Below, one piece after another: positions 1 through 64,000 of a stretch of 64,000 nucleotides of DNA. Below the pieces are notes generated by a model that worked only from the letters and a program-made list of their open reading frames with translations, had not been told where the DNA came from and did not search any database. The DNA lies in contig CAYVCX010000002.1 of the NCBI GenBank assembly GCA_964450435.1, positions 43,760 to 107,759 of the forward strand, written 5' to 3'. The stretch comes from an uncultured Anaerolineales bacterium. Lineage in GTDB: Bacteria > Chloroflexota > Anaerolineae > B4-G1. The position numbers and the translations under genes are program-made. How positions within the stretch are numbered: the first letter of the stretch is position 1; each line of letters begins with the position of its first letter.

Positions 1-779
1 AGAGGCCTGACGATTGGTCGCCGCTGTTGCTGGAGGCCTGGGGTGACGCAATCGACGATCCCGCCCGATGGGCCAGAGCTGCTGAGGAGCATGGAGCCGA
101 TCTGATCGCCCTGCAGCTCAGCCTCGAGGATGCTGATGGGGAGCCAAATACCGCCGAAAAGGCCCGCAACACCGTACGCCGTGTCCTTGAGGGTACCGGG
201 CTGCCCCTGGTGGTGCTCGGCCCCGGGCAGGTAGAGGCCGATCACGAACTGCTCGTCGCTGTGGCCGAGGAGGCTTCGGGCGAGCGGGTTGCCCTTGGTC
301 TGTGCGAGGAGAAGAACTACCGTACCATCGTGGCTGGCGCCATGGCCCACGATCAGCTCGTCATCGCCAGCACCGCTATGGACGTGAATCTGGCCAAGCA
401 GCTTAACATCCTCGTCAGCGACATGGGCCTGTCCATGGACCGGATTCTGATGGACCCGACCTGCGCTGCCGTCGGCTATGGGTTCGAGTACGGCTACTCG
501 GTGATGGAGCGGCTCCGGCTGGCAGCTCTCCAGGGCGACGGCATGACGCAGCTTCCTATGATCGTCCTGGTCGGGCACGAGGCCTGGCGGCAGAAGGAGG
601 CCAAGGTCGGCGAGGACGTGCCCGAGACCTGGGGTAACTGGGAGGAGCGGGCCATCAACTGGGAGACGATGACAGCGGCCAGCCTGGTCGAATCCGCTGC
701 TGACATCCTCGTGCTGCGCCATCCGGAGTCGATGCGGCGCATCCACGCGATGATCGATGAACTGTGGGGCCGGGCGTAG
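1..779 (+). CDS. acsD: Corrinoid iron-sulfur protein small subunit (AcsD/CdhD-like), 5'-truncated at window edge
   Basis: The frame is open from the first base of the window, with no stop before the listed ATG at 27. It lies immediately upstream of acsC in a CFeSP operon. Codon usage is GC3-rich. Confidence 0.6.
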   Translation, partial: RPDDWSPLLLEAWGDAIDDPARWARAAEEHGADLIALQLSLEDADGEPNTAEKARNTVRRVLEGTGLPLVVLGPGQVEADHELLVAVAEEASGERVALGLCEEKNYRTIVAGAMAHDQLVIASTAMDVNLAKQLNILVSDMGLSMDRILMDPTCAAVGYGFEYGYSVMERLRLAALQGDGMTQLPMIVLVGHEAWRQKEAKVGEDVPETWGNWEERAINWETMTAASLVESAADILVLRHPESMRRIHAMIDELWGRA

Positions 780-797
780 GACGTGAAGAGCGATGCG

Positions 798-841
798 TGA
801 TGCACAGATGCGGCTCGCGCCGCCGTGAGACCTGTGCATCA
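798..841 (+). promoter_or_regulatory. Perfect 10-bp inverted repeat (TGATGCACAG ... CTGTGCATCA) with a 24-nt loop, between acsD and acsC
   Basis: Read directly from the sequence. It lies 19 nt after the acsD stop and about 45 nt before the acsC RBS (AAAGGAG at about 871). No T-tract follows. Confidence 0.3.
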
Positions 842-887
842 CGCGTCACCTCCCACGCGATCTGCTTAAAAGGAGAATAGGAACACG

Positions 888-2234
888 ATGGCACTTTCGG
901 GCATTCAGATTTACAAACTCTTACCTCAAACCAACTGCCAGGACTGCGACTATCCAACCTGCCTGGCTTTTGCCATGAAGTTGGCTTCTAAGCAGGCGGA
1001 TCTGGCCGACTGCCCTCACGTCTCAGACGAGGCGCGGGAAGAGCTGGCCGAGTCGGCCGCCCCGCCGGTTCGCCTGGTGAGCGTATCCTCCGATGGGCGT
1101 AAGGTCGAGGTCGGCAACGAATTGGTCCTCTTCCGACACGAGAAACGGTTCTTCAACCCGCCTGGGATCTTCGTTCGCGTCTACGATGATCAACCACTGG
1201 ATGAGATCAGGGAGCGCACGGACGAGGCTATGTCGTACCAGGTGGAATACGTCGGCATGGACTTGGAGCTTGACGGCATGGCCGTCCAGGGGACCGGCGA
1301 CGGGGACAGCTTTGCCGAGGCCGTGGGCGCGGTTCTGGAGACGGCTCAGGTGCCTCTCATACTGATCGCCGATGACGCTGCCGTGATGGCCAAGGGCGTC
1401 GAGGCTGCCCAGGAGGCGCGGCCGTTGGTCTGCGGCGCCACGGCAGAGAACTGGGAACCATTTGCCGATCTCGCCGGGGAGCACGAGCTCCCCATGGCGG
1501 TCCAGGCCGGGACGATGACTGCCCTGGCAGAGCTCACCCAGAACGTCCAGGATGCGGGGATCCAGGATATTGTGCTCGATCCCGCGGTGCGGGATATGCA
1601 TTCGTCGTTGGTGCTGAATACGCTGATTCGCCGCAAGGCGATTGACGAGACGTTCCGCCCGCTCGGTTTCCCCATCATCAATTTCCCGGGGGAGATGGCT
1701 GAGGATCCTGGGCTGGTCACCATTGCGGCGAGTCAGGCGGTTGCCAAGTATGGTGGTTTCGTCGTGCTCGATGACTTCAGCCCGGAGACAGCCTACCCTT
1801 TGTTGGTCCTCCGGACGAACGTCTATACCGACCCGCAGGAGCCCATCCAGGTCGAGCCCGGGGTCTATGAGCTCAACGACCCGGGCCCGGATTCGCCGTT
1901 GATGGTGACCACCAACTTCTCCATCACCTACTTCTCGGTGGCCAATGAGGTGGACGGAAGCGGGGTCCCGTCCTGGCTGCTGGTGGCTGCAGCAGAGGGT
2001 ATGAGCGTTCTCACCGCGTGGGCCGCGGGCGAGTTCGACGCCGAGCGTATCGCCAAGGCTGTCCAAACGACGAACATGGCGGACAAGGTCGAGCACCGCA
2101 AGCTCATCATCCCCGGCCACGTGGCTGTGCTCCTTGGCGAGCTGGAGGAGGAGCTTCCGGGCTGGGAGATCCTGGTCGGGCCCCGCGAGGCGGTGGACCT
2201 GCCTGGCTTCTTGAAGCTCTGGAGTCCCGAGTAG
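888..2234 (+). CDS. acsC: Corrinoid iron-sulfur protein large subunit (AcsC/CdhE): N-terminal 4Fe-4S domain, TIM barrel, C-terminal B12-binding region
   Basis: The N-terminal motif CQDCDYPTC is typical of CFeSP gamma / AcsC. The 448 aa length fits. A strong RBS (AAAGGAGAA) precedes it. The context is acsD-acsC-RACo-cooC-acsE. Confidence 0.85.
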   Translation: MALSGIQIYKLLPQTNCQDCDYPTCLAFAMKLASKQADLADCPHVSDEAREELAESAAPPVRLVSVSSDGRKVEVGNELVLFRHEKRFFNPPGIFVRVYDDQPLDEIRERTDEAMSYQVEYVGMDLELDGMAVQGTGDGDSFAEAVGAVLETAQVPLILIADDAAVMAKGVEAAQEARPLVCGATAENWEPFADLAGEHELPMAVQAGTMTALAELTQNVQDAGIQDIVLDPAVRDMHSSLVLNTLIRRKAIDETFRPLGFPIINFPGEMAEDPGLVTIAASQAVAKYGGFVVLDDFSPETAYPLLVLRTNVYTDPQEPIQVEPGVYELNDPGPDSPLMVTTNFSITYFSVANEVDGSGVPSWLLVAAAEGMSVLTAWAAGEFDAERIAKAVQTTNMADKVEHRKLIIPGHVAVLLGELEEELPGWEILVGPREAVDLPGFLKLWSPE

Positions 2235-2317
2235 CGTCATTTCGACAGATGCGGTGGTTGGCAGATTGGCGGGCCGCCGCCAGTCTGCCGGCCGGCCCCG
2301 TCCCCTGAGATCCTGAT

Positions 2318-4237
2318 ATGCCAGCTTGCCGGATCAAATTCCTCCCCACCGAGCGAGAGGTGGACGTCCCCAGCGGTACGCTGCTGAGCGAGGCGGCTCA
2401 GGCAGCCGGTGTGGACATCAATATGCCCTGCGGCGGGCAGGGCCGTTGCGGTCGCTGCGCCGTCATCATCGAATCAGGAGCCGTGCGGCGCCTCTCCACC
2501 GGCGGGCTGTCCCCTGATGACGTGGCCGCAGGCTACGCCCTCGCCTGTCAGACCGCTGTCGAGGAAGACCTGGTCGTCAGCGTGCCGCGTCAGGAGAAGA
2601 TCGAGCGGCGCCTGAAGACGAGTAAGCGCGCTGAGAAGGTCGAGCTGCCGTTTGCCTACAGCGTCGACGACCAGCCGCTGCACAAGTACGTCGTGACGCT
2701 GGATCCCCCCAGTCTTCAGGATCAGACCGACGACTGGTCCCGTCTTCAGCGCGAGCTGTCGCGGCGCTACGACCTGGATGATGTACGGGTCTCCTTGCCG
2801 GTGCTGCGCAAGCTGGGCCGGGCTCTGCGCGAGGGCGATTGGACCGTGACCGTGGTAGCGGAGTTGGATACCCGGCGGCGCCCTGATGGACCACCCCGGA
2901 TGATCGATGTGCTGCCCGGCGAACGCCTGGAGAGCCTCTGGGCGGTGGCCATGGACATTGGCACTACGAGCAACGTGGTGTGGCTGGTCGATCTGATCAG
3001 CGGCGAGGTGATGGCTCAGGCGGCCGACTACAACGGGCAGATCGCTCGCGGAGAGGATGTCATCTCGCGCATTATCTACGCTTCCAAGAACGAGAATGGT
3101 CTGGAGGAGCTGCAGCGGCTGGTTCTCGACACCTTCAACGGACTGCTCCGACAGGTGGCCGAGGAGCGCGGCATCAGCACCGACGAGATTTACAAGGCTG
3201 TCGTGGCCGGTAACAGCACCATGCTGCATCTCTTTGCCGGTATCCCTCCCGAGACCATTCGCCTGATGCCCTTCATCACCGTGGTCAATCAACTGCCTGC
3301 GTTCGAGGCCCGTGAGACCGGGCTAGGAATCAACCCGGCGGCGACCGTCGATTGCCTGCCTGGTGTGGCTTCCTACGTTGGGGCGGACATCACGGCCGGC
3401 GTGGTGAGCTCCGGGATGTGCGAGGAGGAGACCGATCTGACGCTGTTTGTGGACGTGGGGACCAATGGCGAGATGGTGCTGGGCGATTGCACCTGGCTCA
3501 TCGCCTGTGCTTGCTCGGCCGGGCCGGCCTTCGAGGGCGCCGGCGTCGTCGACGGCATGCGCGCCACGGCCGGGGCCATCGAGGAGGTCTGGGTGGACCG
3601 CACGAGCTACGAGGCTCAGTATCGCGTCATCGGCGATGAGCGGCCCCGGGGAATCTGTGGTTCCGGGCTGATATCGCTGATGGCGGAGATGTTTATGGCC
3701 GGCGTGATCGACAAGAGCGCCAACATCAGCCTTGAGTTGGGCACCAACAGGGTCCGGGAGGGCGAACACGGGGCTGAGTACGTCGTCGCCTGGAAGGATG
3801 AGACGGAGACTGATCGAGACATCGTGATTACCGACGTCGATCTCAATAACCTCCTGCGGGCCAAGGCGGCTATCTACGCCGGTTTCTCGATCCTGGCTCG
3901 CAGCGTCGGGCTGAGCCTGGATGCCGTCGAGCGCGTGCTCATCGGAGGGGCTTTTGGGCAGTACATCAACGTCGAAAAGGCGGTGCAGATTGGCCTGCTG
4001 CCCGATATGCCCTACGACAGCTTTCATTTCCTGGGCAATACGTCGGTGCGCGGGGCCTACATGACGCTCATCTCTCGAGAGAAGCGCGAGCAGGTGGCTC
4101 AAGTTGGCGAGATGATGACCTACCTCGAGCTGTCGGCTGACAACACGTTCTTCGACGAGTTCAATGCGGCCCTATTCCTGCCACATACGGATATCAGCAA
4201 GTTTCCATCTATGGCCGAGGCGTTGGAGGCAAAGTGA
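2318..4237 (+). CDS. Reductive activator of corrinoid enzymes (RACo): 2Fe-2S ferredoxin domain plus ASKHA ATPase domain
   Basis: The N-terminal plant-type 2Fe-2S motif (CGGQGRCGRC ... C) is followed by a long actin/ASKHA-like ATPase region of about 640 aa. It sits adjacent to acsC as in acetogens. Confidence 0.75.
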   Translation: MPACRIKFLPTEREVDVPSGTLLSEAAQAAGVDINMPCGGQGRCGRCAVIIESGAVRRLSTGGLSPDDVAAGYALACQTAVEEDLVVSVPRQEKIERRLKTSKRAEKVELPFAYSVDDQPLHKYVVTLDPPSLQDQTDDWSRLQRELSRRYDLDDVRVSLPVLRKLGRALREGDWTVTVVAELDTRRRPDGPPRMIDVLPGERLESLWAVAMDIGTTSNVVWLVDLISGEVMAQAADYNGQIARGEDVISRIIYASKNENGLEELQRLVLDTFNGLLRQVAEERGISTDEIYKAVVAGNSTMLHLFAGIPPETIRLMPFITVVNQLPAFEARETGLGINPAATVDCLPGVASYVGADITAGVVSSGMCEEETDLTLFVDVGTNGEMVLGDCTWLIACACSAGPAFEGAGVVDGMRATAGAIEEVWVDRTSYEAQYRVIGDERPRGICGSGLISLMAEMFMAGVIDKSANISLELGTNRVREGEHGAEYVVAWKDETETDRDIVITDVDLNNLLRAKAAIYAGFSILARSVGLSLDAVERVLIGGAFGQYINVEKAVQIGLLPDMPYDSFHFLGNTSVRGAYMTLISREKREQVAQVGEMMTYLELSADNTFFDEFNAALFLPHTDISKFPSMAEALEAK

Positions 4238-4404
4238 ATCCCAGACGCAGCGCGGAGAGGGCGAGAGAATGGGGGAATCAGACTGAGCTCGAGTCGGCGC
4301 GTCGCTGTGTTCGGACAGTGCCTGGTGGGCTCAGGGATTCGGTGTGACCCACCCGACCAGCGGTGGTCCGGGACACGTATAAGAAGATATTGGACAGAGA
4401 GAAC

Positions 4405-5214
4405 ATGACGACGACAATTGCCCTGGCTGGCAAGGGGGGAACTGGAAAGACCACCGTCGCCGCGCTTCTGGTGCGCTACCTGGTGGAGGAGCGAGACGGC
4501 GCTATCCTCGCCATCGACGCCGATCCTGCCAGCAATCTTCACTTCGTCCTGGGGATGGAGCTGCATCAAACCATCGGCGAGATTCGGGAGGACATGCTCG
4601 ATCAGGTCCAGACCAGCGGGGCGCTGGCCGGGGCGATGCCCGGCGGGATGAGCAAGCAGGAGTACCTGGACTATCAGGTCCAGATGTCCCTCGTCGAGGG
4701 TGACCGGGTTGACCTCCTGGCCATGGGGCGGCCCGAGGGCCAGGGGTGCTATTGCGCCGCGAATCAGATGCTTCGGCTGATCCTCGATCGGCTCAAGAGT
4801 CATTATGACTACGTGGTGATCGACAACGAGGCGGGCATGGAGCATCTGAGCCGTCGCACGACGCGCGATGTCGACGTGCTCCTGCTGGTGACCGACCCCA
4901 CCCAGCGGGGTCTCATCACGGCGAGGCGGATGCAGGAGATGGTGCCCGAGCTGGAGATCGGTGTTGGTCGCGTATACCTCATCGTCAATCGACTGCGGAG
5001 CGACGGGCGCGAACAGGCGGAGGCTGTACCCCGCCCCCTGGTCAGGGTCATTGAGGAGGCGGAGCTCGATCTCATCGGCACGGTGCCCGAGGAGCCGGCG
5101 ATGGCCGAGTTCGAGTTCACCGGACGGCCGCTGGTGGAGTTGCCCGCAGAGACCGGCCTCTATCAGGCCGTCCGGGAGATCGCTGGGGAGATCCTCGGCA
5201 ACGGGCGGCGCTGA
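4405..5214 (+). CDS. cooC: CooC/AcsF-type nickel-insertion ATPase (MinD/ParA family)
   Basis: Walker A motif GKGGTGKTT at the N-terminus. The listed ORF starts at 4363, but the ATG at 4405 (MTTTIALAGKGG) with an upstream GAGAG is the more likely start. Confidence 0.8.
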   Translation: MTTTIALAGKGGTGKTTVAALLVRYLVEERDGAILAIDADPASNLHFVLGMELHQTIGEIREDMLDQVQTSGALAGAMPGGMSKQEYLDYQVQMSLVEGDRVDLLAMGRPEGQGCYCAANQMLRLILDRLKSHYDYVVIDNEAGMEHLSRRTTRDVDVLLLVTDPTQRGLITARRMQEMVPELEIGVGRVYLIVNRLRSDGREQAEAVPRPLVRVIEEAELDLIGTVPEEPAMAEFEFTGRPLVELPAETGLYQAVREIAGEILGNGRR

Positions 5215-5282
5215 TCCTCGCCGCAAGGGTGTTGTGGCGCCGCTATTGATGAAACGCAATCCACGAAAGAGGAGGAATAGCG

Positions 5283-6206
5283 ATGTACATCATTGGTGAG
5301 AACATCCACATCGTCTCGCCCAGCGTGGCTCGAGCTGTCGAGGAGCGGGATGCAAAGTTCTTCCAGGACATGGCGGTGCGTCAGGTGGAGGCCGGCGCCA
5401 GCGCCGTGGACCTGAACATGGGCCCTCAGAAGAGAGAGGGCGAGGAAATCCTGCCCTGGTTGGTGGAGACCGTCGAGGAGGTCGTGGACGTGCCGTTGGT
5501 CTTCGATACCACGAACCTCGGCGCCATCGAGGCAGCCTGCAAAGTGGTTTCCAAGGCACAGCCCATCATCAACTCGGTCTCCGCGAAGGAGGAGTCCCTG
5601 GAGAAGGTGCCCCTGGTCGCCGCAGAGTACAACACGCGCCTGATCGGACTTACCATGGAATCGGGTATGATCCCCGTCAGTGCCGACGAGCGGGTCACCA
5701 TCGCCATCGAGAAGCTGATCCCCCGTATGCTGGAGGTCGGCCTCCCCATAGAGGACTTCATCATCGATCCCCTGGTCCTTACCGTCTCCGGGTGCCAGGA
5801 GTACTGCCCTGAGTTCCTCGATGCGGTCCATATGCTCAAGTTCGCCTGGGATCCAGCCCCCAAGACGAACGCGGGACTGTCCAACGTCTCTAACGCGGTG
5901 CCATCCGAGATGCGCCCCTTGCTCAACCGGGTCTATCAGGTGATGATTATGGGAGCTGGTGTCGACATGGTCATCGCTGACCCCTTTGATGAGGACCTGT
6001 TGGAGTTCATCCGCATCGTCGAGGAGCGGGATGACTCCACGCCTCTGAGTCAATCTCTCCTGAAGCTCCACGATCGCATCGCGGCGATGGAAGAACCGCA
6101 GGCGGATGACTTCGACCTCGACGACCCGGAGCAGGAGGCGGTCTGGAAGACGGTCCAGGTGCTGCAGAACGAGATCATCTACACCGATTCGTATCTGCGC
6201 GTGTAG
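5283..6206 (+). CDS. acsE: Methyltetrahydrofolate:corrinoid/iron-sulfur protein methyltransferase (AcsE, pterin-binding DHPS-like barrel)
   Basis: The N-terminus MYIIGENIH followed by a pterin-binding fold is characteristic of AcsE/MtrH-like methyltransferases. It is adjacent to the CFeSP genes. Confidence 0.8.
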   Translation: MYIIGENIHIVSPSVARAVEERDAKFFQDMAVRQVEAGASAVDLNMGPQKREGEEILPWLVETVEEVVDVPLVFDTTNLGAIEAACKVVSKAQPIINSVSAKEESLEKVPLVAAEYNTRLIGLTMESGMIPVSADERVTIAIEKLIPRMLEVGLPIEDFIIDPLVLTVSGCQEYCPEFLDAVHMLKFAWDPAPKTNAGLSNVSNAVPSEMRPLLNRVYQVMIMGAGVDMVIADPFDEDLLEFIRIVEERDDSTPLSQSLLKLHDRIAAMEEPQADDFDLDDPEQEAVWKTVQVLQNEIIYTDSYLRV

Positions 6207-6335
6207 CCTGGAAGTCGAGGAGGGCACTCTAGGAGGATTGACCGGACCTACTGATTCTGGATCCCACAGGATCGCCCGGTGGGTCCGCAGAGCCCTCTGG
6301 ACGTTGATTCAGCGACGTTTCACACGGGAGGACGT

Positions 6336-7223
6336 ATGACTGCACAATTGCTGGACGGCAGAGCGACATCGGCCAAAATCCGTGAGGAAGTCCAAGCCGC
6401 GGTCGAGCAGTTGAAGGCCGAGCACGACGTGGTGCCCGGCCTGGCCACGGTGCTCGTGGGGGAGAACCCGGCTTCACAGACGTATGTCAGCATGAAGGAG
6501 AGACAGTGCGAACGAGCCGGGATGCGTGCCTTTGGTCAGCACCTGCCCGACGACATCGACCAGGCAGGTCTGATGGCCGAGATAGCGAAACTAAACGCCG
6601 ACCCGCAGGTCCACGGCATCCTGGTGCAGCTCCCTCTGCCCGATCATCTCGATGAAGATGAGACGTTGGCCGCCGTCTCGTTGGAGAAAGACGTGGATGG
6701 CTTCCACCCCGTCAACATCGCGCGCCTGACGCTCCAGAACGTGGAGCCCACCTTCGCGCCGTGCATGCCGCTCGGCTGCCTTGAGCTCCTCCACAGATAC
6801 GGGGTGGACATCAGAGGTAAGGAAGCCGTGGTCCTCGGCCCGACCAACATCGTGGGGCTGCCCACCGCCATGCTGCTGCTGCACGAGGGGGCGATGGTCG
6901 ACATTTGCCATCCCCACACTCCGGATCTGCCAGGTATCAGCAGACGCGCGGACATCCTGGTCGCTGCCATCGACGATCCCGGGATGGTGAAGGGCGATTG
7001 GGTCAGGCCGGGGGCTGCCGTGATCGATGTCGGATGGAGCCGGGTGAAAGATGCGACGGCCGAGAAGGGCTATCGAGTGATTGGAAACGTAGATTTTGAC
7101 GAGGTCAAGGGCGTCGCCGGCTACGTCACGCCGGTGCCGGGAGGCACGGGACCTATGACCATCGCCATGCTGCTACAGAACACGTTGCTGGCGGCCAGGC
7201 GTGCCGCCGGCATCTCCGGCTGA
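6336..7223 (+). CDS. folD: Bifunctional 5,10-methylene-THF dehydrogenase / methenyl-THF cyclohydrolase (FolD)
   Basis: Conserved FolD motifs are present, including LVQLPLP and GFHP. A GGGAGGA RBS precedes the ATG at 6336; the listed ORF at 6279 has an unlikely 19-aa leader. Confidence 0.85.
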   Translation: MTAQLLDGRATSAKIREEVQAAVEQLKAEHDVVPGLATVLVGENPASQTYVSMKERQCERAGMRAFGQHLPDDIDQAGLMAEIAKLNADPQVHGILVQLPLPDHLDEDETLAAVSLEKDVDGFHPVNIARLTLQNVEPTFAPCMPLGCLELLHRYGVDIRGKEAVVLGPTNIVGLPTAMLLLHEGAMVDICHPHTPDLPGISRRADILVAAIDDPGMVKGDWVRPGAAVIDVGWSRVKDATAEKGYRVIGNVDFDEVKGVAGYVTPVPGGTGPMTIAMLLQNTLLAARRAAGISG

Positions 7224-7329
7224 GACGCGTGCCAGGCAAGGCCCGACGAGATTGGAGGGGCTTCTCGTCCCATCCACCCGGTTGATGCGGATGGGAAGGG
7301 CAGCAACGAGACCGGGCTGTGGAGGTTCT

Positions 7330-7734
7330 ATGAGAGCCGAGCTATCGGCAGAGAGAATACGTGGGCGTTTCGTGCAGCTGGTTGAGGAGATCAGCGGTCA
7401 GGATCTCCTGGCCTGCAACCAGTGCGGCAAGTGCAGCGCTGGATGCCCCATTGTAGGCACGATGGACATCCTGCCCAGCCAGGCCATCCGAATGGCGCAG
7501 TTGGGTATGGAGGACGTGCTGGAGACGACCACCATATGGATCTGCGCTTCCTGCCTGACGTGTGTCGCGCGCTGTCCCAAGGGGGTCGATCTGCCCCGAC
7601 TGATGGAGGCCCTGCGCCAGACTGCATTGCGCAAAGGGGTCGCGAAGTTGGATCTAAACGCTCTCCCTCAGGAGCTGTTGCGCGAGCTGCCTCAGCTGGC
7701 GATCATCGGGGGATGCAGGAAGTACATAAAGTAA
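7330..7734 (+). CDS. hdrC: Heterodisulfide reductase subunit C-like (2x[4Fe-4S] ferredoxin)
   Basis: Two CxxCxxCxxxCP motifs (CNQCGKCSAGCP and CASCLTCVARCP). A GGAGG RBS precedes the ATG at 7330. It is followed by hdrB. Confidence 0.75.
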   Translation: MRAELSAERIRGRFVQLVEEISGQDLLACNQCGKCSAGCPIVGTMDILPSQAIRMAQLGMEDVLETTTIWICASCLTCVARCPKGVDLPRLMEALRQTALRKGVAKLDLNALPQELLRELPQLAIIGGCRKYIK

Positions 7735-7795
7735 ACCTGTGTGTCTGGTGGTCAATCGGTAAACATATGTGGCCGCAAAATCTTGGAGCTAGTTA

Positions 7796-8662
7796 ATGGG
7801 CATTCCCTACTTTCCAGGCTGTACGCTTTCGACCAAGGCGAAGAACTACGACCGCTCGGGCAGAGCGGTAGCGAAAGCGCTGGGGTTGGAGCTTGAGGAG
7901 CTTCCCGAGTGGCAGTGCTGTGGAGCCACGTTCCCGCTTATGCTCGACGACTCGATGGCTCTCATCGCACCCACGCGCATCCTGTATCAGGCTCAGCAGG
8001 CCGGTGAGCGTGTGACCACTCTCTGCTCTGTGTGTTTCAACGTGCTGCGCCGCTCCCAGGCACTGCTGGGGCGCGACGAGGAGATGCTGGATCGCATCAA
8101 TTGGTTCACGGAGCAGGAGTATCACGGCGACGTAGTTGTGTCGCATTTTCTCGAGGTGCTTCGCGACGATCTGGGCTGGGACGAGGAGCCCGGTTCTCTG
8201 GCCGAACACGTGAGACGGCCCCTGACGGGGTTGAAGGCTGCTCCCTACTACGGCTGCCTTCTCCTGCGTCCATACGACGAGATCGGCCTCGACAATCCGG
8301 AGGACCCGCGCATTCTTCACGACCTCTTGCGGGCCCTCGGCGCCGAGCCGGTGGACTTCCCGTTCAACATCGAGTGTTGCGGCTCCTATCTGATGGTCAA
8401 GGATCCCGATGTCCCGGAGTCGCTCTCCACGGAAATCGTCGCTTCGGCCAGAGAACACGGCGCCGATGTGGTGGTCACTGCCTGTCCGCTCTGTCAGTTC
8501 AATCTCGACTACCCACAGCGGGAGACGGTGGGCAGTCGTGCGGGGAGCCGGATCCCCGTGGTCTACTTCACGCAGCTAATGGCAGTAGCTCTGGGGCTGC
8601 CGGAGGAGACGTGGGGGTTTGAAGACCATTACGTGGACCCGAAACCACTGTTTGACGAGTAG
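7796..8662 (+). CDS. hdrB: Heterodisulfide reductase subunit B-like (two CCG cysteine-rich domains)
   Basis: CCG domain signatures are present (CCG..., CPLCQ) and the N-terminus YFPGC is typical of HdrB. Confidence 0.8.
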   Translation: MGIPYFPGCTLSTKAKNYDRSGRAVAKALGLELEELPEWQCCGATFPLMLDDSMALIAPTRILYQAQQAGERVTTLCSVCFNVLRRSQALLGRDEEMLDRINWFTEQEYHGDVVVSHFLEVLRDDLGWDEEPGSLAEHVRRPLTGLKAAPYYGCLLLRPYDEIGLDNPEDPRILHDLLRALGAEPVDFPFNIECCGSYLMVKDPDVPESLSTEIVASAREHGADVVVTACPLCQFNLDYPQRETVGSRAGSRIPVVYFTQLMAVALGLPEETWGFEDHYVDPKPLFDE

Positions 8663-8719
8663 AGGGGGCCGGTAGAAGCGGGTGAGTTGGTGCGGTTGGC
8701 GGGTTCAGGGAGGAAGAAA

Positions 8720-9292
8720 ATGTCCGATGTTTGGAAGCGGTTGGAGAACTACCGAAAATTGAAGGTGTTGCCCTCTGGTGAGAGGCTCCTGTTGCGTCCC
8801 TTGACGAAGCAGGATAAGCAGGACCTCGTGGCCCTCTTTGGTCGCGCCGCCGAGCAAGACCTGCAGTACTTCCGGAGCGATGCCGGTGATCCGGAGGTGG
8901 TGAAGAGTTGGGTGGACAAACTGGATCTGCAGCGCGTCTTTCCTCTGGTGGCTGTCGTGGACGACACGATAGTGGGGGAGGCGATGCTGCACTTCGGGGA
9001 GCACTTCCATCGTCACCTGGCCTGGGTGCGCATCTTCCTGGACCGGGACTACCGGCGACAGGGTATCGGCACGCTCATGCTGCGCTGCTTGATCGAGGTC
9101 GCGCGCCGGGTCGGGCTGCAGCAGTTGTACGCCGAGGTTGTGCTGACCCAGCCCCAGGTGATCAAGGCCTTCGAGAACCTCGGTTTCCGCCACGAGGTGA
9201 CGTTGGAGGACTACTTCATCACCGATAGCGGGGAGACCCTCGACATGGCTATTCTGGTGTACTGGCTCGTCGACAGCTCCGGGGTGTTCTGA
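8720..9292 (+). CDS. GNAT family N-acetyltransferase
   Basis: Acetyl-CoA binding motif (RRQGIGTLML) within a GNAT fold of about 190 aa. A GGGAGGAAG RBS precedes the ATG at 8720. Confidence 0.7.
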   Translation: MSDVWKRLENYRKLKVLPSGERLLLRPLTKQDKQDLVALFGRAAEQDLQYFRSDAGDPEVVKSWVDKLDLQRVFPLVAVVDDTIVGEAMLHFGEHFHRHLAWVRIFLDRDYRRQGIGTLMLRCLIEVARRVGLQQLYAEVVLTQPQVIKAFENLGFRHEVTLEDYFITDSGETLDMAILVYWLVDSSGVF

Positions 9293-9401
9293 ATCCCATT
9301 GGTCGTCGGCAGTGGCTGTTCCCTGCCACCGCGGCTCTCGATCCTGAGGGGAGATCGCCCTTGCCTGGGATAGCGCCATTAGGATGATTATTATGGTTCA
9401 T

Positions 9402-9430
9402 TTGCTCCGTATGCAGGTGCTCGTTATAAT
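9402..9430 (+). promoter_or_regulatory. Sigma70-like promoter candidate (TTGCTC, 17 nt spacer, TATAAT) upstream of the hdrC/hdrB/hdrA block
   Basis: A perfect -10 hexamer TATAAT at 9425-9430 with a 17-nt spacer to TTGCTC, inside a locally AT-rich island within an otherwise GC-rich 226-bp intergenic region. Confidence 0.35.
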
Positions 9431-9518
9431 TCGTATAGGCTGGTGACTGTTCTGAGCCTCGAGGGGCGCCGCAACGCCCTCACGGCTCGCCAATCGTGAC
9501 ACAACCTATGGAGGAGCC

Positions 9519-10154
9519 ATGGCACTTGGCACTGGGCTCGGGACTCCGAGTCAGGCGCTGACGGTAATAACCGGACTCGCCTTCAGCGACCTTGTGAAGC
9601 AGCAGAGCGGCGAGAATCTCCACGCCTGTTACTACTGCCAGAAGTGTACTGCGGGCTGTCCAACAGCCTTCACGATGGACTACAAGCCCGCCCAACTCCT
9701 GCGCTTGATCCAGTTGGGGCAGAAGGACAGGGTCTTGGGGAGCCGGGCCATCTGGATGTGCATCGGGTGTGAGGCCTGCGGCACCCGCTGTCCCAACGAC
9801 ATACGCCTGGCACCGGTGATGGACGTGCTCCGCCATATGGCGCTCGATGAGGGATACAAGCCCGACACCGCTGTCTACTCCCTCCACCGGGCGTTCCTCG
9901 AAAGCATCCGCAGGTGGGGGCGCATGCACGAGGTCACCATGCTGGCCGAGTTCAAGACCCGCTGCCTCCTGTCCGAGTATTCCGTCTTCTTCGAGGGCCT
10001 GCTGGGGGATATGAAAATGGGCGGTGAGTTGATGTTGAAGGGGAAGCTTTCGTTTCTTCCGGACCGCATCAAGCGCATGGAGGAGATCAAGGCCCTGTAT
10101 GAGGAGGCCACCGATGCGTCGTCCCGTGAGGGTGAGTCGGAGGTGGGCGAGTGA
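9519..10154 (+). CDS. hdrC: Heterodisulfide reductase subunit C
   Basis: Motifs CYYCQKCTAGCP and CIGCEACGTRCP. A GGAGG RBS is present. It overlaps the following hdrB start by 4 nt. Confidence 0.8.
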   Translation: MALGTGLGTPSQALTVITGLAFSDLVKQQSGENLHACYYCQKCTAGCPTAFTMDYKPAQLLRLIQLGQKDRVLGSRAIWMCIGCEACGTRCPNDIRLAPVMDVLRHMALDEGYKPDTAVYSLHRAFLESIRRWGRMHEVTMLAEFKTRCLLSEYSVFFEGLLGDMKMGGELMLKGKLSFLPDRIKRMEEIKALYEEATDASSREGESEVGE

Positions 10155-10999
10155 GATACACGTACTATCCCGGGTGCACGGCTGAGACCACGGCTGTCGA
10201 GTTCGGCCTGTCCACCGAGGCGGTCTGTGAGGCTCTGGGCATGGAGTTGATCGAGATCGATGACTGGAACTGCTGCGGCGCCTCGTCGGCGCACAGCCTG
10301 GACCACGAGCTTGGTCTGTCCCTGCCCGGCCGTAATGTGGCCCTGGCTCAGAAGGCCGGGCTGGACATAGTGATTCCGTGCCCCGCCTGCTACCAGCACT
10401 GCCGCGACGCCGACATCAAGATGCGTGAGGACGAGGCCTGGCGCGCGAAGATGGAGAGGATCCTGGGGTTCCAATACGAGGGCGACGCGCTCCCGCGTCA
10501 CCTGCTGGAGGTCCTCAGCCGAGATTTCGACCGGGAGACCCTCAAAGAGAAAGTCAGCAGGCCCTTGAAAGGTCTCAAGGTAGCTTCCTACTACGGCTGC
10601 GTCCTGGTCCGCCCGCCGGAGCTAACCGGCTGGGACGATCCGGAGCATCCCACGACGATGGACCACCTGATGGCCGCTATCGGAGCCGAGATCGTCGACT
10701 GGTCCTACAAAGTAGATTGCTGCGGTGCGAGCATGACCCTCGCGCGCGGCGACATAGTCGTCGAGCTGTCCACCAAGGTCGTCGAAGGGGCCGTCGAAGC
10801 GGGCGCGGACTGTATTGTCTCCGCTTGCGGAATGTGCGAGATCAACCTTGATACGCGGCAGGCTGGCGAGAAGAAGATGCCTATTTTCTACTTCACCGAA
10901 CTGATGGGCCTCGCACTAGGGCTGCCCGGGATCGACAAGTGGTTGGGCAGACATAGCGTGGATCCCCGACCACTGCTTCGAGAACGAGGGCTTCTTTAG
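10151..10999 (+). CDS. hdrB: Heterodisulfide reductase subunit B
   Basis: N-terminal YYPGC and two CCG domains. It is translationally coupled to hdrC. Confidence 0.8.
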   Translation: MRYTYYPGCTAETTAVEFGLSTEAVCEALGMELIEIDDWNCCGASSAHSLDHELGLSLPGRNVALAQKAGLDIVIPCPACYQHCRDADIKMREDEAWRAKMERILGFQYEGDALPRHLLEVLSRDFDRETLKEKVSRPLKGLKVASYYGCVLVRPPELTGWDDPEHPTTMDHLMAAIGAEIVDWSYKVDCCGASMTLARGDIVVELSTKVVEGAVEAGADCIVSACGMCEINLDTRQAGEKKMPIFYFTELMGLALGLPGIDKWLGRHSVDPRPLLRERGLL

Positions 11000-11023
11000 A
11001 GAGGGCAACACGCGAGAGGACTT

Positions 11024-14000
11024 ATGAGCGACAACAACGGATCTCTCAGGACTGAAGCAAAGTCTGCCGGAAGCGACGCCGTCCTGGTTGTCGGTGCCGG
11101 CATTGGTGGTATGCAGTCAGCCTTGCTTCTCGCTGAAACCGGACACCAGGTCTACCTGCTGGATAGCTCTCCCGGCATCGGGGGCTCGATGCATCTGCTG
11201 GACCGCACGTTCCCCACCGATTCGTGCGGCATTTGCCTGATGCTGCCGGGACGGGCGGCGTATTGCCCCACCATCGAGTGTGATCTTCACGCAAACATCC
11301 AGATTCTTGCTTATGCCGAGGTAGAAGATGTGGCGGGCGAGGCCGGGAGTTTCACGGTCACGGTGCGCCGCAAACCGCGCTACGTGGACGTTGAGCTGTG
11401 TAACAACTGTGGTCTCTGTGCTGAGGTCTGTCCCGCGGACCTTCCCCACCAGTACGAAGGAACTGTGGCACCGCAGAAGGCGATCTACCAGCCGCCCATC
11501 CGCGCCATTCCGTCCACCTACGTCATCGACATGGATTACTGCACCCGCTGCGGCGAGTGCGTCGCGGTGTGCCCCATTGAGGCTGTCGACCTGGAGATGG
11601 CCGAGACCCAGGAGCAGATCCAGGTGGCGGCCGTGGTGATGAGCCCGGGCTACGAGCCCTTCGACGCGGGCGTCAAGGGGGAGTACGGTTTCGGGCACTA
11701 CGACAATGTTCTATCGAGCATCCAATTTGAGCGCATGATCAGCATCTCTGGCTCCACCGGGGCGGATATCGTGCGGCCATCCGATGGTGAGTCGCCGCAG
11801 CGGGTCGCTTTCATCCAGTGCGTCGGGTCCCGGGATTCCTCTATTGATCGCGGCTACTGTTCCTCAGTCTGCTGCATGTACACCGCCAAGCAGGTGCAGG
11901 TCGCCAAGAGGCTCGATCCCGACCTCGATGTGACGGTCTTCTTCATGGACATCCGTGCCCACGGCAAGGACTTCGACGAGTATTTTGATCAGGTGGAGGC
12001 GATGCCGGGCGTGAACTATCGCCGTGCGATGGTCTCCTCGGTCCACGAATACAAGCAGACGGGCGACCTGCAGCTCAACTTCGTCGGAGAGGACGGGACG
12101 GTCCGTGAGGAGGATTTCGACATGGTAGTGCTCTCGGTGGGCTTCGAGCCTCCCCAGGGCTTCCGGGATCTGGGCCAGGCCTTGAACGTCGATTTGAACC
12201 GCCACGGCTTTGGCCAGTCGGACACGTTCCATCCCGGTGAAAGCTCGCAGCCGGGCATCTTCGTCAGTGGCGCTTTCCGGGAGCCCAAGGACATCCCGGA
12301 GACCGTCGTCGAGGCCTCGGCCGTCGCAGCCAGCGCTGCTCGCCTCCTGGAGCAGGTCCGGGTTCCCTCTGGCGTGCCGGCGAAACCTGTGCCCAGCGTT
12401 GACACTCAGCCCGAGGAGCGGGACGTCAGCCGCGAATGGCCCCGCGTGGGCGTCTTCCTGTGCGACTGCCGGGGAGAGGTTGGCTCGGTGGTCGACCTGC
12501 AGGATGTCTCCGAGTACGCGGGGGGCCTCCAGGACGTGGCCCTGGTACAGGCCATGGATAATGCCTGCCTGTTGAGCGGCCGCGAGCAGATTCTCCAGGC
12601 GATCGAGGAGGCCGAGCTCAATCGTGTGGTGATCGCGGGTTGCCCTGCCCGGGAGTATCAATCGGTCTTCGAGGATCTGATGCGTGGTGCGGGTCTGAAT
12701 CCTGCCTTGATGGAGCGAGTCAATCTCCGCGGCGAGATAGCCTGGGTTCATCAGGGGAATGGGACGCACGCTACTGCCAAGGCCAAAGAGCTGGTCCACA
12801 TGGCCGTCGCCGGCGTCCGGATGGACCAGCCGATCTACTTCGAAGATCAGGAACTCTCGCAGCGAGCCTTGGTAGTCGGCGGGGGGCTGGCCGGAATGAC
12901 GGCTGCCCGTAGCTTGGCGCAGATGGGCCACGAGGTGGACCTGGTGGAGGCCTCAAGTGAGCTCGGCGGACAACTGAACGAGCTGCGCTATCTGCCCACC
13001 GGGGAGGATCCTGTGGCATTCACCACCTCGCTCATCGAGGCGGTGGAGAGCGCCAGCCAAATTCACATCTACCGCGACGCTCAGATCGACGGGGTCTCCG
13101 GCTGCGTCGGGCAGTATCAGACGAACCTGGCCCTGGCCGATGGAGACCGCGAGACGCTGCGCCACGGCGTGCTCATCGTGGCCACCGGCGGGCAAGAGGT
13201 TGTTCCGACCGAGTATTTGTACGGAGAGAGCCCCCAGGTGGTCACCCAGCGAGAGCTCGAGAAGCTGCTGGAGGCAGATGGGGATGTACCCTCCGATGTG
13301 GTGATGATTCAGTGTGTCGGCTCGCGAGAGCCTGAACGTCCCTACTGCAGCCGCATCTGTTGCACCAAAGCCGTCTCCAATGCGCTCCGCATCAAGGAGC
13401 GCAATCCGGATGCGCGGGTGTTCGTGCTCTACCGGGAGATGCGTACCTACGGTTTCCGCGAGGACTACTACCGGGAGGCGCGCGAGAAGGGCGTGATCTT
13501 CCTCCGCTATGAGCTGCCCGACAAACCCCGGGTCGCGGCGGGTGACGGGCAGTTGAGCGTCCGGCTTCGGGAGCCGGTCACCGGCGAACAGGTGGACCTG
13601 CAAGCCGACATGCTTGTGTTGAGCACGGGGATCGATCCCCATGACGTGGGCGACCTTGCTCGCATGCTCGATGTGTCGCTGGACAAGAACGGGTTCTTCC
13701 AGGAGGAATACCCCAAGATGCGGCCCCTCGATTTCACGAAGCGGGGTATCTTTATGTGCGGACTGGCGCACTCGCCGCGATTCCTGGACGAGACCATCGT
13801 GCAAGCGCAGGGCGCGGCCATGCGTGCCGCTGCGTTGCTCCAACAGCAGACGTTGCAGGCCCCGGTGCCTCCGGTCCTGGTGAATGAGCGCCTGTGCACC
13901 GCATGCGGCCAATGTGTCGAGATCTGTCCCTACGGGGCCCGCGTGCTCGAGGCCGGGGCCCATACGGCCGAGGTGATCGAGGTGCTGTGTCAGGGTTGCG

Positions 14001-14092
14001 GTGCCTGTGTTGTTGCCTGCCCGAACAAGGCCACGCGGCGGCAGGGCGCCGAGATTTCCAGCGTGTATCGCATGCTGGAGTCAGTCGCATAG
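11024..14092 (+). CDS. hdrA: Tandem HdrA-like flavoprotein (1022 aa). N-terminal half is an FAD domain with the Cys-rich motif; C-terminal half has an N-terminal Cys-rich Fe-S domain, an FAD-like domain with a degenerate motif, and a C-terminal 2x[4Fe-4S]
   Basis: GxGxxG motifs at residues about 23 and about 616. Motif DRTFPTDSCGICLMLP in the first half versus LNELRYLPTGED in the second. Motif VFLCDCRGEVG marks the N-terminal Fe-S domain, and ferredoxin motifs lie at the C-terminus. Confidence 0.8.
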   Translation: MSDNNGSLRTEAKSAGSDAVLVVGAGIGGMQSALLLAETGHQVYLLDSSPGIGGSMHLLDRTFPTDSCGICLMLPGRAAYCPTIECDLHANIQILAYAEVEDVAGEAGSFTVTVRRKPRYVDVELCNNCGLCAEVCPADLPHQYEGTVAPQKAIYQPPIRAIPSTYVIDMDYCTRCGECVAVCPIEAVDLEMAETQEQIQVAAVVMSPGYEPFDAGVKGEYGFGHYDNVLSSIQFERMISISGSTGADIVRPSDGESPQRVAFIQCVGSRDSSIDRGYCSSVCCMYTAKQVQVAKRLDPDLDVTVFFMDIRAHGKDFDEYFDQVEAMPGVNYRRAMVSSVHEYKQTGDLQLNFVGEDGTVREEDFDMVVLSVGFEPPQGFRDLGQALNVDLNRHGFGQSDTFHPGESSQPGIFVSGAFREPKDIPETVVEASAVAASAARLLEQVRVPSGVPAKPVPSVDTQPEERDVSREWPRVGVFLCDCRGEVGSVVDLQDVSEYAGGLQDVALVQAMDNACLLSGREQILQAIEEAELNRVVIAGCPAREYQSVFEDLMRGAGLNPALMERVNLRGEIAWVHQGNGTHATAKAKELVHMAVAGVRMDQPIYFEDQELSQRALVVGGGLAGMTAARSLAQMGHEVDLVEASSELGGQLNELRYLPTGEDPVAFTTSLIEAVESASQIHIYRDAQIDGVSGCVGQYQTNLALADGDRETLRHGVLIVATGGQEVVPTEYLYGESPQVVTQRELEKLLEADGDVPSDVVMIQCVGSREPERPYCSRICCTKAVSNALRIKERNPDARVFVLYREMRTYGFREDYYREAREKGVIFLRYELPDKPRVAAGDGQLSVRLREPVTGEQVDLQADMLVLSTGIDPHDVGDLARMLDVSLDKNGFFQEEYPKMRPLDFTKRGIFMCGLAHSPRFLDETIVQAQGAAMRAAALLQQQTLQAPVPPVLVNERLCTACGQCVEICPYGARVLEAGAHTAEVIEVLCQGCGACVVACPNKATRRQGAEISSVYRMLESVA

Positions 14093-14139
14093 AGATTGAC
14101 CAATAGAGCTGGTCGAGGTTTTCTTGGAGGAGGACGAAC

Positions 14140-15465
14140 GTGGGCAAAGGTGAACCAGGGGCGGTGGTGATTGGTGCTGGCATTGCTGGCATCCAGGCTG
14201 CGCTCGACATCGCGGATGCGGGCTTTCACGTGTATCTCGTGGAGCGCGAACCATCTGTCGGCGGGCGCATGGCTCAGCTAGACAAGACGTTTCCGACCCT
14301 GGACTGCTCTTCGTGCATCCTGACGCCCAAGATGGTCGACGTGGGCCAGCATCCCAACATCGAGCTGATGACCTATTCGGAGGTGGCGTCGGTCGAGAAG
14401 GATGATGGGGTCTTCCACGTGCGAGTGCGCAAGAAGCCCCGGTACGTGGACGTCGATCTGTGCCGTGGGTGTGGTGACTGCGCTGAAGCCTGTCGTCTCA
14501 AAGGGCGCGTTTCGAGCAACTTCGATGCGGGTATCGCCAACAGGTCGGCTATTTACGTACCTTTCCCTCAAGCAGTCCCGCTGAAGTACACCATCGACCC
14601 GGAGGCGTGCCTCTATCTGACCCGCGGGGTCTGTGGACGTACGTTCAAGTGCAAGGACGCCTGTCCAGCCGAGGCCATCGATTTCGAGCAGGAAGAGGAG
14701 TTCGTGGACGTCGATGTGAGGACCATCGTTGTGGCCACGGGGTTCGATATCATCGAGCCGGAGACCAAGCCGGAATACGCCTACGGTGTCTATCCCCAGG
14801 TGATGACGGGCATCGAGTTTGAGCGGCTTTCTGATGCCTCGGGGCCCACAAGAGGACAGATTCTGATCGATGGAAAGAAGCCGAAAGATGTCGTGTTCAT
14901 CAAGTGCGTCGGCTCCCGAGACCCGCATACGGGAGTCCCCTACTGCTCTCGAGTCTGCTGTATGTATACGGCGAAACACGCTCATCTGGTGCGAGAAAAG
15001 GTGCCCGAAGCGAACATCACCGTCTTCTATATGGACGTGCGCGCTTTCGGTAAGGGATACGAGGAGTTCTACGATCGTGTGAAGCACGAACGAGTCAACT
15101 ACCGGCGCGGAGAACCCTCCGAGGTCTATCGACGCGGCGACAAGCTGGTTGTGCTGGCCGAGGATACCAGTCTGGGAGAGGTCGTTGAGGTCGAGGCCGA
15201 TCTGGTGGTCCTGGCAACGGCCATTGTGCCACGAACGGACATACAGGATGTCGCCGAGGTGTTGGGCTTGGAGCGGTCTGCGGATGGGTTCTTCCAGGAG
15301 TCGGACACGAAGCTGCGTCCGGTCGACACGAATGTGGAGAACGTCTTTGTGGCCGGCTGTTGCCAGAGCCCCAAGGATATCCCGGATACAGTCGCACAGG
15401 CGAAAGCCGCGGCTTCTTGCGCGTTGAGGGTGTTGGTCCGAGCCAGGGAAGCCGTGCCCGCTTAG
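14140..15465 (+). CDS. hdrA: HdrA-like FAD protein, short form (N-half type, 441 aa) with intact DKTFPTLDCSSCIL motif
   Basis: The GAGIAGIQAA FAD fold, the FPTLDCSSCIL motif and an internal ferredoxin motif are all present. Confidence 0.8.
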   Translation: MGKGEPGAVVIGAGIAGIQAALDIADAGFHVYLVEREPSVGGRMAQLDKTFPTLDCSSCILTPKMVDVGQHPNIELMTYSEVASVEKDDGVFHVRVRKKPRYVDVDLCRGCGDCAEACRLKGRVSSNFDAGIANRSAIYVPFPQAVPLKYTIDPEACLYLTRGVCGRTFKCKDACPAEAIDFEQEEEFVDVDVRTIVVATGFDIIEPETKPEYAYGVYPQVMTGIEFERLSDASGPTRGQILIDGKKPKDVVFIKCVGSRDPHTGVPYCSRVCCMYTAKHAHLVREKVPEANITVFYMDVRAFGKGYEEFYDRVKHERVNYRRGEPSEVYRRGDKLVVLAEDTSLGEVVEVEADLVVLATAIVPRTDIQDVAEVLGLERSADGFFQESDTKLRPVDTNVENVFVAGCCQSPKDIPDTVAQAKAAASCALRVLVRAREAVPA

Positions 15466-15598
15466 CCCTCCAACCGCGCTTGTCATTCTAGGGAGTGTGG
15501 CAGGTGCAGCGGGGTGACGGCGAAGAATCTCCCTGATGTTGGATTGACTTTTCCAGCGATGCGGGGCTGTGAGCGGTAGGGTGGTAGAGGAGAACGAG

Positions 15599-16774
15599 AT
15601 GGCATTGAAGACAGCAAGCATGGCCGAGAAGTTGGAGCTCTTCGGCTGCATTCAGTGTGGGAAGTGCACGGGCGGATGTCCCGTGGCGCGTAAGACGACG
15701 CTCAACATTCGTACGTTGATCTACCACATGCTGGTTGACCCGGATATGGATGTGGATGCCCATCAGGAGTTGTGGGATTGCACCTCGTGCTTTACCTGCG
15801 TCGAGCGCTGTCCCAAGGACGTGGAGCCAGCCGAGTTGATCATCTCCTTGCGCGGCGAGCTGGTGGAGAGCGGCCGCGTCCCCGAGACCGTCGGTACTGC
15901 GCTGATGGGCATCTTCCGGCAGGGCAATCCGAGCGGTATGGCCCGCCAGGATCGTGAGTTGTGGGCAGAAGGCGTCGAGGACAGCCTGCAGCGGGCCAAG
16001 CAGGCGGTGCAGGAGGGGTGCGACCTGCTCTATTTCGTGGGCTGTATTCCTTCCTACGACCAGCGGATACACCCTGTCGCTCGCGCGCTCTTGAAGATCT
16101 TTGAGAGCGCGGGGCTGACCGTGGGCACCCTGGGCACACAGGAATCGTGCTGCGGGAATGAGGTCCGGCGGATGGGCGAGGTGGGGCTGTTTGAGATGCT
16201 CGCCGAGGAGAACGGTGAGCTTCTCCGCAGTGTCGGGGCCCGGCGGATAGTCACCACCTCACCTCACTGCTTTAACACCTTCGTGAATGAGTACGGTCTC
16301 GATGAGATGGAGGTGCTGCATTACACGCAGCTTCTGGCGAACCTCATCGAGAACGGCGAAGTGGCCTTCCCGGGGAGCCTGGCCGCAGAGGACGGCAGCG
16401 AGAAGGTGGTAACCTATCACGACCCCTGCTTCCTGGGCAAGCAGAATCATATCTATGACGAACCCCGCGCGATCCTGGATGCCATTCCTGGCGTCAAGCT
16501 GGTGGAGATGGACCGCAGTCGCGAGCGTAGCCTCTGCTGCGAGGGCGGCGGCGGACGCATGTGGGTCGAGGGGACGAATCTGGAGGAGCGGCTCGCCTTT
16601 CAGCGCGTTCAGGAAGCGGCGGAGACGGGGGCGGAGGTCCTGGCTGTGGCCTGCCCGTTCTGTCTGCTGACCCTCGAGGACGCGGTGAAGGTGGAAGGCC
16701 TGGACGAGCAGTTGCGGGTGATGGACATCATGGAGCTGGTCGAGCTGGCCTCAGAGGAGACGGACGAGGAGTGA
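15599..16774 (+). CDS. hdrD: HdrD-like fused HdrC-HdrB Fe-S oxidoreductase (GlcF/LutA family)
   Basis: N-terminal 2x[4Fe-4S] (CIQCGKCTGGCP, CTSCFTCVERCP) followed by two CCG domains. A GAGGAG RBS precedes the ATG at 15599. Confidence 0.75.
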   Translation: MALKTASMAEKLELFGCIQCGKCTGGCPVARKTTLNIRTLIYHMLVDPDMDVDAHQELWDCTSCFTCVERCPKDVEPAELIISLRGELVESGRVPETVGTALMGIFRQGNPSGMARQDRELWAEGVEDSLQRAKQAVQEGCDLLYFVGCIPSYDQRIHPVARALLKIFESAGLTVGTLGTQESCCGNEVRRMGEVGLFEMLAEENGELLRSVGARRIVTTSPHCFNTFVNEYGLDEMEVLHYTQLLANLIENGEVAFPGSLAAEDGSEKVVTYHDPCFLGKQNHIYDEPRAILDAIPGVKLVEMDRSRERSLCCEGGGGRMWVEGTNLEERLAFQRVQEAAETGAEVLAVACPFCLLTLEDAVKVEGLDEQLRVMDIMELVELASEETDEE

Positions 16775-16847
16775 GCGGCGAGGCGCCCGGGCGACTACCC
16801 GCCCAGGGGCCCGCGCGCTCGTGCTCCTGGCTTGAGTGGGTGACATT

Positions 16848-18602
16848 ATGAAACAAGAACCCCGTATCGGTGTGTACGTTTGCCATTGCGGCGTGAACAT
16901 CGCTTCCGTGGTTGACGTGGAGGCGGTGGCCGAGGCTGCGGCCGACCTGCCGGGTGTGGTGGTCGCCAGGCACTACACCTATATGTGCTCTGACCCGGGG
17001 CAGGCGCTGATCAAGGAGGATATTCGTGAACGTGGACTGAACCGGGTTGTTGTGGCGTCCTGTTCGCCCCGCATGCACGAGCCCACTTTCCGGGCGGCCG
17101 CTCAGCAGGAAGGGGTGAATCCGTACCAGGTGGACATGGCCAACATCCGCGAGCAGTGCTCGTGGGTCCATAAGGACCACGAGAAGGCCACACAGAAAGC
17201 CATCTCGCTCGTGGCTTCGTCAGTGGCCAGAGCAGCCTGCCTCGAGTCTCTCGAGGAGCGTGAGGTCGACGTTACGCCCGGCGCGGTTGTCATCGGTGGC
17301 GGAATCGCGGGTATGACCGCTGCCCTTGACATTGCCGACACCGGCTTGCCCGCCTACCTGATAGAGAAGGAGGATCACCTCGGCGGGCGCGTCTCGGCGC
17401 TCAACCGCACGTTTCCAACCTTGGAATCGGTGTCGGATTTGCTGGAGCCCTTCGTTGCGCGGGTTCACCAGCATCCGAATATCACTGTCTTTCTTCGTTC
17501 CCGTGTGTCCAACGTTGACGGGTACGTGGGCAATTTCCACGTGGAGATCTCCCGGGATGAGCGAGCCGGGGCCGAGGCGAGGGACGGTGAAGCTGCGGAG
17601 CACGCGTCCCTCCGCTCCGAGGTGAAAGCCGGCTCGATCATCGTGGCCACAGGGTATGACGTCTTCAACCCGGACCGGACTCCTGAGCTCGGCTACAGCG
17701 ACTACCCCAATGTGATTACCTCCCTGGAGATGGAGGAGCGTCTGCTGGAGGGCGATCTGACGGTGGACGGGCGCACTCCGGAACGCGTGGCATTCATCCA
17801 GTGTGTGGGATCGCGGGACAAACAGCTGGGCAATCCGCACTGTTCGCGGGTCTGCTGCATGTACACTGCCAAGCAGTCCCGCCTGGTGCGCGAGATGGTT
17901 CCCGAGGCGGAGGTGACCGTCTTCTACATCGACGTGCGAACCTTTGGCAAGGGAGCAGAGGAGTTCTACGACGAGGCCCGTAACAAAGGGGTCCGCTACC
18001 GCCGGGGGAACGTCTCGGAGATCTATCGGCGCAGGCGGAGCGAGGGTGGCGATCGCGTCGTCTTGATAGCGGAGGACACATTGCTCGGCCAGCCCATTGA
18101 GTTTGAGGCGGATCTCGTGGTCCTTGCCGTCGGCATGGAGCCCCGAGATAGTGCCGGCACGGTCTCGCAACTCCTGAAACTGCCGCGCTCCTCCGACGGG
18201 TTCTTCCTGGAGGCCCACCCCAAGTTGAGGCCTGTGGATACGGCGATGGCGGGTGTCTTCCTCGCTGGCTGTTGCCAGGGCCCCAAAGACATTCCCGACA
18301 CCGTTGCCCAGGCCAAGGCGGCGGCCTCCTCGGCGCTGATACCCTTGATTCGCGGGTCCGTGCCCGTTGAATCGGCAACGGCCGTGGTGAGCGAGGAGCT
18401 TTGTGCCGGGTGTGGCATGTGCGCCGATGTCTGTCCCTATGATGCGCCGGCCCTGGACACGCTGTGGGGCGTCTCGCGCATCAACCCCGTCCTCTGTGAG
18501 GGCTGCGGGGCGTGTGCCGTTACCTGCCCCTCCAGGGCCATTCGACTCCAGCACTTCACTGTCGAGCAGGTGCTGGCGCAGGTGGACGCCCTGGTCGGGT
18601 AG
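16848..18602 (+). CDS. hdrA: HdrA (classical domain order: N-terminal Cys-rich domain, FAD domain, C-terminal ferredoxins), but with a degenerate FAD-site Cys motif
   Basis: N-terminus IGVYVCHCGVNIASV is typical of HdrA. The expected DKTFPTxDCxxCIL is replaced by NRTFPTLESVSDLLEP, which has no cysteines. Confidence 0.8.
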   Translation: MKQEPRIGVYVCHCGVNIASVVDVEAVAEAAADLPGVVVARHYTYMCSDPGQALIKEDIRERGLNRVVVASCSPRMHEPTFRAAAQQEGVNPYQVDMANIREQCSWVHKDHEKATQKAISLVASSVARAACLESLEEREVDVTPGAVVIGGGIAGMTAALDIADTGLPAYLIEKEDHLGGRVSALNRTFPTLESVSDLLEPFVARVHQHPNITVFLRSRVSNVDGYVGNFHVEISRDERAGAEARDGEAAEHASLRSEVKAGSIIVATGYDVFNPDRTPELGYSDYPNVITSLEMEERLLEGDLTVDGRTPERVAFIQCVGSRDKQLGNPHCSRVCCMYTAKQSRLVREMVPEAEVTVFYIDVRTFGKGAEEFYDEARNKGVRYRRGNVSEIYRRRRSEGGDRVVLIAEDTLLGQPIEFEADLVVLAVGMEPRDSAGTVSQLLKLPRSSDGFFLEAHPKLRPVDTAMAGVFLAGCCQGPKDIPDTVAQAKAAASSALIPLIRGSVPVESATAVVSEELCAGCGMCADVCPYDAPALDTLWGVSRINPVLCEGCGACAVTCPSRAIRLQHFTVEQVLAQVDALVG

Positions 18603-18659
18603 GGAGACTGTCGTGATTCTGAGAGCGTACGCTTAACGGGATATTGAGGAGAGAAACTA

Positions 18660-19088
18660 ATGAGTGAGGAGCAGTTCGAGCCCAAGATAGTAGGTTTCCT
18701 CTGCAACTGGTGCACGTACACCGGTGCTGATCTGGCTGGAACGTCGCGGATCCAGTATCCGCCCAACGTGCGGATCATCCGCCTGATGTGCTCCGGGTCG
18801 GTGGACCCTACCTACGTGCTCAAGCCGCTGCTTGATGGCGCCGACGGTGTCCTGGTCGGTGGCTGTCATCCCGGCGACTGTCACTACCAGTCGGGGAATT
18901 ATAAAGCCCGTCGCCGCATCATAGCCCTGAAAGAGATCCTGAAGAACGCTGGCCTGGATGAGGAGCGCGTGTGGTTGCGCTGGATCTCCGCGTCGGAAGG
19001 ACAGCGATTTGCGGACACCGTCACGGAGATGACCGAATTCCTCCGCGAGAAAGGGCCGAACCCGATGCGCAGGGAATGGGCTGTCTAG
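18660..19088 (+). CDS. mvhD: MvhD (methyl-viologen-reducing hydrogenase delta subunit family; 2Fe-2S electron-transfer protein for HdrA)
   Basis: Motifs FLCNWCTYTGADLAG, CSG and GGCHPGDCHY. A GAGGAGAG RBS is present. Confidence 0.85.
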   Translation: MSEEQFEPKIVGFLCNWCTYTGADLAGTSRIQYPPNVRIIRLMCSGSVDPTYVLKPLLDGADGVLVGGCHPGDCHYQSGNYKARRRIIALKEILKNAGLDEERVWLRWISASEGQRFADTVTEMTEFLREKGPNPMRREWAV

Positions 19089-19134
19089 GAAGCCGGGCTT
19101 GTCCAAGAGCCCCGGTCTGTAGAGGGAGAGTGCA

Positions 19135-20247
19135 ATGCGAACTTTGATTCCGGTTGAGAATGGGGATACGCTCGTGGCGGTGCAGAGCTTTCTTAAGCAG
19201 CTTCTGGAAGCTGACGTGGTGGACGCCCTCCTCGTGCCTATGCAGACCCCCAGCGGTGCTGTCACGCCTGCTCTGGTGTCGGATCCCGAGCTGTTGGACG
19301 CAGCCAATCCACTTGCCCCGGTGATGGGGCTCAATGCGGCCCCTCTGGCTGGTCGAGTCTCCGTCCGCGAGCCTCGGGAGCGTGTGGGGGTGGTGTTGCG
19401 CTCGTGCGAGCTGCGCGCGTTAACCGAGCTGGTCAAGCTGCAGCAGGCCAGCCTGGATGATCTGATCACCATCGGCGTGGATTGTCTGGGCACCTATGAC
19501 GTAAGCGTGTACACTGAAATGCGGAACGATGGCGGCGTCGATATGGGGGCCTACCTGGCGACGGCTCGAAGCGGTGATCTGGCCGCTCAAGACGGAGTTG
19601 CGTTTCGTGATGGGTGTGAGATGTGCGAGAAACCCCACGCTGCAGCCGCCGACATCATAGTGGAGCTGTTCGGCGCCGATGCGAGCACCGCCGTCCCTGT
19701 CTCGTTGCCCGATGAGATGGCCGAGACACTGGGATTGAGCCCTGGGGAGGGCGTGGAGCAGCGCCAGCAGGTGATCGAGAAGGTCGTCGCAGCACGCACC
19801 GAGGTCCGCGATCAGCGCTTTGCCGAGATTCGTGAGCGGCTTGAAGAGGAGGGCGTGGAAGGGGTCTTCGCCTCCTGCGTCCGCTGTCACAACTGCATGA
19901 CCGTCTGCCCCATCTGCTACTGCAAGACCTGTCTGTTCAGAAGCCAGGTCTTCGACCACGAGCCGATGCAGTACGCGAACTGGGCCAGGCGCAAGGGAGC
20001 CTATCGTCTGCCCGCTGACACAATGCTCTTCCACCTGACCCGCCTGAACCATATGGTGCTCTCCTGCATTGGGTGTGGCATGTGCACCAGCGACTGTCCC
20101 GCCGAACTGCCCGTCGGTGCCGTCTTTCGGGCCATTGGGCAGGCGACCCAGGAGGTCTTTGACTACGAGCCCGGTCGCGACGTCGAGGAGCCGCTGCCGC
20201 TGATCACCTTCAAGGAGGAAGAGTGGATGGATGTTGGAGAGGAGTAG
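19135..20247 (+). CDS. FrhB/FdhB-family protein (F420-hydrogenase/dehydrogenase beta-like flavo-iron-sulfur protein)
   Basis: Motif LRSCELRAL resembles the FrhB core, and there are two 4Fe-4S motifs (CVRCHNCMTVCP, CIGCGMCTSDCP). The family assignment is by eye only. Confidence 0.45.
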   Translation: MRTLIPVENGDTLVAVQSFLKQLLEADVVDALLVPMQTPSGAVTPALVSDPELLDAANPLAPVMGLNAAPLAGRVSVREPRERVGVVLRSCELRALTELVKLQQASLDDLITIGVDCLGTYDVSVYTEMRNDGGVDMGAYLATARSGDLAAQDGVAFRDGCEMCEKPHAAAADIIVELFGADASTAVPVSLPDEMAETLGLSPGEGVEQRQQVIEKVVAARTEVRDQRFAEIRERLEEEGVEGVFASCVRCHNCMTVCPICYCKTCLFRSQVFDHEPMQYANWARRKGAYRLPADTMLFHLTRLNHMVLSCIGCGMCTSDCPAELPVGAVFRAIGQATQEVFDYEPGRDVEEPLPLITFKEEEWMDVGEE

Positions 20248-20252
20248 AGACC

Positions 20253-20951
20253 ATGGAAGAGAAGCAAGAAAGCCTGATCCCTGTTTACATCATAGGCAAG
20301 CGCTACATGGTGCCGCCGACGCTGACCATCATGAAAGCTATGGAGTACGCGGGCTACCAGCTCATTCGCGGTGTGGGCTGTCGCGGCGGGTTCTGCGGGG
20401 CCTGTGGGACCACTTATCGCATCAAGGGCGACCCCAAGCTCTACTTCGATCTCGCCTGCCAGACGGTGGTGCAGCCGGACATGTACCTGGCCCAGATACC
20501 ATTTTTCCCTGCGCAGCGAGCGACCTACGACCTCACTCAGATGGAGGCCACGCCTGCTACCCTGTTCTCTACCTACCCGGAGCTGCTCCGCTGCCTCGGG
20601 TGCGGCGCTTGCACCAAAGCCTGCCCTCAAGATCTCGACGTGAGGGCCTACATGGCAACGGGCATGAAGGGTGATATCGCCGAGATGGCCGATCTATCCT
20701 TCGACTGCATCATGTGCGGCCTCTGCGCGGCGCGCTGTCCTGCCGAGGAGGCTCAGTACAATATTGCCATCCTGGCGCGACGGCTCTACGGTCGGTATCT
20801 GGCGCCGCGGTCGCAGCACCTGGAGGAGCGCCTCGAGGAGATCGAGGCGGGCGCGTTCGACGCGAAACTGGAGGAGCTGAAGGAGCTCAACCGTGATGGG
20901 CTCGTAGAGCGATACGAGGCCCGCGATATCGAGCCAGAGGAACGCGAGTAG
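20253..20951 (+). CDS. SdhB/FrdB-like iron-sulfur subunit (2Fe-2S plus 4Fe-4S plus a third cluster)
   Basis: Motifs CRGGFCGACG (2Fe-2S), CLGCGACTKACP and CIMCGLCAARCP. The ATG at 20253 is taken as the start; the listed ORF at 20223 overlaps the upstream gene. Confidence 0.6.
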   Translation: MEEKQESLIPVYIIGKRYMVPPTLTIMKAMEYAGYQLIRGVGCRGGFCGACGTTYRIKGDPKLYFDLACQTVVQPDMYLAQIPFFPAQRATYDLTQMEATPATLFSTYPELLRCLGCGACTKACPQDLDVRAYMATGMKGDIAEMADLSFDCIMCGLCAARCPAEEAQYNIAILARRLYGRYLAPRSQHLEERLEEIEAGAFDAKLEELKELNRDGLVERYEARDIEPEERE

Positions 20952-20968
20952 AGGAGGATTAGGAACCC

Positions 20969-22576
20969 ATGAACGGCTATCCTGCCGAGATGCAGGAATC
21001 GATCAGACAGGTCGAGGCGACCCGTATGCGCCGCATCGACGAGACGCATCCCCGGATGTCCATCGAGGAGCGCGAGCGTGTGCTAGATCAGTTTCATCCC
21101 GATTACATCGAGGAGAGAATGCGCTCTGTACGCGTCGGCGTCAGCAAAGGCCAGCGTATGCCCCTCGAGTTGGCCAACGTAGTTGAGGGACGCCCGCACG
21201 TCAGTCCCGATTTCGACCTCAGCGAGCCCGTGGCCGAGACCGACGTGCTCGTCATCGGCGGCGGCGGCGCGGGTGCATCGGCCGCACTCCTCGCTCAGGA
21301 GGACGGTGCCCGAGTGATCGTGGTGACCAAGCTCCGCTTCGGCGACGCCAACACCATGATGGCCCAGGGCGGCATCCAGGCTGCCGATCGTCCCAACGAC
21401 AGCCCCGCCATTCACTACCTGGACGTCATCGGCGGCGGTCACTTCACCAACGACCCCGATCTGGTAGAGGCCCTGGTGATGGACGGTCCGGTGGTCATTG
21501 ACTGGCTCGAGCGTCTGGGAGTGATGTTCGACAAAGAGCCGGACGGGACGATGGTGGAGCGCCACGGCGGTGGAACCAGCCGTATGCGCATGCACTCCGC
21601 CCGCGACTACTCTGGTGCCGAGATCATGCGCACCCTGCGGGATGAGGTGCGTAACCGCGAGGACGATATCCGAGTGATTGAGTTCGCCCCCGCCGTGGAG
21701 CTGGTGCTTGACGATAATGGGTGTGTCGCCGGTGCCATCATGATGAACCTGGAGACGAAGGCCTATTCCTACATTAAAGCCAAAGCAGTCGTCGTGGCCG
21801 CCGGCGGGGGAGGACGGCTCCATTACCAGGGCTTCCCTACCACCAACCACTACGGCGCGACGGCGGATGGCGTGGTGATGGCCTACCGCGCCGGCGTCTC
21901 ACTTGGATACTTGGAGTCTATGCAGTATCATCCCACTGGGGCGGCTTTCCCGGAGCAGATTGTGGGTCAGTTGGTGACGGAGAAGGTCCGCGGGCTGGGT
22001 GCCCAGCCTGTCAACAAGCACGGTGAGCAGTTTGTCTTCCCCCTTGAGCCGCGCGATGTGGAGGCGGCCGCCTTCATCCGCGAGTGTCGGGAGCGCGGCA
22101 ACGGGCTCGTCACGCCCACAGGACAGCCCGGCGTCTGGCTTGACTCACCCATGATTGAGATCATCCATGGGCCTGGCACGATTCGCGAGAACTTGCCGGC
22201 GATGGTGCGTCAGTTCAAACGCTTCGACATAGATATGACCAAGGAGCCGATGCTCGTCTATCCGACACTCCATTACCAGAACGGCGGTGTGCGCCTGGAG
22301 CCTGATGGATCGACCGCGGTCCCGGGCCTGTTCATCGCCGGCGAGGTGAGCGGCGGGGTGCACGGTCATAACCGGCTGATGGGCAACTCGCTCTTGGAGG
22401 TCAGCGTCTACGGGCGGCGCGCCGGCTGGTCGGCCGCGGACTATGCCCGCGACGCCGTAGTGGGGCAGGCCAATCTGGCCCACGTGAAGACCTGGAATCA
22501 GGAGCTGGAAGAGACCGGTGTGGACACGGGCGTCATCTCGCCCATTCTCCTGCCGGATTACACGCGGCGGACGTAG
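20969..22576 (+). CDS. Succinate dehydrogenase / fumarate reductase flavoprotein-like FAD oxidoreductase
   Basis: FAD fold DVLVIGGGGAGASAA, an HPTG motif, and the 535 aa length. An AGGAGGA RBS is present. Confidence 0.7.
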   Translation: MNGYPAEMQESIRQVEATRMRRIDETHPRMSIEERERVLDQFHPDYIEERMRSVRVGVSKGQRMPLELANVVEGRPHVSPDFDLSEPVAETDVLVIGGGGAGASAALLAQEDGARVIVVTKLRFGDANTMMAQGGIQAADRPNDSPAIHYLDVIGGGHFTNDPDLVEALVMDGPVVIDWLERLGVMFDKEPDGTMVERHGGGTSRMRMHSARDYSGAEIMRTLRDEVRNREDDIRVIEFAPAVELVLDDNGCVAGAIMMNLETKAYSYIKAKAVVVAAGGGGRLHYQGFPTTNHYGATADGVVMAYRAGVSLGYLESMQYHPTGAAFPEQIVGQLVTEKVRGLGAQPVNKHGEQFVFPLEPRDVEAAAFIRECRERGNGLVTPTGQPGVWLDSPMIEIIHGPGTIRENLPAMVRQFKRFDIDMTKEPMLVYPTLHYQNGGVRLEPDGSTAVPGLFIAGEVSGGVHGHNRLMGNSLLEVSVYGRRAGWSAADYARDAVVGQANLAHVKTWNQELEETGVDTGVISPILLPDYTRRT

Positions 22577-22654
22577 CTGGGCAGGGGAGCAGTGGATCAC
22601 CGACTGGATGCGCGAACGGACAATGAACAGACATATCAGGAAACGAGAGGGAAA

Positions 22655-25600
22655 ATGCCTTTGAAGACGGAACATGGAACTGCTGGGGCGGTACTGGTAG
22701 TGGGCGGCGGCGTTGGGGGCATGCGGGCGGCAATTGATGCAGCCGAGGCCGGGCTGAAGGTCTATCTCCTGGAGAGGCTGCCGTGGATAGGAGGCCGCGT
22801 GGCACAGCTGGGCTATATGTTCCCCACCCACGACTGTGTGCTTTGCCGGGGGACTGCTGACCACGGCTATGGCTGCACAAAGCCAACTATCTCACCGGCC
22901 CTCCTCGATTTCAACCTGCATCCCAACATCGAAATATTGAACAACTCGGACCTGATCAGCGTCGGCGGTCGAGCGGGTGACTTCACCGTGACCGTGCGCC
23001 GTCGCCCTACGTACGTGGACGCCGATCATTGCATCAACTGCGGGATATGCAGTGCCGTGTGCCCGGTTAGCCTTCCCAGCCCTTTTGAAGAAGCACTGAA
23101 GCCCCGCAAGGCGATCTACAAGATGGCCCCGCGGGCGGTGCCCAACACCTATATTGTGGACAAAGTTCCGCGTTGCGAGACCTGTCGCCGCTGCGAGGCC
23201 GTGTGCCCGACTGAGGCGGTCCATCTCGATGAGAGGGAATTCGAGCAAGAACTGGATGTCGGGGCCATTATCCTGTCGGTGGGGTTCTCATTGCCCGACC
23301 CCGGGGAGTACGAGGAGCTGGGCCATGGCCGCTATCCCAACGTCATCCACTCGATGGAGTACGAACGGCTGGCCAGCCGTTCTGGCCCCACGGAGGGGGT
23401 GGTTATGCGCCCGTCCGACGGGGCAGAGCCCGATCGCATCGCCTGGCTGCAGTGCATTGGGTCCCGCGATCAGAAATATCCCTTTTGCTCCTCAATCTGC
23501 TGCATGTACGCTACCAAGGAGGCAATGGTAGCGAAAGAGCGGATCGACGATGTTCGGTGCCAGATCTTTATGATGGATGAGCGCGCCTTCAACAAGGAGT
23601 TCAACGCCTACTATGAACAGGCGCGTGAGGAGTATCAGATAGAGTACACCCGCTGCCGCATCTCCGAGGTCAAGGAGGATCCGGACACCCACGACTTGAT
23701 CCTCCGCTACCCCGACGACGAAGGGCGTATGCATGAGGAGCAATTCGACATGGTGGTTCTCTCCGTCGGCGCGCACCCGCCGAACGGGTCGAAGGACCTG
23801 GCCAACGTGCTGCAAATTGAATTGAACCCCTACGGCTTCTGTGAGACGGACAAGTTCGCGCCGTTGGAGACCAGCCGGCCGGGCATCTACGTTTGCGGGG
23901 CCTTTGCCTCCCCGAAGGAGATCGCCGAGACGATCCTGGATGCTGCTGGAGCGGTAGGGGATGTCACTCGTCTGATGCGAGAGCAGGTTGGCCGACTGCC
24001 TGCCAGCCGTGAGTTTCCATTCCTCTGGAGGCCGGACAGACTGCCCGCCGAGCGGGACGTGAGCGGCGAAGAGCCCCGCGTGGGCGTCTTCCTCTGCCGC
24101 TGCACGCCCACGCTCGACGGTGTGGTGGACGTGGACGAGGTGGCTGGCTTCGCTGAGGCGATGCCGAACGTGGTTCACGTCCGACCGGTGGAGTACGGCT
24201 GCTTCGAGCCAGGCCTGGACGCCATCCGATCTGATATCAAGGAGCACGGGCTGAATCGCGTGATCGTCGCAGCTTGCAGCCATCGCACTCACGAGCCACT
24301 GTTCCAGCGTACGGTGCGGGAGGCAGGGCTGAATCCCTACCTCCTGGAGATGGTGAATGTGCGGGAGCACTGTGCCTGGGCCCATATCGATGATCCGCCC
24401 GGGGCCACTCGCAAGGCGAAGGAGCTGATGCGCATGGCGCTGGGTCGCGTCCTGGCGGCCGAGCCGGTCCACAAACTGGAGCTCAGGCCTGTGCCTCGGA
24501 CCTTGGTCATCGGCGGCGGGGTGGCGGGGATGACCGCTGCACTGAACGTCGCCGATGCCGGCTACGACGTGACGCTGGTGGAACGCGAATCGGAGTTGGG
24601 AGGGAATCTGCGCAACGTCTACTACGTGGCCGAGCCCGAGAATCCCCAGCGGCTGCTGCGTGATCTGATCAACCGCATCATCGGTCACGAGCGCATCGAT
24701 CTTCTGACCGAGACCGAGCTTGTGTCGCACAGGGGACGCGTCGGTGACTTCACATCTGTGCTTCGCAACCTGCGCGACGGGCGCATTGTGGAGACCGAAG
24801 TAACTCACGGTGCTACGATCGTCGCCACCGGAGGGCGCGAATGGCGGGGTGACGTCTACATGCTGGGACGTGATCCTCGAGTAGTCACCTCAGAGGACTT
24901 GGAGGATATCATCGCCCATCGCCCGGAGGAGATCACCGACCTGGAGCAGGTGGTCTTCATCCAGTGCGTGCGCCCACCCGGTGGAGTGGAGTACTGCAGT
25001 CGTATTTGCTGCACCAACACGATGAAGAATGCGAATCGCATCAAGATGCTCAATCCCAGCTGCCAGGTTGTTGTACTGTATCAGGACATCATCACCTACG
25101 GTTTCCGGGAGGCATTCTACACCGAGGCGCGCGAGCGCGGTGTCATCTTTATGCGATACGATGAGGAGCATCTCCCGGATCTACGCAAGGTGAACGGTGA
25201 TCTGGAACTCACGGCGTGGGACCCAACTCTGGATAGAGAGACAACTCTCAGGCCCGACATGCTGGCCTTGAGTATGGCGATCGAGCCTTCTCCCGGCACG
25301 GAGAAGTTGGCGCGGATACTGGGAGTGGATCTCTCCAGCGAGGGCTTCTTCATGGAGGCCCACCTGAAGATGAGGCCCATGGACTTCGCGTCGGAGGGCA
25401 TCTTCTTCTGCGGCATGGCGCATTACCCCAAGTTCATTGAGGACGCCATTGCCAACGCCCAGGCTGCCGCGGGACGGGCGCTTACCATCCTCTCGAAGGA
25501 TCGCCTCTATATCGGCGGCGTGATCGCCGAGGTGGATCAAGATAGTTGTGTGGGTTGCTTGACTTGCGTGCGGACCTGCCCCTTCGAGGTCCCGGAGATA

Positions 25601-25801
25601 CGCGGCGAGGATATGGGAGTCGGCAAGATCAAGGGAGCGGCATACATCGAACCGGGCCTCTGTCAGGGGTGCGGCACGTGCGTCGGTGAATGTCCGGCCA
25701 AAGCTATTCAGCTGATCAACTATCGAGACGAACAGATCATGGCCCATTCCCTGGGGAGCTGGATGCCGGAGGTCGTGGGTCAGGGAGAGTACAATGGATA
25801 A
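22655..25801 (+). CDS. hdrA: Tandem HdrA-like flavoprotein (about 1048 aa), same architecture as 11024-14092
   Basis: Motifs VLVVGGGVGGMRAA and FPTHDCVLC in the first half. Motif VFLCRCTPTLDG and a second GGGVAGMTAA in the second half. Ferredoxins at the C-terminus. Confidence 0.8.
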   Translation: MPLKTEHGTAGAVLVVGGGVGGMRAAIDAAEAGLKVYLLERLPWIGGRVAQLGYMFPTHDCVLCRGTADHGYGCTKPTISPALLDFNLHPNIEILNNSDLISVGGRAGDFTVTVRRRPTYVDADHCINCGICSAVCPVSLPSPFEEALKPRKAIYKMAPRAVPNTYIVDKVPRCETCRRCEAVCPTEAVHLDEREFEQELDVGAIILSVGFSLPDPGEYEELGHGRYPNVIHSMEYERLASRSGPTEGVVMRPSDGAEPDRIAWLQCIGSRDQKYPFCSSICCMYATKEAMVAKERIDDVRCQIFMMDERAFNKEFNAYYEQAREEYQIEYTRCRISEVKEDPDTHDLILRYPDDEGRMHEEQFDMVVLSVGAHPPNGSKDLANVLQIELNPYGFCETDKFAPLETSRPGIYVCGAFASPKEIAETILDAAGAVGDVTRLMREQVGRLPASREFPFLWRPDRLPAERDVSGEEPRVGVFLCRCTPTLDGVVDVDEVAGFAEAMPNVVHVRPVEYGCFEPGLDAIRSDIKEHGLNRVIVAACSHRTHEPLFQRTVREAGLNPYLLEMVNVREHCAWAHIDDPPGATRKAKELMRMALGRVLAAEPVHKLELRPVPRTLVIGGGVAGMTAALNVADAGYDVTLVERESELGGNLRNVYYVAEPENPQRLLRDLINRIIGHERIDLLTETELVSHRGRVGDFTSVLRNLRDGRIVETEVTHGATIVATGGREWRGDVYMLGRDPRVVTSEDLEDIIAHRPEEITDLEQVVFIQCVRPPGGVEYCSRICCTNTMKNANRIKMLNPSCQVVVLYQDIITYGFREAFYTEARERGVIFMRYDEEHLPDLRKVNGDLELTAWDPTLDRETTLRPDMLALSMAIEPSPGTEKLARILGVDLSSEGFFMEAHLKMRPMDFASEGIFFCGMAHYPKFIEDAIANAQAAAGRALTILSKDRLYIGGVIAEVDQDSCVGCLTCVRTCPFEVPEIRGEDMGVGKIKGAAYIEPGLCQGCGTCVGECPAKAIQLINYRDEQIMAHSLGSWMPEVVGQGEYNG

Positions 25802-26252
25802 CGAAGGAACCGGACACGAAGGATTCGTACCGGAAATCACCGCCTTTACCTGCATCTACTGCGGCTACATGTCTGCCGACACCGCCGGGACGCTGCGGCT
25901 CACCTATCCGTCGAATGTCAAGTTGGTTCGATTGCCGTGTACCGGCAAGGTAGACGTACGCCATCTCTTGAACGCCTTTGAGGAAGGGGCAGATGGCGCC
26001 TACGTGGTCGCCTGTCCCATTGGCAACTGCCATCACGTCCACGGCAACGAACGGGCGGTGAAGAGAATCGAGTACACCAAGAAACTGCTGGATGAGGTGG
26101 GCATCGGCGGCGAGCGCCTGGACATCGTCTTCACCACCGGGGGGATGGGAGCTTCCTTCGCCAATGCCGCCAGGCGCATGACAGAGCGTATCAGAGAGCT
26201 GGGTCCGAACCCGCTGAACGGACACGGGGCTGAAGGGCTGGGGAGTCGGTAG
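25794..26252 (+). CDS. mvhD: MvhD paralog (variant motif ACPIGNCHHVHG)
   Basis: Motif FTCIYCGYMSADTAG. It overlaps the stop of the upstream hdrA by 8 nt. Confidence 0.8.
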   Translation: MDNEGTGHEGFVPEITAFTCIYCGYMSADTAGTLRLTYPSNVKLVRLPCTGKVDVRHLLNAFEEGADGAYVVACPIGNCHHVHGNERAVKRIEYTKKLLDEVGIGGERLDIVFTTGGMGASFANAARRMTERIRELGPNPLNGHGAEGLGSR

Positions 26253-26339
26253 GACGACGATTGGGTCCGGTCTGCAGATCTGATCCTGCCCGGCTCCAAG
26301 TCGTATTCTGCCGCGCACGGACACGAAAGAGGACCGAAG

Positions 26340-29300
26340 ATGCAGCAAGTTGTCAAGCAGAGGAGTCCTATTGGTGCCGCGATGGTGGTCGGCGGCGGAG
26401 TCGCTGGCATTCAAGCGTCACTGGATATGGCGGAGGCCGGCTACAAGGTCTATCTGGTGGAGGCCAAGTCGGCCATCGGTGGGCACATGGCACAGCTGGA
26501 TAAGACCTTTCCCACCAATGACTGCGCCATGTGCATCATCAGCCCCAAGCTCGTGGATGCCGGTCGCCATCGCAACATCGAGCTGTTGGTCGATAGCGAG
26601 GTCATCGGGGTTCAGGGCGAGGCTGGGGATTTCGCCGTTCGTCTGCGCCAGAGGCCCCGTTACATCGACCTCGACAAGTGTACCGGCTGCGGCGACTGCG
26701 CCGATGTCTGTCCGGTCGTCATCCCCAGTCAATTCGACGAAGGATTGGCGGAGCAGCGGGCGGCTTACAAACTCTATCCGCAGGCTGTGCCCAACGCCTT
26801 TGCTATCGAGAAGCGGGGAGTCGCACCCTGTCGTGACGCCTGCCCGTCCGGGCAGCGTGCTCAGGGCTACATCGCCCTTATCCGGGAGGGGCGCTACGAA
26901 GACGCCCTGCGGGTCATTAAGGAGGACAACCCTTTTCCCGGCATCTGCGGCCGCATCTGCAATCACCGCTGTGAGGATGCCTGCAACCGGGGCAAGTTGG
27001 ATGAGCCGATCAACATTCGGGCGCTGAAGCGTGTCGTCACAGACAGGGTCTACGCCGAAACGCGAGCGCCTGTCCAGCCAGCGGAGCGGATCTACGACGA
27101 GCGCGTCGCCATCATCGGGGCTGGACCATGTGGGCTCACCGCAGCCCAGGATCTCTGTAAGGAGGGTTATGCGGTCACTGTCTTCGAGGCTCTCCCTGTG
27201 GCCGGCGGAATGCTCCGTGTTGGCGTTCCTGAATACCGCTTGCCCTCCGAGATCGTGGATCGGGAAGTCCGCGACATTGTCGATCTTGGTGTGGATCTGC
27301 GGCTGAATCGTCGGGTGGACAACCTGGATGAGGTTTTCGACAAGGGTTTCGACGCTGTGCTCGTTGCTGTGGGCGCTCACGAGGGCGTCCGGCCCCCCGT
27401 TCCCGGCGCCGACCAGGAGGGAGTGCTGGTTAGCACCGTGTTCCTGCGCGACGTGCGAATCGGCGAGCCACCGGAGCTGGGAGAGCGCGTCGCAGTCGTC
27501 GGGGCTGGTGATGTGGCGATGGACGTGGCCCGTACTGCCGTGCGGTTGGGGTCGGAGGTCCACGTCTTTTACCGCCGCCGGCGTCAAGACGCTACCGCTG
27601 CCGAGCAGGAGATCCGGCACGCCGCGGAGGAGGGAGTATCCTTTCACTTCCAGACCAATCCCACGGAGATCATCGGCGATGGTGACGGCAGGCTGAAAGG
27701 GATGATGTGCGTCGACACCGAGCCGGGAATGCCGGACCGGTCTGGCCGACCGCGCCCGGTTCCCATCCCCGAATCCGAGCACTTCGTCCCGTGCGACGAC
27801 GTCATCTTCGCCGTGGGCCAGCGCGCCGGCCTGGCTTTCATCCCGGAGAGCTCCGGCGTGGGCATCACGGATCAATCTACCATCGCGGTGAATCCCAACA
27901 CCATGGCTGCCACCCGCGAAGGCGTCTTCGCTGCGGGCGACGCTACAACTGGCACGGCCTTCGTCATCGAGGCGGTCGCTCACGGTCATAGAGCCGCCCG
28001 CTCGATCCACCGCTACTTGCGCGGCGAGGAGCTGGAGCCGCCACCCGAGCCGGACCTCCCCGTCGTGGAGCTGACCCAGGCGGAAATTGAGGAGCGTGTG
28101 ACCCGGGGCGAGGTCCAGGTTCAGCCCCGGGTGCCGATGGACGAGCTCTCGGTCGACGAACGGGTCTCCACCTTCCAGGAGGTGACGACGGGCTACACCG
28201 ATGAGCAGGCCCAGGCCGAAGCGGCCCGCTGCCTGGCCTGTGGGATCTGCTCCGAGTGTCTCAGTTGTGTCTATGAGTGTGAGGCCGATGCCGTCGTCCA
28301 CGACATGGTGGAGCAGGTGTATGATATCGACGTCGGCGCTATCCTTATGGCCCCCGGCTTTGAAGCTTATCACGCCGAGGGTTCGGCGGAGTACGGTTGG
28401 GGACGCTATCCTAATGTGATCACCTCCGTTCAACTCGAGCGGCTGCTCAATGCTTCTGGACCCACGCACGGTCACGCGCGGCGACCATCGGACGGGAGGA
28501 CGCCGAAGCGCATCGCCTTCCTCCAATGCGTCGGCTCGCGCGATCAGGAGCACGACTACTGTTCCTCTGTTTGCTGTATGTATGCCACCAAGGAGGCCAT
28601 TCTGGCCATCGAGCACGAGCCAGATACCGAGGTCACCATCTTCATGATGGACATGCGGGCCTTCAGCAAGGGCTACGAAGAGTACTATCAGAGGGCCCAG
28701 GACCGTTACGGCATCGAGTACGTCCGCTGTCGCATTTCCGAGATCAAAGAGGACCCAGACACCCACGATCTGCTGGTGCGCTACGTTGAGGGCGAAGGCT
28801 CGCAATTCGCCGTTCGCCACGCCCGGTTCGACATGGTGGTGCTTTCGGTGGGGATGGAGGTGCCTGAGAGTGTCCGTGATCTGGGCCAGCGGTTAGGCAT
28901 TGCGCTGGATGAGTATGGCTTCGCCCGGACGAACCCCTTCGCCCCCCTGGAGTCCAGCAAGGCGGGCATTTTCGCGCTCGGTCCGTTCCAGGAGCCGAAG
29001 GATATCCCTGAATCAGTGGTTCAGGCCAGCGGGGCGGCTGGCCTGGCCGGTGCGCTGCTGGCTCCCGCTCGTTGGACGCTGACGGAGGAGGAACCGTATC
29101 CTCCGGAACGAGACATCTCCCAGGAGGAACCTCGTGTCGGTGTCTTTATCTGCCATTGCGGCTCGAACATCGCTGGCTTCTTGGATGTGCCTGCCGTGGC
29201 CGAGCACGCCGGTATGCTGCCCGGGGTCGTCCATGCTGAACATAACCTCTACTCCTGCTCCCAGGATGCCATTCAACACATCACGGAGGTGACGAAAGAA

Positions 29301-30845
29301 CAGGATCTGAATCGCGTCGTGGTGGCCTCCTGCACTCCGTTGACTCATGAACCCCTTTTCCAGGATGCCATCCGGCAGGCGGGGCTCAACCCGGGCCTCT
29401 TCGAGATGGCCAATATCCGGAATCAATGCTCCTGGGTCCATCCAGATAGCTGGGAGGCCGCCACTGAGAAGGCCAGAGACCTTGTGCGCATGGCTGTGGC
29501 CAAGGCAGCTCGGCTGGAACCACTGCACAGGACGGAGATCGAGGTGGAGAAAGCAGCTCTGGTAATCGGCGGCGGAGCGGCTGGCATGAACGCAGCGCTG
29601 ACGCTGGCCCGGCAAGGCTTTCCTGTTCACCTGGTGGAGAGGGAGGACTGCTTGGGAGGCAATCTGCTCCACCTGCGCCGATCTCTGGAGATGGATCCGG
29701 GATCTGGGGAGCAGAGATGGCTTGATCCTCAGGAATATGCTGAGGATCTGGTGCGTGAGGTGATCGCGGAGCCGCTGATTACCGCTCATCGGAACACCCA
29801 ATACGTGGAGACGGATGGCTTCCTGGGCAATTTCACCTCCCGCCTGGAGGGAGGAGACGGGGAGTTCGAAATTCGTCACGGAGTCACAGTTGTTGCCACG
29901 GGGGGCGAGGAGTATCGTGGGCCGGAGTATGGCTATGGACGCGACCCTCGTATTATCACCCAGCAGGAGTTCGAGCAACGGCTGGATGAGGATGACGGTC
30001 TTCCCCACTCCGTGGTGATGATCCAGTGTATCGGTCCGGCTGAGCGATATTGCTCCCGCATTTGCTGCACCACCGCCCTGAAGAACGCGCTGCTGCTCAA
30101 GAAGCGCGACCCGCAGGCTGATGTGACAGTGCTCTACCGGGACATTCGCACTTATGGTTTCAGAGAGCGCATCTACGAGGAGGCCCGTCGGGCCGGGGTG
30201 ATGTTCGTACGCTACGACCTCGAAAACAAGCCAGACGTACAAGGTGAAAACTCGAATCTGCGGGTTGCGGTGCGTGAACCTGCACTGGCGCGGGACATCA
30301 TCCTTGAACCCGACCTGGTTGTGCTCAGTATGCCGGTGGTACCCTCCAGGGGAGCGAAGGAACTCGCGATGCGGCTCAAGACGCCCGTCGACCTCGATGG
30401 CTTCTTTATGGAGGCACACGTCAAGCTGCGCCCGGTGGATTTCGCCACCGATGGCTTCTTCCTGGCGGGGATGGCCCACTATCCTAAGTTCCTAGACGAG
30501 TCCATTGCCCAGGCGCAAGCTGCTGCCGCTCGGGCAGCAACCGTCCTGAGCCGCGACACGCTGGAGGTGGGTGGCATCGTCGCCCAGGTGGACGATGAGG
30601 AGTGCGTCGGTTGCCTGACCTGCGTCCGCATCTGCCCGTACGACGTGCCGCGGATCCGGACGGACCTAACCGGGGTGGGGGCCATCAGGGGCGCGGCCTA
30701 CATTGAACCGGCTCAATGCCACGGCTGCGGTATCTGTGCTGGAGAATGTCCTGCTGGAGCCATCGAATTGCTCCACTATCGACGCCAGCAGATGGAGGCC
30801 AAGGTCGCCGCGCTTCTGGAACCGGTTCCAGAAGCTGCCGCGTAG
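26340..30845 (+). CDS. Giant HdrA / GltD-like NAD(P)H oxidoreductase / HdrA fusion (1501 aa; HdrL-like)
   Basis: Residues 1 to about 150 are an HdrA FAD N-terminus with FPTNDCAMCIIS. Residues about 170-560 resemble the glutamate-synthase small subunit (motifs NPFPGICGRICNHRCEDAC, VAIIGAGPCGLTAA, GAGDVAMDVARTA, VFAAGDA). Residues about 870-1501 are a complete classical HdrA (VFICHCGSNIAG, GGGAAGMNAA, C-terminal ferredoxins). Confidence 0.8.
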   Translation: MQQVVKQRSPIGAAMVVGGGVAGIQASLDMAEAGYKVYLVEAKSAIGGHMAQLDKTFPTNDCAMCIISPKLVDAGRHRNIELLVDSEVIGVQGEAGDFAVRLRQRPRYIDLDKCTGCGDCADVCPVVIPSQFDEGLAEQRAAYKLYPQAVPNAFAIEKRGVAPCRDACPSGQRAQGYIALIREGRYEDALRVIKEDNPFPGICGRICNHRCEDACNRGKLDEPINIRALKRVVTDRVYAETRAPVQPAERIYDERVAIIGAGPCGLTAAQDLCKEGYAVTVFEALPVAGGMLRVGVPEYRLPSEIVDREVRDIVDLGVDLRLNRRVDNLDEVFDKGFDAVLVAVGAHEGVRPPVPGADQEGVLVSTVFLRDVRIGEPPELGERVAVVGAGDVAMDVARTAVRLGSEVHVFYRRRRQDATAAEQEIRHAAEEGVSFHFQTNPTEIIGDGDGRLKGMMCVDTEPGMPDRSGRPRPVPIPESEHFVPCDDVIFAVGQRAGLAFIPESSGVGITDQSTIAVNPNTMAATREGVFAAGDATTGTAFVIEAVAHGHRAARSIHRYLRGEELEPPPEPDLPVVELTQAEIEERVTRGEVQVQPRVPMDELSVDERVSTFQEVTTGYTDEQAQAEAARCLACGICSECLSCVYECEADAVVHDMVEQVYDIDVGAILMAPGFEAYHAEGSAEYGWGRYPNVITSVQLERLLNASGPTHGHARRPSDGRTPKRIAFLQCVGSRDQEHDYCSSVCCMYATKEAILAIEHEPDTEVTIFMMDMRAFSKGYEEYYQRAQDRYGIEYVRCRISEIKEDPDTHDLLVRYVEGEGSQFAVRHARFDMVVLSVGMEVPESVRDLGQRLGIALDEYGFARTNPFAPLESSKAGIFALGPFQEPKDIPESVVQASGAAGLAGALLAPARWTLTEEEPYPPERDISQEEPRVGVFICHCGSNIAGFLDVPAVAEHAGMLPGVVHAEHNLYSCSQDAIQHITEVTKEQDLNRVVVASCTPLTHEPLFQDAIRQAGLNPGLFEMANIRNQCSWVHPDSWEAATEKARDLVRMAVAKAARLEPLHRTEIEVEKAALVIGGGAAGMNAALTLARQGFPVHLVEREDCLGGNLLHLRRSLEMDPGSGEQRWLDPQEYAEDLVREVIAEPLITAHRNTQYVETDGFLGNFTSRLEGGDGEFEIRHGVTVVATGGEEYRGPEYGYGRDPRIITQQEFEQRLDEDDGLPHSVVMIQCIGPAERYCSRICCTTALKNALLLKKRDPQADVTVLYRDIRTYGFRERIYEEARRAGVMFVRYDLENKPDVQGENSNLRVAVREPALARDIILEPDLVVLSMPVVPSRGAKELAMRLKTPVDLDGFFMEAHVKLRPVDFATDGFFLAGMAHYPKFLDESIAQAQAAAARAATVLSRDTLEVGGIVAQVDDEECVGCLTCVRICPYDVPRIRTDLTGVGAIRGAAYIEPAQCHGCGICAGECPAGAIELLHYRRQQMEAKVAALLEPVPEAAA

Positions 30846-30893
30846 CGCAGCCGCAAACGTGGGAGGCAAGACAGACTTGGACAACGAGGCGCA

Positions 30894-31370
30894 ATGATGA
30901 ACAAACGACCTTTCGATCCGAAGATCCTGGCTCTCTGCTGCCGTCACTGTGCCTACGCTGCTGCTGACCTGGCGGGAGCGATGCGGCTTCGTTATCCCCC
31001 CAGCGTTCGTATCGTCGAAGTGCCATGCTCTGGTCGCGTGGAGCCGCTGGAGATGCTTCACGCATTCGAGCGAGGAATTGATGGTCTGATGGTGGCTGGC
31101 TGACTGGAGGGCGAGTGTCATTACCTGGAAGGTAATGTAAGTGCCAGGCGAAGAGTGGCGTACGTGTCCGATCTGCTGGAGGACGTTGGCCTGGGGGCGG
31201 GGCGAATACGGATGCTGAACGTGTCCTCGGCGATGGCCGTCCAGTTCGCCGAGGCGGTGGAGAATCTGACAGAGGAAATACGGCAGTTGGGGCCCAACCC
31301 GTTGGCCGATGAGCAACGACCAACGACCAATGACCAACGCGCAGTGAACAATGAGCCGCCAGACGACTGA
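30894..31370 (+). CDS. mvhD: MvhD paralog with an in-frame TGA (31101-31103) at the conserved Cys of the GCHxGDCHY motif; putative selenoprotein (158 aa if read through)
   Basis: Listed ORFs 30894-31103 and 31155-31370 are in the same frame, with no other stop between them. The alignment to paralogs places the codon at VAG-[TGA]-LEGECHY versus GGCHPGDCHY. A 7-bp hairpin lies 15 nt downstream. Confidence 0.6.
31119..31137 (+). promoter_or_regulatory. SECIS-like hairpin (CATTACC-TGGAA-GGTAATG) 15 nt downstream of the in-frame TGA
   Basis: A perfect 7-bp stem with a 5-nt loop, read directly from the sequence. Its position is consistent with a bacterial SECIS. Confidence 0.35.
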
Positions 31371-31373
31371 ACG

Positions 31374-31715
31374 GTGAGGACCAGGAAGAAGTTTGATATT
31401 CAGGAACAGACGCTCGAATTCGCCGTGCGGGTGGTGAGGCTGGTCAAGCGGTTGCCCCGTACCAGTGCCGGCTTCGAGTTTGGCAGACAGGTTGTCCGGT
31501 CGGCAGCGCCTGCTGGATCTGACGTGGAAGAGGCTGACGCAGGCGGGCCCGGGCACGACTTCATTCATAAGATGAATGTTGCTCACAAGGACGGGCGGGC
31601 GACCGGTTACTGGTTACTTGTTGTTCAGGAAGCATTGCTCGATCATGGGAATGGTGAGGTCCGGGCTCGGATTCGCCAGGGCGACGAGCTTGGCGCATTC
31701 TGTATACCATCGTGA
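31374..31715 (+). CDS. Four-helix-bundle protein (family related to the 23S rRNA intervening-sequence protein)
   Basis: The pattern LEFAVRVVRLVKRLP ... RSAAPAGSDVEEA ... DFIHKMNVAHKDGRATGYWL matches the four-helix-bundle family consensus by eye. GTG start. Confidence 0.45.
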   Translation: MRTRKKFDIQEQTLEFAVRVVRLVKRLPRTSAGFEFGRQVVRSAAPAGSDVEEADAGGPGHDFIHKMNVAHKDGRATGYWLLVVQEALLDHGNGEVRARIRQGDELGAFCIPS

Positions 31716-31847
31716 ACAATGCGCGTCAGAGCCCCATGGCAGGAGTACTTGTTGAGGGAGAACCGTGCACCGTGAGGTCAGCTAGCATTGGTCAGCGATG
31801 GGGCCCGGTTGTCCATCGTTGACTGTCTAATCCCGAATTGAAAGGAG

Positions 31848-32531
31848 ATGACGATGATCGTAGGGGAACAGAAACCGCTTAGCGAGATCATGGAACTGCT
31901 GGGCGATGCTCGCAAGGTGTTGGTGGCAGGCTGCGGCACGTGTGTGACCGTTTGCTTCGCTGGCGGCGAGAAGGAGGTTGGCATCCTGGCGTCGGAGCTG
32001 CGGATGAAGAGCAAGCTGGATGGTCATCCGATGGAAGTGGACGAGGTCACGGTGCAGCGCCAGTGTGAATGGGAGTACGTCGACCCGCTGGGGGAACGAC
32101 TGGACGAGTACGACGTCGTCCTGAGCCTGGCCTGCGGCATCGGGGTGCAGGCGATGAACGAGCGCTTCCCTCAGGCCATAACCCTTCCGGGCATCAACAC
32201 GACATCTTTGAGCCTGCCGGTGGAGCAAGGCATATGGGAGGAGCGCTGTCAGGCCTGCGGTGACTGCATCTTGGGGCTGACCTTCGGCATCTGTCCCATC
32301 GCCCGCTGCTCGAAGCAGCTGCTCAACGGGCCGTGTGGAGGTTCCCAGGAGGGCGTGTGCGAGGTCGACTCCGATATTTCCTGTGCCTGGCAGTTGATCT
32401 GGGATCGGGCGGTTGAGTTTGATCAGGTGGAGCGGCTGCTGCAGATCCAGCTCCCCAAGGACTGGTCACACAGTCGTGACGGCGGTCCGCGCAAGATCGT
32501 GCGCGAGGATCTGCAGCTGGAGACGGAGTGA
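31848..32531 (+). CDS. metV: MetV (methylene-THF reductase C-terminal-domain protein; zinc-ribbon / Fe-S small subunit)
   Basis: Motifs CGTCVTVC, CQACGDC, CPIARCSKQLLNGPCGG. It is immediately upstream of metF. An AAAGGAG RBS is present. Confidence 0.75.
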   Translation: MTMIVGEQKPLSEIMELLGDARKVLVAGCGTCVTVCFAGGEKEVGILASELRMKSKLDGHPMEVDEVTVQRQCEWEYVDPLGERLDEYDVVLSLACGIGVQAMNERFPQAITLPGINTTSLSLPVEQGIWEERCQACGDCILGLTFGICPIARCSKQLLNGPCGGSQEGVCEVDSDISCAWQLIWDRAVEFDQVERLLQIQLPKDWSHSRDGGPRKIVREDLQLETE

Positions 32532-32540
32532 GGTAGAACA

Positions 32541-33527
32541 ATGGCAGAAGAACGAACCAACGGCTACAAGTCAGGCAGCAATCTGGAGAAGGTCTTGAAG
32601 GCAGGTCACTTCGCGGTGACGGGAGAGCTGGGGCCACCTCAGAGCGCTGATAAGGAGGAAGTTGTTCACAAGGCGCGGCTGCTTCAAGGCGCAGCGGATG
32701 CGTTCAATATCACCGACAATCAGACTGCCGTCGTCCGCCTGTCCAGCATCGGCTCCGCCGTGCTGATGATGAAAGAAGGGCTGGAACCAACGGTGCAGAT
32801 GACCTGCCGGGACAGAAACCGGCTGGCGATTCAGTCCGATCTCCTGGCGGCCTATGCCCTGGGAGCACGCAACTTGCTGTGCCTGACTGGGGACCACCAG
32901 TGCTTCGGCAACCATCCGACGGCCAAGAACGTGCACGACCTGGACTCGATCCAGCTGATCAAGATGATGAAGGATATGCGGGACGAGGGCATCTTCGAGT
33001 GTGGTGATGAGATCAAGGGACAGGAGCCACGCTTCTTCATCGGGGCGGCGATCAATCCCTTTGCCGATCCGTTCGAGTTCCGCGCCTATCGCCTGGCCAA
33101 GAAGGTGGAGGCTGGCGTTGACTTCGTCCAGACCCAGTTGATCTACGACATGCCTCGCTTCCGCAGGTTTATGGAGCAGGTTGTGGACATGGGGCTTCAC
33201 GAGAAGGTCCATATCCTGGCCGGCGTCGGCCCCATCAAGTCTATCGGGGCGGCCAAGTACATGAAGAACTACGTCCCCGGAATGATTGTGCGCGATGAGT
33301 GGATCGATGGGTTGAGAGCTGCCGTCGCCGACATTCCCAAGGAGGACAAGGAAGCTCGCCGGGAGGCGCTCAGAGAGCAGGGAATCCGGGCCTGCAGTGA
33401 GCAGATCGAAGAGCTGCGCGAGATAGAGGGGGTGGCCGGGGTGCACATTATGGCCATCGAGTGGGAGGAAGCCGTGCGCCCCATCGTCGAGGGTGCAGGA
33501 CTCCTACCCCGCCCGCAGGTGGAGTAG
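32541..33527 (+). CDS. metF: 5,10-methylenetetrahydrofolate reductase (MetF)
   Basis: TIM-barrel MTHFR motifs (NITDN, CRDRNR, LCLTGD). The metV-metF-hdrCB order matches the acetogen metVF-hdr cluster. Confidence 0.85.
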   Translation: MAEERTNGYKSGSNLEKVLKAGHFAVTGELGPPQSADKEEVVHKARLLQGAADAFNITDNQTAVVRLSSIGSAVLMMKEGLEPTVQMTCRDRNRLAIQSDLLAAYALGARNLLCLTGDHQCFGNHPTAKNVHDLDSIQLIKMMKDMRDEGIFECGDEIKGQEPRFFIGAAINPFADPFEFRAYRLAKKVEAGVDFVQTQLIYDMPRFRRFMEQVVDMGLHEKVHILAGVGPIKSIGAAKYMKNYVPGMIVRDEWIDGLRAAVADIPKEDKEARREALREQGIRACSEQIEELREIEGVAGVHIMAIEWEEAVRPIVEGAGLLPRPQVE

Positions 33528-33536
33528 GGCAGGGAG

Positions 33537-34958
33537 ATGATGATGGCGATAAGAGAGCGCGTAGAGACGAGGACGCTGGCGGAGGAGGTCAAGCATCACA
33601 CCGGCTCGAACCCCTATCTGTGCTATCAGTGTGTGAAGTGCTCCAGCGGATGCCCGGTCGCGGAGCATATGGATCTGCAGCCTCACCAGGTGATGCGGTC
33701 CATCCAGTTCGACGACGAGAAGGTCCTGGAAGCCAGGACGCCCTGGGTATGCGCCGCGTGTGTCACCTGCACCACCCGCTGCCCACAGGGGATCGACGTG
33801 GCTGGCGTGATGGACGTGCTGCGTATCGAGGCGCGCAAGCACGGGATTGAACCTCCGCTGCGCGAGGTAGAGCTGTTCACCCAGGTCTTCCTGCGCATCA
33901 TTGGCGCCACGGGGCGCCTGTATGAGGCCGGCCTCATGGCAGCGATGAATATGCTGACACTGCAACCGCTGAAGGACATGGATCTCGGTGTGCAGATGAT
34001 CCTCAAGCGCAAGATCGGCTTCCTGCCCGACTTCGCTCGTCCTCCCAAGAACGTCCGGCCGGCAGAAGTGGATGACAAGACCATCGCCTATTACCCGGGG
34101 TGCTCCCTGGAATCCACGGCTACCGAGTTCGATCATACCTTCAAGGCTGTGTGCGAGGCACTAGATCTGAAGTTGGTCGAGCCCCCGGGTTGGATCTGCT
34201 GCGGCTCCACCCCGGCTCACACCACCGACTCCGTGCTGGCCGCCTACTACGCCATTCAGAATCTCTCCATTGTCGAGAGGATGGGACTGGACCAGATGGT
34301 GGCACCCTGCCTGGGCTGCTATCAGCGCTTTCTGGCCGCCGCTCGCGAGATAGAACGCGACCCGGAGATAGCCGAAAAGGTGGCGGAGAGGATAGGATAT
34401 GAGTATCAGGGTAGCGTCAAGACGCTCCACTCCGTCGATGCTCTGTTGAAGCGCGTCGGCCTGGAGAAGATTCGCGAGCAGGTGAAGAGACCGCTGGAAG
34501 GGATGAAAGTGGCCTCCTACTATGGGTGTGCGACGACCCGTCCTGCCACGCTGACCGGCGCGGAACACGTGGAGTACCCCATGTGTATGGATGACATTGT
34601 CCGCGCCTTGGGGGGCGAGCCCGTAGACTGGTCTTACAAAACCGACTGTTGCGGAGGGAGCCTGGGAATTACCCAGACCGACGTGGCACTGGAGCTTTCC
34701 GCCAAGATCCTCGAGAACGCCGAGGCCTGCGGAGCCGACCTCATGATCACTGCGTGCCCCTTGTGTCAGGTCAACGTCGAGAGCCGCCAGATGCAGATGG
34801 ACCTGGGCTTCGACCTGCCGGTGCTCTACATCACCCAGTTGATGACCCTGGCTTTTGGCATGGGCGAGAAGAAGGCGGAGCTGAGCAAGCAGATTATCGA
34901 TGCCCGTCCGGTGTTGCGAGAATACGGATTACTGACGTCGGTTGAGGCATCTTCATAG
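33537..34958 (+). CDS. hdrD: Fused HdrC-HdrB (HdrD-like) heterodisulfide reductase subunit
   Basis: N-terminal motifs CYQCVKCSSGCP and CAACVTCTTRCP, then YYPGC followed by two CCG domains. Confidence 0.8.
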   Translation: MMMAIRERVETRTLAEEVKHHTGSNPYLCYQCVKCSSGCPVAEHMDLQPHQVMRSIQFDDEKVLEARTPWVCAACVTCTTRCPQGIDVAGVMDVLRIEARKHGIEPPLREVELFTQVFLRIIGATGRLYEAGLMAAMNMLTLQPLKDMDLGVQMILKRKIGFLPDFARPPKNVRPAEVDDKTIAYYPGCSLESTATEFDHTFKAVCEALDLKLVEPPGWICCGSTPAHTTDSVLAAYYAIQNLSIVERMGLDQMVAPCLGCYQRFLAAAREIERDPEIAEKVAERIGYEYQGSVKTLHSVDALLKRVGLEKIREQVKRPLEGMKVASYYGCATTRPATLTGAEHVEYPMCMDDIVRALGGEPVDWSYKTDCCGGSLGITQTDVALELSAKILENAEACGADLMITACPLCQVNVESRQMQMDLGFDLPVLYITQLMTLAFGMGEKKAELSKQIIDARPVLREYGLLTSVEASS

Positions 34959-35619
34959 GAGGGCGAACGTGCTAGTCAAAGACTTGATGACACCTGATCC
35001 GATATGTGGACGGCCGGACATGGTGGTCACCGAGATCCAGAAGCTGATGAGCCATAACAACATACGCCACGTGCCCGTCGTGGACGAGGCCGAGCAGCTG
35101 ATTGGCCTGGTCACCCAGCGTTCTCTCTTCAGTGCGCTGCGCACAGAAGAGAGTGACCTCAGCCAGTTCGAGGTCAGTTACATCCTCGCGAAGATCCAGG
35201 CTCAACACGTGATGGTCGAGGACGTCATCACCATCGAGCAGGATGTGCCGGTGGAGGAGGCGGCTCGCGTGATGGCGGACCGGCGGATTGGCTGCTTGCC
35301 GGTGATGGGAGAGGGTGAGTTGGTCGGCATCATCACCGACAACGACCTGTTCAATGCGATGTTGAACTTGCTGGGGGCGCGGCGCTCCGGTGTTCGCCTG
35401 GTCGTCCTCCAGCCGGATCGCACGGGCGAGGTGGCTCGCTTGACCAACGTGATTGCCGAACAGGGAGGCTATCTGTCGGTCTGCGCTGGCTATTTTCCCG
35501 AGGACGCACCCGGTTCCTGGGCTTCTGTCGTGAAGGTTACTAACCTGTCAGAAGACGAGTTGGTGAGCCTCATCAATCGTCAGGATGAGATGCAAATCGT
35601 GGACGTGCGAGAGGTGTGA
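34942..35619 (+). CDS. CBS-domain pair plus ACT-domain protein
   Basis: Tandem CBS motifs (VKDLMTPDP ..., GCLPVMGEGELVGIITDNDL) and a C-terminal ACT-like region. The start may be the GTG at 34969, which follows an AGGAGGG RBS. Confidence 0.6.
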   Translation: MRHLHRRANVLVKDLMTPDPICGRPDMVVTEIQKLMSHNNIRHVPVVDEAEQLIGLVTQRSLFSALRTEESDLSQFEVSYILAKIQAQHVMVEDVITIEQDVPVEEAARVMADRRIGCLPVMGEGELVGIITDNDLFNAMLNLLGARRSGVRLVVLQPDRTGEVARLTNVIAEQGGYLSVCAGYFPEDAPGSWASVVKVTNLSEDELVSLINRQDEMQIVDVREV

Positions 35620-35667
35620 TCGCCTGCTTGAAGGCGGGCACGGCCTGAACCAGGGGAGGCACGGCGT

Positions 35668-36201
35668 ATGCCCGAAGCCATCTATATGAGAGAAGCGCGG
35701 AGGCTCCCGGGCAGCGAGTGGATCAAGGACCACCCGAAGCCCCTGGAAGCGTTCTACAGGCTTACCAAAAAGGTAGTCGTTCGGGTGTACCCGCTGATGA
35801 GGCGGGTTAGCCCGACGCTCTCCGAGCGCACGCTGGCGTGGGGGGAGAAGATCGTGAAGGGATGGATCTTCAACTGCCAGATGTGCGGTCAGTGCGTTCT
35901 ACATAGCACGGGCATGACGTGTCCTATGACCTGTCCCAAGAAGCTGCGCAATGGTCCCTGTGGCGGCGTTCGCCACAATAACCACTGCGAGGTCATCCCC
36001 GATAGGCTTTGTGTCTGGGTCCAGGCCCGGGAGCGCAGCCAGGCCATGCGATACTATGCTGACGACATGCGCATCGTCCAGCCGCCGGTCAACCATGCGC
36101 TGGAGTCCATGTCCGCCTGGGCCAATATGGTCGAGGGTCGCGACACGGATGTACCGCCTGGATGGGCCGTGGCTGCGCGTGCTGAAGAGGCTGACGGATG
36201 A
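35668..36201 (+). CDS. metV: Second MetV-like protein (MTHFR C-terminal-domain family)
   Basis: Motifs CQMCGQC and CPMTCPKKLRNGPCGG parallel the first MetV. It overlaps the following metF-like gene by 4 nt (ATGA). Confidence 0.65.
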   Translation: MPEAIYMREARRLPGSEWIKDHPKPLEAFYRLTKKVVVRVYPLMRRVSPTLSERTLAWGEKIVKGWIFNCQMCGQCVLHSTGMTCPMTCPKKLRNGPCGGVRHNNHCEVIPDRLCVWVQARERSQAMRYYADDMRIVQPPVNHALESMSAWANMVEGRDTDVPPGWAVAARAEEADG

Positions 36202-37184
36202 GCAACACCTTGTCGTCTTGCCAGCGGTCAATGCGTTCGAGTAGCCGGTTGGAGCGGGCGCTGCGGTCTGGTCGTTTCGCTGTCACCGCTGAGTTGAATG
36301 CACCTGACAGCGCCGACCCCCAGGATGTCTACCGGAACGCGCTGGTGCTCTCCAAGTGCTGCCACGCCATTAACGCCACCGATGGCGCTGGCGCCAATTG
36401 CCACATGAGCAGCATCAGCTGTTGCGCGCTCCTTACCCGTGCGGGCTATGAGACGGTGCTTCAGGTCAATTGTCGCGACCGGAATCGCATTGCTATCCAA
36501 GGCAACTTGCTCGGCGCCGCCGCTATGGGGGTCAAGAACGTGCTCTGCATCACAGGCGATGACGTCTCCGTGGGTGATCAACCCGGTGCCAAGCGCGTCT
36601 TCGATATGGATTCAATCCACCTGCTTCGCACCGCCCGCATGATGCGCGATCATGGCGTCTTCCTCAGCGGACGTCGCATCACGACGCCACCGCGCCTCTT
36701 CCTCGGAGCGGTTGCCAGTCCTTGCGCGCCGCCCTATGATTGGCGTCCAGAGCGATTGGCCAAGAAGGTGGAGGCCGGGGCCGATTTCATTCAGACGCAG
36801 TTTTGCTTCAACGTGGAGCGCTTCAGAGAGTACATGCAGCGGGTGCGCGACCTGGGGCTCCACGAGCGCGCCTTTATCCTGATTGGTGTCGGCCCATTGC
36901 GTTCAGAGAAAGCTGCTGAGTATATGCGCACCAAGGTCCCGGGTGTGTGGATCCCCGATCAGGTCGTGGATCGAATGGCTCGAGCGTCCGAATCGCAGAA
37001 GCGGGAGGAAGGCATCCGCATTTGCGTGGAGATCATCCAGCAGGTCCGAGAGATCGAGGGGGTTCACGGCGTGCACGTGATGGCATATCGCCAGGAAGAG
37101 GCTGTGGCAGAGATCATCGAGCGTGCCGGTATTCTGCCAACCGGGGAATTCGAGGCGGGCGTCTGTGGACCGGATGAGTCTTAG
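36198..37184 (+). CDS. metF: Second MetF-like methylenetetrahydrofolate reductase paralog
   Basis: Motifs INATDG, CRDRNR, LCITGD. The 328 aa length is identical to MetF at 32541. Confidence 0.75.
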   Translation: MSNTLSSCQRSMRSSSRLERALRSGRFAVTAELNAPDSADPQDVYRNALVLSKCCHAINATDGAGANCHMSSISCCALLTRAGYETVLQVNCRDRNRIAIQGNLLGAAAMGVKNVLCITGDDVSVGDQPGAKRVFDMDSIHLLRTARMMRDHGVFLSGRRITTPPRLFLGAVASPCAPPYDWRPERLAKKVEAGADFIQTQFCFNVERFREYMQRVRDLGLHERAFILIGVGPLRSEKAAEYMRTKVPGVWIPDQVVDRMARASESQKREEGIRICVEIIQQVREIEGVHGVHVMAYRQEEAVAEIIERAGILPTGEFEAGVCGPDES

Positions 37185-37220
37185 GTTATGTATGCCTGAG
37201 CGTGCCTGGGAGGTGACTCT

Positions 37221-38000
37221 GTGACTCCACTGTCAAAAATCGCCATCAGCGGCAAGGGTGGGGTGGGGAAGACCACCCTGGCCGCCCTGCTCGCGCACAT
37301 CTACGCTGAGCGAGGCCGGGAGGTCACCGTCATCGACGCCGATCCGGTCGGGGGCCTGGCCCAGGCGCTGGGTCTTCCTGAAGAGCTCCTTGAGAAAGTG
37401 ACCCCGGTCGCGCAGATGGACGACCTGATCTACGAGCGCACCGGCGCCAAGCCGGGCACCTCCGGTGGCTTCTTCACTATGAATCCACGCGTGGACGACA
37501 TCCCGGAACGGTTTAGCGTGTCCCATCGCGGTATTCGTTTCCTCCGCCTTGGCACCATCGAAGCCGGAGGCAGCGGTTGCATCTGTCCCGAGAGCGCCTT
37601 GCTCAAGGCGCTGGTCACCCACCTGCTGCTCTATCGCGACGAGATGCTGATCCTCGACATGGAGGCTGGCGTGGAGCACCTGGGTCGTGCCACGGCTCAG
37701 GCGGTCGATGCCTTCCTCGTTGTCCTGGAACCGGGGCGGCGCAGCCTGACTACGGCCGAGCGCGTGCGCGAACTCGCGGCCGATATCGGCATTGCCCACG
37801 TCTATGCCGTGGGCAACAACGTCCGTGGGGAACAGGACCGGGCATTCCTGGCTGAGAGGAGCCCCGTGCCCATGCTCGGCTACCTCTCGCGGAACCCCCA
37901 GTTGACCGACGCTGATATGCGCGGGGAGGGGATCTACGATGCCGCTCCAAGATCCGTTGAGGAAGCGAGGCAGCTTGTAGCCGTGCTGGAGGACCTGTGA
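37221..38000 (+). CDS. cooC: Second CooC/AcsF-type Ni-insertion ATPase
   Basis: Walker A motif SGKGGVGKTT and the CxC metal-binding motif (GCICPE). GTG start after a GGAGGTG RBS. Confidence 0.75.
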   Translation: MTPLSKIAISGKGGVGKTTLAALLAHIYAERGREVTVIDADPVGGLAQALGLPEELLEKVTPVAQMDDLIYERTGAKPGTSGGFFTMNPRVDDIPERFSVSHRGIRFLRLGTIEAGGSGCICPESALLKALVTHLLLYRDEMLILDMEAGVEHLGRATAQAVDAFLVVLEPGRRSLTTAERVRELAADIGIAHVYAVGNNVRGEQDRAFLAERSPVPMLGYLSRNPQLTDADMRGEGIYDAAPRSVEEARQLVAVLEDL

Positions 38001-38755
38001 GACGAGGGGTCTCTCTCCTTGTCCTCTGCCTGGCGGCGACGTCCCTCACATCGCTGGATGCTTCGCCTGTCCGCGCGGAAGATCCACCGATCCTGCCTCC
38101 ATCGGCGACGGTGGAGGGGGTCCCGGCCCGTCCGCAACAGCGCAATCTGAGCTGCGAATCGCGTTCCGCCGCCGACCTGGCCGCCTACTGGGGAGCCGAG
38201 GTCGCGGAGGACGCCTTCTTCCGACGGCTGCCGAAATCGGACAACCCGCAGCGCGGGTTCGTCGGTGATGTGGACATGCCGCCCGGAAGCATGCCGCCCG
38301 ACGGGTATGGTGTCTATGCTCCCCCTGTCGCGGCTACGCTGCGTAGCTTCGGCCTCGATGCCCGGGCTCATCGTCACTTCGAGCTGGATGCGTTGAAGCG
38401 GGAACTGGCCGCGCAGCGGCCGGTTATCGTCTGGGCCACCTACGATATGCAGCTGCCGGGGGTGGAGACGTGGGTTTCGTGGGATGGAGAAGCGTCGACC
38501 GTCGTCCGCTGGCAGCATACCTTCATCGCCGTCGGCTACGATGACCAGGGCATCAGTTTGATCGACGCCTACGACGCCCGGACGAAGCGCTTCGCCTACG
38601 ATGCTTTTGTCGCCGCCTGGGATCAGCTCGACCGCATGGCTGTCACCGTCTCCGGGCCGTTGACGCGGCCGTCGCCCCGAAAGTGGACGATCACCACGGT
38701 CCAGGGGCTGCCCCAGTTCCTGATCGACGGCCGCTGGAGAGTGGGCCCGGAGTGA
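37997..38755 (+). CDS. Secreted papain-like (peptidase C39-like domain) protein
   Basis: Signal peptide (LLVLCLAATSLTSLDASP). A candidate nucleophile in NLSCESRSAADLAAYWG and a candidate His in QHTFIAVGYDD. The family call is by eye. Confidence 0.45.
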   Translation: MRRGVSLLVLCLAATSLTSLDASPVRAEDPPILPPSATVEGVPARPQQRNLSCESRSAADLAAYWGAEVAEDAFFRRLPKSDNPQRGFVGDVDMPPGSMPPDGYGVYAPPVAATLRSFGLDARAHRHFELDALKRELAAQRPVIVWATYDMQLPGVETWVSWDGEASTVVRWQHTFIAVGYDDQGISLIDAYDARTKRFAYDAFVAAWDQLDRMAVTVSGPLTRPSPRKWTITTVQGLPQFLIDGRWRVGPE

Positions 38756-38963
38756 GTTTAGATGCAGCGGCAGGCTCGTGGGCTGGATGCTTTCCACGCG
38801 CTGCCTGCCGCCACGGACCTATCCACTGGAAGCAGTAGATCCAGTGTTGCTCGGCCCGGATCCCTGGATTCGGGGCGGGAGCCGGGAGCTGCCGGCGTGC
38901 TGAGCGCAATGCTGGGTCTGCTGGGAATAAGGATCTGCTGGCTAAATCCTAGGAGGAGGAACG

Positions 38964-39917
38964 ATGCGTGACCTGCACGACGTTCAAGTGATGTTGGAGA
39001 AGGTTGGCATTCCGGGACAGGATGCCTATGATCTGTCTGACAGTCCCAAACGCTTTCCTGACGGGGCCCATTACCGCATGGAGATCTCCGGCGTCGAGCG
39101 CCCTCAGGTGCTGGAGGCGCTCATCGACGAGATGAACAAGCGGGATATCGCCATTCATCGTCTCATCTCCACCGTGATGGGGTCCACCCTGCTGGATGAC
39201 GCTGAGCTCAAGGACTTCGCCCAGATGGCGGCCGATGCCGATCTGGAGGTCATTATCACCCCCGGGCCGCGCTCGGGCTGGGACGTGGGCCGCCAGCTTG
39301 TGACGCCGGAGGGCGGACTCTCTGGCCTGCGTTACCGGGGGTCGGATCAGCTCACCTACGTCATCGCCGAGTACCTCCGCTGCATTGACCTCGGCTTCCG
39401 CGGCTTCCTCTGCATCGACGAGGGGCTTCTCTGGCTGGTCAACGAGCTGAAGGCGACCGGGGATATCCCTGAGGACGTGGTCTTCAAGGTCAGTATCTAC
39501 GCCGGCCACGCCAGTGCTGCTGGCGGCAAGGTGCTGGAGATGCTGGGTGCCTCGACCTTCAACCCCCTCGGCGACCTCACGCTGCCGGAGTTGGCTTCCA
39601 TCCGTCAGGCCATCGACATCCCTCTGGACCTCCACATCATGCTGTCCGACTCCTTCGGTGGCTTCAACCGCTTCTACGAGGGGGCGGAGATGGCTCGCGT
39701 CTGCTCGCCCTGTTACTTCAAGATCGAGCCGGGAACGGCCCTGGCGACCGGCCCCGGGGCCTGGTACAAGCCGTGGACCAGCCCGGACATGCTCGCCTGG
39801 CAGGCCCGCGAGAAGGTCAAGTACGCCCAGATCATCCACGAGTTGATCCAGGCCACCAACCCGCAGTTGACCCTCTCGGCCCTCGGCCCGGACGACCTGG
39901 CCATACCGGCGGTGTAG
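38964..39917 (+). CDS. Hypothetical protein (317 aa), family not recognised
   Basis: Long GC3-rich ORF preceded by an AGGAGGAGG RBS. Confidence 0.35.
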   Translation: MRDLHDVQVMLEKVGIPGQDAYDLSDSPKRFPDGAHYRMEISGVERPQVLEALIDEMNKRDIAIHRLISTVMGSTLLDDAELKDFAQMAADADLEVIITPGPRSGWDVGRQLVTPEGGLSGLRYRGSDQLTYVIAEYLRCIDLGFRGFLCIDEGLLWLVNELKATGDIPEDVVFKVSIYAGHASAAGGKVLEMLGASTFNPLGDLTLPELASIRQAIDIPLDLHIMLSDSFGGFNRFYEGAEMARVCSPCYFKIEPGTALATGPGAWYKPWTSPDMLAWQAREKVKYAQIIHELIQATNPQLTLSALGPDDLAIPAV

Positions 39918-39987
39918 CGTCGTCGGTTGGGGTTCCATCTTCCGTCTGACGAACCGATACTGAACACGGGGAGAACGAGCGAGAGCT

Positions 39988-40872
39988 ATGGACAATCTGA
40001 CTGAGTCGTTTGTTGAGTTGATCCGTCGAGCGGCCACAGATCTCCCGTCCGACGTCGAGGGCGCCCTGCGCGAGGCCCGGGAACGTGAGGCGTCCGGGTC
40101 GGCCGCGCAGGGCGCGCTGAACACGATCCTGGAGAACGTGGTTATCGCGCGGGAGAACAGCACGCCTATCTGTCAGGACACCGGTGTTCCCATCTTCTAT
40201 GCCTACGTGCCCGCGGCAGATCATCCGGCGTCCATCAGCACCCGCCACCTCCAGGAGCAAATCGAAGCCGCCGTCGCGGAGGCCACCGGGCGCGCCTACC
40301 TACGCCCCAACGCCGTCGATCCCGTCACCGGACGCAACAGCGGCAACAACCTGGGAAACGGCTTTCCTGCTTTCCACTTCCAGGAGTGGGGCGAGGACTA
40401 TCTCAAGGTCGACCTGCTCCTCAAGGGTGGCGGCAGCGAGAACGTCAGCACGCAGCTCAAGCTGCCGCATGCGCCACTGGACGCCGGCCGGGATTTGGAC
40501 GGCGTCCGCAAGGTCGTGCTGGATGCCATCTACCGGGCCCAGGGCAAGGGGTGCGCCCCGGCAGTGCTCGGCATCGCCATCGGCGCCGACCGCGGTAGCG
40601 GCTACGTCCACGCCAAGGAGCAGTTGTTCCGTCCCCTGGACGACGCCAATCCGCAGCCCCAGCTGGCTGAGTTGGAGGAACGGCTGCTGCAGGAGTGCAA
40701 TGAGCTGGGTATCGGCTCCATGGGCTTCGGCGGGAAGACCACCGTCTTCGGCGTCAAGATCGGCGCCTATCACCGCCTTCCGGCCTGTTATTTCGTCAGC
40801 ATCGCCTACATGTGCTGGGCCTGCCGGCGGGCAAGAATGACCGTGCGCGGGGGGGAGGTGAGGTTCCAATGA
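39988..40872 (+). CDS. fumA: Class I (Fe-S) fumarate hydratase / L(+)-tartrate dehydratase alpha subunit
   Basis: Motif PICQDTGVPIF, typical of Fe-S hydro-lyase alpha subunits. Confidence 0.8.
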   Translation: MDNLTESFVELIRRAATDLPSDVEGALREAREREASGSAAQGALNTILENVVIARENSTPICQDTGVPIFYAYVPAADHPASISTRHLQEQIEAAVAEATGRAYLRPNAVDPVTGRNSGNNLGNGFPAFHFQEWGEDYLKVDLLLKGGGSENVSTQLKLPHAPLDAGRDLDGVRKVVLDAIYRAQGKGCAPAVLGIAIGADRGSGYVHAKEQLFRPLDDANPQPQLAELEERLLQECNELGIGSMGFGGKTTVFGVKIGAYHRLPACYFVSIAYMCWACRRARMTVRGGEVRFQ

Positions 40873-41522
40873 GCGCGTTCGAGTTGACCGTCCCGATCTC
40901 CGAGGAGGACGTGCGCTCGCTTCACGTCGGCGACACGGTCCGTCTGTCCGGCGTCATCGTGACCGGGCGGGACGCGGCGCACAAGTATGTGACCGAAACC
41001 TTTATGCGTCCGTCGAAAGGCTCAGAGCAAGGTCCTCTGACCGTCCCCGAGAGCGAGCGCGAGCTGTACCAGGAGTTGAAGCGCCTGCTCCAGGGGAGTG
41101 TGATCTACCACTGCGGCCCCGTGGTCCGCCAGCGCGAGGATGGACGCTGGGAGTTCGTCGCCGCAGGGCCGACCACGTCCATCCGTGAGGAGGTCTACGA
41201 GCCCGGTGTCATCAAGCACTTCGGGCTCCGGGGTGTCATCGGCAAGGGCGGCATGGGACCCGACACACTGCGCGCCTGCCGTGACTACGGTGCGGCCTAC
41301 TTCCACGCCGTCGGCGGGGCGGCCTCTCTCATTGCTGATGCTGTCAAAGAGGTCCTCGCCGTGCACAAGAAAGAGGAGTTCGGCGTGCCCGAGGCCTTCT
41401 GGGTCATCCGCGTGGAGGACTTCCCCCTGGTAGTCACCATGGACACCCACGGGGAGAGCATCCACGACCAGGTCGAGGCGACGTCGAAAGCCGCTTTGGA
41501 TCGACTGGTAGCCGGCCCTTGA
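40869..41522 (+). CDS. fumB: Class I fumarate hydratase beta subunit (C-terminal catalytic domain)
   Basis: Follows the alpha subunit with a 4-nt overlap. A GGGAGGTG RBS precedes the ATG at 40869. Fe-S hydro-lyase beta family features. Confidence 0.7.
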   Translation: MSAFELTVPISEEDVRSLHVGDTVRLSGVIVTGRDAAHKYVTETFMRPSKGSEQGPLTVPESERELYQELKRLLQGSVIYHCGPVVRQREDGRWEFVAAGPTTSIREEVYEPGVIKHFGLRGVIGKGGMGPDTLRACRDYGAAYFHAVGGAASLIADAVKEVLAVHKKEEFGVPEAFWVIRVEDFPLVVTMDTHGESIHDQVEATSKAALDRLVAGP

Positions 41523-41545
41523 CCACGATCGAGGTGACAGGCAGG

Positions 41546-41610
41546 GCATGCTTCCGGGAAGCTATGCTGATCATCAACGCCAGGTGCTCCGGATCCGCCT
41601 CGCTGGCGTT
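41546..41610 (+). promoter_or_regulatory. Palindrome GCATGCTTCC-G-GGAAGCTATGC followed by an 8-bp-stem hairpin (AACGCCAG ... CTGGCGTT) at the start of a 413-bp non-coding gap
   Basis: Read directly from the sequence. This is the largest intergenic gap in the metabolic block, between fumB and korD. Confidence 0.3.
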
Positions 41611-41935
41611 CATCGCCAGAAGCAGCCGTCGGGCTTGCACGAGAATGCTGAGCAGAGCATCGACACAGGGCAGGAGGTAGGCCTGGCCGCACCAGCCGGA
41701 ACACGCAGACGGGGAGCCAGATTGTCCCCAGGCTGTGTGGGACGCAGTTGCCCCGGTGTCGGTTCTGTGGCAGAATGTCTGTGGCGGTTGTCGCTCCCGG
41801 TATGCTCCTTTGCTGAATAGGGTCAGCCAGAGCATATCGCGAGCCACCTGTCTCGAGAAGTGCGCGGCGGTGAACGCTGGTTTCCTGGCTTGGCACAGTG
41901 CTAACCCATCGTCCGACCTACGTACCAAGAGCCAA

Positions 41936-42211
41936 ATGAAATACTGGAGAGAACCACTTGACCTGAAAGACATCCGCGTCCCTCATGGCGAGATCCACGT
42001 GCTGGTGGAGCGCTGCAAGGGCTGCGGCTGGTGCGTTGAGTTCTGCCCCCGCGATGTATTAGAGGTCTCGGATGAGATCAACAGCAAGGGCTATCACCCA
42101 CCGAGGACGGTACGCCCGGAGGTCTGCGTCAGTTGCGGCCTGTGCGAGTTGCTCTGTCCTGAGTTTGCTATCTACGTCGTGGAGGAGGAAGGCGAGGTGG
42201 TGATACTGTGA
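41936..42211 (+). CDS. korD: 2-oxoacid:ferredoxin oxidoreductase delta subunit (2x[4Fe-4S] ferredoxin)
   Basis: Motifs CKGCGWCVEFCP and CVSCGLCELLCP. It is immediately upstream of korA, with a 4-nt overlap. Confidence 0.7.
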   Translation: MKYWREPLDLKDIRVPHGEIHVLVERCKGCGWCVEFCPRDVLEVSDEINSKGYHPPRTVRPEVCVSCGLCELLCPEFAIYVVEEEGEVVIL

Positions 42212-43410
42212 GCAAGGAGAACCAGGACCAGAACGGCGTGCTGTCAGGCGAGTTCTTCATGCAGGGGGACATTGCCTGCGCCGAGGGGGCTATCTGCGCT
42301 GGTTGTCGGTTCTTCGGTGGCTATCCGATTACGCCGGCCACCGAGGTGGCGCAGCGCATGAGCGAGCGCCTGCCGCTGGTGGATGGGATGTACATCCAGA
42401 TGGAGGATGAGCTGGCCTCGATCGGCGCGGTATTGGGGGCCTCCTGGGCCGGCGCGAAGGCTATGACGGCGACCAGCGGGCCAGGTTTCTCGCTGATGAT
42501 GGAGAACCTGGGCCTGGGCATCATGCTCGAGACGCCCTGCGTACTGATCAACGTTCAGCGCGGTGGTCCCTCCACTGGCCTGCCGACGCTTGCCGGTCAG
42601 GGGGACATGATGCAGGCCCGCTGGGGATCGCACGGGGACTATTCCATCATCGCGTTGGCGCCGTCCTCCCCGCAGGAGCTGTTCGACCTGACCATTCATG
42701 CCTTCAATCTCTCCGAAATCTACCGCACACCGGTGCTGGTGATGACTGACGCTGAGGTGGGGCATATGACCGAGAAGGTGGTCATTCCGCCGGCCGAGGA
42801 GATCGAGATTGTGGAGCGGCGGAAGCCCACGGTGGGGCCGGACGAGTACCGACCCTACTACGTAGAGTCGGGTGAGTGGGTGCCACCCATGGCTTCGGCC
42901 GGCGATGGGTATCACATCCACGTTACCGGTCTTACTCACGACGAGCGAGGCTATCCTGTCACGAGCGACGACAGCGCCCAGTGGCCGCTGGTGCAGCGGC
43001 TCATCGGAAAGATCGAGGAAAATAAGGATGACATCATAATCTTGGAGGAGGAGGGATTGGATGATGCCGAGGTGATCCTGGTATCCTACGGCATAGCCGC
43101 CCGCACATCTCTCTGGCCGATCCAGATGGCTCGCGAAGAGGGTATCCGGGTGGGGTTTCTGCGATTGGTGACAGTCTGGCCTTTCCCGGACAGGCACATC
43201 CGCACGCTGGCCGCACAGGTGAACGGGCTTGTCGTGCCGGAGATCAACATGGGACAGATCGTCCGCGAGGTCGAGCGCTGCGCTGCGGGCCAGGCAGAGG
43301 TGTTCCCGGTCTCCCACCCGGGCGGAGGCATCCACGACCCCCAGCAGGTGTTGAGCACCATTCGCGAGGCTGCGCGGTCTGGTGAGGAGACGCGACCGGC
43401 GTCCCAGTAG
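42208..43410 (+). CDS. korA: 2-oxoacid:ferredoxin oxidoreductase alpha subunit
   Basis: N-terminal motifs of Por/Kor alpha domain I (GNEA-like ACAEGAICAG, YPITPATE). Confidence 0.8.
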   Translation: MSKENQDQNGVLSGEFFMQGDIACAEGAICAGCRFFGGYPITPATEVAQRMSERLPLVDGMYIQMEDELASIGAVLGASWAGAKAMTATSGPGFSLMMENLGLGIMLETPCVLINVQRGGPSTGLPTLAGQGDMMQARWGSHGDYSIIALAPSSPQELFDLTIHAFNLSEIYRTPVLVMTDAEVGHMTEKVVIPPAEEIEIVERRKPTVGPDEYRPYYVESGEWVPPMASAGDGYHIHVTGLTHDERGYPVTSDDSAQWPLVQRLIGKIEENKDDIIILEEEGLDDAEVILVSYGIAARTSLWPIQMAREEGIRVGFLRLVTVWPFPDRHIRTLAAQVNGLVVPEINMGQIVREVERCAAGQAEVFPVSHPGGGIHDPQQVLSTIREAARSGEETRPASQ

Positions 43411-43424
43411 ATGGAGGCATAGCG

Positions 43425-44324
43425 ATGGTCTCGGAGACGAAGCACGATCCGCTGCCCAGCACGTTGGAGACAGACGGAAGGTCCCAGGGGTTGGACGAGG
43501 AGATTCACGGACGCCATCCGCTGGATGATCTGCTGCGCACCGAGCGTCTGCCGCACATCTGGTGTCCTGGCTGTGGGTTGGGGACGTCCTTGACCTGCTT
43601 CCTGAGTGCGCTGCGCAAATCGGAGCTGGATCTGGAGAAGACGGCTGTGGTCTCGGGAATCGGGTGCACCGGGCGGGTGGCGGGTTACGTCAAGTTGGAT
43701 TCCTTCCACACCACCCACGGGCGGGCCATACCCTTCGCCACCGGCCTGAAGCTGGGTAACCCGGAGTTGAAGGTGATCGTATTCTCCGGCGATGGCGATC
43801 TGGTGACCATTGGCGGCAATCACTTCATCCACGCTGCACGGCGCAACGTCGACTTGACCGTCATCTGCATCAACAACTTCAACTACGGGATGACGGGCGG
43901 CCAGGTCGGGGCGACGACACCCGTCGGCAGCATCACTACCACCTCACCGTACGGCAACTATGAGTACCCATTCAACGTTTCGGCCCTGGCGGCCTCGAGC
44001 GGCGCTGTGTATGTGGCGCGCTGGACGGTGCTCCACGCCCGGCGCCTGGAGCGCGCGATGACTGAGGCGTTGCTCAAACCGGGGTTCAGCCTGGTGGAGG
44101 TGATCTCGCCCTGCCCCACCGGGTTTGGTCGCCGTCACAGGCAGCGTGAGGGCCTGGACACGCTGCGGTACTATCGCGAGCACGGCGTGATCGATCACGA
44201 TGCTGACCTGCGCAGCGCGGACATCGGGCTGGGCAGCTCCTTCGTCGAGGGCAATTTTGTGAACATCGATAAGCCCACGTTCTTGGAGCAGCGGTCGGAG
44301 TGTTTGGCGCAGGCGCTGAAGTAA
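43425..44324 (+). CDS. korB: 2-oxoacid:ferredoxin oxidoreductase beta subunit (TPP-binding)
   Basis: Motifs WCPGCG and GDGD of the TPP-binding domain. Confidence 0.85.
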   Translation: MVSETKHDPLPSTLETDGRSQGLDEEIHGRHPLDDLLRTERLPHIWCPGCGLGTSLTCFLSALRKSELDLEKTAVVSGIGCTGRVAGYVKLDSFHTTHGRAIPFATGLKLGNPELKVIVFSGDGDLVTIGGNHFIHAARRNVDLTVICINNFNYGMTGGQVGATTPVGSITTTSPYGNYEYPFNVSALAASSGAVYVARWTVLHARRLERAMTEALLKPGFSLVEVISPCPTGFGRRHRQREGLDTLRYYREHGVIDHDADLRSADIGLGSSFVEGNFVNIDKPTFLEQRSECLAQALK

Positions 44325-44416
44325 CTCCGGTTCCGGGTCGGGCATGGCAGCTCGACCCGGGCTGGGTGAACATGCCTGAGTCGGCGTAGGGGGAGCTTGC
44401 AGGCAGGAGGCAAAAG

Positions 44417-45022
44417 TTGAATCGTCTGGAGATACGGCTGTCTGGTTTCGGTGGACAGGGGATTATCCGCAGCGGAGAGATCGTGGGCAGAGCGGCGACT
44501 CTCTACGACGGAAGGTATGCCACTTTCACGCAGAGCTACGGGCCGGAGTCCCGGGGCGGCGCTTGTGCGGCCCAGGTAATCATTGCCGATGATCCGGTGG
44601 AATTGAGCTATCCACACCTTGTGGATCCCGCGATTCTAATCATCATGTCGCAGGGGGCATATAATAAGTACGTCCCGGGCTTCCGGCGAGATGGGCTGCT
44701 CATCGTGGACGAGGAGCTGGTGGACCTGGACGAGGCGGCCGAGCACCTGCGCGTGATTGGCATCCCGGCCACGCGCCTGGCCGAGAGTCTGGGACGCCGC
44801 ATCGTGGCAAACGTGGTGATGCTGGGTTTCGTGGCCGCGATGACCGATATCGTCTCGGCGGAGGCTATGAAGAAGGCCGTGCTTGATTCGGTTCCGGAGG
44901 GGACGGAGGAGCTGAACACGCGCGCGTTTGAGGCGGGATTCGAGTATGCGCGGAAGCAGGGCTCGATAGACGACGTCGGGCGCAAAGACGATACCGAACG
45001 TAGCGCGCAAGGCGCGAAATGA
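44417..45022 (+). CDS. korC: 2-oxoacid:ferredoxin oxidoreductase gamma subunit
   Basis: Motif FGGQG at the N-terminus. TTG start after a GCAGGAGG RBS. Confidence 0.75.
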   Translation: MNRLEIRLSGFGGQGIIRSGEIVGRAATLYDGRYATFTQSYGPESRGGACAAQVIIADDPVELSYPHLVDPAILIIMSQGAYNKYVPGFRRDGLLIVDEELVDLDEAAEHLRVIGIPATRLAESLGRRIVANVVMLGFVAAMTDIVSAEAMKKAVLDSVPEGTEELNTRAFEAGFEYARKQGSIDDVGRKDDTERSAQGAK

Positions 45023-45061
45023 GGGCTACCACTCTGGAGGCGTGTTTCGTCGGCATATCAC

Positions 45062-46405
45062 ATGACCGGTGAAGAGGCTGATATGGTGGACACGGGACAT
45101 CTGGAGGATGAGCAACGGCCGACGGATGTCCTCGTCATCGGTGGGGGCATCGCCGGCATCCAGGCGTCGCTTGATCTGGCTGAGATGGGCGTGCGTGTGC
45201 ATCTGGTGGAGAAGAGCCCCACTATCGGCGGGCGCATGGCTCAACTGGACAAGACCTTTCCCACGAACGACTGCTCCACCTGCATCCTCTCGCCGAAGAT
45301 GGTCGAGTGCGACCGGCATCTCTATATTACGATCCATACCCTCTCGGAGGTCCAGGCCGTGACGGGTGAGGCGGGCGATTTCACGGTCCGGGTGTTGAAG
45401 AGAGCCCGCTTCGTGGATGAGCACGCCTGCACGTCCTGCGGCGACTGTGCCAAGGTGTGCCCCGTCGTCAGGCGGGATGAGTTCCAGATGGGTCTCTCAA
45501 CGCGGCGGGCAATCTACATCCCCTTCCCGCAGGCCGTACCCCAGGCGTACGTCAGAAATCCTGATGACTGCCTGGGCGACGAACCGATGGTGTGTGGGCG
45601 CTGCATCGAGGCGTGCAGCAAGGGCTGTGTCGACTTCGACATGCAGGACGAGATAATTGAGCTTTCGGTTGGTGCGATCGTAGTGGCGGTCGGTATGGAG
45701 ACATTCGATCCGGAGGCACTGACCGAGTACGGTTACACGCGCTATGATAATGTTATCACCGGCCTGGAGTTCGAGCGCTTGATCTGTGCCAGCGGACCCT
45801 CCGGTGGGCGTCTCATCCGCCTCACCGATCGCCAGGAGCCGAAGGTGATCGGTTTCATCCAGTGCGTTGGCTCCCGCAATCTCAAGTATCAGAGGTTCTG
45901 CTCCTCAGTCTGCTGCATGCACGCCACCAAGGAGGCCGTTCTCGCCCGCGAGCACATCCCGGATGTCCAGTCGCACATCTTCTACACCGACCTGCGCGCT
46001 TCTGGCAAGGGCTTCCGCCAGTACATTGACCGCGCCAGGGAGGAGTACGGCGTCGAATACATCCGCAGCCGCGTGGCGCAGATCGAGGAAGACGAGGACG
46101 GTCAGCTGGTCTTCCACTACGAGGACACGGCGACGTCCCGTCCTCAGGAGATGAGGGTCGATCTGGCTGTGCTGGCCACCAGTGTCATGCCGGGCCCGGG
46201 TGTGGCAACCCTGGCTGAGGTTCTCGGCCTCGAGTTGGACGAGTATGGTTTCTTCGAGACGAATCCCTTTTCGCCAGTGGACACCACGCGGGACGGAGTG
46301 TATGCCTGTGGGTGTTGTCGTGCTCCGGTTGACATTCCACAGGCGGTGGCTCAGGCCAGCGGTGCGGCGGCACGGGCGGCACAGGTGGTAGGCGCCAGGC
46401 GATGA
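45062..46405 (+). CDS. hdrA: HdrA-like FAD protein, short N-half type, with intact FPTNDCSTCILSPK motif
   Basis: Motifs VLVIGGGIAGIQAS and DKTFPTNDCSTCIL. Its stop overlaps the next start (ATGA). Confidence 0.8.
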   Translation: MTGEEADMVDTGHLEDEQRPTDVLVIGGGIAGIQASLDLAEMGVRVHLVEKSPTIGGRMAQLDKTFPTNDCSTCILSPKMVECDRHLYITIHTLSEVQAVTGEAGDFTVRVLKRARFVDEHACTSCGDCAKVCPVVRRDEFQMGLSTRRAIYIPFPQAVPQAYVRNPDDCLGDEPMVCGRCIEACSKGCVDFDMQDEIIELSVGAIVVAVGMETFDPEALTEYGYTRYDNVITGLEFERLICASGPSGGRLIRLTDRQEPKVIGFIQCVGSRNLKYQRFCSSVCCMHATKEAVLAREHIPDVQSHIFYTDLRASGKGFRQYIDRAREEYGVEYIRSRVAQIEEDEDGQLVFHYEDTATSRPQEMRVDLAVLATSVMPGPGVATLAEVLGLELDEYGFFETNPFSPVDTTRDGVYACGCCRAPVDIPQAVAQASGAAARAAQVVGARR

Positions 46406-48168
46406 TCGATACACCCCGTGTCGGCCTCTTCGTCTGCCACTGCGGCACCAACATCGCGGGCCACGTGGATGTGGAGGCTGTGGCCGACTACGGACGTACG
46501 TTGCCGGGCGTAGTCTTCGTCCAACGCAACCTGTACACCTGCTCCGACGCCGGCCTGCGGGAGATCAAGGAGGCCATCGCCAATGAGAGGTTGGATCGTG
46601 TGGTGGTCGCCGCGTGCACGCCTCGTACCCACGAGCCGCTGTTTCAGGAGGCGTGTCGTGAGGCGGACTTGAATCCCTACCTGCTCGAGTTCGTCAACAT
46701 CCGCGATCAGTGCTCCTGGGTCCATATGCAGGAGCCGGAGGCGGCTACCCAGAAGGCCCGGGATCTGGTGCGTATGGGAGTGGCTAAAGCGCATCTCCTG
46801 GAGCCACTGGAGGAGCACGAGGTGCCGGTGGAACCGGCGGCGCTGGTAATAGGTGGAGGAATGATCGGTATGACGGCAGCGCTCAGCCTGGCCAACCGCG
46901 GCTTCGCGGTCATGCTGGTGGAGCGCGAGCCAGAGCTGGGCGGTATGATGCTGCACCTGCACAAGCTCTACCCCACGCAGGAGGACGCACGGAAGGTGGT
47001 CCAGGAGCGCATCAGCCAGGTGCGGCGGCACGGCGGCATCGAAATCTTCACCTCTTCGGTTGTGAGCAGCGTAAAGGGCTTCGTGGGCAACTACGAAGTG
47101 ATGATCGAGGGAGTGGGGCCCGGGAAGGCTGGTGCTGCCGAGAGGACGGACGATCCTGGCCCGCCTGCCGACGCACCGGTCCATCGCTCCGCCACAGCCG
47201 GAGCCATCATCGTCGCCACCGGGACGAGCGTCCTTCAACCGGAAGGGATGTACGGCTACGACGGGAAGCGCGTCGTCACGCAGTTGGAGCTCGAGGAGCG
47301 CTTCAGGTCGGATGAGCTCGACGTGGACCGCGTCGTGATGATCCAGTGCGTGGGGGCCCGCTGTGCGGAGCGCCCTTACTGCTCCCGGATCTGTTGCACG
47401 ACGGCGATCAAGAATGCGCTGGAGATCAAGGACCGCTGTTCCGATGCGGAGGTCTACATCCTGTACCGGGATGCTGAGACGCAGGGCACGCGCTACGAGG
47501 CCTACTACGGCCAGGCCCGCGAGGCCGGCATCCAGTTCATCCGCTATGACACCGAGCGCCCGCCAGAGGTCCTGGAGGAGCGCGTATTGGTGTACGACGA
47601 GATGCTGGGGGCCAGGCTGAGCATTCCCTGCGATATGGTCGTGCTCTCCACGCCGTTGGTGGCCCCAGAGGGCGCGCATGAGCTGGCCCAGACGCTGAAG
47701 GTGCCCGTGGACGAGCACGGCTTCTTTCTGGAGGCCCACGTCAAGCTCCGGCCGCTGGATTTCGCCACCGACGGCATCTATGTGGCCGGCACCGCCCGTT
47801 GGCCCTCTCACCTGGAGGAGACGATCACCCAGGCCTATGGCGCGGCGGCGCGAGCGTCTACCATCCTCTCCAAGGAGCACGTCACATCATCGGGCATTGT
47901 GGCGCAGGTGGACGAGCATCTGTGCCGGGGCTGTGGCCGCTGTGTGGAAATCTGCGAGTTCGGTGCGCCGTCTCTGAAGGAGAGTTTGTCCGGGGGGAAC
48001 GTGGCTCACGTCAGTGCAGTGATGTGCAAAGGATGCGGAGCCTGTGCCTCGGTCTGTCCCACCGGCGCGATGCATGCCCGGCACTTCACGGATGAACAGG
48101 TCACCGCGATGGTCCGGGCGGCGCTCGAGCCGGCGCCGTCGTTTTTCGCCCTGGAGGCTGGTTCATGA
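46402..48168 (+). CDS. hdrA: HdrA (classical order) with a degenerate FAD-site motif (LHKLYPTQEDARKV)
   Basis: N-terminus VGLFVCHCGTNIAGHVDV, then GGGMIGMTAA, and C-terminal ferredoxin motifs (CRGCGRCVEICE, CKGCGACASVCP). Confidence 0.8.
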   Translation: MIDTPRVGLFVCHCGTNIAGHVDVEAVADYGRTLPGVVFVQRNLYTCSDAGLREIKEAIANERLDRVVVAACTPRTHEPLFQEACREADLNPYLLEFVNIRDQCSWVHMQEPEAATQKARDLVRMGVAKAHLLEPLEEHEVPVEPAALVIGGGMIGMTAALSLANRGFAVMLVEREPELGGMMLHLHKLYPTQEDARKVVQERISQVRRHGGIEIFTSSVVSSVKGFVGNYEVMIEGVGPGKAGAAERTDDPGPPADAPVHRSATAGAIIVATGTSVLQPEGMYGYDGKRVVTQLELEERFRSDELDVDRVVMIQCVGARCAERPYCSRICCTTAIKNALEIKDRCSDAEVYILYRDAETQGTRYEAYYGQAREAGIQFIRYDTERPPEVLEERVLVYDEMLGARLSIPCDMVVLSTPLVAPEGAHELAQTLKVPVDEHGFFLEAHVKLRPLDFATDGIYVAGTARWPSHLEETITQAYGAAARASTILSKEHVTSSGIVAQVDEHLCRGCGRCVEICEFGAPSLKESLSGGNVAHVSAVMCKGCGACASVCPTGAMHARHFTDEQVTAMVRAALEPAPSFFALEAGS

Positions 48169-48201
48169 TGCCCGTTGGATACCGGGCGTCGCGCATTCTC
48201 G

Positions 48202-48633
48202 ATGGGTGAGTTCCAGCCGCGCATCGTCGTCTTTGCCTGCAACTGGTGCTCCTACGCCGGGGCCGACCTGGCCGGCTCCAGCCGGATGCAGTACCCGGCT
48301 GCTACACGTGTCATCCGCGTGATGTGCTCCGGCCGCGTGACGCCCGGCTTCATTCTGGAGGCGTTTCGACTGGGGGCCGACGGCGTGCTGGTCACCGGCT
48401 GCCACCCCGGCGATTGCCATTACATCTCTGGGAACGAGAACGCCGTTGTCACCGTGGAGAAGACAGCGCGGCTGCTGGAGCTCCTGGGCCTCGAGGTCGA
48501 GCGGCTGCGCCTGGAGTGGATCTCGGCCGCCGAGGGGGCGCGCTTCGCGCGTCTGATGACGGAGTTCACCGGGCAGGTTCGCGAGTTGGGGCCGAGCTTG
48601 CTGGGAAATGGTGGCGCAGGACGTGAAGCCTGA
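48202..48633 (+). CDS. mvhD: MvhD paralog
   Basis: Motifs FACNWCSYAGADLAG and TGCHPGDCHY. Confidence 0.8.
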   Translation: MGEFQPRIVVFACNWCSYAGADLAGSSRMQYPAATRVIRVMCSGRVTPGFILEAFRLGADGVLVTGCHPGDCHYISGNENAVVTVEKTARLLELLGLEVERLRLEWISAAEGARFARLMTEFTGQVRELGPSLLGNGGAGREA

Positions 48634-48641
48634 AGCGCGAC

Positions 48642-49799
48642 ATGGACTTTGAGCACATCCTTCATCGAACTGGTGCCATCCTGTGCCTGGATTGCGGCAA
48701 GTGCACCGGGAGCTGCCCGGTGTCGCGGGTGGACGTGGCGTACTCGCCGCGCAGGACGATCGAACGTGTCCTGGCGGGTCAGCCGGAGGACTTGATCAAC
48801 GACCGCTATCTCTGGTCGTGTCTGACCTGCGGCCTCTGCACAACCCGCTGTCCTTCGGACGTCGACTACCCGGCCTTCGTCATCGCCGCCCGCATAGCGG
48901 CGCGCCGGGCGAGCGTGGAGGGACCTGCTGCTCACAACGCTGTCATGCAGCATTTGATGGGCATCATGACGCGGTCGATCAACCAGAACCGCACCAATTG
49001 GCTGACAGATGAACTGCAGACGGTGAGGCAGGGGGAAGACTTCTATTTCGTGGGATGTCTGCCGTATTTTGATGTTCTTTTTGAGGATCTGGGCGTCGTC
49101 TCGACCGACAGCGCCCGGAACGCGATACGCCTGATGAACGCTGTGGGCATCACGCCGGTGGTCAGCGACGACGAACGGTGCTGCGGTGCCGATCTCCTGC
49201 TCAACGGTGACGAGAGCGGTTTCCGCGAGCTGGCCAGACGCAACGTCGAGGTCATCGCGGAGAGCGGGGCCGCACGGGTAATCTTCACCTGCCCGGAGTG
49301 TTACAACGCCTTTCGAGAGAACTATCCGCGCTACGTCGGCTCGCTTCCTTTCCAGCCGGTCCACATTGCCGAGCTCCTGGCCGGTCATCTCGACGAGCTG
49401 GCGCTGGACGGGCTGGACGAGACGGTCACCTACCAGGATCCCTGTCGTCTGGGGCGCTACCAGGGGATTTATGAGGAACCGCGCGCGCTCATCGAAGCCA
49501 CCGGCGCGAATCTGGTCGAGATGCGCAAGAGCCGGGCCAATGCCGTCTGCTGCGGCTCTGTGGGCTGGGTAAGCTGCGGTCAGTGTGCCAAGGGTATTCA
49601 AGTGGCGCGGCTGCGTGAGGCGCAGGCCGCCGGCGCGGCCGCGCTGATCACAGCCTGTCCCAAGTGCCGCATCCATCTCAGTTGCGCTCTGAAGGACGCC
49701 GGCGATGAGGAGGATGAGCAGCAACCCATCGACGTTGTTCTGGAGGATCTGGCCCTGCTGCTCGTGCGTGCGATGCCCCCGGGTGAAATCGATGGCTAG
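48642..49799 (+). CDS. hdrD: HdrD-like fused HdrC-HdrB Fe-S protein
   Basis: Motifs CLDCGKCTGSCP and CLTCGLCTTRCP, followed by CCG domains. Confidence 0.75.
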   Translation: MDFEHILHRTGAILCLDCGKCTGSCPVSRVDVAYSPRRTIERVLAGQPEDLINDRYLWSCLTCGLCTTRCPSDVDYPAFVIAARIAARRASVEGPAAHNAVMQHLMGIMTRSINQNRTNWLTDELQTVRQGEDFYFVGCLPYFDVLFEDLGVVSTDSARNAIRLMNAVGITPVVSDDERCCGADLLLNGDESGFRELARRNVEVIAESGAARVIFTCPECYNAFRENYPRYVGSLPFQPVHIAELLAGHLDELALDGLDETVTYQDPCRLGRYQGIYEEPRALIEATGANLVEMRKSRANAVCCGSVGWVSCGQCAKGIQVARLREAQAAGAAALITACPKCRIHLSCALKDAGDEEDEQQPIDVVLEDLALLLVRAMPPGEIDG

Positions 49800-49863
49800 G
49801 ATGAGAATCAGTTGAAACGGGCTGGCGGTGTCACCTGCTTGAGCAGGTTAGAGATACCAGCCT

Positions 49864-50406
49864 GTGAACGCTTCGCAGAAGGCGGGAATGACCGACGCTA
49901 CGGAATCAGTCTTCGACGTTAGCACCTTCGCCCCCGGCTTCCGCGACGAAATCGCGGCCGAGCGGGGCGGGGGGCACATCCGGCGCTGCTTCTCGTGCAG
50001 CACGTGCACTGCCGGCTGTCCGGTGGCCAGCGTCACCGACAAGTACAATCCCCGCCGCATCGTCCACATGGCGCTGCTGGGGATGCGCGACCAGGTGTTG
50101 ACCAGCGATTTCATCTGGCTCTGCTCGGTCTGCTACACGTGCTACGAGCGCTGCCCGCAGGACGTGCGCGTCCCGGAGCTGATGAACGCCATCCGCAACA
50201 TCGCCGTGCGGGAGGGGTGTGTCCCTCCGACCTTCACAAGACAGATAGAACAACTGCGGGACCACGGTCGGCTCTTGGAGATTGGCGACTACGAGAACGA
50301 GCGGCGGGCGCGCTACGGGCTGCCTCCCATTGAAGAAGCGGCGCTGGAGGTGCGCGAGATCTTGAACAGAACGCGCCCCCAGAAGCGTTCGGAGGACGGG
50401 CCGTGA
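49864..50406 (+). CDS. hdrC: Heterodisulfide reductase subunit C
   Basis: Motifs CFSCSTCTAGCP and CSVCYTCYERCP. It overlaps the hdrB start by 4 nt. Confidence 0.8.
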   Translation: MNASQKAGMTDATESVFDVSTFAPGFRDEIAAERGGGHIRRCFSCSTCTAGCPVASVTDKYNPRRIVHMALLGMRDQVLTSDFIWLCSVCYTCYERCPQDVRVPELMNAIRNIAVREGCVPPTFTRQIEQLRDHGRLLEIGDYENERRARYGLPPIEEAALEVREILNRTRPQKRSEDGP

Positions 50407-51335
50407 GCGGGCGATACGCGCTGTACCTGGGCTGTTCCGTCCCGGTGCGCGGGATGAACTACGAGATGTCGGCGCGCCGGGTAGCCGGGCAGCTCGACAT
50501 CGAGTTGAAGGACATTGATGGCTTCACCTGCTGCGGCTTTCCGGCCAGGCCCCTGGACTGGGAGGCAGGGCTGCTTATGGCCGCCCGCAACCTGGCCCTG
50601 GCCGAGGCGCAGGGGCTGGACATCCTGACGCTCTGCAGCGCCTGCACAGGGACGCTCACCGAGGCCAACCATGGACTCCGCGATGACGCTGAGCTTCTTG
50701 CGTGGGCCAATGAGGAGTTGGCCGATATGGGCCATCGGAACTCGGCGCCCCCACCAGAGGCTTATCGGGGAACGGTGCGCGTGCGTCACTTCGCCCGGGT
50801 GTTGTACGAGGAGGTCGGGGTCGAGACTCTGCGCAAAGAGGTCGCGGCAAGCGCAGGCGGCGAGCAGCTACTGCAGGGTTTCCGATTTGCACCGCACTAC
50901 GGATGCCACTACTTGAAGCCCTCTCATATCTACGACGGGTTCGATGATCCAGAGAATCCGCAGAGCCTGGATCGGCTCATTGAAGCCACCGGCGCGGGTG
51001 TGGTGCGCTACGAGGACGAGGGACAGTGCTGCGGGGGCGGCCTCCTCGGATTCGACGAGGCGACGGCGCTGCTGATGACGGGTCAGAAGCTGGAGCACGT
51101 GACTGAGGCCGGGGCTGACGCGATGGTGCTCGTCTGTCCGTTCTGCGCTATTATGTACGAGGCGAACCAGCGGCGGGTGGAGAAGCTCCACGGGGCCAGT
51201 TACGGACTGCCGGTGCTCTATTACCCGCAGATCCTCGGCCTGGCGATGGGCTTCTCCATGGAGGAAATGGGGATCAAGCTGAACCGGGTGAAGCCCCGCA
51301 AGTTGATCGAAACGTTGCGTGCAAGGGAAGGATGA
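50403..51335 (+). CDS. hdrB: Heterodisulfide reductase subunit B
   Basis: Motif YLGCS followed by CCG domains (CCGFP, CCGGGL, CPFC). Confidence 0.8.
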   Translation: MSGRYALYLGCSVPVRGMNYEMSARRVAGQLDIELKDIDGFTCCGFPARPLDWEAGLLMAARNLALAEAQGLDILTLCSACTGTLTEANHGLRDDAELLAWANEELADMGHRNSAPPPEAYRGTVRVRHFARVLYEEVGVETLRKEVAASAGGEQLLQGFRFAPHYGCHYLKPSHIYDGFDDPENPQSLDRLIEATGAGVVRYEDEGQCCGGGLLGFDEATALLMTGQKLEHVTEAGADAMVLVCPFCAIMYEANQRRVEKLHGASYGLPVLYYPQILGLAMGFSMEEMGIKLNRVKPRKLIETLRAREG

Positions 51336-51405
51336 AGGGCAGGAATCACGCGAGGGGATATGGCTGGTCCGTAGGCAGTCCCTCTCGTGTTGAGGAGGTG
51401 CGACA

Positions 51406-54015
51406 TTGGGCGATAACGAGCTAGAGAGAGGCGACGCTGTCCGCATCGGCGTCTTCGTCTGCGACTGCGGCCTGAACATCGCTGGCAGCGTGGACACCGC
51501 CGCCGTGCGAGAGTATGCTGAGTCTCTGCCGGACGTGACGGTGGCGGTGCGCAATCGCTACACCTGCGCCGATCCCGGGCAGCAAGAGATCAAGCAGACG
51601 ATCGTGGAGCACAACCTCAACCGGGTGGTGGTCGCTTCCTGCTCGCCCCGGCTCCACGAGCCCACCTTCCGGCACTGCGTGAGTGAGGCAGGCCTCAATC
51701 CCTACCTGTTTGAGATGGCCAACATCCGCGAGCACTGCGCCTGGGTCCACCTCCAGGATCGCGAGGCGGCCACGCGCAAGGCCAAGGATATCGTCCGGGT
51801 GGCCGTGGCTCGCGCCCGCTGGCTGCACGCTCAGGACGAGGAGCGGTTTCCAGTCACCGACGCAGCGCTGGTCATTGGCGGAGGCGTCGCCGGCATCCAG
51901 GCTGCCCTCGACCTGGCCGATGCCGGTCACCAGGTCTACCTGGTGGAAAAAGAACCGTCCATCGGGGGGATCATGGCGCGACTGGACAAGACGTATCCCA
52001 CAATGGACTGTAGCATATGAATCCTCGGCCCCAAAATGATGGATGTCGGTCGACATCCAAAGATCGAATTGATGGCCTACAGCGAGGTCGAGGACGTCTC
52101 CGGCTACGTCGGTGATTTCAGGGTGCGGGTACGGCGAAAAGCCCGCTATGTCGATGAGGCCGAATGCACCGCCTGCGGGGACTGCTCCGACGTCTGCCCC
52201 GTCGTCATGCCGGATGGGTTTCAGGCCGGCCTCTCCACCCGCCGGGCGATCTACATCCCCTTCCCCCAGGCCGTCCCCTCGTCCTACATCGTCAACGCGG
52301 ACGAGTGTCTGGGCAGCAACCCGATCGCCTGCGGTAAGTGCGTCGAAGCGTGCGACAAGCAGTGCATCGATTTCGATATGCAGGATGAGATCGTGGAGCT
52401 GCAGGTGGGCGCTGTCATCGTTGCCACCGGCATGGAGACCTACGATCCCACGCCCCTGGACGAGTACGGCTACACCAGCTACGAGAATGTGGTCACCAGC
52501 CTGGAGTTTGAACGACTGATCTCGGCGGAGGGGCCGACCGAGGGGCATTTCGTTCGGCCTTTGGATCGAGAGCAGCCCCGGCGCGTCGGCTTCGTGCAGT
52601 GCGTCGGCTCGCGAACCTTGCCCTCGCAATCGAACCCCGAGGGACAGCGCGGCAACCCGTACTGTTCCAACATCTGCTGCATGAACACTGTCAAGGACAG
52701 CCTGCTGCTCAAGGATCATTACCCGGACACGGACATCACGGTCTTCTACATGGACATCCGCGCCTTTGGCAAGGGCTTTGAAGATCTCTATCGGCGCTCG
52801 AAAGCTCAGGGCGTCCGCTACATCCGCGGCCTGCCGGGCGAGGTGGAGGAGGATCCGGGGACGGGGAATCTCACCGCGTACGTAGAGAACACCACCACCA
52901 GCCTCCTGGAGGAGCACGAGCTGGACATGCTGGTGCTTTCTATAGGCGCTGTTCCCCGAACGGAGACCGATCCGGTGCGCCAGCTTCTGACTCTGTCCGT
53001 CAGTGAGGATGGCTTTCTGATGGAGGCTCATCCCAAGCTGAAGCCGGTAGACACCCCGACTAAGGGGGTCTACATTGCCGGCTGCGCAGAGGCGCCCAAG
53101 GACATCAAGGACTCGGTCACCCAGGCGAGCGCGGCCGCCGCGCGCGCCGAGGTGCTGCTCAACGCGCCGCAGATCGCGGTGGAGGCGATCACGGCTGTGG
53201 TGGACGAGGATCTGTGCAAGCAGTGCGGGCAGTGTGCCGAGGTGTGCCCCTTCTCGGCCATCGTCTGGGAGAAGAAGCAGACAGCCCGCGTCATCAGTGC
53301 AGCGTGCGCTGGCTGCGGCACCTGCGCCGCGGAGTGCCGCTTCGATGCCATTACGATGCGGCACTTCACCGATCAGCAGATCTACGCTATGGTCGACGCC
53401 ATTCTGGATGACGACCCGGTGGACAAAGTGGTCGCCTTCGCCTGCAACTGGTGCTCGTACGCCGGCGCCGACACAGCCGGTACGTCGCGCCTGCAGTATC
53501 CTCCCAACGGCTATGTCATCCGCACCATGTGCTCCGGGCGTGTCAAGCCAGACTTCGTGTGGCATGCCTTCCAGAAAGGAGCGCCCGTCGTGCTGGTATC
53601 AGGTTGTCATTACGCTGATTGTCACTACATCGACGCCAACCGCAACGCGGTGCGCCGCGTGGACGCACTGTGGGAAGGACTGGAGAAGCATGGCGTCGAC
53701 CCACGGCGGCTCCAGCTTGATTGGTGCAGCGCGGCCGAGGGGCAGAAATGGGCCAGGATCATGCGGGAGCTTGAGGGTCTGCGGGCCGGCGTGACAGATG
53801 AAGAAGTTGAGGAGGCCAGGGATGCGCTGAAGGGCCAGCGAGTGCCCCGCCGCAGCGAAGTCTGGCGGCTGAAGGGGCCAACCGCGGCCAGTATGATCTG
53901 CTATCGCTGCGGCAACGAGTGGGAGGACACGTTCGACCCGTCCGCCGACCGGGAGCGGATGTGCCCGTCCTGCCGCAGCAACAGCGTGCGGGTGCTGCCG
54001 GACGGGAGGGAATAG
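51406..54015 (+). CDS. hdrA: HdrA-MvhD fusion with an in-frame TGA (52018-52020) at the second Cys of the DKTFPTxDCxxCIL motif; putative selenoprotein (869 aa if read through). Also carries a C-terminal zinc ribbon
   Basis: Listed ORFs 51406-52020 and 52036-54015 share a frame with no other stop. The local sequence is DKTYPTMDCSI-[TGA]-ILGPKMMDVG. A SECIS-like hairpin with a GGTC apical loop lies 20 nt downstream. The C-terminal 200 aa is an MvhD domain (FACNWCSYAGADTAG, GCHYADCHY). TTG start after a GAGGAGGTG RBS. Confidence 0.65.
52041..52058 (+). promoter_or_regulatory. SECIS-like hairpin GGATGTC-GGTC-GACATCC downstream of the in-frame TGA
   Basis: A perfect 7-bp stem with a GGTC apical loop, the same loop sequence as the E. 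coli fdhF SECIS. Read directly from the sequence. Confidence 0.45.
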
Positions 54016-54205
54016 GAGGGTTCGCACCTCTCTTGCGCTCGCGGCGCGGCGCACGGCGCGCCCATCGAGCCGACCCCGATCGAGGCGCTGTCCGCCCTCC
54101 TGGCCGACTGTTCTTGGGTTGGGCCTGATCGTCGCCGTCTTCGCCGGCTGTACCGTCCGTAAGTTCACCCGATAGACCAGACCATCTCACTGGAGGATTG
54201 GAACC

Positions 54206-55510
54206 GTGAACCAAGAACCGACCTTTGACCAGCTCTACGCCCGCCTGGACGACCTTCTGGCGCCCTGCCTGGCTCAGGACTGGCCCAATATGCCCGGGGC
54301 ATGGGCCGAGGGCGTCTACATGTACGACCGCGACGGCAAGCGCTATCTCGACTTCCTTGCCGGCTTCGGCGCATGCAACGCCGGGCACAACCATCCGCGC
54401 ATCATGGCCGCGGCCATGGAACAGATGAAGCACATGGTCCATGCTCCGGTCGGGGTGATAGCCCACGAACCCCTGCTGAGGCTCGCCCACGAGCTCGCGA
54501 AAGTCGTCCCGGGCGGGGCCGACATGTTCTTCTTCGGGAACAGCGGCTCCGAGGCCGTTGATGGCGCCATCAAGCTCGCTCGCTACGTGACCGGACGGCC
54601 GGGCCTGATCGCCTTCCTGGGCAGCTTCCACGGGCGCACCATAGGTGCCTCCAGTGTCACTGCCTCCAAGGTGAAGTACCGCCAGGGCCATGGCCCCTTC
54701 CTCCCGGACACCTACTTCGCCCGCTTCCCCTACCCCTTCCGCTCCCTCGCCCCCGACGATGAGGCCTGCGTTCAGGAGGCCCTGGGGGACATCCATCGCC
54801 TCTTCGAGTACGTCGTCCCGCCGCAGGACGTGGCTGCCGTCCTCGTCGAGCCCATCCAGGGGGAGGGGGGCTACATCTTCCCGCCCCGAAGCTGGCTGGA
54901 GGCGCTGCGTGCCATCTGTGACGAGCACGGGATCTTCCTGGTCTTCGATGAGGTCCAGACCGGCTTCGGACGTACCGGGGAGTGGTTCGCGGCCGATGTC
55001 TACGACGTCCAGCCTGACGTCGTCTGCCTGGCCAAGGGCATCGCCAACGGCTTCCAGCTCGGCGCCGTGGCGGCTCCCGGCGACGTCATGGCCCGCTGGG
55101 GCCCTGCATCCCACGGCACCACCTACGGCGGCAATCCCGTCGCCTGCGCCGCCGCCCTCGCCACCCTGGACGTCATCCGCGAGGAGGGCCTCCTGGAGAA
55201 TGCCCGGGAGCAGGGGGAGTACATGCTCGAAGCCCTCCGCGACCTGCAGGCCCGGTCGCCCATCGTCGGTGACGTGCGCGGCATCGGCCTGATGCTCGCC
55301 GTCGAGTTCATCGAACCCGGGACCGCTAGAGAGCCGCATACAGAGGCCGTGCGCCGCATCCTGGACCGCTGTCTTCAGGATGGGCTGCTCATGTACCCCT
55401 GCGGCCACTGGACCCAGACCATCCGCCTCATCCCGCCGCTCACCATCACCCGCAGGCAGGTCGACGAAGGCCTCGACATCTTCCGCCGCGCCGTCCTGGC
55501 CGAGAGCTAG
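54206..55510 (+). CDS. Class III pyridoxal-phosphate aminotransferase (acetylornithine / 4-aminobutyrate aminotransferase family)
   Basis: Motifs DFLAGFGACNAGH and GSEAVDGAIKLAR, plus PLP-lysine region features. GTG start after a GGAGGA RBS. Confidence 0.75.
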   Translation: MNQEPTFDQLYARLDDLLAPCLAQDWPNMPGAWAEGVYMYDRDGKRYLDFLAGFGACNAGHNHPRIMAAAMEQMKHMVHAPVGVIAHEPLLRLAHELAKVVPGGADMFFFGNSGSEAVDGAIKLARYVTGRPGLIAFLGSFHGRTIGASSVTASKVKYRQGHGPFLPDTYFARFPYPFRSLAPDDEACVQEALGDIHRLFEYVVPPQDVAAVLVEPIQGEGGYIFPPRSWLEALRAICDEHGIFLVFDEVQTGFGRTGEWFAADVYDVQPDVVCLAKGIANGFQLGAVAAPGDVMARWGPASHGTTYGGNPVACAAALATLDVIREEGLLENAREQGEYMLEALRDLQARSPIVGDVRGIGLMLAVEFIEPGTAREPHTEAVRRILDRCLQDGLLMYPCGHWTQTIRLIPPLTITRRQVDEGLDIFRRAVLAES

Positions 55511-55644
55511 CTGGATGACTACGACCCTTGGGGTTTCGTGATGCCCTGCGCTGGGCCAGCTCCCCTGCTGGCCCGCAGCGACACACCTGTCCGGGGCTTG
55601 CTCGAAACCCTGAGGGTCTTTTGTCCGGGCTGCCGCCCATTCCT

Positions 55645-55672
55645 TGTCCCCCATCCCTGCCTGTGCTACAAT
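55645..55672 (+). promoter_or_regulatory. Weak sigma70-like promoter candidate (TTGTCC, 16 nt spacer, TGcTACAAT) upstream of the hydrogenase genes
   Basis: An extended -10-like element in the 277-bp gap before the hydrogenase small subunit. Confidence 0.2.
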
Positions 55673-55787
55673 TCAGGACGTGCTCCTGCTGGATGACAAT
55701 CCAGCAGCTTCGCTGATAGCAGACTCGCCCGAAGACGACCACTCACCGTGGTTGCCGCCGCTGTTGCACGCATCGACCGAGGAGATT

Positions 55788-56636
55788 ATGGAGCGATTTG
55801 CCGTACTCCAGCTTTCCGGCTGCGCTGGATGCGAGGTCGCGCTCCTCAACGCCGGGGACTGGGTGGAGAAGCACCAGCTCACCTACATGCCCCTCATCAT
55901 CTCGGCCTACGATGTGCCGGAGGTCGAGACGCTGCTGGTGAGCGGCGGCGTGCGCACCGAGGAGGACCACTACAACCTGCGCCAGGCGGTCCGCTGTGCG
56001 GATCGGGTCGTGGCTGTCGGCACCTGCGCCATCTCGGGCGGCGTGGCCAGCCTGGGCAACCGGGATGAGGTGCGCGAGATTTTCCTCGCCGAGGAGGAGC
56101 GGCGCCACGTCCCGCGCCTGCTCCCCCGCTGCCGTCCCATCGACGCCGTCGTCGAGGTCGATCTCTACGTGCCCGGCTGCCCTCCCACGCCAGAGCTCTT
56201 CATGGCCATGCTCTCCGACGATCCCGACTTCCAGCCCGGCAGAAACGTCTGCCGGGAGTGCGGGCGCAAGAAACTCCGCGATATGCGCCCTCAGCACCTG
56301 ACCGGGTTTCAGAAAGGCGAGGTACTGCCCGACATCTGCCTCATCAACCAGGGCTATCTCTGTGTCGGCTCCTCGGTACGCGGCGGCTGCCGCGCCCTCT
56401 GTACCCGTCCCGGACATCAGTGCGTTGGCTGCCGCGGGCCGTCCGATGCCTTCATAGAGAAGGAGGCCGAGGCCTGGTTGACCAGCATCAAGCGCGTCTT
56501 CGAGTCAATGACCGACATTCCGGAGGAGGAGCTCGATCGAGAGCTGCGCTCGCCCCAGCTGGCGCTCTTCCTCTTTCAGTTCTCCGACTATGCCGCGCCG
56601 GAGCGCCCGCCCAGACCCAAGGAGAAGATGCTCTGA
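55788..56636 (+). CDS. mvhG: NiFe hydrogenase small subunit (MvhG-like, group 3 type)
   Basis: Motifs LSGCAGCEVALL and VGTCAISGG, and distal Cys clusters at the C-terminus. A GAGGAG RBS precedes the ATG at 55788. Confidence 0.75.
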   Translation: MERFAVLQLSGCAGCEVALLNAGDWVEKHQLTYMPLIISAYDVPEVETLLVSGGVRTEEDHYNLRQAVRCADRVVAVGTCAISGGVASLGNRDEVREIFLAEEERRHVPRLLPRCRPIDAVVEVDLYVPGCPPTPELFMAMLSDDPDFQPGRNVCRECGRKKLRDMRPQHLTGFQKGEVLPDICLINQGYLCVGSSVRGGCRALCTRPGHQCVGCRGPSDAFIEKEAEAWLTSIKRVFESMTDIPEEELDRELRSPQLALFLFQFSDYAAPERPPRPKEKML

Positions 56637-56637
56637 C

Positions 56638-57963
56638 ATGGCCACCCTCACCTTTCCCCTGAGCCGCATCGAAGGGCATGCCCGGGTGGTCATCGAAGTG
56701 CACGGCGGGGAGATCGTCTCCGCCCATTTCGAGGCCATGGAGATTCGCGGTTTCCGCTACTTCGTCCTCGGCGTCCCCGCCGAGCAGATGCCCACCATCG
56801 TGCCGCGCATCTGCGGCGTCTGCTCCACCGCCCACCACGTGGCCGCCGTCGAGGCCCTGGAGGACGCCTTCGACGTCACGCCGCCGAACCTGGCCCGCAC
56901 GATCCGCGAGCTCCTCCTCCTGGGCCAGATCATCCAGAATCAGGCCACCTCGGTCTTCCTCTTCACCATGCCGGATCGGCTCGGCCTTTCCAGCATGTTC
57001 CTGCCCGGCGACGAGGCCGGCCGCGAGCGCGACCGGGCTGTGCTGGCCACCCGGGCTCTGCGGGTGCGCCAGGCCGGCACCGACCTGATCTCCCTGGCTG
57101 GCGGTCAGTTCATCCATCCCATCAAGGCTGTCGTCGGTGGGGTGACCAGCGGCATCGAGCCCCAGGCCGCGTCCGACCTGCGGGACCAGCTGATCGAGAC
57201 CATCCCGGTGGCCTGCGAGCTGTTCGACTACTACTGGGAGCAGTCGTACGCCCTCCGGGATCGCATCGGCACCTGGGGCGACGACGCCCCTGCCCATTAC
57301 ATCACCGCCACCGCCGATCACTGCCCCAACTATGACGGTGTCGGTGCCGAGCCCATCATCCGTGTGCTGGATCCCAACAGTATGGCGTGTGAGACCTTCT
57401 CCGTTCGTTCCTTTCGTGAGGTCCTCACCTTCGAGGAGACCGATTACAGCTATGCCGGCCGCACCAGCTACCAGGGCCACGTGATGCGGGCCAACAGCCT
57501 GGCGCGCGTCAACATGACCGACCATTTCGGCACCCCGTGCGCGGACCGCTACCTGAAGCGCTTCCGAGAGGCCTTCGGTCATCCGGCTCACGCCATTCTG
57601 CTCTACGACCTGGGGCGCGGCATCGAGTTGGCCTACGCTCTGGAGCGGGCCGTCGAGATCCTGCAGCAGCCCCTTGACCGGGGGGAGTCCGCTGTCCCTC
57701 ATACCCCCCGCGACGGGGAGGGATACGGCCTGGTGGAGGCACCCCGCGGCCCTCTCATCCACCGCTACCGCATCCGGGACGGCCTCATCGACGATGCCGA
57801 CTTCATCATCCCCACCGTGCACAACGCCCTGGCTATCGAGCGCGCGCTCCGTGTGGCGGCCCGGCGCTACATCACCCCGGAGCGCGTCGATATGGAGCTG
57901 GAGCGCGCCGTGGGACGCGTGGTCCGCGCCTTCGATCCCTGCATCGCCTGCGCCACCCATTGA
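56638..57963 (+). CDS. mvhA: NiFe hydrogenase large subunit (MvhA-like). It ends at the His of the C-terminal DPCxxCxxH motif
   Basis: Motifs RIEGH and RICGVCS near the N-terminus. C-terminal DPCIACATH is followed directly by the stop. The start lies 1 nt after the small-subunit stop. Confidence 0.85.
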   Translation: MATLTFPLSRIEGHARVVIEVHGGEIVSAHFEAMEIRGFRYFVLGVPAEQMPTIVPRICGVCSTAHHVAAVEALEDAFDVTPPNLARTIRELLLLGQIIQNQATSVFLFTMPDRLGLSSMFLPGDEAGRERDRAVLATRALRVRQAGTDLISLAGGQFIHPIKAVVGGVTSGIEPQAASDLRDQLIETIPVACELFDYYWEQSYALRDRIGTWGDDAPAHYITATADHCPNYDGVGAEPIIRVLDPNSMACETFSVRSFREVLTFEETDYSYAGRTSYQGHVMRANSLARVNMTDHFGTPCADRYLKRFREAFGHPAHAILLYDLGRGIELAYALERAVEILQQPLDRGESAVPHTPRDGEGYGLVEAPRGPLIHRYRIRDGLIDDADFIIPTVHNALAIERALRVAARRYITPERVDMELERAVGRVVRAFDPCIACATH

Positions 57964-58169
57964 TCGGCGCAGCTTTGGCTCGCCAGCGCCGGCCCCGGAC
58001 GGCGGCTCTGCCGCCCGCCGGGTTCACAACGTAGGGCGGATTCGTCATCCGCCGGGATCATTGACAGAGCCGTGTGGGACCAGCTTCCTGCCTGCGCTGG
58101 CCCGGGCCCGCCCGCGGCGGGCTTGCGGCTGGGCCCCACCCGCCATCGGCCGCCCAGGAGCACATCACC

Positions 58170-59000
58170 ATGAGAGACGCCACCCTCACCACCGTCGGCC
58201 GTCCCATCGACCTCAGCTACCCAACCAACCGGGCCATCGCCATCATAACCCTCCTCGTTATGCTTGGCGCCGTCCTTCTCCAGCGCATCGCCGGATCCGC
58301 CTGGCCTCAGAGCGTCCTCTGGGGCGCCCAGGCTGCCCTCTCCACCTTCCTGGCCTGGGCCCTCTGCCGCGAGCTCGACCCCGACCACCAGCTCTCCGCC
58401 TTCGTCGCCGTCCCTTTCACCCTGGCCGGCCTGCTCCTCTGGGGCCTGCCGCGCCTCGGCGTCATCTTCTGGCTGATCTTGACCGTGCGCGTCGTGAACC
58501 GCACCATGGGGCCGCCCGCCAGTCTCCTCGACTCCCTGGCCGTCCTCGCCCTCGGCATCTGGCTCTCCCTCCCGGGCAACTGGGGCTACGGCCTCACCAC
58601 CGCCCTCGCCTTCTTCCTCGATGGCCGACTCCCCACCCGGGTTCCTCGCCAGCTCATCTTTGCTCTCCTTGGCGTGCTGGCCACGGCGGCCGCGGCAGTC
58701 TTCGGCGCGGACCCTCCCTGGGAGCGTGCGCCTTCCCCCCTCGGCGTCCTCATCGCCGTCGGCATCTCCGTCCTCTTCGTCCCCGTGATCGCCGAAGCCG
58801 GAACAGTCTCCAGCGTGGGCGATCGGACCGGCCAACCCCTGGAGCCAACCCGCGTCCGTGCCGCCCAGCTCATCGCCCTCCTGGTCGGTGTGCACACCGC
58901 CTTCCTGGGTGGGCTCGCGGCCCCTGGAGCGCTTACGCCCCTCTGGTCCGCCGCCCTCGGCGCCTCGCTCTACCGCCTCTACCGGGCCCTCAACCCATGA
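58170..59000 (+). CDS. Integral membrane protein (multiple predicted TM helices), function unknown
   Basis: A GC3-rich frame with hydrophobic segments. An AGGAGC RBS is present. The overlapping alternative-frame ORFs were judged spurious. Confidence 0.4.
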   Translation: MRDATLTTVGRPIDLSYPTNRAIAIITLLVMLGAVLLQRIAGSAWPQSVLWGAQAALSTFLAWALCRELDPDHQLSAFVAVPFTLAGLLLWGLPRLGVIFWLILTVRVVNRTMGPPASLLDSLAVLALGIWLSLPGNWGYGLTTALAFFLDGRLPTRVPRQLIFALLGVLATAAAAVFGADPPWERAPSPLGVLIAVGISVLFVPVIAEAGTVSSVGDRTGQPLEPTRVRAAQLIALLVGVHTAFLGGLAAPGALTPLWSAALGASLYRLYRALNP

Positions 59001-59286
59001 CCCCCGGGTGAGCTTGCTGGAGCACAGACTGCCGCTTCCCGCCGGCGCCCCCACTCAATCTGCCCGCACAACCGTGTGGCCGCCCTCCCGCAGGGCCCTT
59101 CGCGCCCCAAGAACCCCACCTGGCCTCCGGTACACATATCTCCCAACTGTGGTATAGTCCACCTGGAACCCGGCCAGCGGGCCAGAACCGGCCGCCGAGA
59201 ACCCCTGGACACTGCCCGGGCGGCCGTGAGGCATCGTCCAGACACTCGCTGGGACAGGTAAGCAGTCCATTGAGAAGGAGAACAGA

Positions 59287-59571
59287 ATGCTTCGCAGAAG
59301 AAACGTGAAAAACGCCAACCAGGTCAAGGTCTCATTTGCCCTGCCCGAGCAGCACCCCCATGCGACCGACGCCTACGTCGCGGGTTCATTCAACGATTGG
59401 GATCCGCGGGGCCACCCTCTGATCCACCGCAGCAACCAGACCTACAGCGCGGTCGTGACCCTGGCTAAAGGCCAGCGCTACGCCTACCGCTACGTCTCCG
59501 GTGACGGCCAGTGGTTCAACGCCGGCGACGCCGACCACTACGAGGGACAGAACGGTATCCTCGTCGCCTGA
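59287..59571 (+). CDS. Small CBM48 / AMPK-beta glycogen-binding-domain-like protein (94 aa)
   Basis: Motif VSFALPEQHPHATDAYVAGSFNDWD ... YRYVSGDGQWFN resembles the carbohydrate-binding E-set domain at the N-terminus of GH13 enzymes. An AAGGAGAA RBS is present. Confidence 0.45.
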   Translation: MLRRRNVKNANQVKVSFALPEQHPHATDAYVAGSFNDWDPRGHPLIHRSNQTYSAVVTLAKGQRYAYRYVSGDGQWFNAGDADHYEGQNGILVA

Positions 59572-59735
59572 CCCTGACCTGGCGCAGGGTGCCAGCCCTC
59601 GCCCACCCTGCGAAGGCCATGGGTGCACCTGGCCGGGAAGGCCGGCCCGGTGTCCGCGAAAGCCTCTGAAGGCGGCACAGGCCTGTCCCGCCTTCGCAAG
59701 GGTACAGTGCAGGACCTCATCTGCAGGAGACCCTC

Positions 59736-60956
59736 ATGCCCGATAACCACGCCCCATCTCCGCGCCCCGCTTCCGCGCTCCGAGACACCGGCCTGGGCGT
59801 GATCCTCATCGCGCGGACCGTTCTCAACGTATCGGTCCGCCTGGGCCACTTCTTCCTGCCCGCCATCTCCCGCGGCCTGGGCGTTCCCCTCTCCGCCGGC
59901 GGCAACCTGGTGGGCGTGGCCAGCCTGGCCGGACTGATGGCGCCCCTCTTCGGGGTGCTGAGCGACCGCTGGGGGTTGCGCCGTGTGATGGTCTTTGGCA
60001 CCGCGCTTTTCGCCGTCGCCGCCCTTCTCACCGCCGGGCTCCCCTGGTACGGCACAGCCCTCGTCACCTTCGGGCTCATGGGCCTGGCCAAGGTAGCTTT
60101 TGACCCCGCCATGCAGGCCTACCTCGGGGCGCGGGTGCCCTACGAGCGGCGCGGCTGGGCTATCGGACTGTCCGAGCTGGCCTGGTCCCTGGCCCTCCTC
60201 GCCTTGCCCCTTTTCGGATGGCTCATCGAAGCCGTCAGCTGGCGCGCTCCTTTCCTGGTCCTTGGCGTTGTGGGTGTGCCCGTGTGGTGGGTGACCCGGC
60301 GCGCGCTGCCGCCCGATGCGGCGCCGGAGCGGGAGCCGCTCCCCCGGGCGCAGAACCTTAGACAGGACATAGGATCTCTCGCCCTCCACCTGCGGAGCGT
60401 GTTGGCTGACCATCAGTCCAGGCTGGCCCTGGTCGCCACCGCCCTGATAGGCTTCGCCCAGATCAACGTCCTGGTGGTCTACGGAGCCTGGATGGAGGAC
60501 CGCTTCGGCTTGGGCGTGGCCAGCCTCGGCATGGTGACGCTGGCCATCGGCGCCGCCGAGCTCCTGGGCGAGCTGGCCGTGGCCTTCATCTCCGATCGTC
60601 TCGGCAAGCGTCGCTCGCTGTTCGTCTCTGTCATCTTCACCGGCCTGGCCTACCTGGTGCTCCCCCGCCTGACCGGAAGCCTTGACGCCGCCGTGGCGGG
60701 CACTGTGGTGATGATCTTCTTCTTCGAGTTCACCGTCGTCGGGCTGGTGCCGCTGGTCTCCGGGATGAATGCCGACGCGCGGGGAACCTTGATGTCCCTC
60801 AACTACGCCGTCGCCTCGGCCAGCCGGGCCCTCGCCGCCCCCGTTGGCGTTGCCCTCTACGCCGCCGGCGACATCGGCATCAATGGACCCGTCTCCGCCG
60901 CGGCCTGCCTCCTGCTCCTGCTCGTCCTCCTCCGCCTCCACGAGCGGGGCCGATAG
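59736..60956 (+). CDS. MFS transporter
   Basis: About 12 hydrophobic segments in 406 aa. A motif resembling the GxLaDrxGrR (MFS) loop is present as VLSDRWGLRRV. Confidence 0.65.
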   Translation: MPDNHAPSPRPASALRDTGLGVILIARTVLNVSVRLGHFFLPAISRGLGVPLSAGGNLVGVASLAGLMAPLFGVLSDRWGLRRVMVFGTALFAVAALLTAGLPWYGTALVTFGLMGLAKVAFDPAMQAYLGARVPYERRGWAIGLSELAWSLALLALPLFGWLIEAVSWRAPFLVLGVVGVPVWWVTRRALPPDAAPEREPLPRAQNLRQDIGSLALHLRSVLADHQSRLALVATALIGFAQINVLVVYGAWMEDRFGLGVASLGMVTLAIGAAELLGELAVAFISDRLGKRRSLFVSVIFTGLAYLVLPRLTGSLDAAVAGTVVMIFFFEFTVVGLVPLVSGMNADARGTLMSLNYAVASASRALAAPVGVALYAAGDIGINGPVSAAACLLLLLVLLRLHERGR

Positions 60957-60988
60957 GTACTGGCGTCTTACGTTTTACGCTTCACGCC

Positions 60989-61936
60989 TTACACCTTGCG
61001 TTTCATGCTTCCCGGGTCGCGGCCCCTGTTTCGCCCGCGGACGGGAGCAGCCCAGGCCAGATACTCACGCCGGAACTCGATGCTCGATGGGTCGCAGCGG
61101 CCGTCCGGCGGATCGCGGATGGCGCCTCTGCACCACGTGCCGTCGGGCAGACGGTGGGAGTACCATGCATCCCCATCCTTGTGCCGCAGCGACATCGGCA
61201 CGTGGTGGATTGAGCAGAGGATGTCGGATGAGCCCCCAGTACCAGCAGCACCAACAGCCCTAGCCGCCGCTGCCGTCTTCTCTGGCCCCTCCTGCTTGCT
61301 GTGCTCTCTGGTAGTCTCTGCATGCTGGCCGGAATCCCGCCGACTTGCGTGCGGAAATCCTGCCGGCTGGTGTGCAGTATTCCTGCCTGCTTGATGGCGG
61401 GATTCCTGCCAGGCGGATGGCGGCTTTTCCTCCTGCTTGTCTGCGGCAACTCCGCCTGCTTGACGGCGCGAATCCGGCACCCCCGCTCCGCCCATCTCCT
61501 CCTGCCCGTCGGAGTCCTCGCCGACGGCGGCGCTCCCCTCTCGCACCTGGGCCTGGGACGCCCACGCGCCCCCTGCCGCGTGCTCCGTCAGCAGCTCGAT
61601 CACCCGGGCCGTGTCGAGCCGGTAGTACAGGCGGGCCGGCAGCCCCCCGATCCGCTCCTCCAGGATCCCGCGCTCTCGCAGCTGCCTCCGTGCCGTCTCC
61701 TGCTGCGATCGGCTCAACCCCGTCTCCCGCTTCCACTCCGCCCGGGTCTTGTAGATCCAGCCAGCAGGGTCGCGACCTCGATCGTGCCAGTAGAAGAGCT
61801 GCGAGAGAAGCACACCGGCGCAGACCCCGCCGCCGATGGCGGCGAAATCCGGATGGTAGGCGATCACGCCCTTACCCAGCAAGTCGCGAATAGCGGCGCG
61901 GGGCGCGGCAGAGGCGTCGGTACGGGGTTTGGACAT
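60989..61936 (-). CDS. Replication-initiator / DNA-binding winged-helix protein-like (N-terminal about 130 aa), then a repetitive low-complexity linker and a Cys/His-rich C-terminus
   Basis: The ATG at 61934-61936 (reverse strand) has a GGAGAAG RBS. The N-terminal pattern (IAYHPDFAAIGGGVCAGVLLSQLFYWHDRG ... WIYKTRAEWKRETGLSRSQQETARRQLRERGILEE) resembles phage/plasmid replication organiser wHTH domains. It is the only minus-strand gene in the window. Confidence 0.4.
   Translation of the reverse strand: MSKPRTDASAAPRAAIRDLLGKGVIAYHPDFAAIGGGVCAGVLLSQLFYWHDRGRDPAGWIYKTRAEWKRETGLSRSQQETARRQLRERGILEERIGGLPARLYYRLDTARVIELLTEHAAGGAWASQAQVREGSAAVGEDSDGQEEMGGAGVPDSRRQAGGVAADKQEEKPPSAWQESRHQAGRNTAHQPAGFPHASRRDSGQHAETTREHSKQEGPEKTAAAARAVGAAGTGGSSDILCSIHHVPMSLRHKDGDAWYSHRLPDGTWCRGAIRDPPDGRCDPSSIEFRREYLAWAAPVRGRNRGRDPGSMKRKV
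61290..61480. repeat. Degenerate interleaved direct repeats (CCTGCTTG-like, four copies; GGAATCC(C/T)GCC-like, four copies), iteron-like, inside or adjacent to the replication-like gene
   Basis: Read directly from the sequence: CCTGCTTG-family copies at about 61290, 61386, 61431 and 61454; GGAATCCCGCC-like copies at about 61330, 61352, 61399 and 61468. Confidence 0.3.
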
Positions 61937-62445
61937 GGGGCTTCTCCGGAGATGAGACGTACGGGACACGGCGTTGACGACGAGACGTGGTGAGGCACCG
62001 ATCATCATAGCACAGACGGGGAGGAGAGTCAATGGGGAGGCGTTGCTGACGTTACGCCGGCCAGCAAGAAGCGTTGCAGAATATCCCAAATCCGGGGCGC
62101 TCCGATGAGGGACGGTGCAGCCCAGCACCGCCTCTTCAGGGCGGTGCCCGCGCCCGGCGGCGGAGAGCCTGGGGGCAGGTCTCCGTACCCATCGACGGCG
62201 CCGTGCCATGGCTCTCAGCGGGTCTGTGACCCGCGCCGACAGCAGAGACGCCTGCAAGCCAGGTATGACCGCGGCCGAGGCGGCAGCCCTTCGGAGTCTG
62301 GCCCTCCAGCCGGGCCGGGCTACAATGGCGGACCATCGCGAAGCCTCACGGCGTGACGTAGCGTAACCTCGAGAGGCCAGGATCTGTCGCATGCTTCGCA
62401 TACGGCAGCCGAGAACTGGACATATGCTATATTTCGTGTTATCGT

Positions 62446-62464
62446 CCTTACCTGAGAGGTAAGG
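62446..62464 (+). promoter_or_regulatory. Inverted repeat CCTTACC-TGAGA-GGTAAGG abutting the abiEi start codon, within an AT-rich promoter island
   Basis: A perfect 7-bp inverted repeat ending 1 nt before the ATG at 62465. Local GC content falls sharply across 62410-62500. Confidence 0.35.
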
Positions 62465-63298
62465 ATGATAACAAATAATATAGAAATCGCCCTGGGCCTG
62501 GGCCCCAAGGCCGCTTCCCTGCTCGCCACGCTTGCCGGGCAAGGGAAGCGCATTTTCACTACCCAGGAGGCCCAAGAAATCCTGGGCGGCTCGCGCGCGT
62601 CGACCTATAAGCTGCTCCACGATCTGGTGGAGAAGCGCTGGCTTCAGTCGTTAAGCAAGGGGCAGTACCTTATCGTTCCCCTCGGGGCAGGCCCAGACCG
62701 CCGGTATACCGTGCACGAGTTTCTCATCGCCCACCATCTCGCTCCCGACGGGTACATCGCCTACTGGACGGCTCTGCACCGTCACGGATTGACAGAGCAG
62801 ATTCCGCGCACGGTTTGGGTTGCCACACCCAGGCGTCGGAAGACCAGGGTCGTATCCGGCGTCACGTATGAGTTTGTCACCCTCCGGCCCTACAAGATCT
62901 TCGGTCAAGAATCGGAGTGGATTGAGGCAGAAGCCGTTCCCGTGGCTGACCTGGAAAAGAGCTTGGTAGACGGGCTCGACCATCCCGGGTACTGTGGAGG
63001 AATCCCCGAGGTGGCGAAGGCCATTCACACGGCGTGGGCCGAACAAGAGATCGGCCTGCAGCGGCTGACTGACTATGCCAATCGAATGCGCAACCGGGCC
63101 ATCTTCAAGCGCCTCGGGTACCTGGTCGAGCTGATGTCGCTTCCGGCGGATGGGTTTCGAGAGATCTGGCAGGGAGCGCTTTCCAAGGGATATGCCCAAC
63201 TGGATCCTACACGCCCGGAGGAAGGACGGTTCGATGGGCGGTGGCAGGTACAGGTCAATGTGCCCGAAGCCGAACTTGTCGGATGGATGGAGGGGTGA
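62465..63298 (+). CDS. abiEi: AbiEi-family antitoxin / transcriptional regulator (type IV TA system, COG5340-like)
   Basis: An N-terminal wHTH followed by the characteristic C-terminal domain, 277 aa. It is immediately followed by an AbiEii-like nucleotidyltransferase. Confidence 0.7.
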   Translation: MITNNIEIALGLGPKAASLLATLAGQGKRIFTTQEAQEILGGSRASTYKLLHDLVEKRWLQSLSKGQYLIVPLGAGPDRRYTVHEFLIAHHLAPDGYIAYWTALHRHGLTEQIPRTVWVATPRRRKTRVVSGVTYEFVTLRPYKIFGQESEWIEAEAVPVADLEKSLVDGLDHPGYCGGIPEVAKAIHTAWAEQEIGLQRLTDYANRMRNRAIFKRLGYLVELMSLPADGFREIWQGALSKGYAQLDPTRPEEGRFDGRWQVQVNVPEAELVGWMEG

Positions 63299-63301
63299 CG
63301 C

Positions 63302-64000
63302 GTGATCACCAGGGATGAGCTCCAGCGTAGAGCAGCTAGGGCGGGTGTCAGGGTTCAGATCCAGGAACGCGACTACGCCCTGGGCTGGTTCTTGCTGGGA
63401 CTCACCCGGGCACCAATCGTGCGGCCGATCCTGGCCTTCAAGGGTGGAACGGCTCTGCGCAAGATGTACTTCCCCGACTTTCGCTTCTCTGAGGAATTGG
63501 ATTTCACGCTTGTGGCGTCGACAGATGAAGATGATCTGCGAGCCGGCATTGCCCTTGTGACGCGACAGGTTGAGCGAATGTCAGGTTTGCAGATGCGGAT
63601 CGCCAGGTGGTCAGTGAAGCGGGATATCGCTGATGAAGAAGCCTATCAAGCGCGGGTGGCCTACCTCGGGCCTTATGGCCAAACCACATCTCCGCTTCGC
63701 ATCCGATTGGATCTGACGCGCTATGAGCGGCTGGTGCTCCCAACCAAACCCATGGCGGTGACACACCCGTATTCCGATGCGCCAGCCGACGCTTGCTGTG
63801 TGTCGACCTATCCTCTGGAGGAGATGCTGGCGGAGAAGCTCCGTGCTCTGCTCAGGCGGGCCTATCCGCGCGATGTCTTTGACGTCTGGTATCTGCTCAA
63901 GCACCATCGAGAACAACTGAATCACGGTGACCTTCTACGGGAGCTGGAGGAGAAATGCCGCTACAAGGGATATGCTATCTCCTCACCTGACGACTTCCTG
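63302..64000 (+). CDS. abiEii: AbiEii/AbiGii-family nucleotidyltransferase toxin (DUF1814), 3'-truncated at window end
   Basis: A frame-2 ORF from the GTG at 63302 that is open to the window end and not in the supplied ORF list. The translation contains ILAFKGGTALRKMYFPDFRFSEELDF, typical of DUF1814 toxins. It starts 4 nt after the abiEi stop. Confidence 0.7.
   Translation, partial: MITRDELQRRAARAGVRVQIQERDYALGWFLLGLTRAPIVRPILAFKGGTALRKMYFPDFRFSEELDFTLVASTDEDDLRAGIALVTRQVERMSGLQMRIARWSVKRDIADEEAYQARVAYLGPYGQTTSPLRIRLDLTRYERLVLPTKPMAVTHPYSDAPADACCVSTYPLEEMLAEKLRALLRRAYPRDVFDVWYLLKHHREQLNHGDLLRELEEKCRYKGYAISSPDDFL

Follow-up and report, generated by a model that had tools for sequence, protein, structure and literature searches.

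Downstream part of a probably complete Wood-Ljungdahl gene cluster, beginning inside a probable acsB-acsD fusion gene, in an uncultured Anaerolineales bacterium

The stretch of DNA analysed here (the window) comprises 64 kb from an uncultured Anaerolineales bacterium (Chloroflexota), and the feature under study occupies its positions 1-7223. An earlier note had listed the genes acsD-acsC-acsV/RACo-cooC-acsE-folD, followed by hdrC-hdrB; family and PDB matches confirm these genes and their order, all on the plus strand. The first 14 kb read as follows:

1..779, plus strand: 3' part of acsD, CoFeSP small-subunit domain (Pfam CdhD, NF003376, PDB 4djd_D)
888-2234, plus strand: acsC, CoFeSP large subunit with FeS domain and CdhD-type barrel (NF003195, 545.6 bits, cutoff 306; Pfam FeS and CdhD)
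2318-4237, plus strand: acsV/RACo, ATP-dependent reductive activator of the corrinoid protein (Pfam Fer2, RACo_linker, Raco_middle and RACo_C_ter)
4363-5214, probable start ATG 4405, plus strand: CooC/AcsF-type Ni-insertion ATPase (P-loop GKGGTGKT, CYC motif)
5283-6206, plus strand: acsE, methyl-H4folate:CoFeSP methyltransferase (Pfam Pterin_bind; NF005719, 208 bits, under the cutoff of 259)
Open from 6279, likely start ATG 6336, end 7223, plus strand: folD, methylene-H4F dehydrogenase/methenyl-H4F cyclohydrolase (Pfam THF_DHG_CYH and THF_DHG_CYH_C)
Open from 7201, likely start ATG 7330, end 7734, plus strand: hdrC-like subunit with two [4Fe-4S] clusters (Fer4_8; TIGR03290, E 4.9e-17, below cutoff)
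7796-8662, plus strand: hdrB-like subunit with two CCG domains (Pfam CCG twice; TIGR03288, E 3.8e-46)
8720-9292, plus strand: GNAT acetyltransferase (Pfam Acetyltransf_1)
9519-14092, plus strand: another hdrC-hdrB pair, followed in the list by a double HdrA-like protein of 1022 aa

The window start cuts acsD, and approximately 57 residues of the domain are missing. Although truncated, the domain scored 306 bits against NF003376 (cutoff 280; profile positions 58-312 of 313), and in the PDB it matched 4djd_D, the small subunit of CFeSP (E 8.5e-93). AcsV contains each of the four RACo Pfam domains and reached 657 bits with the AcsV family NF040756 (cutoff 800). AcsE showed a full-length match to the Moorella MeTr 2e7f (E 3e-53, residues 1-259), and FolD, with the ribosome-binding site GGGAGG before ATG 6336, scored 368 bits with NF010785, under the cutoff of 396. 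Scores below the NCBIfam curated cutoffs, as obtained for AcsV, AcsE, FolD and HdrB/C, are expected in a divergent phylum. The two CooC maturases counted in the earlier note are both present, each with a P-loop, a CxC motif and CooC1 (3kje) as best PDB match (E 7.6e-21 for the first), and the ATPase gene between acsV and acsE is kept in the closest relatives. Of the components that characterize a bacterial acs cluster, the window holds AcsC together with AcsD, AcsE, and RACo/AcsV with a CooC/AcsF-type ATPase. For hdrC, ATG 7330 is preceded by GGAGG at 9 nt and gives a product of 134 aa, the same length as in a related locus with 82% AcsD identity (L002); with this start instead of 7201, folD is followed by a 106-nt gap rather than by an overlap. 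HdrB matched the methanogen HdrB 8rvu (E 8e-46), and the GNAT acetyltransferase recurs beside acs genes, with tblastn matches in the related loci L005, L009, L010 and L018. Six large minus-strand ORFs over the region had no Pfam match and were treated as high-GC shadow ORFs. Promoter-like and terminator-like sites between 1 and 12000 were not in excess over the shuffled expectation, and an Rfam scan of the whole window returned nothing at gathering scores, neither a cobalamin nor a THF riboswitch.

Across the window, metVF occurs as two pairs, MvhD domains number three, and HdrA-like genes are numerous. The genes further downstream that are relevant to the argument are:

15569-16774: TfrB-like, in the same gene run as hdrC-hdrB
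20969-22576: TfrA-like, in the same gene run
22592-25801, plus strand: double HdrA (1069 aa), upstream of metVF
25794-26252, plus strand: MvhD, upstream of metVF
Within 22592-30845, plus strand: GltD/NfnB-like and HdrA fusion (1501 aa), upstream of metVF
31848-33527, plus strand: metV1-metF1 (Pfam DUF5981, the MTHFR C-terminal family, and MTHFR)
33537-34958, plus strand: fused HdrC-HdrB as a single 473-aa protein (NCBIfam HdrC and HdrB matches)
35668-37184, plus strand: metV2-metF2
Within 35668-38000, plus strand: second CooC (CooC1 3kje, E 2.2e-42; CIC motif)
55644-57963: NiFe hydrogenase subunits

Fumarase and 2-oxoacid oxidoreductase genes also occur in the run that holds the Tfr-like genes.

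The earlier note had further emphasized the absence of acsA and acsB. This is literally true within the 64 kb, where neither gene was found among the scanned ORFs, but as a statement on the biology of the organism it most likely reflects only the position at which the window starts. A 2.7-kb Logan contig of the same organism (L001), which is identical to the window over the overlap and encodes the same AcsC, extends the window 305 nt leftward. The acsD frame remains open through these 305 nt, into an Ala/Glu/Pro-rich linker, and the extension lacks any Met codon as a start, its only in-frame GTG having no visible ribosome-binding site. In each of the 69 related loci having an AcsA match, acsA-acsB lie directly 5' of acsD on the same strand, in the order acsA-acsB-acsD-acsC-acsV. 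The closest relatives carry fhs further 5' and have acsE-folD-hdrC-hdrB in common; in L002, a 667-aa Prismane/CODH gene, with fhs further upstream, precedes a 1262-aa ORF made up of CODH_A_N, CdhC, ACS_CODH_B_C and CdhD. Because the L001 extension has the character of a fusion-type linker and acsA-acsB stand upstream in all 69 loci, we regard the lack of both genes as a probable artefact of the window edge. Judged from the L001 frame and the relatives, acsA and acsB are very probably located immediately to the left of position 1. An acsA-acsB pair immediately upstream, the finding that according to the earlier note would make the arrangement ordinary, is thus what the relatives have, and we infer it with considerable assurance for this organism.

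It is very likely that positions 1-7223 are the 3' portion of a complete Wood-Ljungdahl cluster whose genes all run in one direction, in the full order (fhs ...) acsA, acsB::acsD, acsC, acsV, cooC, acsE, folD, and that the window starts inside the AcsD domain. The stretch would correspond to the downstream two-thirds of an ordinary and probably complete acetyl-CoA cluster from an undescribed Anaerolineales species. Against this reading stands that searches did not recover the organism's DNA upstream of L001: AcsC led to the 2.7-kb contig alone, the metagenome collection contained no exact match to a 35-mer taken from the first letters of the window, the best genome match was 82% identical among the matches listed, and the best matches in a set of 5.8 billion proteins were at most 84% identical. 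The separate acsB and acsD genes of 11 among 75 relatives also count against it. The joining of acs and hdr genes as such is of little consequence and adds one further case of the strong clustering of acs, folD, hdr, mvhD and metVF in Anaerolineae. Judging from the protein families, FolD would supply methylene-H4F, which MetVF would reduce to methyl-H4F, and AcsE would hand the methyl group to Co(I) in the corrinoid protein formed by AcsC and AcsD. The methylated carrier would then deliver it to the A-cluster of AcsB, which would join methyl, CO from AcsA and CoA, while AcsV would re-reduce inactive Co(II) at the expense of ATP and the CooC-type ATPases would serve nickel loading. A methylene-H4F reductase complex of the Moorella type (type IV), which may bifurcate electrons, is most likely encoded among the downstream Hdr, MvhD and MetVF genes. 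This type, expected to form a hexamer with NADH-dependent and possibly bifurcating activity, is described as MetVF-HdrCBA-MvhD (PMC8760232), and the corresponding genes are found here as adjacent metV-metF with HdrA, HdrB, HdrC and MvhD flanking metV1-metF1. The best candidate for such a complex would be the module at 22.6-35 kb adjoining metVF, rather than the hdrC-hdrB pair beside folD.

Three other readings have to be weighed against this one. Positions 1-7223 might represent a stand-alone corrinoid and methyl-branch module wired directly to Hdr, with the CODH/ACS genes located elsewhere or missing, and both the lack of acsA and acsB among the scanned ORFs and the existence of incomplete Wood-Ljungdahl pathways in Dehalococcoidia speak in its favor. 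However, the window edge cuts through acsD, the open frame leads on the 5' side into a linker of the fusion type, all 69 related loci with an AcsA match place acsA-acsB at this very position, and two CooC nickel insertases would be left without a client if CODH/ACS were missing, which makes a stand-alone module highly improbable. The second alternative concerns the hdrC-hdrB pair alone, which may belong to another Hdr-type complex (e.g., one linked to an Mvh hydrogenase or a Tfr-like complex reducing disulfide or fumarate) instead of a methylene-H4F reductase, its position merely following from the general clustering of anaerobic redox genes. The pair at 7330-8662 encodes bona fide HdrC and HdrB homologues; it lies 24 kb from metVF, which has nearer Hdr sets and its own fused HdrC-HdrB, MvhD and HdrA neighbors. 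The Tfr-like, fumarase and 2-oxoacid oxidoreductase genes in the same run and the NiFe hydrogenase subunits point in the same direction, as does the rarity of the arrangement: of 57 Anaerolineae loci whose sequence 3' of acsE could be read, only 8 have acsE-folD-hdrC-hdrB, others having metVF or hdrA-mvhD there instead. Eight close relatives show acsE-folD-hdrC-hdrB, and L005 additionally has GNAT-hdrC2-hdrB2. In the relatives, HdrA-like genes and not metVF come after hdrC-hdrB. On the other side, folD-hdrC-hdrB is kept across a clade of 70-82% AcsD identity, and in M. thermoacetica hdrCBA and mvhD adjoin metVF within the large acs cluster (PMC6085454). We consider a separate complex to be a serious possibility, although not the one we favor.

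The third alternative is that the cluster operates mainly in the oxidative direction, by acetyl-CoA cleavage and methyl oxidation (e.g., in syntrophic oxidation of acetate or organic acids), with Hdr modules that confurcate rather than bifurcate. In principle all enzymes could run either way, a 2-oxoacid oxidoreductase, fumarase and hydrogenase are likewise encoded in the window, and Anaerolineae have been considered candidate syntrophic acetate oxidizers (bioRxiv 10.1101/2021.07.06.451242), whereas Sewell et al. (PMC5736913) favor a homoacetogenic role for related marine Chloroflexi. The sequence itself gives no indication of direction, acetogenic or acetyl-CoA-oxidizing, and a mainly oxidative role appears rather unlikely to us, yet deserves mention. 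Within the reading of a complete cluster, the suggestion of the earlier note that the methyl branch is coupled to Hdr-type bifurcation is plausible in view of the two metV-metF pairs and their Hdr and MvhD neighbors. The coupling could not be attached to the genes on which it had been based: the sequence does not tie the hdrC-hdrB pair by folD to methylene-THF reduction, and the pair is not assignable to the reductase because the same run is interspersed with genes for TfrA/TfrB-like proteins, fumarase and a 2-oxoacid oxidoreductase.

The proximity of acs and hdr genes had also been taken as a departure from Moorella. This view has to be abandoned, as hdrCBA-mvhD-metVF are part of the acs cluster in Moorella itself, and linkages like the one seen here are on record for both Moorella and marine Chloroflexi. 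Both the Moorella cluster (PMC6085454, PMC8760232) and the present one, the latter with acsA and acsB expected just outside the window, combine acsA, acsB, acsC, acsD, acsE and a CooC-type gene with hdrC, hdrB, hdrA, mvhD, metV and metF in one co-directional cluster. The present cluster differs by several Hdr paralogue sets, by two metVF pairs and by the distance of about 24 kb from the first hdrC-hdrB pair to metVF. Further differences are the position of acsD ahead of acsC, its probable fusion to acsB, and the location of acsV and folD inside the cluster. Marine Anaerolineae-type Chloroflexi have hdr-mvhD-metVF clusters in which metVF is present as two sets (Sewell et al. 2017, PMC5736913). 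The organisms concerned, DscP3 and An-B22, belong to the same phylum and share with the window two non-identical metV/metF sets and a translational HdrC-HdrB fusion adjoining metF, with MvhD and HdrA alongside. The window organism, in contrast, has acs, folD and hdr/metVF in a single run of about 38 kb, a joining of acs and hdr that is not described in the available part of that paper.

The most unusual item is the widespread fusion of AcsB to AcsD through a disordered linker. In 64 of 75 related Anaerolineae loci both are encoded as a single protein of 1200-1380 aa, while acsB and acsD are separate genes in the other 11. The additional residues encoded by L001 align with the AcsB-AcsD linker, including the motif RPxxxPWSExKE, which is missing in relatives whose acsB and acsD are separate; on these grounds, the acsD of the window probably encodes the C-terminal domain of an AcsB-AcsD fusion protein. 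The window itself holds only the AcsD end of this probable gene. In the fusion proteins, the Ala/Glu/Pro-rich linker measures 119-281 aa and is predicted to be disordered with one conserved helix, as judged from an AlphaFold2 model of a partial fusion protein whose mean pLDDT of 58.8 denotes low overall confidence. No description of an AcsB-AcsD fusion was found in our literature search. We tentatively propose, with somewhat less than even confidence, that in most Anaerolineae, very probably including this organism, AcsB is covalently fused to AcsD via a disordered linker with a conserved amphipathic helix, that this linker would keep the methyl carrier permanently attached to CODH/ACS, in a manner comparable to the archaeal ACDS supercomplex but bacterial and covalent, and that the arrangement is apparently undescribed. 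A natural fusion in dozens of species may be of interest for the mechanism of CODH/ACS, as a ready-made tethered system for the shuttling of the corrinoid protein between methyltransferase and A-cluster and as a comparison point for the disordered-tail tethers of ACDS.

In the archaeal ACDS, the corrinoid protein is kept beside ACS by disordered parts of CdhC and CdhD, among them an oligomerizing helix, and the disordered AcsB-AcsD linker of Anaerolineae with its one conserved helix would likewise tether it, in this case covalently. The likeness of the helices is one of character, and homology of the linker helix to the archaeal CdhD coiled-coil segment was considered but set aside. An archaeal-type ACDS identity (two-domain CdhC without an N-terminal domain for CODH binding, together with a CdhA/CdhB-type CODH) was ruled out by the relatives, whose ACS part is a bacterial AcsB of three domains, the N-terminal one being the CODH-binding CODH_A_N, and whose CODH is of the single-subunit AcsA type (667 aa, Prismane family), as befits a bacterial-type enzyme.

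The gene list and order read earlier from the start of the window, acsD-acsC-RACo-cooC-acsE-folD followed by hdrC and hdrB, were borne out far beyond chance by Pfam, NCBIfam and PDB matches. All real genes of window 1-12000, named here with Pfam and NCBIfam, lie on the + strand.

Genes at the window start
ends at 779, +, AcsD domain (PDB 4djd_D, CFeSP small subunit, E 8.5e-93)
888-2234, +, acsC
2318-4237, +, acsV/RACo
4363-5214, +, MinD/ParA-class ATPase, CooC-type (P-loop, CxC motif, best PDB match CooC1, 3kje)
5283-6206, +, acsE (Moorella MeTr 2e7f, E 3e-53)
6279-7223, +, folD (probable start ATG 6336)
between folD and hdrB, +, HdrC-like protein (likeliest start ATG 7330)
7796-8662, +, hdrB (methanogen HdrB 8rvu, E 8e-46)
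8720-9292, +, GNAT acetyltransferase
downstream of the GNAT gene, +, second hdrC-hdrB pair, then a 1022-aa double HdrA

Since the AcsD profile is matched from position 58 to 312 of 313, the window start falls inside acsD. The most likely hdrC start is preceded by GGAGG, leaves a 106-nt gap from the folD stop and gives a product of 134 aa, the same as in L002, a related Anaerolineae locus; neighbouring genes from acsD through hdrB are separated by about 60-170 nt. In 1-12000, sites resembling promoters or terminators were not more frequent than in shuffled sequence, six large minus-strand ORFs over the acs-hdr region had no Pfam match, and Rfam gave no match at gathering scores in the whole window. 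Four related loci (L005, L009, L010 and L018) likewise have a GNAT acetyltransferase gene immediately adjacent to acs, folD or hdr genes, and the product of this gene could have a putative role as an acetyl-CoA-sensing protein acetylase.

The absence of acsA and acsB, which the earlier note had considered notable, is very probably an artefact of the window edge. An exact look-up of the AcsC protein returned a single 2732-bp Logan contig (L001, from SRR7048218), by which the window was extended 305 nt upstream. The acsD frame remains open to the end of L001, through AAPPTEEIAEPEAEEKKEEAPPEPRRPRPEVAPWSEEKETEVEIPREKW, and the added stretch contains no Met codon and a sole in-frame GTG without a visible ribosome-binding site; the match to solved AcsD starts only at residue 42 of the L001 translation. 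DNA of the window organism reaching further left than L001 was not recovered. Scanning one genome per species with the L001 AcsD protein gave at least 80 matching loci, all in Anaerolineae/Chloroflexota MAGs, with a best identity of 82% among the matches listed. In L002, a 667-aa Prismane/CODH gene, with fhs further upstream, precedes a 1262-aa ORF composed of CODH_A_N, CdhC, ACS_CODH_B_C and CdhD. Among the matches listed, tblastn maps gave the order acsA-acsB-acsD-acsC-acsV-(cooC)-acsE in 69 of 69 loci with an AcsA match, so that acsAB lie immediately upstream in the same operon in every readable relative. The residues added by L001 align with the linker of fused AcsB-AcsD proteins and share its conserved RPxxxPWSExKE motif, which is missing where acsB and acsD are separate genes. 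Together, the open acsD frame, the linker alignment and the acsA-acsB order of the relatives strongly indicate that acsAB are located immediately upstream in the same operon in the window organism as well, the very arrangement that the earlier note had named as making its observation ordinary.

Among the matches listed, 75 loci were informative: in 64 of them acsB and acsD are read as one open frame of 1200-1380 codons, and in the other 11 as two genes. The fusion occurs at L002 7232-11020 and in 63 other loci among these matches, corresponding to at least 64 species-level genomes, and in 16 independent metagenome proteins; window 1-779, continued in L001 1-1084, is probably the AcsD end of such a fusion. 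The linker spans 119-281 aa, half of them Ala, Glu or Pro. A small search recovered a conserved element of about 30 residues, VQQIAQxSAxIVxxSFRRALEAALxELGG, from 53 of the 64 linkers with E below 1e-3. A low-confidence AlphaFold2 model (mean pLDDT 58.8) predicts a disordered linker except for one helix, which coincides with this element. No description of the fusion was found in the literature searched, though an earlier one is possible, and the accessible part of a 2026 preprint on disordered tethers of archaeal ACDS (PMC13370988) does not mention it.

The position of hdr genes beside acs genes is not new. Among the matches listed, acsE-folD-hdrC-hdrB is common to the eight closest relatives, with GNAT-hdrC2-hdrB2 additionally shared by L005, and in 57 Anaerolineae loci readable for 3.5-5.7 kb past acsE, metV-metF followed in 19, Hdr-like genes in 12 and folD in nine; one locus (L046) has the order acsE-hdrAA-mvhD-metV-metF. 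By gene order, the acs-hdr/metVF theme is common across Anaerolineae, and joining folD exactly to hdrCB is characteristic of a single clade. The large acs cluster of M. thermoacetica has hdrCBA and mvhD next to metVF (PMC6085454), the type IV reductase is defined as MetVF-HdrCBA-MvhD (PMC8760232), and marine Anaerolineae-type Chloroflexi contain hdr-mvhD-metVF clusters in which HdrC and HdrB are fused and metVF occurs in two differing sets (PMC5736913). The association is already covered by the literature, and the finding is an ordinary one: a very probable window-edge artefact together with an established gene neighbourhood, in a cluster of known kind.

The co-directional + run goes on past the 1022-aa double HdrA.

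Downstream Hdr, MvhD and metVF genes
14140-15465, +, HdrA core
15569-16774, +, TfrB-like protein
16836-18602, +, HdrA-like protein
20969-22576, +, TfrA-like flavoprotein
22592-25801, +, double HdrA
25794-26252, +, MvhD
26340-30845, +, 1501-aa GltD-like + HdrA fusion
31848-33527, +, metV1-metF1
33537-34958, +, fused HdrC-HdrB, 473 aa
between fused HdrC-HdrB and metV2, +, CBS-domain protein
35668-37184, +, metV2-metF2
37221-38000, +, second CooC (P-loop, CxC motif, best PDB match CooC1, 3kje)
past the 2-oxoacid:acceptor oxidoreductase, +, further HdrA/MvhD/HdrD-like genes

The 1501-aa protein, encoded just upstream of metV1, combines a GltD/NfnB-like part that binds NAD(P)H (Fer4_20 and Pyr_redox_2) with an HdrA-like part and is presumably similar to HdrL of sulfate reducers. 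The two different metV-metF pairs at 31848-37184, split by the fused HdrC-HdrB and the CBS protein, match the arrangement described for DscP3, a single-cell genome from marine Chloroflexi. The proposed coupling of the methyl branch to Hdr is partly supported, by the Hdr/MvhD genes flanking metVF; the best candidate for a Moorella-type reductase would be the metV1F1 module and not the folD-adjacent hdrCB.

Judged from the protein families, FolD and MetVF would produce methyl-H4F, from which AcsE would methylate Co(I) in AcsC/AcsD, and this corrinoid protein would then methylate the A-cluster of AcsB, which would join the methyl group with CO from AcsA and with CoA. AcsV would rescue Co(II) at the cost of ATP, and the CooC-type ATPases would insert nickel. 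The Hdr/MvhD modules probably link methylene-H4F reduction, an exergonic step, to reducing a low-potential acceptor, or catalyze the reverse reaction.

The Hdr and metVF genes are interspersed with those for the TfrB-like and TfrA-like proteins, which are of the thiol:fumarate reductase type, for a class I fumarase encoded by two genes (39988-41522, +) and for a 2-oxoacid:acceptor oxidoreductase (42208-45022, +). This gene content may point to redox chemistry of fumarate and oxoacids within the run, and the Hdr-like genes here therefore need not all serve the methyl branch. Two further genes have no evident pathway link: one for a C39-like peptidase (37997-38755, +), which overlaps the 3' end of the second cooC, and, near the right end of the window, one for an AbiEi-type antitoxin-like protein (62465-63298, +).

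Between 54000 and 62000, G+C climbs to 0.67-0.69 and GC skew becomes negative; an aminotransferase is present, and several long ORFs on both strands had no Pfam match.

Genes in the right-hand part
55644-57963, +, NiFe hydrogenase small and large subunits
59736-60956, +, MFS transporter

A gene of about 870 codons (51406-54015, +) for an HdrA-MvhD fusion carries a single in-frame TGA at 52018-52020, which falls in TMDCSI*ILGPK, the conserved Cys/Sec site of HdrA. A hairpin, GGAUGUC-GGUC-GACAUCC, whose fold z-score is only -1.5, begins about 22 nt further on, and the TGA is probably a selenocysteine codon.

Follow-up and report, generated by a model that had tools for sequence, protein, structure and literature searches.

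In hydrogenotrophic methanogens, HdrA is part of the MvhAGD-HdrABC complex (5ODC). A related gene set, MetFV-HdrCBA-MvhD, is found in Moorella thermoacetica and, arranged as hdrA-mvhD-metVF-hdrCB, in marine Anaerolineae (PMC5736913). Its physiological reaction is debated: one view is electron bifurcation with an undefined second acceptor (PMC5736913, PMC6085437) and the other, put forward for Sporomusa ovata, is a membrane-linked respiratory role (PMC9430772). Complementarity of Cys197 and the N-terminal domain has already been proposed for the HdrA proteins of ANME and Moorella (PMC9012536), and Desulfobacterium autotrophicum HRM2 possesses 15 Hdr paralogs (PMC2702500).

The locus compared here with these systems lies within a 64,000-nt stretch of DNA (the window) from an uncultured bacterium of the Anaerolineae (Chloroflexota). 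Between positions 7330 and 54015, Pfam and NCBIfam domain calls reveal eight HdrA-like genes holding 11 FAD modules, five MvhD domains, three HdrC/HdrB pairs and three fused HdrCB/HdrD-like genes. Hdr/MvhD coding sequence accounts for 29,442 of the 46,686 nt (63%) of this interval, a density that is therefore not attributable to chance.

Gene content of the Hdr island

All 49 genes are co-oriented (+), with intergenic gaps of at most 226 nt and many overlaps. HdrA genes g12, g13, g15, g20, g40 and g41 were assigned by domain calls and alignment with 5ODC_A, the MvhD genes by PF02662; S and L denote the module types described below.

27..7223, +, Wood-Ljungdahl genes: AcsD fragment, AcsC, RACo, CooC, AcsE, FolD (Pfam CdhD, RACo, CbiA, Pterin_bind, THF_DHG_CYH)
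7330-7734, +, HdrC1, two CxxCxxCxxxC motifs
7796-8662, +, HdrB1, two complete CCG motifs, top NCBIfam match SdhE/HdrB-like
starts at 9519 and 10151, +, HdrC2 and HdrB2 (Pfam/NCBIfam domains, Cys motifs)
11024-14092, +, g12, fused S-L double HdrA, 1022 aa
14140-15465, +, g13, HdrA-S, 441 aa
15569-16774, +, g14, HdrD-like 1 (fused Fer4 and two CCG), 401 aa (Pfam, Cys motifs)
16836-18602, +, g15, HdrA-L, 588 aa
18660-19088, +, g16, MvhD1
from 19135, +, g17 FdhB/FrhB-like, g18 FrdB-like, g19 TfrA/FrdA-like (profile/structure matches)
22592-25801, +, g20, fused S-L double HdrA, 1069 aa
25794-26252, +, g21, MvhD2
26340-30845, +, g22, HdrL, 1501 aa (Pfam, NCBIfam, 5ODC_A alignment)
30894-31370, +, MvhD3, selenoprotein with in-frame TGA
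31848..34958, +, MetV1, MetF1, g27 (Pfam DUF5981/MTHFR_C, MTHFR, Fer4 and two CCG)
33537-34958, +, g27, fused HdrC-HdrB, 473 aa (Fer4 and two CCG)
34942..37184, +, CBS-domain protein, MetV2, MetF2, second diverged MetVF set (domain calls)
39988..45022, +, fumarase alpha/beta and 2-oxoacid:ferredoxin oxidoreductase delta, alpha, beta, gamma (domain calls)
45062-46405, +, g40, HdrA-S, 447 aa
46402-48168, +, g41, HdrA-L, 588 aa
48175-48633, +, g42, MvhD4
48642-49799, +, g43, HdrD-like 2 (fused Fer4 and two CCG), 385 aa (Pfam, Cys motifs)
starts at 49864 and 50403, +, HdrC3 and HdrB3 (Pfam domains)
51406-54015, +, g46, canonical full-length HdrA with MvhD (residues 675-789) and C-terminal Cys4 ribbon, 869 aa (PF02662, 5ODC_A match)
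55644-56636, +, [NiFe] hydrogenase small subunit, MvhG-like (PF01058)
56590-57963, +, [NiFe] hydrogenase large subunit, MvhA-like (PF00374)

The Wood-Ljungdahl block lies immediately 5' of the Hdr genes. No transmembrane segments are predicted in the island proteins, none of its Hdr proteins reaches the curated NCBIfam equivalog cut-offs (methanogen enzymes), and promoter and terminator scans remained at chance level, so that operon boundaries are not definable. An earlier sequence-only reading had placed HdrA, MvhD, hdrC/hdrB and fused genes along this DNA, and each proved to be an ORF with the claimed domains. Its counts of eight HdrA-like genes and five MvhD hold, as do its tandem fusions, since the three long HdrA genes are double modules, but four HdrB and four HdrC must be corrected to three of each plus three fusions.

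Genes g44-g46 and the downstream [NiFe] hydrogenase have the same parts as MvhAGD-HdrABC: a four-domain HdrA (g46 matches 5ODC_A with 799 bits over residues 4-652), MvhD, an HdrC with two [4Fe-4S] motifs, an HdrB with two CCG motifs and an MvhA-like large subunit, which ends in DPCIACATH and whose closest solved relative is MvhA (5odc_F, 204 bits). In contrast to the methanogen complex, the host is bacterial, the fusion of MvhD to HdrA has an additional Cys4 ribbon at its C terminus, an aminotransferase gene lies between hdrA and the hydrogenase genes, the equivalog cut-offs are missed and CoM-S-S-CoB is not expected as substrate. The gene set of Moorella and the marine Anaerolineae recurs in g22-g27. 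The marine clusters (PMC5736913) also agree with it in that hdrCB is fused and a second metVF pair, which has diverged, is present (MetF1 and MetF2 are 46% identical, compared with 42.8% in DscP3), and the large Moorella HdrA is, like g22, a fused double module (Chadwick et al., PMC9012536). Here, however, HdrA is of the HdrL form, 1501 aa long and carrying an NfnB-like insert, MvhD contains selenocysteine, and the unit sits within a far larger run of Hdr sets.

D. autotrophicum HRM2 and Syntrophobacter fumaroxidans (PMC2702500, PMC5947623) resemble the island in their HdrA/glutamate-synthase-type fusion followed by mvhD, their many Hdr paralogs, selenocysteine forms of HdrA, HdrL and MvhD, FdhB-like genes beside hdrA and an HdrAL/POR association. 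The HRM2 genes are distributed over nine loci and tied to sulfate respiration (hdrL1 is followed by dsr genes), whereas a single 47-kb co-oriented island with Wood-Ljungdahl genes is present in this member of the Chloroflexota. The HdrA paralogs of ANME-1 (Chadwick et al. 2022, PMC9012536) show the same complementary loss (an N-terminal domain without Cys197, or the converse), occur as tandem genes or single fused polypeptides, include an NfnB-like insertion of about 500 aa and outnumber HdrBC. The host here is bacterial and the fusions run from S to L, with the Cys197 half first, whereas ANME HdrA3/4 were described with the N-domain half first. QmoABC of sulfate reducers likewise pairs a short with a long HdrA-like flavoprotein, the latter associated with an MvhD-type domain, but the island has a soluble HdrD-like CCG protein instead of the membrane subunit QmoC and no aprBA/sat neighbours. 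As in TfrAB and the korABCD/tfrAB/flx-hdr clusters of rTCA Gammaproteobacteria (PMC6315080), fumarate-reductase-like and oxoacid:ferredoxin oxidoreductase genes lie among hdr genes; here the FrdB-like g18 lacks the CCG half, curated cut-offs are missed, and in place of flxABCD the neighbouring genes encode an FdhB-like flavoprotein, an S-L HdrA fusion and MvhD.

HdrA halves, partner genes and selenocysteine sites

Alignment with 5ODC_A divides the modules into an S type, which retains Cys197 and the inserted ferredoxin domain, and an L type, in which the Fe-S domains at the N and C termini are retained; all 11 have kept the GxGxxG motif as well as cluster ligands of the C386/C399/C403/C404 type. 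All five MvhD domains have the five conserved Cys, and the CCG motifs are complete in five of the six CCG proteins, the first motif of g14 having only four of five Cys. Because the modules are complementary halves, the eight genes need not correspond to as many complexes. Five S/L pairs, three of them covalently fused, and one canonical selenocysteine HdrA-MvhD amount to about six. The stoichiometry is six HdrA dimer equivalents to six CCG proteins and five MvhD; the number of CCG proteins agrees with that of the complexes.

In HdrL (g22), an NfnB/GltD-like NAD(P)H-FAD domain (about residues 155-640) interrupts an S-type HdrA, to which an L-type HdrA is fused. HdrL scores 544 bits against PRK12771 (cut-off 516), and its insert 307-308 bits against NfnB/NfnI-L. 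Profile and structure comparisons identify g17 as FdhB-like and g19 as TfrA/SdhA-like, most similar to TfrA (342 bits), and g14 and g43 are nearest to the CCG half of TfrB. Gaps between genes range from -25 to +17 nt in the g17-g21 set (19135..26252) and from -4 to +8 nt in g40-g43; for HdrC1B1 and the g12 set, adjacency offers no obvious MvhD or substrate module. Judged by adjacency alone, the likely partners are MetFV, the NfnB-like NAD(P)H domain of HdrL, the TfrA/FrdB/FdhB-like set, 2-oxoacid:ferredoxin oxidoreductase and the Mvh-like [NiFe] hydrogenase. The partners named in the sequence-only reading (MetFV, the GltD/NfnB-like insert, FrdAB-like and FdhB/FrhB-like genes, the hydrogenase) do adjoin HdrA modules, and since different modules have different neighbours, several distinct complexes, as that reading claimed, are the natural interpretation, although about six and not one per gene.

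Two of the Hdr/MvhD genes are interrupted by an in-frame TGA, at 31101 and 52018, and both are selenocysteine codons. The TGA of MvhD3 (31101-31103) lies in the motif VAG-U-LEGECHY, a position at which homologous loci have 44 stop codons versus 66 Cys. In g46, the TGA at 52018-52020 occupies the Cys197 position, and the g46 orthologs of loci L082 and L084 were broken there by gene callers. In Methanococcales, too, selenocysteine is known at Cys197 and in the MvhD/VhuD homolog.

Divergence and conservation in relatives

The paralogous proteins are 21-59% identical. No long DNA repeats between paralogs were found, only short conserved-motif stretches of at most 83% identity over 69 nt. Neighbor-joining trees (about 305-314 columns, simple distance model) resolve the S, L and canonical types as distinct old clades, and most HdrA modules fall into such clades, for which other phyla also have orthologs, rather than being local duplicates. 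Only g13 and g15, which cluster together with 88-92% support, look like a lineage-level duplication among the modules, and two of the S/L pairs compared, g13/g15 and one additional pair in a relative, seem to be of independent origin. The paralogs are real and strongly diverged, but the term paralog expansion, which suggests local duplication, does not suit most of them.

Independent Anaerolineae assemblies contain orthologs (70-91% identical) with the gene order preserved: g13-g22 in loci L002, L081 and L011, g20-g39 in L006, the g17-g21 set in L002, L026, L011, L081 and L086, OFOR through g46 in GCA_034718315.1 and GCA_041082215.1, and, on a single contig of 84 kb, the complete island in GCA_024232355.1. 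The OFOR-HdrA adjacency is kept in L082, L084 and L087, and the g40-g43 set in Anaerolineae and a Desulfobacterium MAG (L060). Orthologs of g12 (58-82% identity) are abundant in Anaerolineae, those of g22 (44-50%) common in Desulfobacterota MAGs. Among the 80 loci kept in a scan for HdrL, 77 encode full-length HdrL, 73 MvhD and 46 MetF; the HdrL-MvhD-MetVF unit recurs across phyla. One relative of the source organism carries more HdrA modules than the present island, whose density is unusual compared with methanogens and model acetogens but not with D. autotrophicum (PMC2702500), ANME-1 (PMC9012536) or its own relatives.

Proposed electron routes and rival explanations

The locus is probably a conserved co-oriented redox island in which about six soluble Hdr-type flavin/Fe-S complexes are interleaved with genes of the Wood-Ljungdahl methyl branch and of a partial reductive TCA branch (fumarase, a fumarate-reductase-like pair and 2-oxoacid:ferredoxin oxidoreductase). 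The core of each complex would be an HdrA dimer equivalent: one canonical (the selenoprotein HdrA fused to MvhD) and five asymmetric S/L pseudo-heterodimers, three of them single polypeptides of 1022-1501 aa. With the Cys194/Cys197 motif and inserted ferredoxin domain contributed by S, the two halves would rebuild one full electron-bifurcating unit, not two. MvhD [2Fe-2S] proteins may serve as input adaptors, and HdrBC, HdrD-like CCG proteins or a substrate module as the high-potential outlet. We infer co-assembly and substrates from gene adjacency, and bifurcation from homology. NAD(P)H would deliver electrons through the NfnB-like insert of HdrL to methylene-THF via MetFV and the fused HdrCB; the FdhB-like flavoprotein, S-L HdrA and MvhD would drive fumarate reduction by the TfrA/FrdB-like pair; and H2 would feed HdrA-MvhD and HdrB3C3 through the Mvh-like hydrogenase. 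For two S+L+MvhD+HdrD sets and one HdrC2B2/S-L set, the neighbours identify no substrate. One of the former adjoins the oxoacid oxidoreductase genes.

A mis-assembled or duplicated contig, or very recent tandem copies without functional divergence, might be suspected in a metagenome-assembled genome with repeated motifs between its copies, and the sequence-only reading had itself raised both. This explanation is hardly credible: the repeat scan, the low paralog identities with old clades in the trees and the synteny in independent assemblies refute it. Nor is it probable that the S/L sets belong to a named system, be it QmoAB(C)/APS reductase, BamDEF (class II benzoyl-CoA reductase), FlxABCD-HdrABC or sHdr, instead of forming new stand-alone complexes. 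Admittedly, fused double HdrA with selenocysteine-containing MvhD-like partners resembles BamE/BamF of the Geobacter Bam cluster. Moreover, the combination of S (about 440 aa) with L and MvhD parallels that of QmoA with QmoB and its MvhD-like domain (PMC3333476), and benzoate oxidation was predicted for related single-cell genomes (Sewell et al. 2017, PMC5736913). The window, however, lacks aprAB/sat/dsr genes, a BamB-type tungsten aldehyde oxidoreductase, flxABC, lbpA and dsrE; the qmoC model yields only 33-81 bits (cut-off 300), and no transmembrane segments are predicted; the match to sHdr HdrA (6tjr) is weak (104 bits); and it is C1 and TCA genes that surround the sets.

It is rather unlikely that the complexes are linear chains carrying electrons from NAD(P)H or H2 to methylene-THF or fumarate, or that they form a respiratory methylene-THF reductase at the membrane like the one proposed for Sporomusa ovata, the asymmetric HdrA having lost bifurcation. 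In favour of this view, each accessory domain of the S/L pairs is kept in one half only, so that one of the two FAD sites may be purely structural, bifurcation by the Moorella enzyme was never shown with a physiological second acceptor (PMC6085437), and the S. ovata work ties MetVF-MvhD-HdrCBA to a membrane electron-transport chain (PMC9430772). Against this, the FAD motif with adjacent [4Fe-4S] ligands is kept in all modules and both ferredoxin-type branches in each pair, the NfnB-like insert shares homology with a subunit known to bifurcate electrons, the island encodes no membrane anchor, and the canonical g46 set is close to a structurally proven bifurcating enzyme.

The original observation of a dense Hdr locus is confirmed, and its interpretation in part, with the number of complexes, the expansion and the rarity amended and bifurcation argued from homology. 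Every element has a precedent, and the island is a rich example of complexes of known kinds. For the organism, soluble bifurcating complexes would couple exergonic reductions to the formation or use of low-potential ferredoxin for CODH/ACS and the oxoacid synthase.

The Hdr island and its conservation

Every heterodisulfide reductase (Hdr) gene named in the sequence-only reading was found again by ORF listing and profile searches, as follows:

Hdr and MvhD genes of the island, with start positions
+ strand: eight HdrA-like genes, g12 at 11024, g13 at 14140, g15 at 16836, g20 at 22592, g22 at 26340, g40 at 45062, g41 at 46402 and g46 at 51406
+ strand: four free MvhD genes at 18660, 25794, 30894 and 48175; a fifth MvhD is a domain fused to g46
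+ strand: three hdrC/hdrB pairs at 7330/7796, 9519/10151 and 49864/50403
+ strand: three fused genes (Fer4 plus two CCG domains) at 15569, 33537 and 48642

Together, the Hdr and MvhD coding sequences occupy 29,442 of the 46,686 nt (63%) between 7330 and 54015. The tally of four HdrB and four HdrC given in that reading has to be corrected to three of each, plus the three fusions, and its eight HdrA-like units hold as a count of genes, which as FAD domains amount to eleven HdrA modules. The 49 genes between 27 and 57963 are all encoded on the + strand, with intergenic gaps of at most 226 nt and several overlaps. Consensus scans for promoters and terminators over 6-64 kb found no more matches than in shuffled sequence. 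An Rfam scan of the window, riboswitch and SECIS families included, yielded no match, and ARAGORN detected no tRNA genes.

The density of the island could reflect an assembly artefact or recent tandem duplication of undiverged copies, the two possibilities that the sequence-only reading had named against itself. Both are excluded. The repeat search returned short conserved-motif stretches only, the best of which is 83% identical over 69 nt, the paralogs share 21-59% identity in an all-against-all BLASTP comparison, and the gene order is kept in other assemblies. The latter was revealed by the proposed comparison of synteny, in which tBLASTn of all window proteins against the fetched loci showed the order of the Hdr genes to be conserved. 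When one genome of each GTDB species was scanned with the 1501-aa protein g22 as the query, more than 590 relatives were identified, the closest of them in Anaerolineae MAGs (87-91% amino-acid identity). By tBLASTn, the order from g13 to g22 is kept in the homologous loci L002, L081 and L011, and that from g20 through the oxoacid oxidoreductase in L006. Look-ups of the exact proteins led to three further assemblies. In GCA_034718315.1 (86% identity) and GCA_041082215.1 (70%), the genes for 2-oxoacid:ferredoxin oxidoreductase (OFOR), HdrA-S, HdrA-L, MvhD, HdrD, HdrC, HdrB and HdrA(Sec) follow each other in the same order. GCA_024232355.1 contains the whole island on a single 84-kb contig, together with additional Hdr sets and NuoEFG-like genes. 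In more distant Anaerolineae (L012, L016, L018), the g20 ortholog almost adjoins AcsE/FolD, which makes the block g7-g19 an accretion specific to the lineage.

In GCA_024232355.1, a relative with 67-79% identity, NuoE-, NuoF- and NuoG-like genes (L086, 13092-17487) are located between the g12 ortholog and an HdrD-like gene. Ahead of them is an HdrA N-terminal fragment of 144 aa, possibly the result of a gene call that stopped short at a selenocysteine codon. The same assembly has an extra HdrCB-S-L set immediately after AcsE. The Nuo-like insertion and the extra set indicate that the island is plastic.

HdrA modules, cluster-binding subunits and selenocysteine sites

The methanogen HdrABC-MvhAGD structure (5ODC) defines HdrA by an N-terminal domain with a cluster, a TrxR-like FAD domain with Cys197 and two ferredoxin domains, one inserted and one C-terminal. 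All of these domains are present in g46, which aligns over residues 4-652 with 5ODC_A of Methanothermococcus thermolithotrophicus (799 bits) and continues beyond the HdrA part with an MvhD domain and then a Cys4 ribbon. In alignments with 5ODC_A, the other ten modules display these features only jointly, as pairs of an S-type and an L-type module. The S-type modules, which are g13, g40 and the N-terminal halves of the fused g12, g20 and g22, retain the inserted ferredoxin domain with its two clusters, along with Cys194/Cys197 in the DCxxC motif. The L-type modules, g15, g41 and the C-terminal halves of the three fusions, are devoid of Cys194/197 and of the inserted domain. The GxGxxG motif for FAD and the four cysteines of the TrxR-domain cluster are retained in all eleven modules. 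In the L half of g12 (12404-14092), the fifth conserved cysteine of the N-domain is absent ('EIAW' versus 'EHCSW').

The N-terminal-domain cluster of each protomer of the methanogen enzyme has Cys197 of the opposite protomer as a ligand (summarised in PMC9012536). Given this ligation across protomers, one S and one L module would form exactly one complete unit. The HdrA set is thus predicted from its sequences to consist of one canonical HdrA and five S/L pseudo-heterodimers, of which three are covalently fused. These would be equivalent to six dimers and match in number the six CCG-domain proteins (HdrB/HdrD-like subunits) and five MvhD domains. The complementarity of S and L modules is a known principle, since it has already been proposed for the tandem and fused HdrA of ANME-1 and for Moorella HdrA (Chadwick et al., PMC9012536). 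The order of fusion differs in that S precedes L here, whereas ANME HdrA3/4 are described with the N-domain half first.

The relationships of the modules were examined by neighbour joining, a simple distance method, on 305-314 shared core columns. A deep L clade unites g41 with the C-terminal halves of g12, g20 and g22 (100% support). The S clade, composed of g40 and the three N-terminal halves, has 94% support when relatives are added and 24% in the window-only tree, in which 100% support is confined to the grouping of the three fused S halves. The canonical clade consists of g46 and 5ODC_A (70-93%). An unexpected position was obtained for g15 (16836-18602), which has the L architecture yet groups with its own S partner g13 (14140-15465) at 88-92%; its core is 58% identical to g13 and 34-40% identical to the other L modules. 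Likewise, the extra S435/L567 pair of GCA_024232355.1 (L086, 4115-7129) groups with itself (97%). Because g13/g15 and S435/L567 each group with their own partner, asymmetric S/L pairs seem to have arisen on three or more occasions, through a duplication after which the copies lost complementary parts.

Two genes of the island contain an in-frame TGA at a position where the paralogs have a ligand cysteine, a feature absent from the sequence-only reading. In MvhD3 it is found at 31101-31103, in the motif 'VAG-U-LEGECHY' (GCxxxCHY), and in g46 at 52018-52020, in the motif 'DCSI-U-ILGPK', which corresponds to the Cys197 position. Across the fetched loci, the MvhD site is a stop in 44 cases and Cys in 66, and the HdrA Cys197 site a stop in 18 and Cys in 100; in two other assemblies the g46 ortholog was split by the gene callers at this site. 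From this Sec/Cys alternation, a feature of bacterial selenoproteins, both TGA triplets are predicted to be selenocysteine codons. The hairpin downstream of the TGA has a z of -2.3 in g46 and of -0.7 in MvhD3, the latter not better than shuffled sequence, and no Rfam match was obtained.

By structure, HdrB is characterized by two CCG motifs (Cx31-39CCx35-36CxxC) and HdrC by two CxxCxxCxxxC motifs. Five of the six CCG proteins (HdrB1-3, the fused HdrC-HdrB g27 and the HdrD-like g43) contain two complete Cx(31-40)CCx(35-38)CxxC motifs; in the HdrD-like g14 (15569-16774), the first motif has four of its five cysteines, the fifth being absent. Both CxxCxxCxxxC motifs occur in every HdrC protein and HdrC-like domain, and all five MvhD domains keep their five conserved cysteines. 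Since none of the island proteins shows a segment typical of a membrane helix, the Hdr complexes are considered to be soluble. The NCBIfam equivalog cut-offs for the methanogen CoB-CoM enzyme are reached by no Hdr protein (best HdrA2/HdrA scores 535-933 bits versus cut-offs of 1100-1400; HdrB 158-252 versus 345; HdrC 63-110 versus 160), which makes these proteins members of the families and not orthologs of the CoB-CoM reductase.

Candidate partner genes and named Hdr systems

Inside its HdrA sequence, g22 carries Fer4_20 and Pyr_redox_2 domains (residues 161-549). The insert, about residues 155-640, is NfnB/GltD-like (307-308 bits versus Thermotoga NfnB and Pyrococcus NfnI-L), and the PRK12771 cut-off of 516 is exceeded with 544 bits. 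On these grounds g22 is an HdrL as defined by Strittmatter et al. (PMC2702500), namely an HdrA joined to an NAD(P)H-binding domain of the glutamate-synthase-small-subunit type and with mvhD as the next gene. An mvhD gene follows 48 nt downstream, and the Moorella-type MetFV-HdrCBA-MvhD gene set is represented by g22 (HdrL), g23 (MvhD), g25 (MetV), g26 (MetF) and g27 (HdrCB), separated by gaps of 3-132 nt. A second MetVF pair is located after g27, with 46% identity between the two MetF proteins. Genes g22-g27 and the second MetVF reproduce the marine Anaerolineae cluster of Sewell et al. (PMC5736913), and the HdrL-MvhD-MetVF order is also found in Anaerolineae, Desulfobacterota, Nitrospirota, Spirochaetes and gammaproteobacterial MAGs. 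The Moorella-type enzyme is a hexameric complex with NADH-dependent activity; of these properties, the NfnB-like NAD(P)H domain is what the window shows. Among solved structures, MetF1 has no relatives at E <= 1e-10. The physiological reaction of the characterised MetFV-Hdr relatives is still disputed (PMC5736913, PMC9430772, PMC6085437).

Two tandem HdrL-MvhD(Sec) copies, 54-66% identical to the HdrL of the window, lie upstream of metVF in the Anaerolineae MAGs L004, L010, L016, L017, L018 and L052. Between mvhD3 and metV1, a small ORF (31374-31715) gives a borderline match to a 23S rRNA intervening-sequence protein (34.7 bits versus a cut-off of 33.8). It looks like a genome-specific insertion because L003 and L006 have no room between mvhD and metV.

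The putative operon g17-g21 (19135-26252) encodes an FdhB-like flavoprotein, an FrdB-like and a TfrA-like protein, a fused S-L HdrA and MvhD, with gaps of -25 to +17 nt. The flavoprotein g17 is closest to the FdhB subunits seen docked to Hdr in the methanogen Fdh-Hdr structures, and g19 is closest to TfrA/SdhA. The FrdB-like g18 has one [2Fe-2S] and two [4Fe-4S] motifs. The thiol:fumarate reductase-type TfrAB differs in that TfrB joins FrdB-like clusters and two CCG motifs in one subunit, whereas g18 is devoid of a CCG domain; as g19 also misses the TfrA cut-off (342 versus 718 bits), the pair does not belong to TfrAB. Of the four island proteins searched, g19 is the best conserved, its best 120 matches all being from Chloroflexota (78-89% identity). 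It is conceivable, albeit rather unlikely, that g17-g21 specify an uncharacterised soluble, flavin-based bifurcating fumarate reductase or its confurcating counterpart, a succinate dehydrogenase; fumarate would then replace the heterodisulfide as the high-potential acceptor.

Genes g40-g43 are preceded by fumarase and a four-subunit OFOR, an adjacency that is conserved. It echoes the HdrAL/POR locus of Syntrophobacter (PMC5947623) and the kor/tfr/flx-hdr clusters of rTCA Gammaproteobacteria (PMC6315080). Between a C39-like peptidase gene and fumarase, 38964-39917 encodes a 317-aa protein with no Pfam match that occupies the same place in L003 (71%) and L082/L083. Downstream of g46 are MvhG-like and MvhA-like [NiFe] hydrogenase genes, in agreement with the linkage of group 3c hydrogenase and hdr genes reported in Anaerolineae. 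In the stretch 57790-57963, the hydrogenase large subunit ends exactly with the His of DPCIACATH and has Cys, not Sec, as the Ni ligand; because this His is the last residue, there is no C-terminal extension for endopeptidase processing. Over the adjoining region 57964-62620, G+C climbs to 68-69% and the sign of the GC skew changes to negative. The long ORFs 57674-59011 (+), 57867-59054 (-), 59538-60941 (-) and 60989-62620 (-) have no Pfam match, the coding strand is ambiguous in places, and an MFS transporter (59736-60956, +) is the sole recognisable gene. At the right edge, an AbiEi-type antitoxin/transcriptional-regulator-like gene (62465-63298; PF09407, HTH_IclR) marks the end of the metabolic island.

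The Hdr sets could be assigned to one of the specialised Qmo, Bam, Flx-Hdr or sHdr systems, but this assignment fails on the defining neighbours, as the window contains no QmoC, aprAB, BamB-type, flx or lbpA genes. Qmo membership was judged from QmoC and the gene context only; the NCBIfam matches of g13 and g15 include no QmoA or QmoB model. For the membrane protein QmoC, in which a heme-b domain is fused to an HdrC-like domain, only partial model matches were obtained (33-81 bits versus a cut-off of 300), with no transmembrane-type segment. The 64-kb window likewise contains no APS reductase or sulfate adenylyltransferase domains indicative of an aprBA/sat linkage, no AOR-family domain like that of the tungsten AOR-type subunit BamB of class II benzoyl-CoA reductase, and no Flx-type NAD(P)H-flavoprotein or FlxBC genes (flxABCD); apart from the NfnB-like insert of g22, it encodes no NAD(P)H module.

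Proposed electron coupling by the Hdr complexes

The island most likely encodes about six soluble Hdr-type complexes, with subunit composition, substrates and bifurcation deduced from homology and gene adjacency. Each HdrA FAD core would link a mid-potential donor with both ferredoxin and an acceptor of high potential. The donor may be NAD(P)H (via the NfnB-like insert), H2 (via the Mvh-like hydrogenase) or the FdhB-like flavoprotein, and the acceptor methylene-THF (via MetFV), fumarate (via the Frd-like pair) or a putative disulfide at the CCG clusters. Nearby genes specify CODH/ACS and the oxoacid synthase, the enzymes that these complexes would serve. That the complexes instead catalyze a linear, non-bifurcating electron transfer is less likely, yet conceivable.

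The building blocks and the design principles have been published previously: HdrL and a complement of 15 Hdr paralogs in D. autotrophicum (2009, PMC2702500), MetFV-Hdr clusters in Anaerolineae (2017, PMC5736913), and HdrA in asymmetric, fused and NfnB-inserted forms in ANME-1 and Moorella (2022, PMC9012536). The gene content adds the concentration of about six Hdr sets in one conserved, Wood-Ljungdahl-linked Anaerolineae island. It further adds the S-then-L fusion order, a candidate fumarate-linked Hdr complex, and hints that the asymmetry originated repeatedly.

Hdr-type complexes are a main route to low-potential ferredoxin in energy-starved anaerobes. Outside the methanogens, their substrates and partners are mostly unidentified, including the second acceptor of the acetogen MetFV-Hdr enzyme. 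The island does not represent a new type of system, and it leaves unchanged the current view that Anaerolineae use the Wood-Ljungdahl pathway and rely on electron bifurcation. In this single conserved locus of an abundant sediment lineage, about six HdrA cores with different wiring lie next to the genes of their probable partners, which makes concrete operons available for heterologous expression. The island also illustrates how HdrA dimers turn asymmetric. Should g17-g21 indeed encode a fumarate-linked complex, the island would amount to a natural collection of HdrA cores connected to different acceptors, with asymmetric S/L dimers that evolved repeatedly.

Follow-up and report, generated by a model that had tools for sequence, protein, structure and literature searches.

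Complementary domain losses in split and fused HdrA proteins point to asymmetric dimers with one electron-bifurcation circuit

The 64,000-nt stretch of DNA analysed here (the window) contains a Wood-Ljungdahl gene cluster and, judging from its homologues, probably belongs to an Anaerolineae bacterium; an exact look-up of the L1 protein gave no record. Five asymmetric HdrA units were found in it: two pairs of neighbouring genes, each coding for a short (S) and a long (L) HdrA half (S1/L1 and S2/L2), and three single polypeptides (F1, F2 and F3) in which an S half is fused to an L half (Table 1). There is one MvhD and one HdrD gene per S/L pair. The motifs, coordinates and ATGA overlap of the S2 and L2 genes reported in a first-pass annotation were all found in the sequence, as were the units listed there, but the F2 and F3 fusions had been missed. 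The start of L1 had been placed at an ATG at position 16848; this codon exists, but lies four codons inside an ORF that starts with GTG.

Table 1. HdrA units of the window and the genes that accompany them
Feature	Coordinates	Strand	Details
F1	11024..14092	+	S-to-L fusion, 1022 aa; from domain and residue tables
S1	14140..15465	+	Short HdrA half, 441 aa; alignment to 5odc_A residues 146-567, E = 1.7e-144
HdrD-like protein	15569..16774	+	Pfam Fer4_8 and two CCG domains
L1	16836..18602	+	Long HdrA half, 588 aa; HdrA residues 10-246 and 324-652 aligned, E = 1.5e-182
MvhD/FlpD [2Fe-2S] adaptor	18660..19088	+	Pfam FlpD, E = 7.7e-54
Three genes accompanying the S1-HdrD-L1-MvhD unit	19135..22576	+	From Pfam and synteny
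F2	22592..25801	+	S-to-L fusion, 1069 aa; HDCVLC in S half, cysteine-free VAEPENPQR in L half
F3	26340..30845	+	S-to-L fusion, 1501 aa; from domain and residue tables
S2	45062..46405	+	Short HdrA half, 447 aa; keeps DKTFPTNDCSTCIL and inserted ferredoxin domain
L2	46402..48168	+	Long HdrA half, 588 aa; cysteine-free LHKLYPTQEDARKV, lacks inserted ferredoxin
MvhD, with S2/L2	48175..48633	+	Pfam FlpD, E = 8.6e-53
HdrD-like, with S2/L2	48642..49799	+	Fer4 and two CCG domains
HdrA-MvhD	51406..54015	+	Canonical full-length HdrA fused to MvhD, contrast case; in-frame TGA

The S1 protein consists of a TrxR-like FAD domain with a Cys56/Cys59 pair equivalent to HdrA Cys194/Cys197, an inserted 2x[4Fe-4S] ferredoxin domain in which, as in S2, all eight cysteines are kept, and the HA4 four-cysteine cluster. 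At aa 48-61 (nt 14281-14322) it reads DKTFPTLDCSSCIL, and it has neither the N-terminal domain nor the C-terminal ferredoxin domain of HdrA. In L1, an N-terminal domain (with equivalents of Cys 11/13/46/71) is followed by a TrxR-like FAD domain with the HA4 cluster and by a C-terminal 2x[4Fe-4S] ferredoxin. Its TrxR-like domain has no Cys pair (NRTFPTLESVSD) and no inserted ferredoxin; NRTFPTLESVSDLLEP is found at aa 190-205 (nt 17403-17450). S1 and L1 are separated by a single gene, whose position is kept in the compared loci L001-L004 and which codes for an HdrD-like protein with an HdrC-like 2x[4Fe-4S] part and two CCG domains (top NCBIfam match TfrB, 170 bits, below the cutoff of 385). The MvhD/FlpD gene is found 3′ of L1 in related contigs too, sometimes past inserted unrelated genes. 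The three genes further downstream code for a 370-aa FrhB_FdhB_C-like Fe-S protein, a 242-aa SdhB-like Fer2/Fer4 protein that corresponds to the N-terminal part of TfrB, and a 535-aa TfrA/SdhA-like flavoprotein (top NCBIfam match TfrA, 342 bits, below the cutoff of 718). They are candidate donor and acceptor modules.

In F1 the S half, with Cys68/Cys71, spans aa 1-469; the L half, from aa 470 on, reads LNELRYLPTGED at aa 651-662 and has Ser in place of K409. Two hdrCB sets lie 5′ of the F1 gene. F2 is directly followed by an MvhD gene (25794-26252). The S half of F3 carries an NfnB/GltD-like FAD/NAD(P)H insertion of about 470 aa within its inserted ferredoxin domain, and two metVF sets lie downstream. 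The F3 layout is that of the Moorella thermoacetica HdrA (PMC9430772).

Comparison of domains and residues revealed the same division in all five window units. L1, L2 and the second fusion halves have the N-terminal MvhD-like domain, with four cysteines for the shuttle cluster HA3, whereas S1, S2 and the first fusion halves lack it. The Cys194/Cys197 pair (DKTFPTxDCxxC) is kept in every S half and gone from every L half. The inserted ferredoxin is found in the S halves only and the C-terminal 2x[4Fe-4S] ferredoxin in the L halves only. [quoted passage not shown] The FAD fingerprint, the HA4 cysteines and E356/K409 are present in all ten halves, with the Ser of F1 as the sole exception. The best NCBIfam model for the halves, HdrA2 (NF040770), scored 535-824 bits and did not reach its cutoff of 1100. 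The complementary losses support the earlier view of the pairs and fusions as asymmetric HdrA pseudo-dimers. The asymmetry had, however, been drawn too narrowly as loss of the Cys motif, which is real but is accompanied by the loss of whole domains. Nor is DKTFPTxDCxxC an FAD-site motif, as had been assumed: the two cysteines are positioned between the flavin and either the MvhD cluster or the shuttle [4Fe-4S] cluster, and have been interpreted as ligands to the N-domain cluster of the partner or as a redox relay.

The units are not peculiar to the window. In a survey of 80 genomes spread over many phyla of bacteria and archaea, 120 L halves were found, of which 73 are fused behind an S-like half and 42 have an S gene immediately upstream; one more has an S gene 423 nt upstream, and four are at contig ends and cannot be judged. 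An S half is thus fused or directly upstream in 115 of the 120 cases. No L-to-S fusion was found in the 80 genomes, all 73 fusions being S-to-L. The fusion state appears to be labile, since the equivalent of F2 is encoded by two separate genes in L004. Among 150 representatives of database clusters, taken together with the window sequences, the four features (N-terminal domain, Cys pair, inserted and C-terminal ferredoxins) co-vary, which defines 126 L-type, 84 S-type and 19 canonical units.

None of 120 database homologues of L1 (72-84% identical) has a cysteine at either position 194 or 197, to which the lost pair was mapped by alignment with the HdrA structure (5odc_A), and the pair is missing in 123 of 128 L-type halves of the 80 other genomes; the loss is therefore not due to chance. 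The L halves also lack the loop that matches 5odc_A residues 357-372, and a C-terminal motif, GACQGPKDIP, has become GxAHxPKF in the L clade. A loss of FAD-contacting residues from these halves, raised as a possibility in the first-pass annotation, was not found: GxGxxG, E173 and GG180 are present in 100% of the 128 L halves, and the HA4 cysteines are kept in 123 of 124. E356 is found in 105/105 S halves vs 99/124 L halves (80%), and K409 in 104/105 vs 109/124 (88%), so the S halves are more strictly constrained at the flavin. In the 120 L1 homologues the FAD fingerprint, E356, K409 and the cysteines of HA4 and the C-terminal ferredoxin are invariant, and two N-domain cysteines are kept in 116, the remainder being gaps. 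Such strict conservation rules out that the L halves are degenerate or pseudogene products. Since the FAD fingerprint, the adjacent four-cysteine cluster and, mostly, E356/K409 are kept, the L halves almost certainly bind FAD, judging from their sequences.

The chemistry of the canonical (HdrABC)2 complex has been described in cryo-EM work as occurring in trans, such that the flavin, inserted ferredoxin and Cys pair of one HdrA subunit are served by the N/C-terminal arm of its partner (PMC12350162, PMC13580544, PMC13518236). Electrons pass from the arm to the FAD of the other HdrA, whose Cys pair lies en route; the high-potential electron leaves through the TrxR-domain cluster HA4 to HdrBC, and the low-potential electron passes to the arm shuttle cluster HA3 and on to HA5/HA6, the inserted ferredoxin of the flavin-bearing subunit. 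Mapped on this scheme, S1 and L1 are probably the unlike halves of one HdrA dimer, as are S2 and L2 and the two halves of each fusion. The L half would supply the parts of the arm (the N-terminal domain with HA3, the C-terminal ferredoxin and a presumed MvhD docking site), and the S half those of the core (the Cys pair, FAD, HA4 and HA5/HA6). Both sides would have lost the reciprocal circuit. Because HdrA works in trans and the halves are complementary, exactly one bifurcation circuit would remain complete in an S·L unit, together with a single MvhD and a single exit through HdrD or HdrBC. At the S1/L1 locus the MvhD/FlpD adaptor is the presumed point of electron entry, docking on the L1 arm, and the HdrD-like protein the presumed high-potential exit from the S1 flavin. 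That the bifurcating flavin is the one in the short half is supported by the Cys pair kept there. The L half would retain FAD and an HA4-type cluster of its own, its flavin having no low-potential exit and no serving arm. The single catalytic flavin per unit proposed earlier may thus hold in the sense that one flavin is wired to bifurcate, but not as single occupancy, as the L halves keep the FAD fingerprint.

That the L half is a flavin-free scaffold, with literally one FAD per unit, is hardly credible. The Cys pair, inserted ferredoxin and 357-372 loop are indeed gone from the L halves and the GACQGPKDIP motif has diverged, but GxGxxG, E173 and G179/G180 persist in essentially all 128 L halves with nearly all HA4 cysteines, and the fingerprint and HA4 cysteines do not vary among the L1 homologues; in addition, two FAD were reported for the Moorella HdrA of the same architecture, and both TrxR domains of BamE contain FAD. 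Separate S and L paralogues, with S a homodimer like sHdrA and L the homodimer of a non-bifurcating MvhD-linked reductase, are also very improbable. S-type homodimers are possible in principle, as S1 matches sHdrA (6TJR), a short homodimeric HdrA relative, and the hdrD gene that lies between S1 and L1 speaks against an S1·L1 dimer and for unpaired proteins. Against such paralogues stand the 73 natural S-to-L fusions, the presence of an S half upstream of every resolvable L half (115 directly, one at 423 nt), the occurrence of the same unit, equivalent to F2, as a fusion in one genome and as two genes in another, and losses so exactly complementary that neither homodimer would have a full circuit.

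Greater weight, though still on the unlikely side, is given to both flavins being catalytically active, with the L flavin doing a second redox job: either as a non-bifurcating two-electron/one-electron switch that feeds its own HA4 and a second HdrBC or HdrD, or in a second bifurcation by another route. In the literature E356/K409 are the residues that flag bifurcating flavins (the criterion as given in later papers). Both are found in four of the five window L halves and, with the HA4 cysteines, are invariant in the 120 L1 homologues; the Moorella HdrA has E and K in both TrxR domains (Rosenbaum et al.), and F1 is preceded by two hdrCB sets. As L1 and most L halves keep the two residues, unlike BamE with its Gln768, the second flavin may have more than a structural role, which counts against the one-circuit view. 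However, the L halves lack both the Cys pair and HA5/HA6, the S halves have no arm to serve an L flavin, and across genomes the constraint on both residues is strict in the S halves but relaxed in the L halves. Moreover, the second FAD of BamE is described as non-bifurcating and off any branch point, and there is only one HdrD per S/L pair.

The closest experimentally described counterpart of an S·L unit with one circuit, and the sole precedent for a dimer that pairs a bifurcating with a non-bifurcating flavin, is BamE of the class II benzoyl-CoA reductase from Geobacter metallireducens, a fused HdrA dimer known from a cryo-EM preprint (bioRxiv 10.64898/2026.04.10.717634). Its bifurcating FAD (Lys280, Cys59-Cys62) is in the N-terminal TrxR1 domain, and a non-bifurcating FAD (Gln768) is in TrxR2 beside a [4Fe-4S] cluster of its own; shuttle cluster, inserted ferredoxin and C-terminal ferredoxin each occur once, and each BamE is served by one HdrD-like BamD, of which the HdrD-like protein between S1 and L1 is the presumed counterpart, and one MvhD-like BamF. 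Going by the residue numbers in that paper, BamE resembles the window units in having the Cys pair and bifurcating FAD in the first TrxR domain. It differs in that S1/L1 and S2/L2 are two genes each, and in that the residue at the K409 position, Gln768 in BamE, is Lys in four of five window L halves. Beside the window HdrA units examined, no Bam partner genes were found. In ANME archaea, tandem HdrA5/6 and HdrA12/13 and fused HdrA3/4 show complementary distribution of the N-terminal domain, the C-terminal ferredoxin and Cys197, and for these a heterodimer with broken two-fold symmetry has been put forward (Chadwick et al. 2022, PMC9012536). As in the window, HdrD and MvhD genes are neighbours and NfnB-type insertions occur, but the ANME fusions are described as L-to-S, as opposed to S-to-L in the window and in the 73 surveyed fusions. 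The HdrA of the MetFV-HdrABC-MvhD methylene-THF reductase from M. thermoacetica and Sporomusa ovata is an S-to-L fusion like those of the window; its C-terminal part has an MvhD-like N-domain, a TrxR domain and a C-terminal ferredoxin, with no inserted ferredoxin. A GltD domain breaks up the N-terminal TrxR domain of the Moorella protein exactly as it does in F3, and both proteins are found in a Wood-Ljungdahl/metVF context. S1/L1 is instead split, has no GltD insertion and has TfrAB-like genes, not metVF, as neighbours.

Homodimeric HdrA of MvhAGD-HdrABC, Fdh-Hdr and Elp-Hdr complexes (5ODC, 7BKB, 8RVU and others) shares the TrxR-like FAD domain, HA4 and E356/K409 with the window halves, and is 52-54% identical to S1 and L1 across the shared core. 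There, a single chain carries all four modules and the dimer is symmetric, with two circuits, whereas each window half has only part of the set. The sHdrA protein is likewise a homodimer and is devoid of ferredoxin domains. Its chain in 6TJR, from the sulfur oxidiser Hyphomicrobium denitrificans, matches part of S1 only and, at 349 residues, is too short for the inserted ferredoxin that S1 keeps; S1, unlike sHdrA, is always accompanied by an L partner. A sHdr-type system is ruled out by the inserted ferredoxin kept in the S halves. QmoA and QmoB are two HdrA paralogues of the Qmo complex, which is associated with QmoC and AprAB. No Apr genes or membrane QmoC were found in the neighbourhood of the window units, the HdrD-like proteins giving only a weak match to QmoC (33-44 bits, NCBIfam cutoff 300). 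A Qmo-type system is thus ruled out by context.

Asymmetric HdrA units are real and widespread, yet not a new concept, having already been published (Chadwick 2022, Rosenbaum 2022, BamE preprint); the window adds examples and evolutionary detail. What is modestly new is the origin of S1/L1. In a 252-unit tree both proteins fall outside the widespread S and L clades (support 95/100), and S1/L1 looks like an independent, younger origin of HdrA asymmetry. That the two are exclusive sisters was rejected: this grouping had 85% support in a 12-sequence tree, but 9/100 in the 252-unit tree. A further reading, which we consider doubtful, is that S1-HdrD-L1-MvhD is a separate re-invention outside the ancient, widespread S/L clade, by duplication of a canonical HdrA and complementary loss, and an HdrA-dependent bifurcating reductase with possibly two working flavins. 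E356 and K409, invariant in the 120 L1 homologues, are consistent with a bifurcation-type flavin pocket in L1, and the unit is always found alongside the split TfrB-like pair and the TfrA-like flavoprotein. If true, Anaerolineae would have an undescribed bifurcating reductase whose high-potential acceptor is of the fumarate type or similar.

HdrA, through flavin-based electron bifurcation, has a central place in methanogenesis, acetogenesis, sulfate reduction and anaerobic degradation of aromatic compounds, and split or fused asymmetric dimers reveal the parts of one minimal working circuit. On the published trans mechanism the domain map would make the L half the mobile arm and the S half the catalytic core. 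If, as we infer, S and L halves interact physically, split S1/L1 would allow mutation of one flavin site alone, which a homodimer does not.

The in-frame TGA of the HdrA-MvhD gene (52018-52020) falls exactly on the Cys197 position and is a candidate selenocysteine codon; an Rfam search around it gave no match. Selenocysteine for Cys197 occurs only in S or canonical halves, and each of the 29 in-frame stops found there is a TGA. Desulfobacterota S halves that seemingly had no Cys pair proved to be an artefact: a TGA at position 197, a sign of selenocysteine, directly precedes the start of their ORFs.

Re-reading of the sequence recovered the split HdrA pairs S1/L1 and S2/L2 (S, short half; L, long half) and the 1022-aa S-to-L fusion F1, with their motifs, exactly as reported in the first-pass annotation, including the ATGA overlap of S2 and L2. 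Two more S-to-L fusions, F2 and F3, were absent from its list. The window is a Wood-Ljungdahl cluster, with genes for CdhD, RACo, CooC, AcsE, FolD and a 2-oxoacid:ferredoxin oxidoreductase, several MvhD genes, and two sets each of hdrCB and metVF. An hdrABC-mvhD-metVF arrangement with two metVF sets has already been described in marine Anaerolineae (PMC5736913). Close homologues of L1 are proteins named from Anaerolineae or Chloroflexota MAGs, and the gene order from folD to F3 is kept entire in one Anaerolineae MAG.

HdrA units of the window and genes around them
Feature	Position (strand)	Length (aa)	Description
hdrC-hdrB set	7201-8662 (+)		first of two in succession upstream of F1
GNAT acetyltransferase gene	8687-9292		between the two hdrC-hdrB sets
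hdrC-hdrB set	9519-10999 (+)		second of two
F1	11024-14092 (+)	1022	fusion; second half reads LNELRYLPTGED
S1	14140-15465 (+)	441	short half; carries DKTFPTLDCSSCIL
HdrD-like protein	15569-16774 (+)		single gene between S1 and L1; matches TfrB C-terminal part, below NCBIfam cutoff
L1	16836-18602 (+)	588	long half; NRTFPTLESVSDLLEP at site equivalent to S1 motif
MvhD gene	18660-19088 (+)		downstream of L1
Fe-S protein	19135-20247 (+)	370	borderline FrhB_FdhB_C match (23.8 bits; cutoff 23.3); no NCBIfam match
Fer2/Fer4 protein	20223-20951 (+)	242	matches TfrB N-terminal part, below NCBIfam cutoff
Flavoprotein	20969-22576 (+)	535	~90-aa N-terminal extension; best match TfrA, below NCBIfam cutoff
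F2	22592-25801 (+)	1069	fusion
F3	26340-30845 (+)	1501	fusion with NfnB/GltD-like insertion
metV-metF set	31848-33527		downstream of F3
metV-metF set	35668-37184		downstream of F3; not identical to the other
S2	45062-46405 (+)		carries DKTFPTNDCSTCIL
L2	46402-48168 (+)		carries LHKLYPTQEDARKV
HdrA-MvhD fusion	51406-54015 (+)		canonical full-length HdrA, MvhD/FlpD domain and Cys-rich tail

Among solved structures, S1 matched residues 146-567 of Methanothermococcus HdrA (5odc_A, whose numbering is used here; E = 1.7e-144) and L1 matched residues 10-246 and 324-652 (E = 1.5e-182); searching by sequence turned up no solved chain of asymmetric architecture. Residues 1-647 of the 5odc_A reference were reconstructed out of HMMER alignments, and all ten window halves and the canonical HdrA of the window were aligned to it. 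The ten halves fall into a strict two-state pattern. [quoted passage not shown] The GxGxxG motif, E173 (Asp in one half), G179/G180, E356 and the cysteines of the HA4 cluster (386/399/403/404) are kept in all ten, and K409 in all but the F1 L half, where it is Ser. The asymmetry is thus a complementary loss of whole modules and not a loss of the FAD site.

The DCxxC motif, taken in the first-pass annotation for an FAD-site motif that one partner has lost, is not a motif for FAD binding. Chadwick et al. (PMC9012536), summarising the crystal structure, give Cys197 as a ligand of the partner's N-domain cluster; in 2026 papers the Cys/Sec pair is placed between the flavin and either the MvhD cluster or the shuttle cluster, where it may serve as a redox relay (PMC13518236, PMC13580544, bioRxiv 10.64898/2026.04.10.717634).

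Canonical HdrA works in trans, with the arm of one subunit acting on the partner's FAD' and the partner's Cys pair being part of the entry path. The high-potential electron passes from FAD' through HA4' to HdrBC, and the low-potential electron goes to the shuttle cluster HA3 of the arm and on to HA5'/HA6' of the partner's inserted ferredoxin domain (PMC12350162, PMC13580544). On this scheme the L half would be the arm and the S half the core. An S·L unit would then retain exactly one trans circuit, the reciprocal one being gone from both sides. This mapping, drawn from sequence and published structures, is the most likely one. The earlier proposal of a single catalytic flavin per unit holds in that each unit would have one circuit for bifurcation; the second flavin most likely remains bound.

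The hypothesis has already been shown experimentally for a relative. A 2026 preprint on the cryo-EM structure of BCRII from Geobacter describes BamE as "a fused HdrA dimer": its TrxR1 holds the bifurcating FAD (Lys280, Cys59-Cys62), and the FAD of its TrxR2 (Gln768) is non-bifurcating and mainly structural in role. One HdrD-like BamD and one MvhD-like BamF go with each BamE (bioRxiv 10.64898/2026.04.10.717634). The S1-HdrD-L1-MvhD gene set is a split counterpart of BamE-BamD-BamF. A heterodimer had been suggested for tandem or fused HdrA with complementary loss of Cys197 and the N-domain in ANME archaea and Moorella (PMC9012536). F3 has the architecture of Moorella thermoacetica HdrA, in which GltD interrupts additional ferredoxin and TrxR domains and an L-type part without the inserted ferredoxin follows; S. 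ovata HdrA was also described (Rosenbaum et al., PMC9430772). For the Moorella protein two FAD were reported and bifurcation was proposed for one. The F3 insertion, a ~470-aa NfnB/GltD-like FAD/NAD(P)H module within the inserted ferredoxin domain of the S half, resembles the NfnB-type insertion of ANME-1 HdrA9-11. We conclude that the first-pass interpretation is partly supported and that the window units are more members of a known asymmetric kind of HdrA, with a modest evolutionary twist.

The L-clade alignment was scanned against one genome per species, and the best 80 loci of more than 600 matched stretches were typed with HMMs made from the window's own halves. These 80 come from Anaerolineae, Bathyarchaeia, Asgard archaea, many Desulfobacterota, ANME-2, Methanoperedens, Thermoplasmata, Planctomycetes, Acidobacteriota and others. 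Among their 120 L halves, 73 form the downstream part of a fusion with an S-like half. The S gene is found directly upstream of another 42 and 423 nt upstream of one, and four L halves lie at a contig end; none of the fusions typed has the L-to-S order. In these loci the FAD fingerprint is ~100% conserved in S and L halves alike. E356 is kept in 105/105 S and 99/124 L halves, K409 in 104/105 and 109/124, and the HA4 cysteines are conserved in S halves and in 123 of 124 L halves. A search of L1 against 1.84 billion cluster representatives gave 2343 matches at E ≤ 1e-30, the best 150 being mostly S-to-L fusions of 950-1530 aa. The F2 equivalent in a related contig is split into two adjoining genes of 399 and 666 aa (L004 16119-17758), so S/L fusion and fission are evolutionarily labile.

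At position 197, all 29 in-frame stops of related loci are TGA codons, each following DKTFPTN[DE]Cxx or its close variant DKTYPTMDCSI. Only S or canonical halves have them; position 197 is therefore important for function in those halves, and L halves can do without it. Separate or fused S halves of Desulfobacterota-type loci (L013, L018-L021, L024, L027, L029-L033, L035, L041, L043, L053, L055, L056, L062, L074, L075) have TGA at the Cys197 position; truncated there by gene callers and by ORF scans from stop to stop, they seem devoid of the Cys pair. In the window's HdrA-MvhD fusion the Cys197 position is taken exactly by an in-frame TGA (52018-52020; DCSI-TGA-ILGP), and 22 nt further on lies a hairpin whose loop is GGUC/GUCG (fold z = -2.15). 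A related Anaerolineae contig (L005 13379-13381) has the same TGA and an identical hairpin sequence, and an Rfam search around the TGA gave no match. The codon likely specifies selenocysteine.

The asymmetry of S1 and L1 seems to have arisen separately, which is possibly a new point. The two share 58% identity with each other over 314 common core columns, 52-54% with 5odc_A and only 33-49% with the other S and L halves. The best 150 representatives, the window proteins, 5odc_A and three L1 homologues were typed into 126 L, 84 S and 19 canonical units. S1 was placed among canonical HdrAs in a neighbour-joining tree of 252 units, where L1 with its homologues clustered with a few proteins of canonical length, away from the main L clade; at least 95% of that clade was split from S1 and L1 in 95 of 100 bootstraps. 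Signature motifs agree with this placement: L1 keeps the canonical CSRVCCMY and GCCQGPKDIP and misses the L-clade YCSRICCT and GxAHxPKF, and S1 does not share the deletion of two residues that the S clade has. None of 120 L1 homologues has Cys at 194/197. Apart from alignment gaps that four shorter sequences have at two cysteines of the N-domain, they show no variation in the FAD fingerprint, E356, K409 or any cluster cysteine, so the L1 flavin pocket still looks "bifurcating-type", unlike the second site of BamE. Just after E356, the loop 357-372 (...ASGPTGGKVIRLS...) is kept in S halves and deleted in all L halves, including L1 (window ~17880-17900). With L1 independently derived, this loss may be convergent.

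Constant companions of the S1/L1 unit in related contigs are an FrhB-like Fe-S protein, an SdhB/TfrB-N-like protein and a TfrA-like flavoprotein, all scoring under family cutoffs. They hint at an uncharacterised acceptor; this point and the separate origin are based on sub-threshold family matches and distance trees. The 370-aa Fe-S protein, a possible electron-input subunit, is always encoded 3' of the unit's MvhD gene, directly or past one inserted gene (L004). The Tfr-like set is syntenic in four related contigs, and parts resembling thiol:fumarate reductase seem split around the S1/L1 pair.
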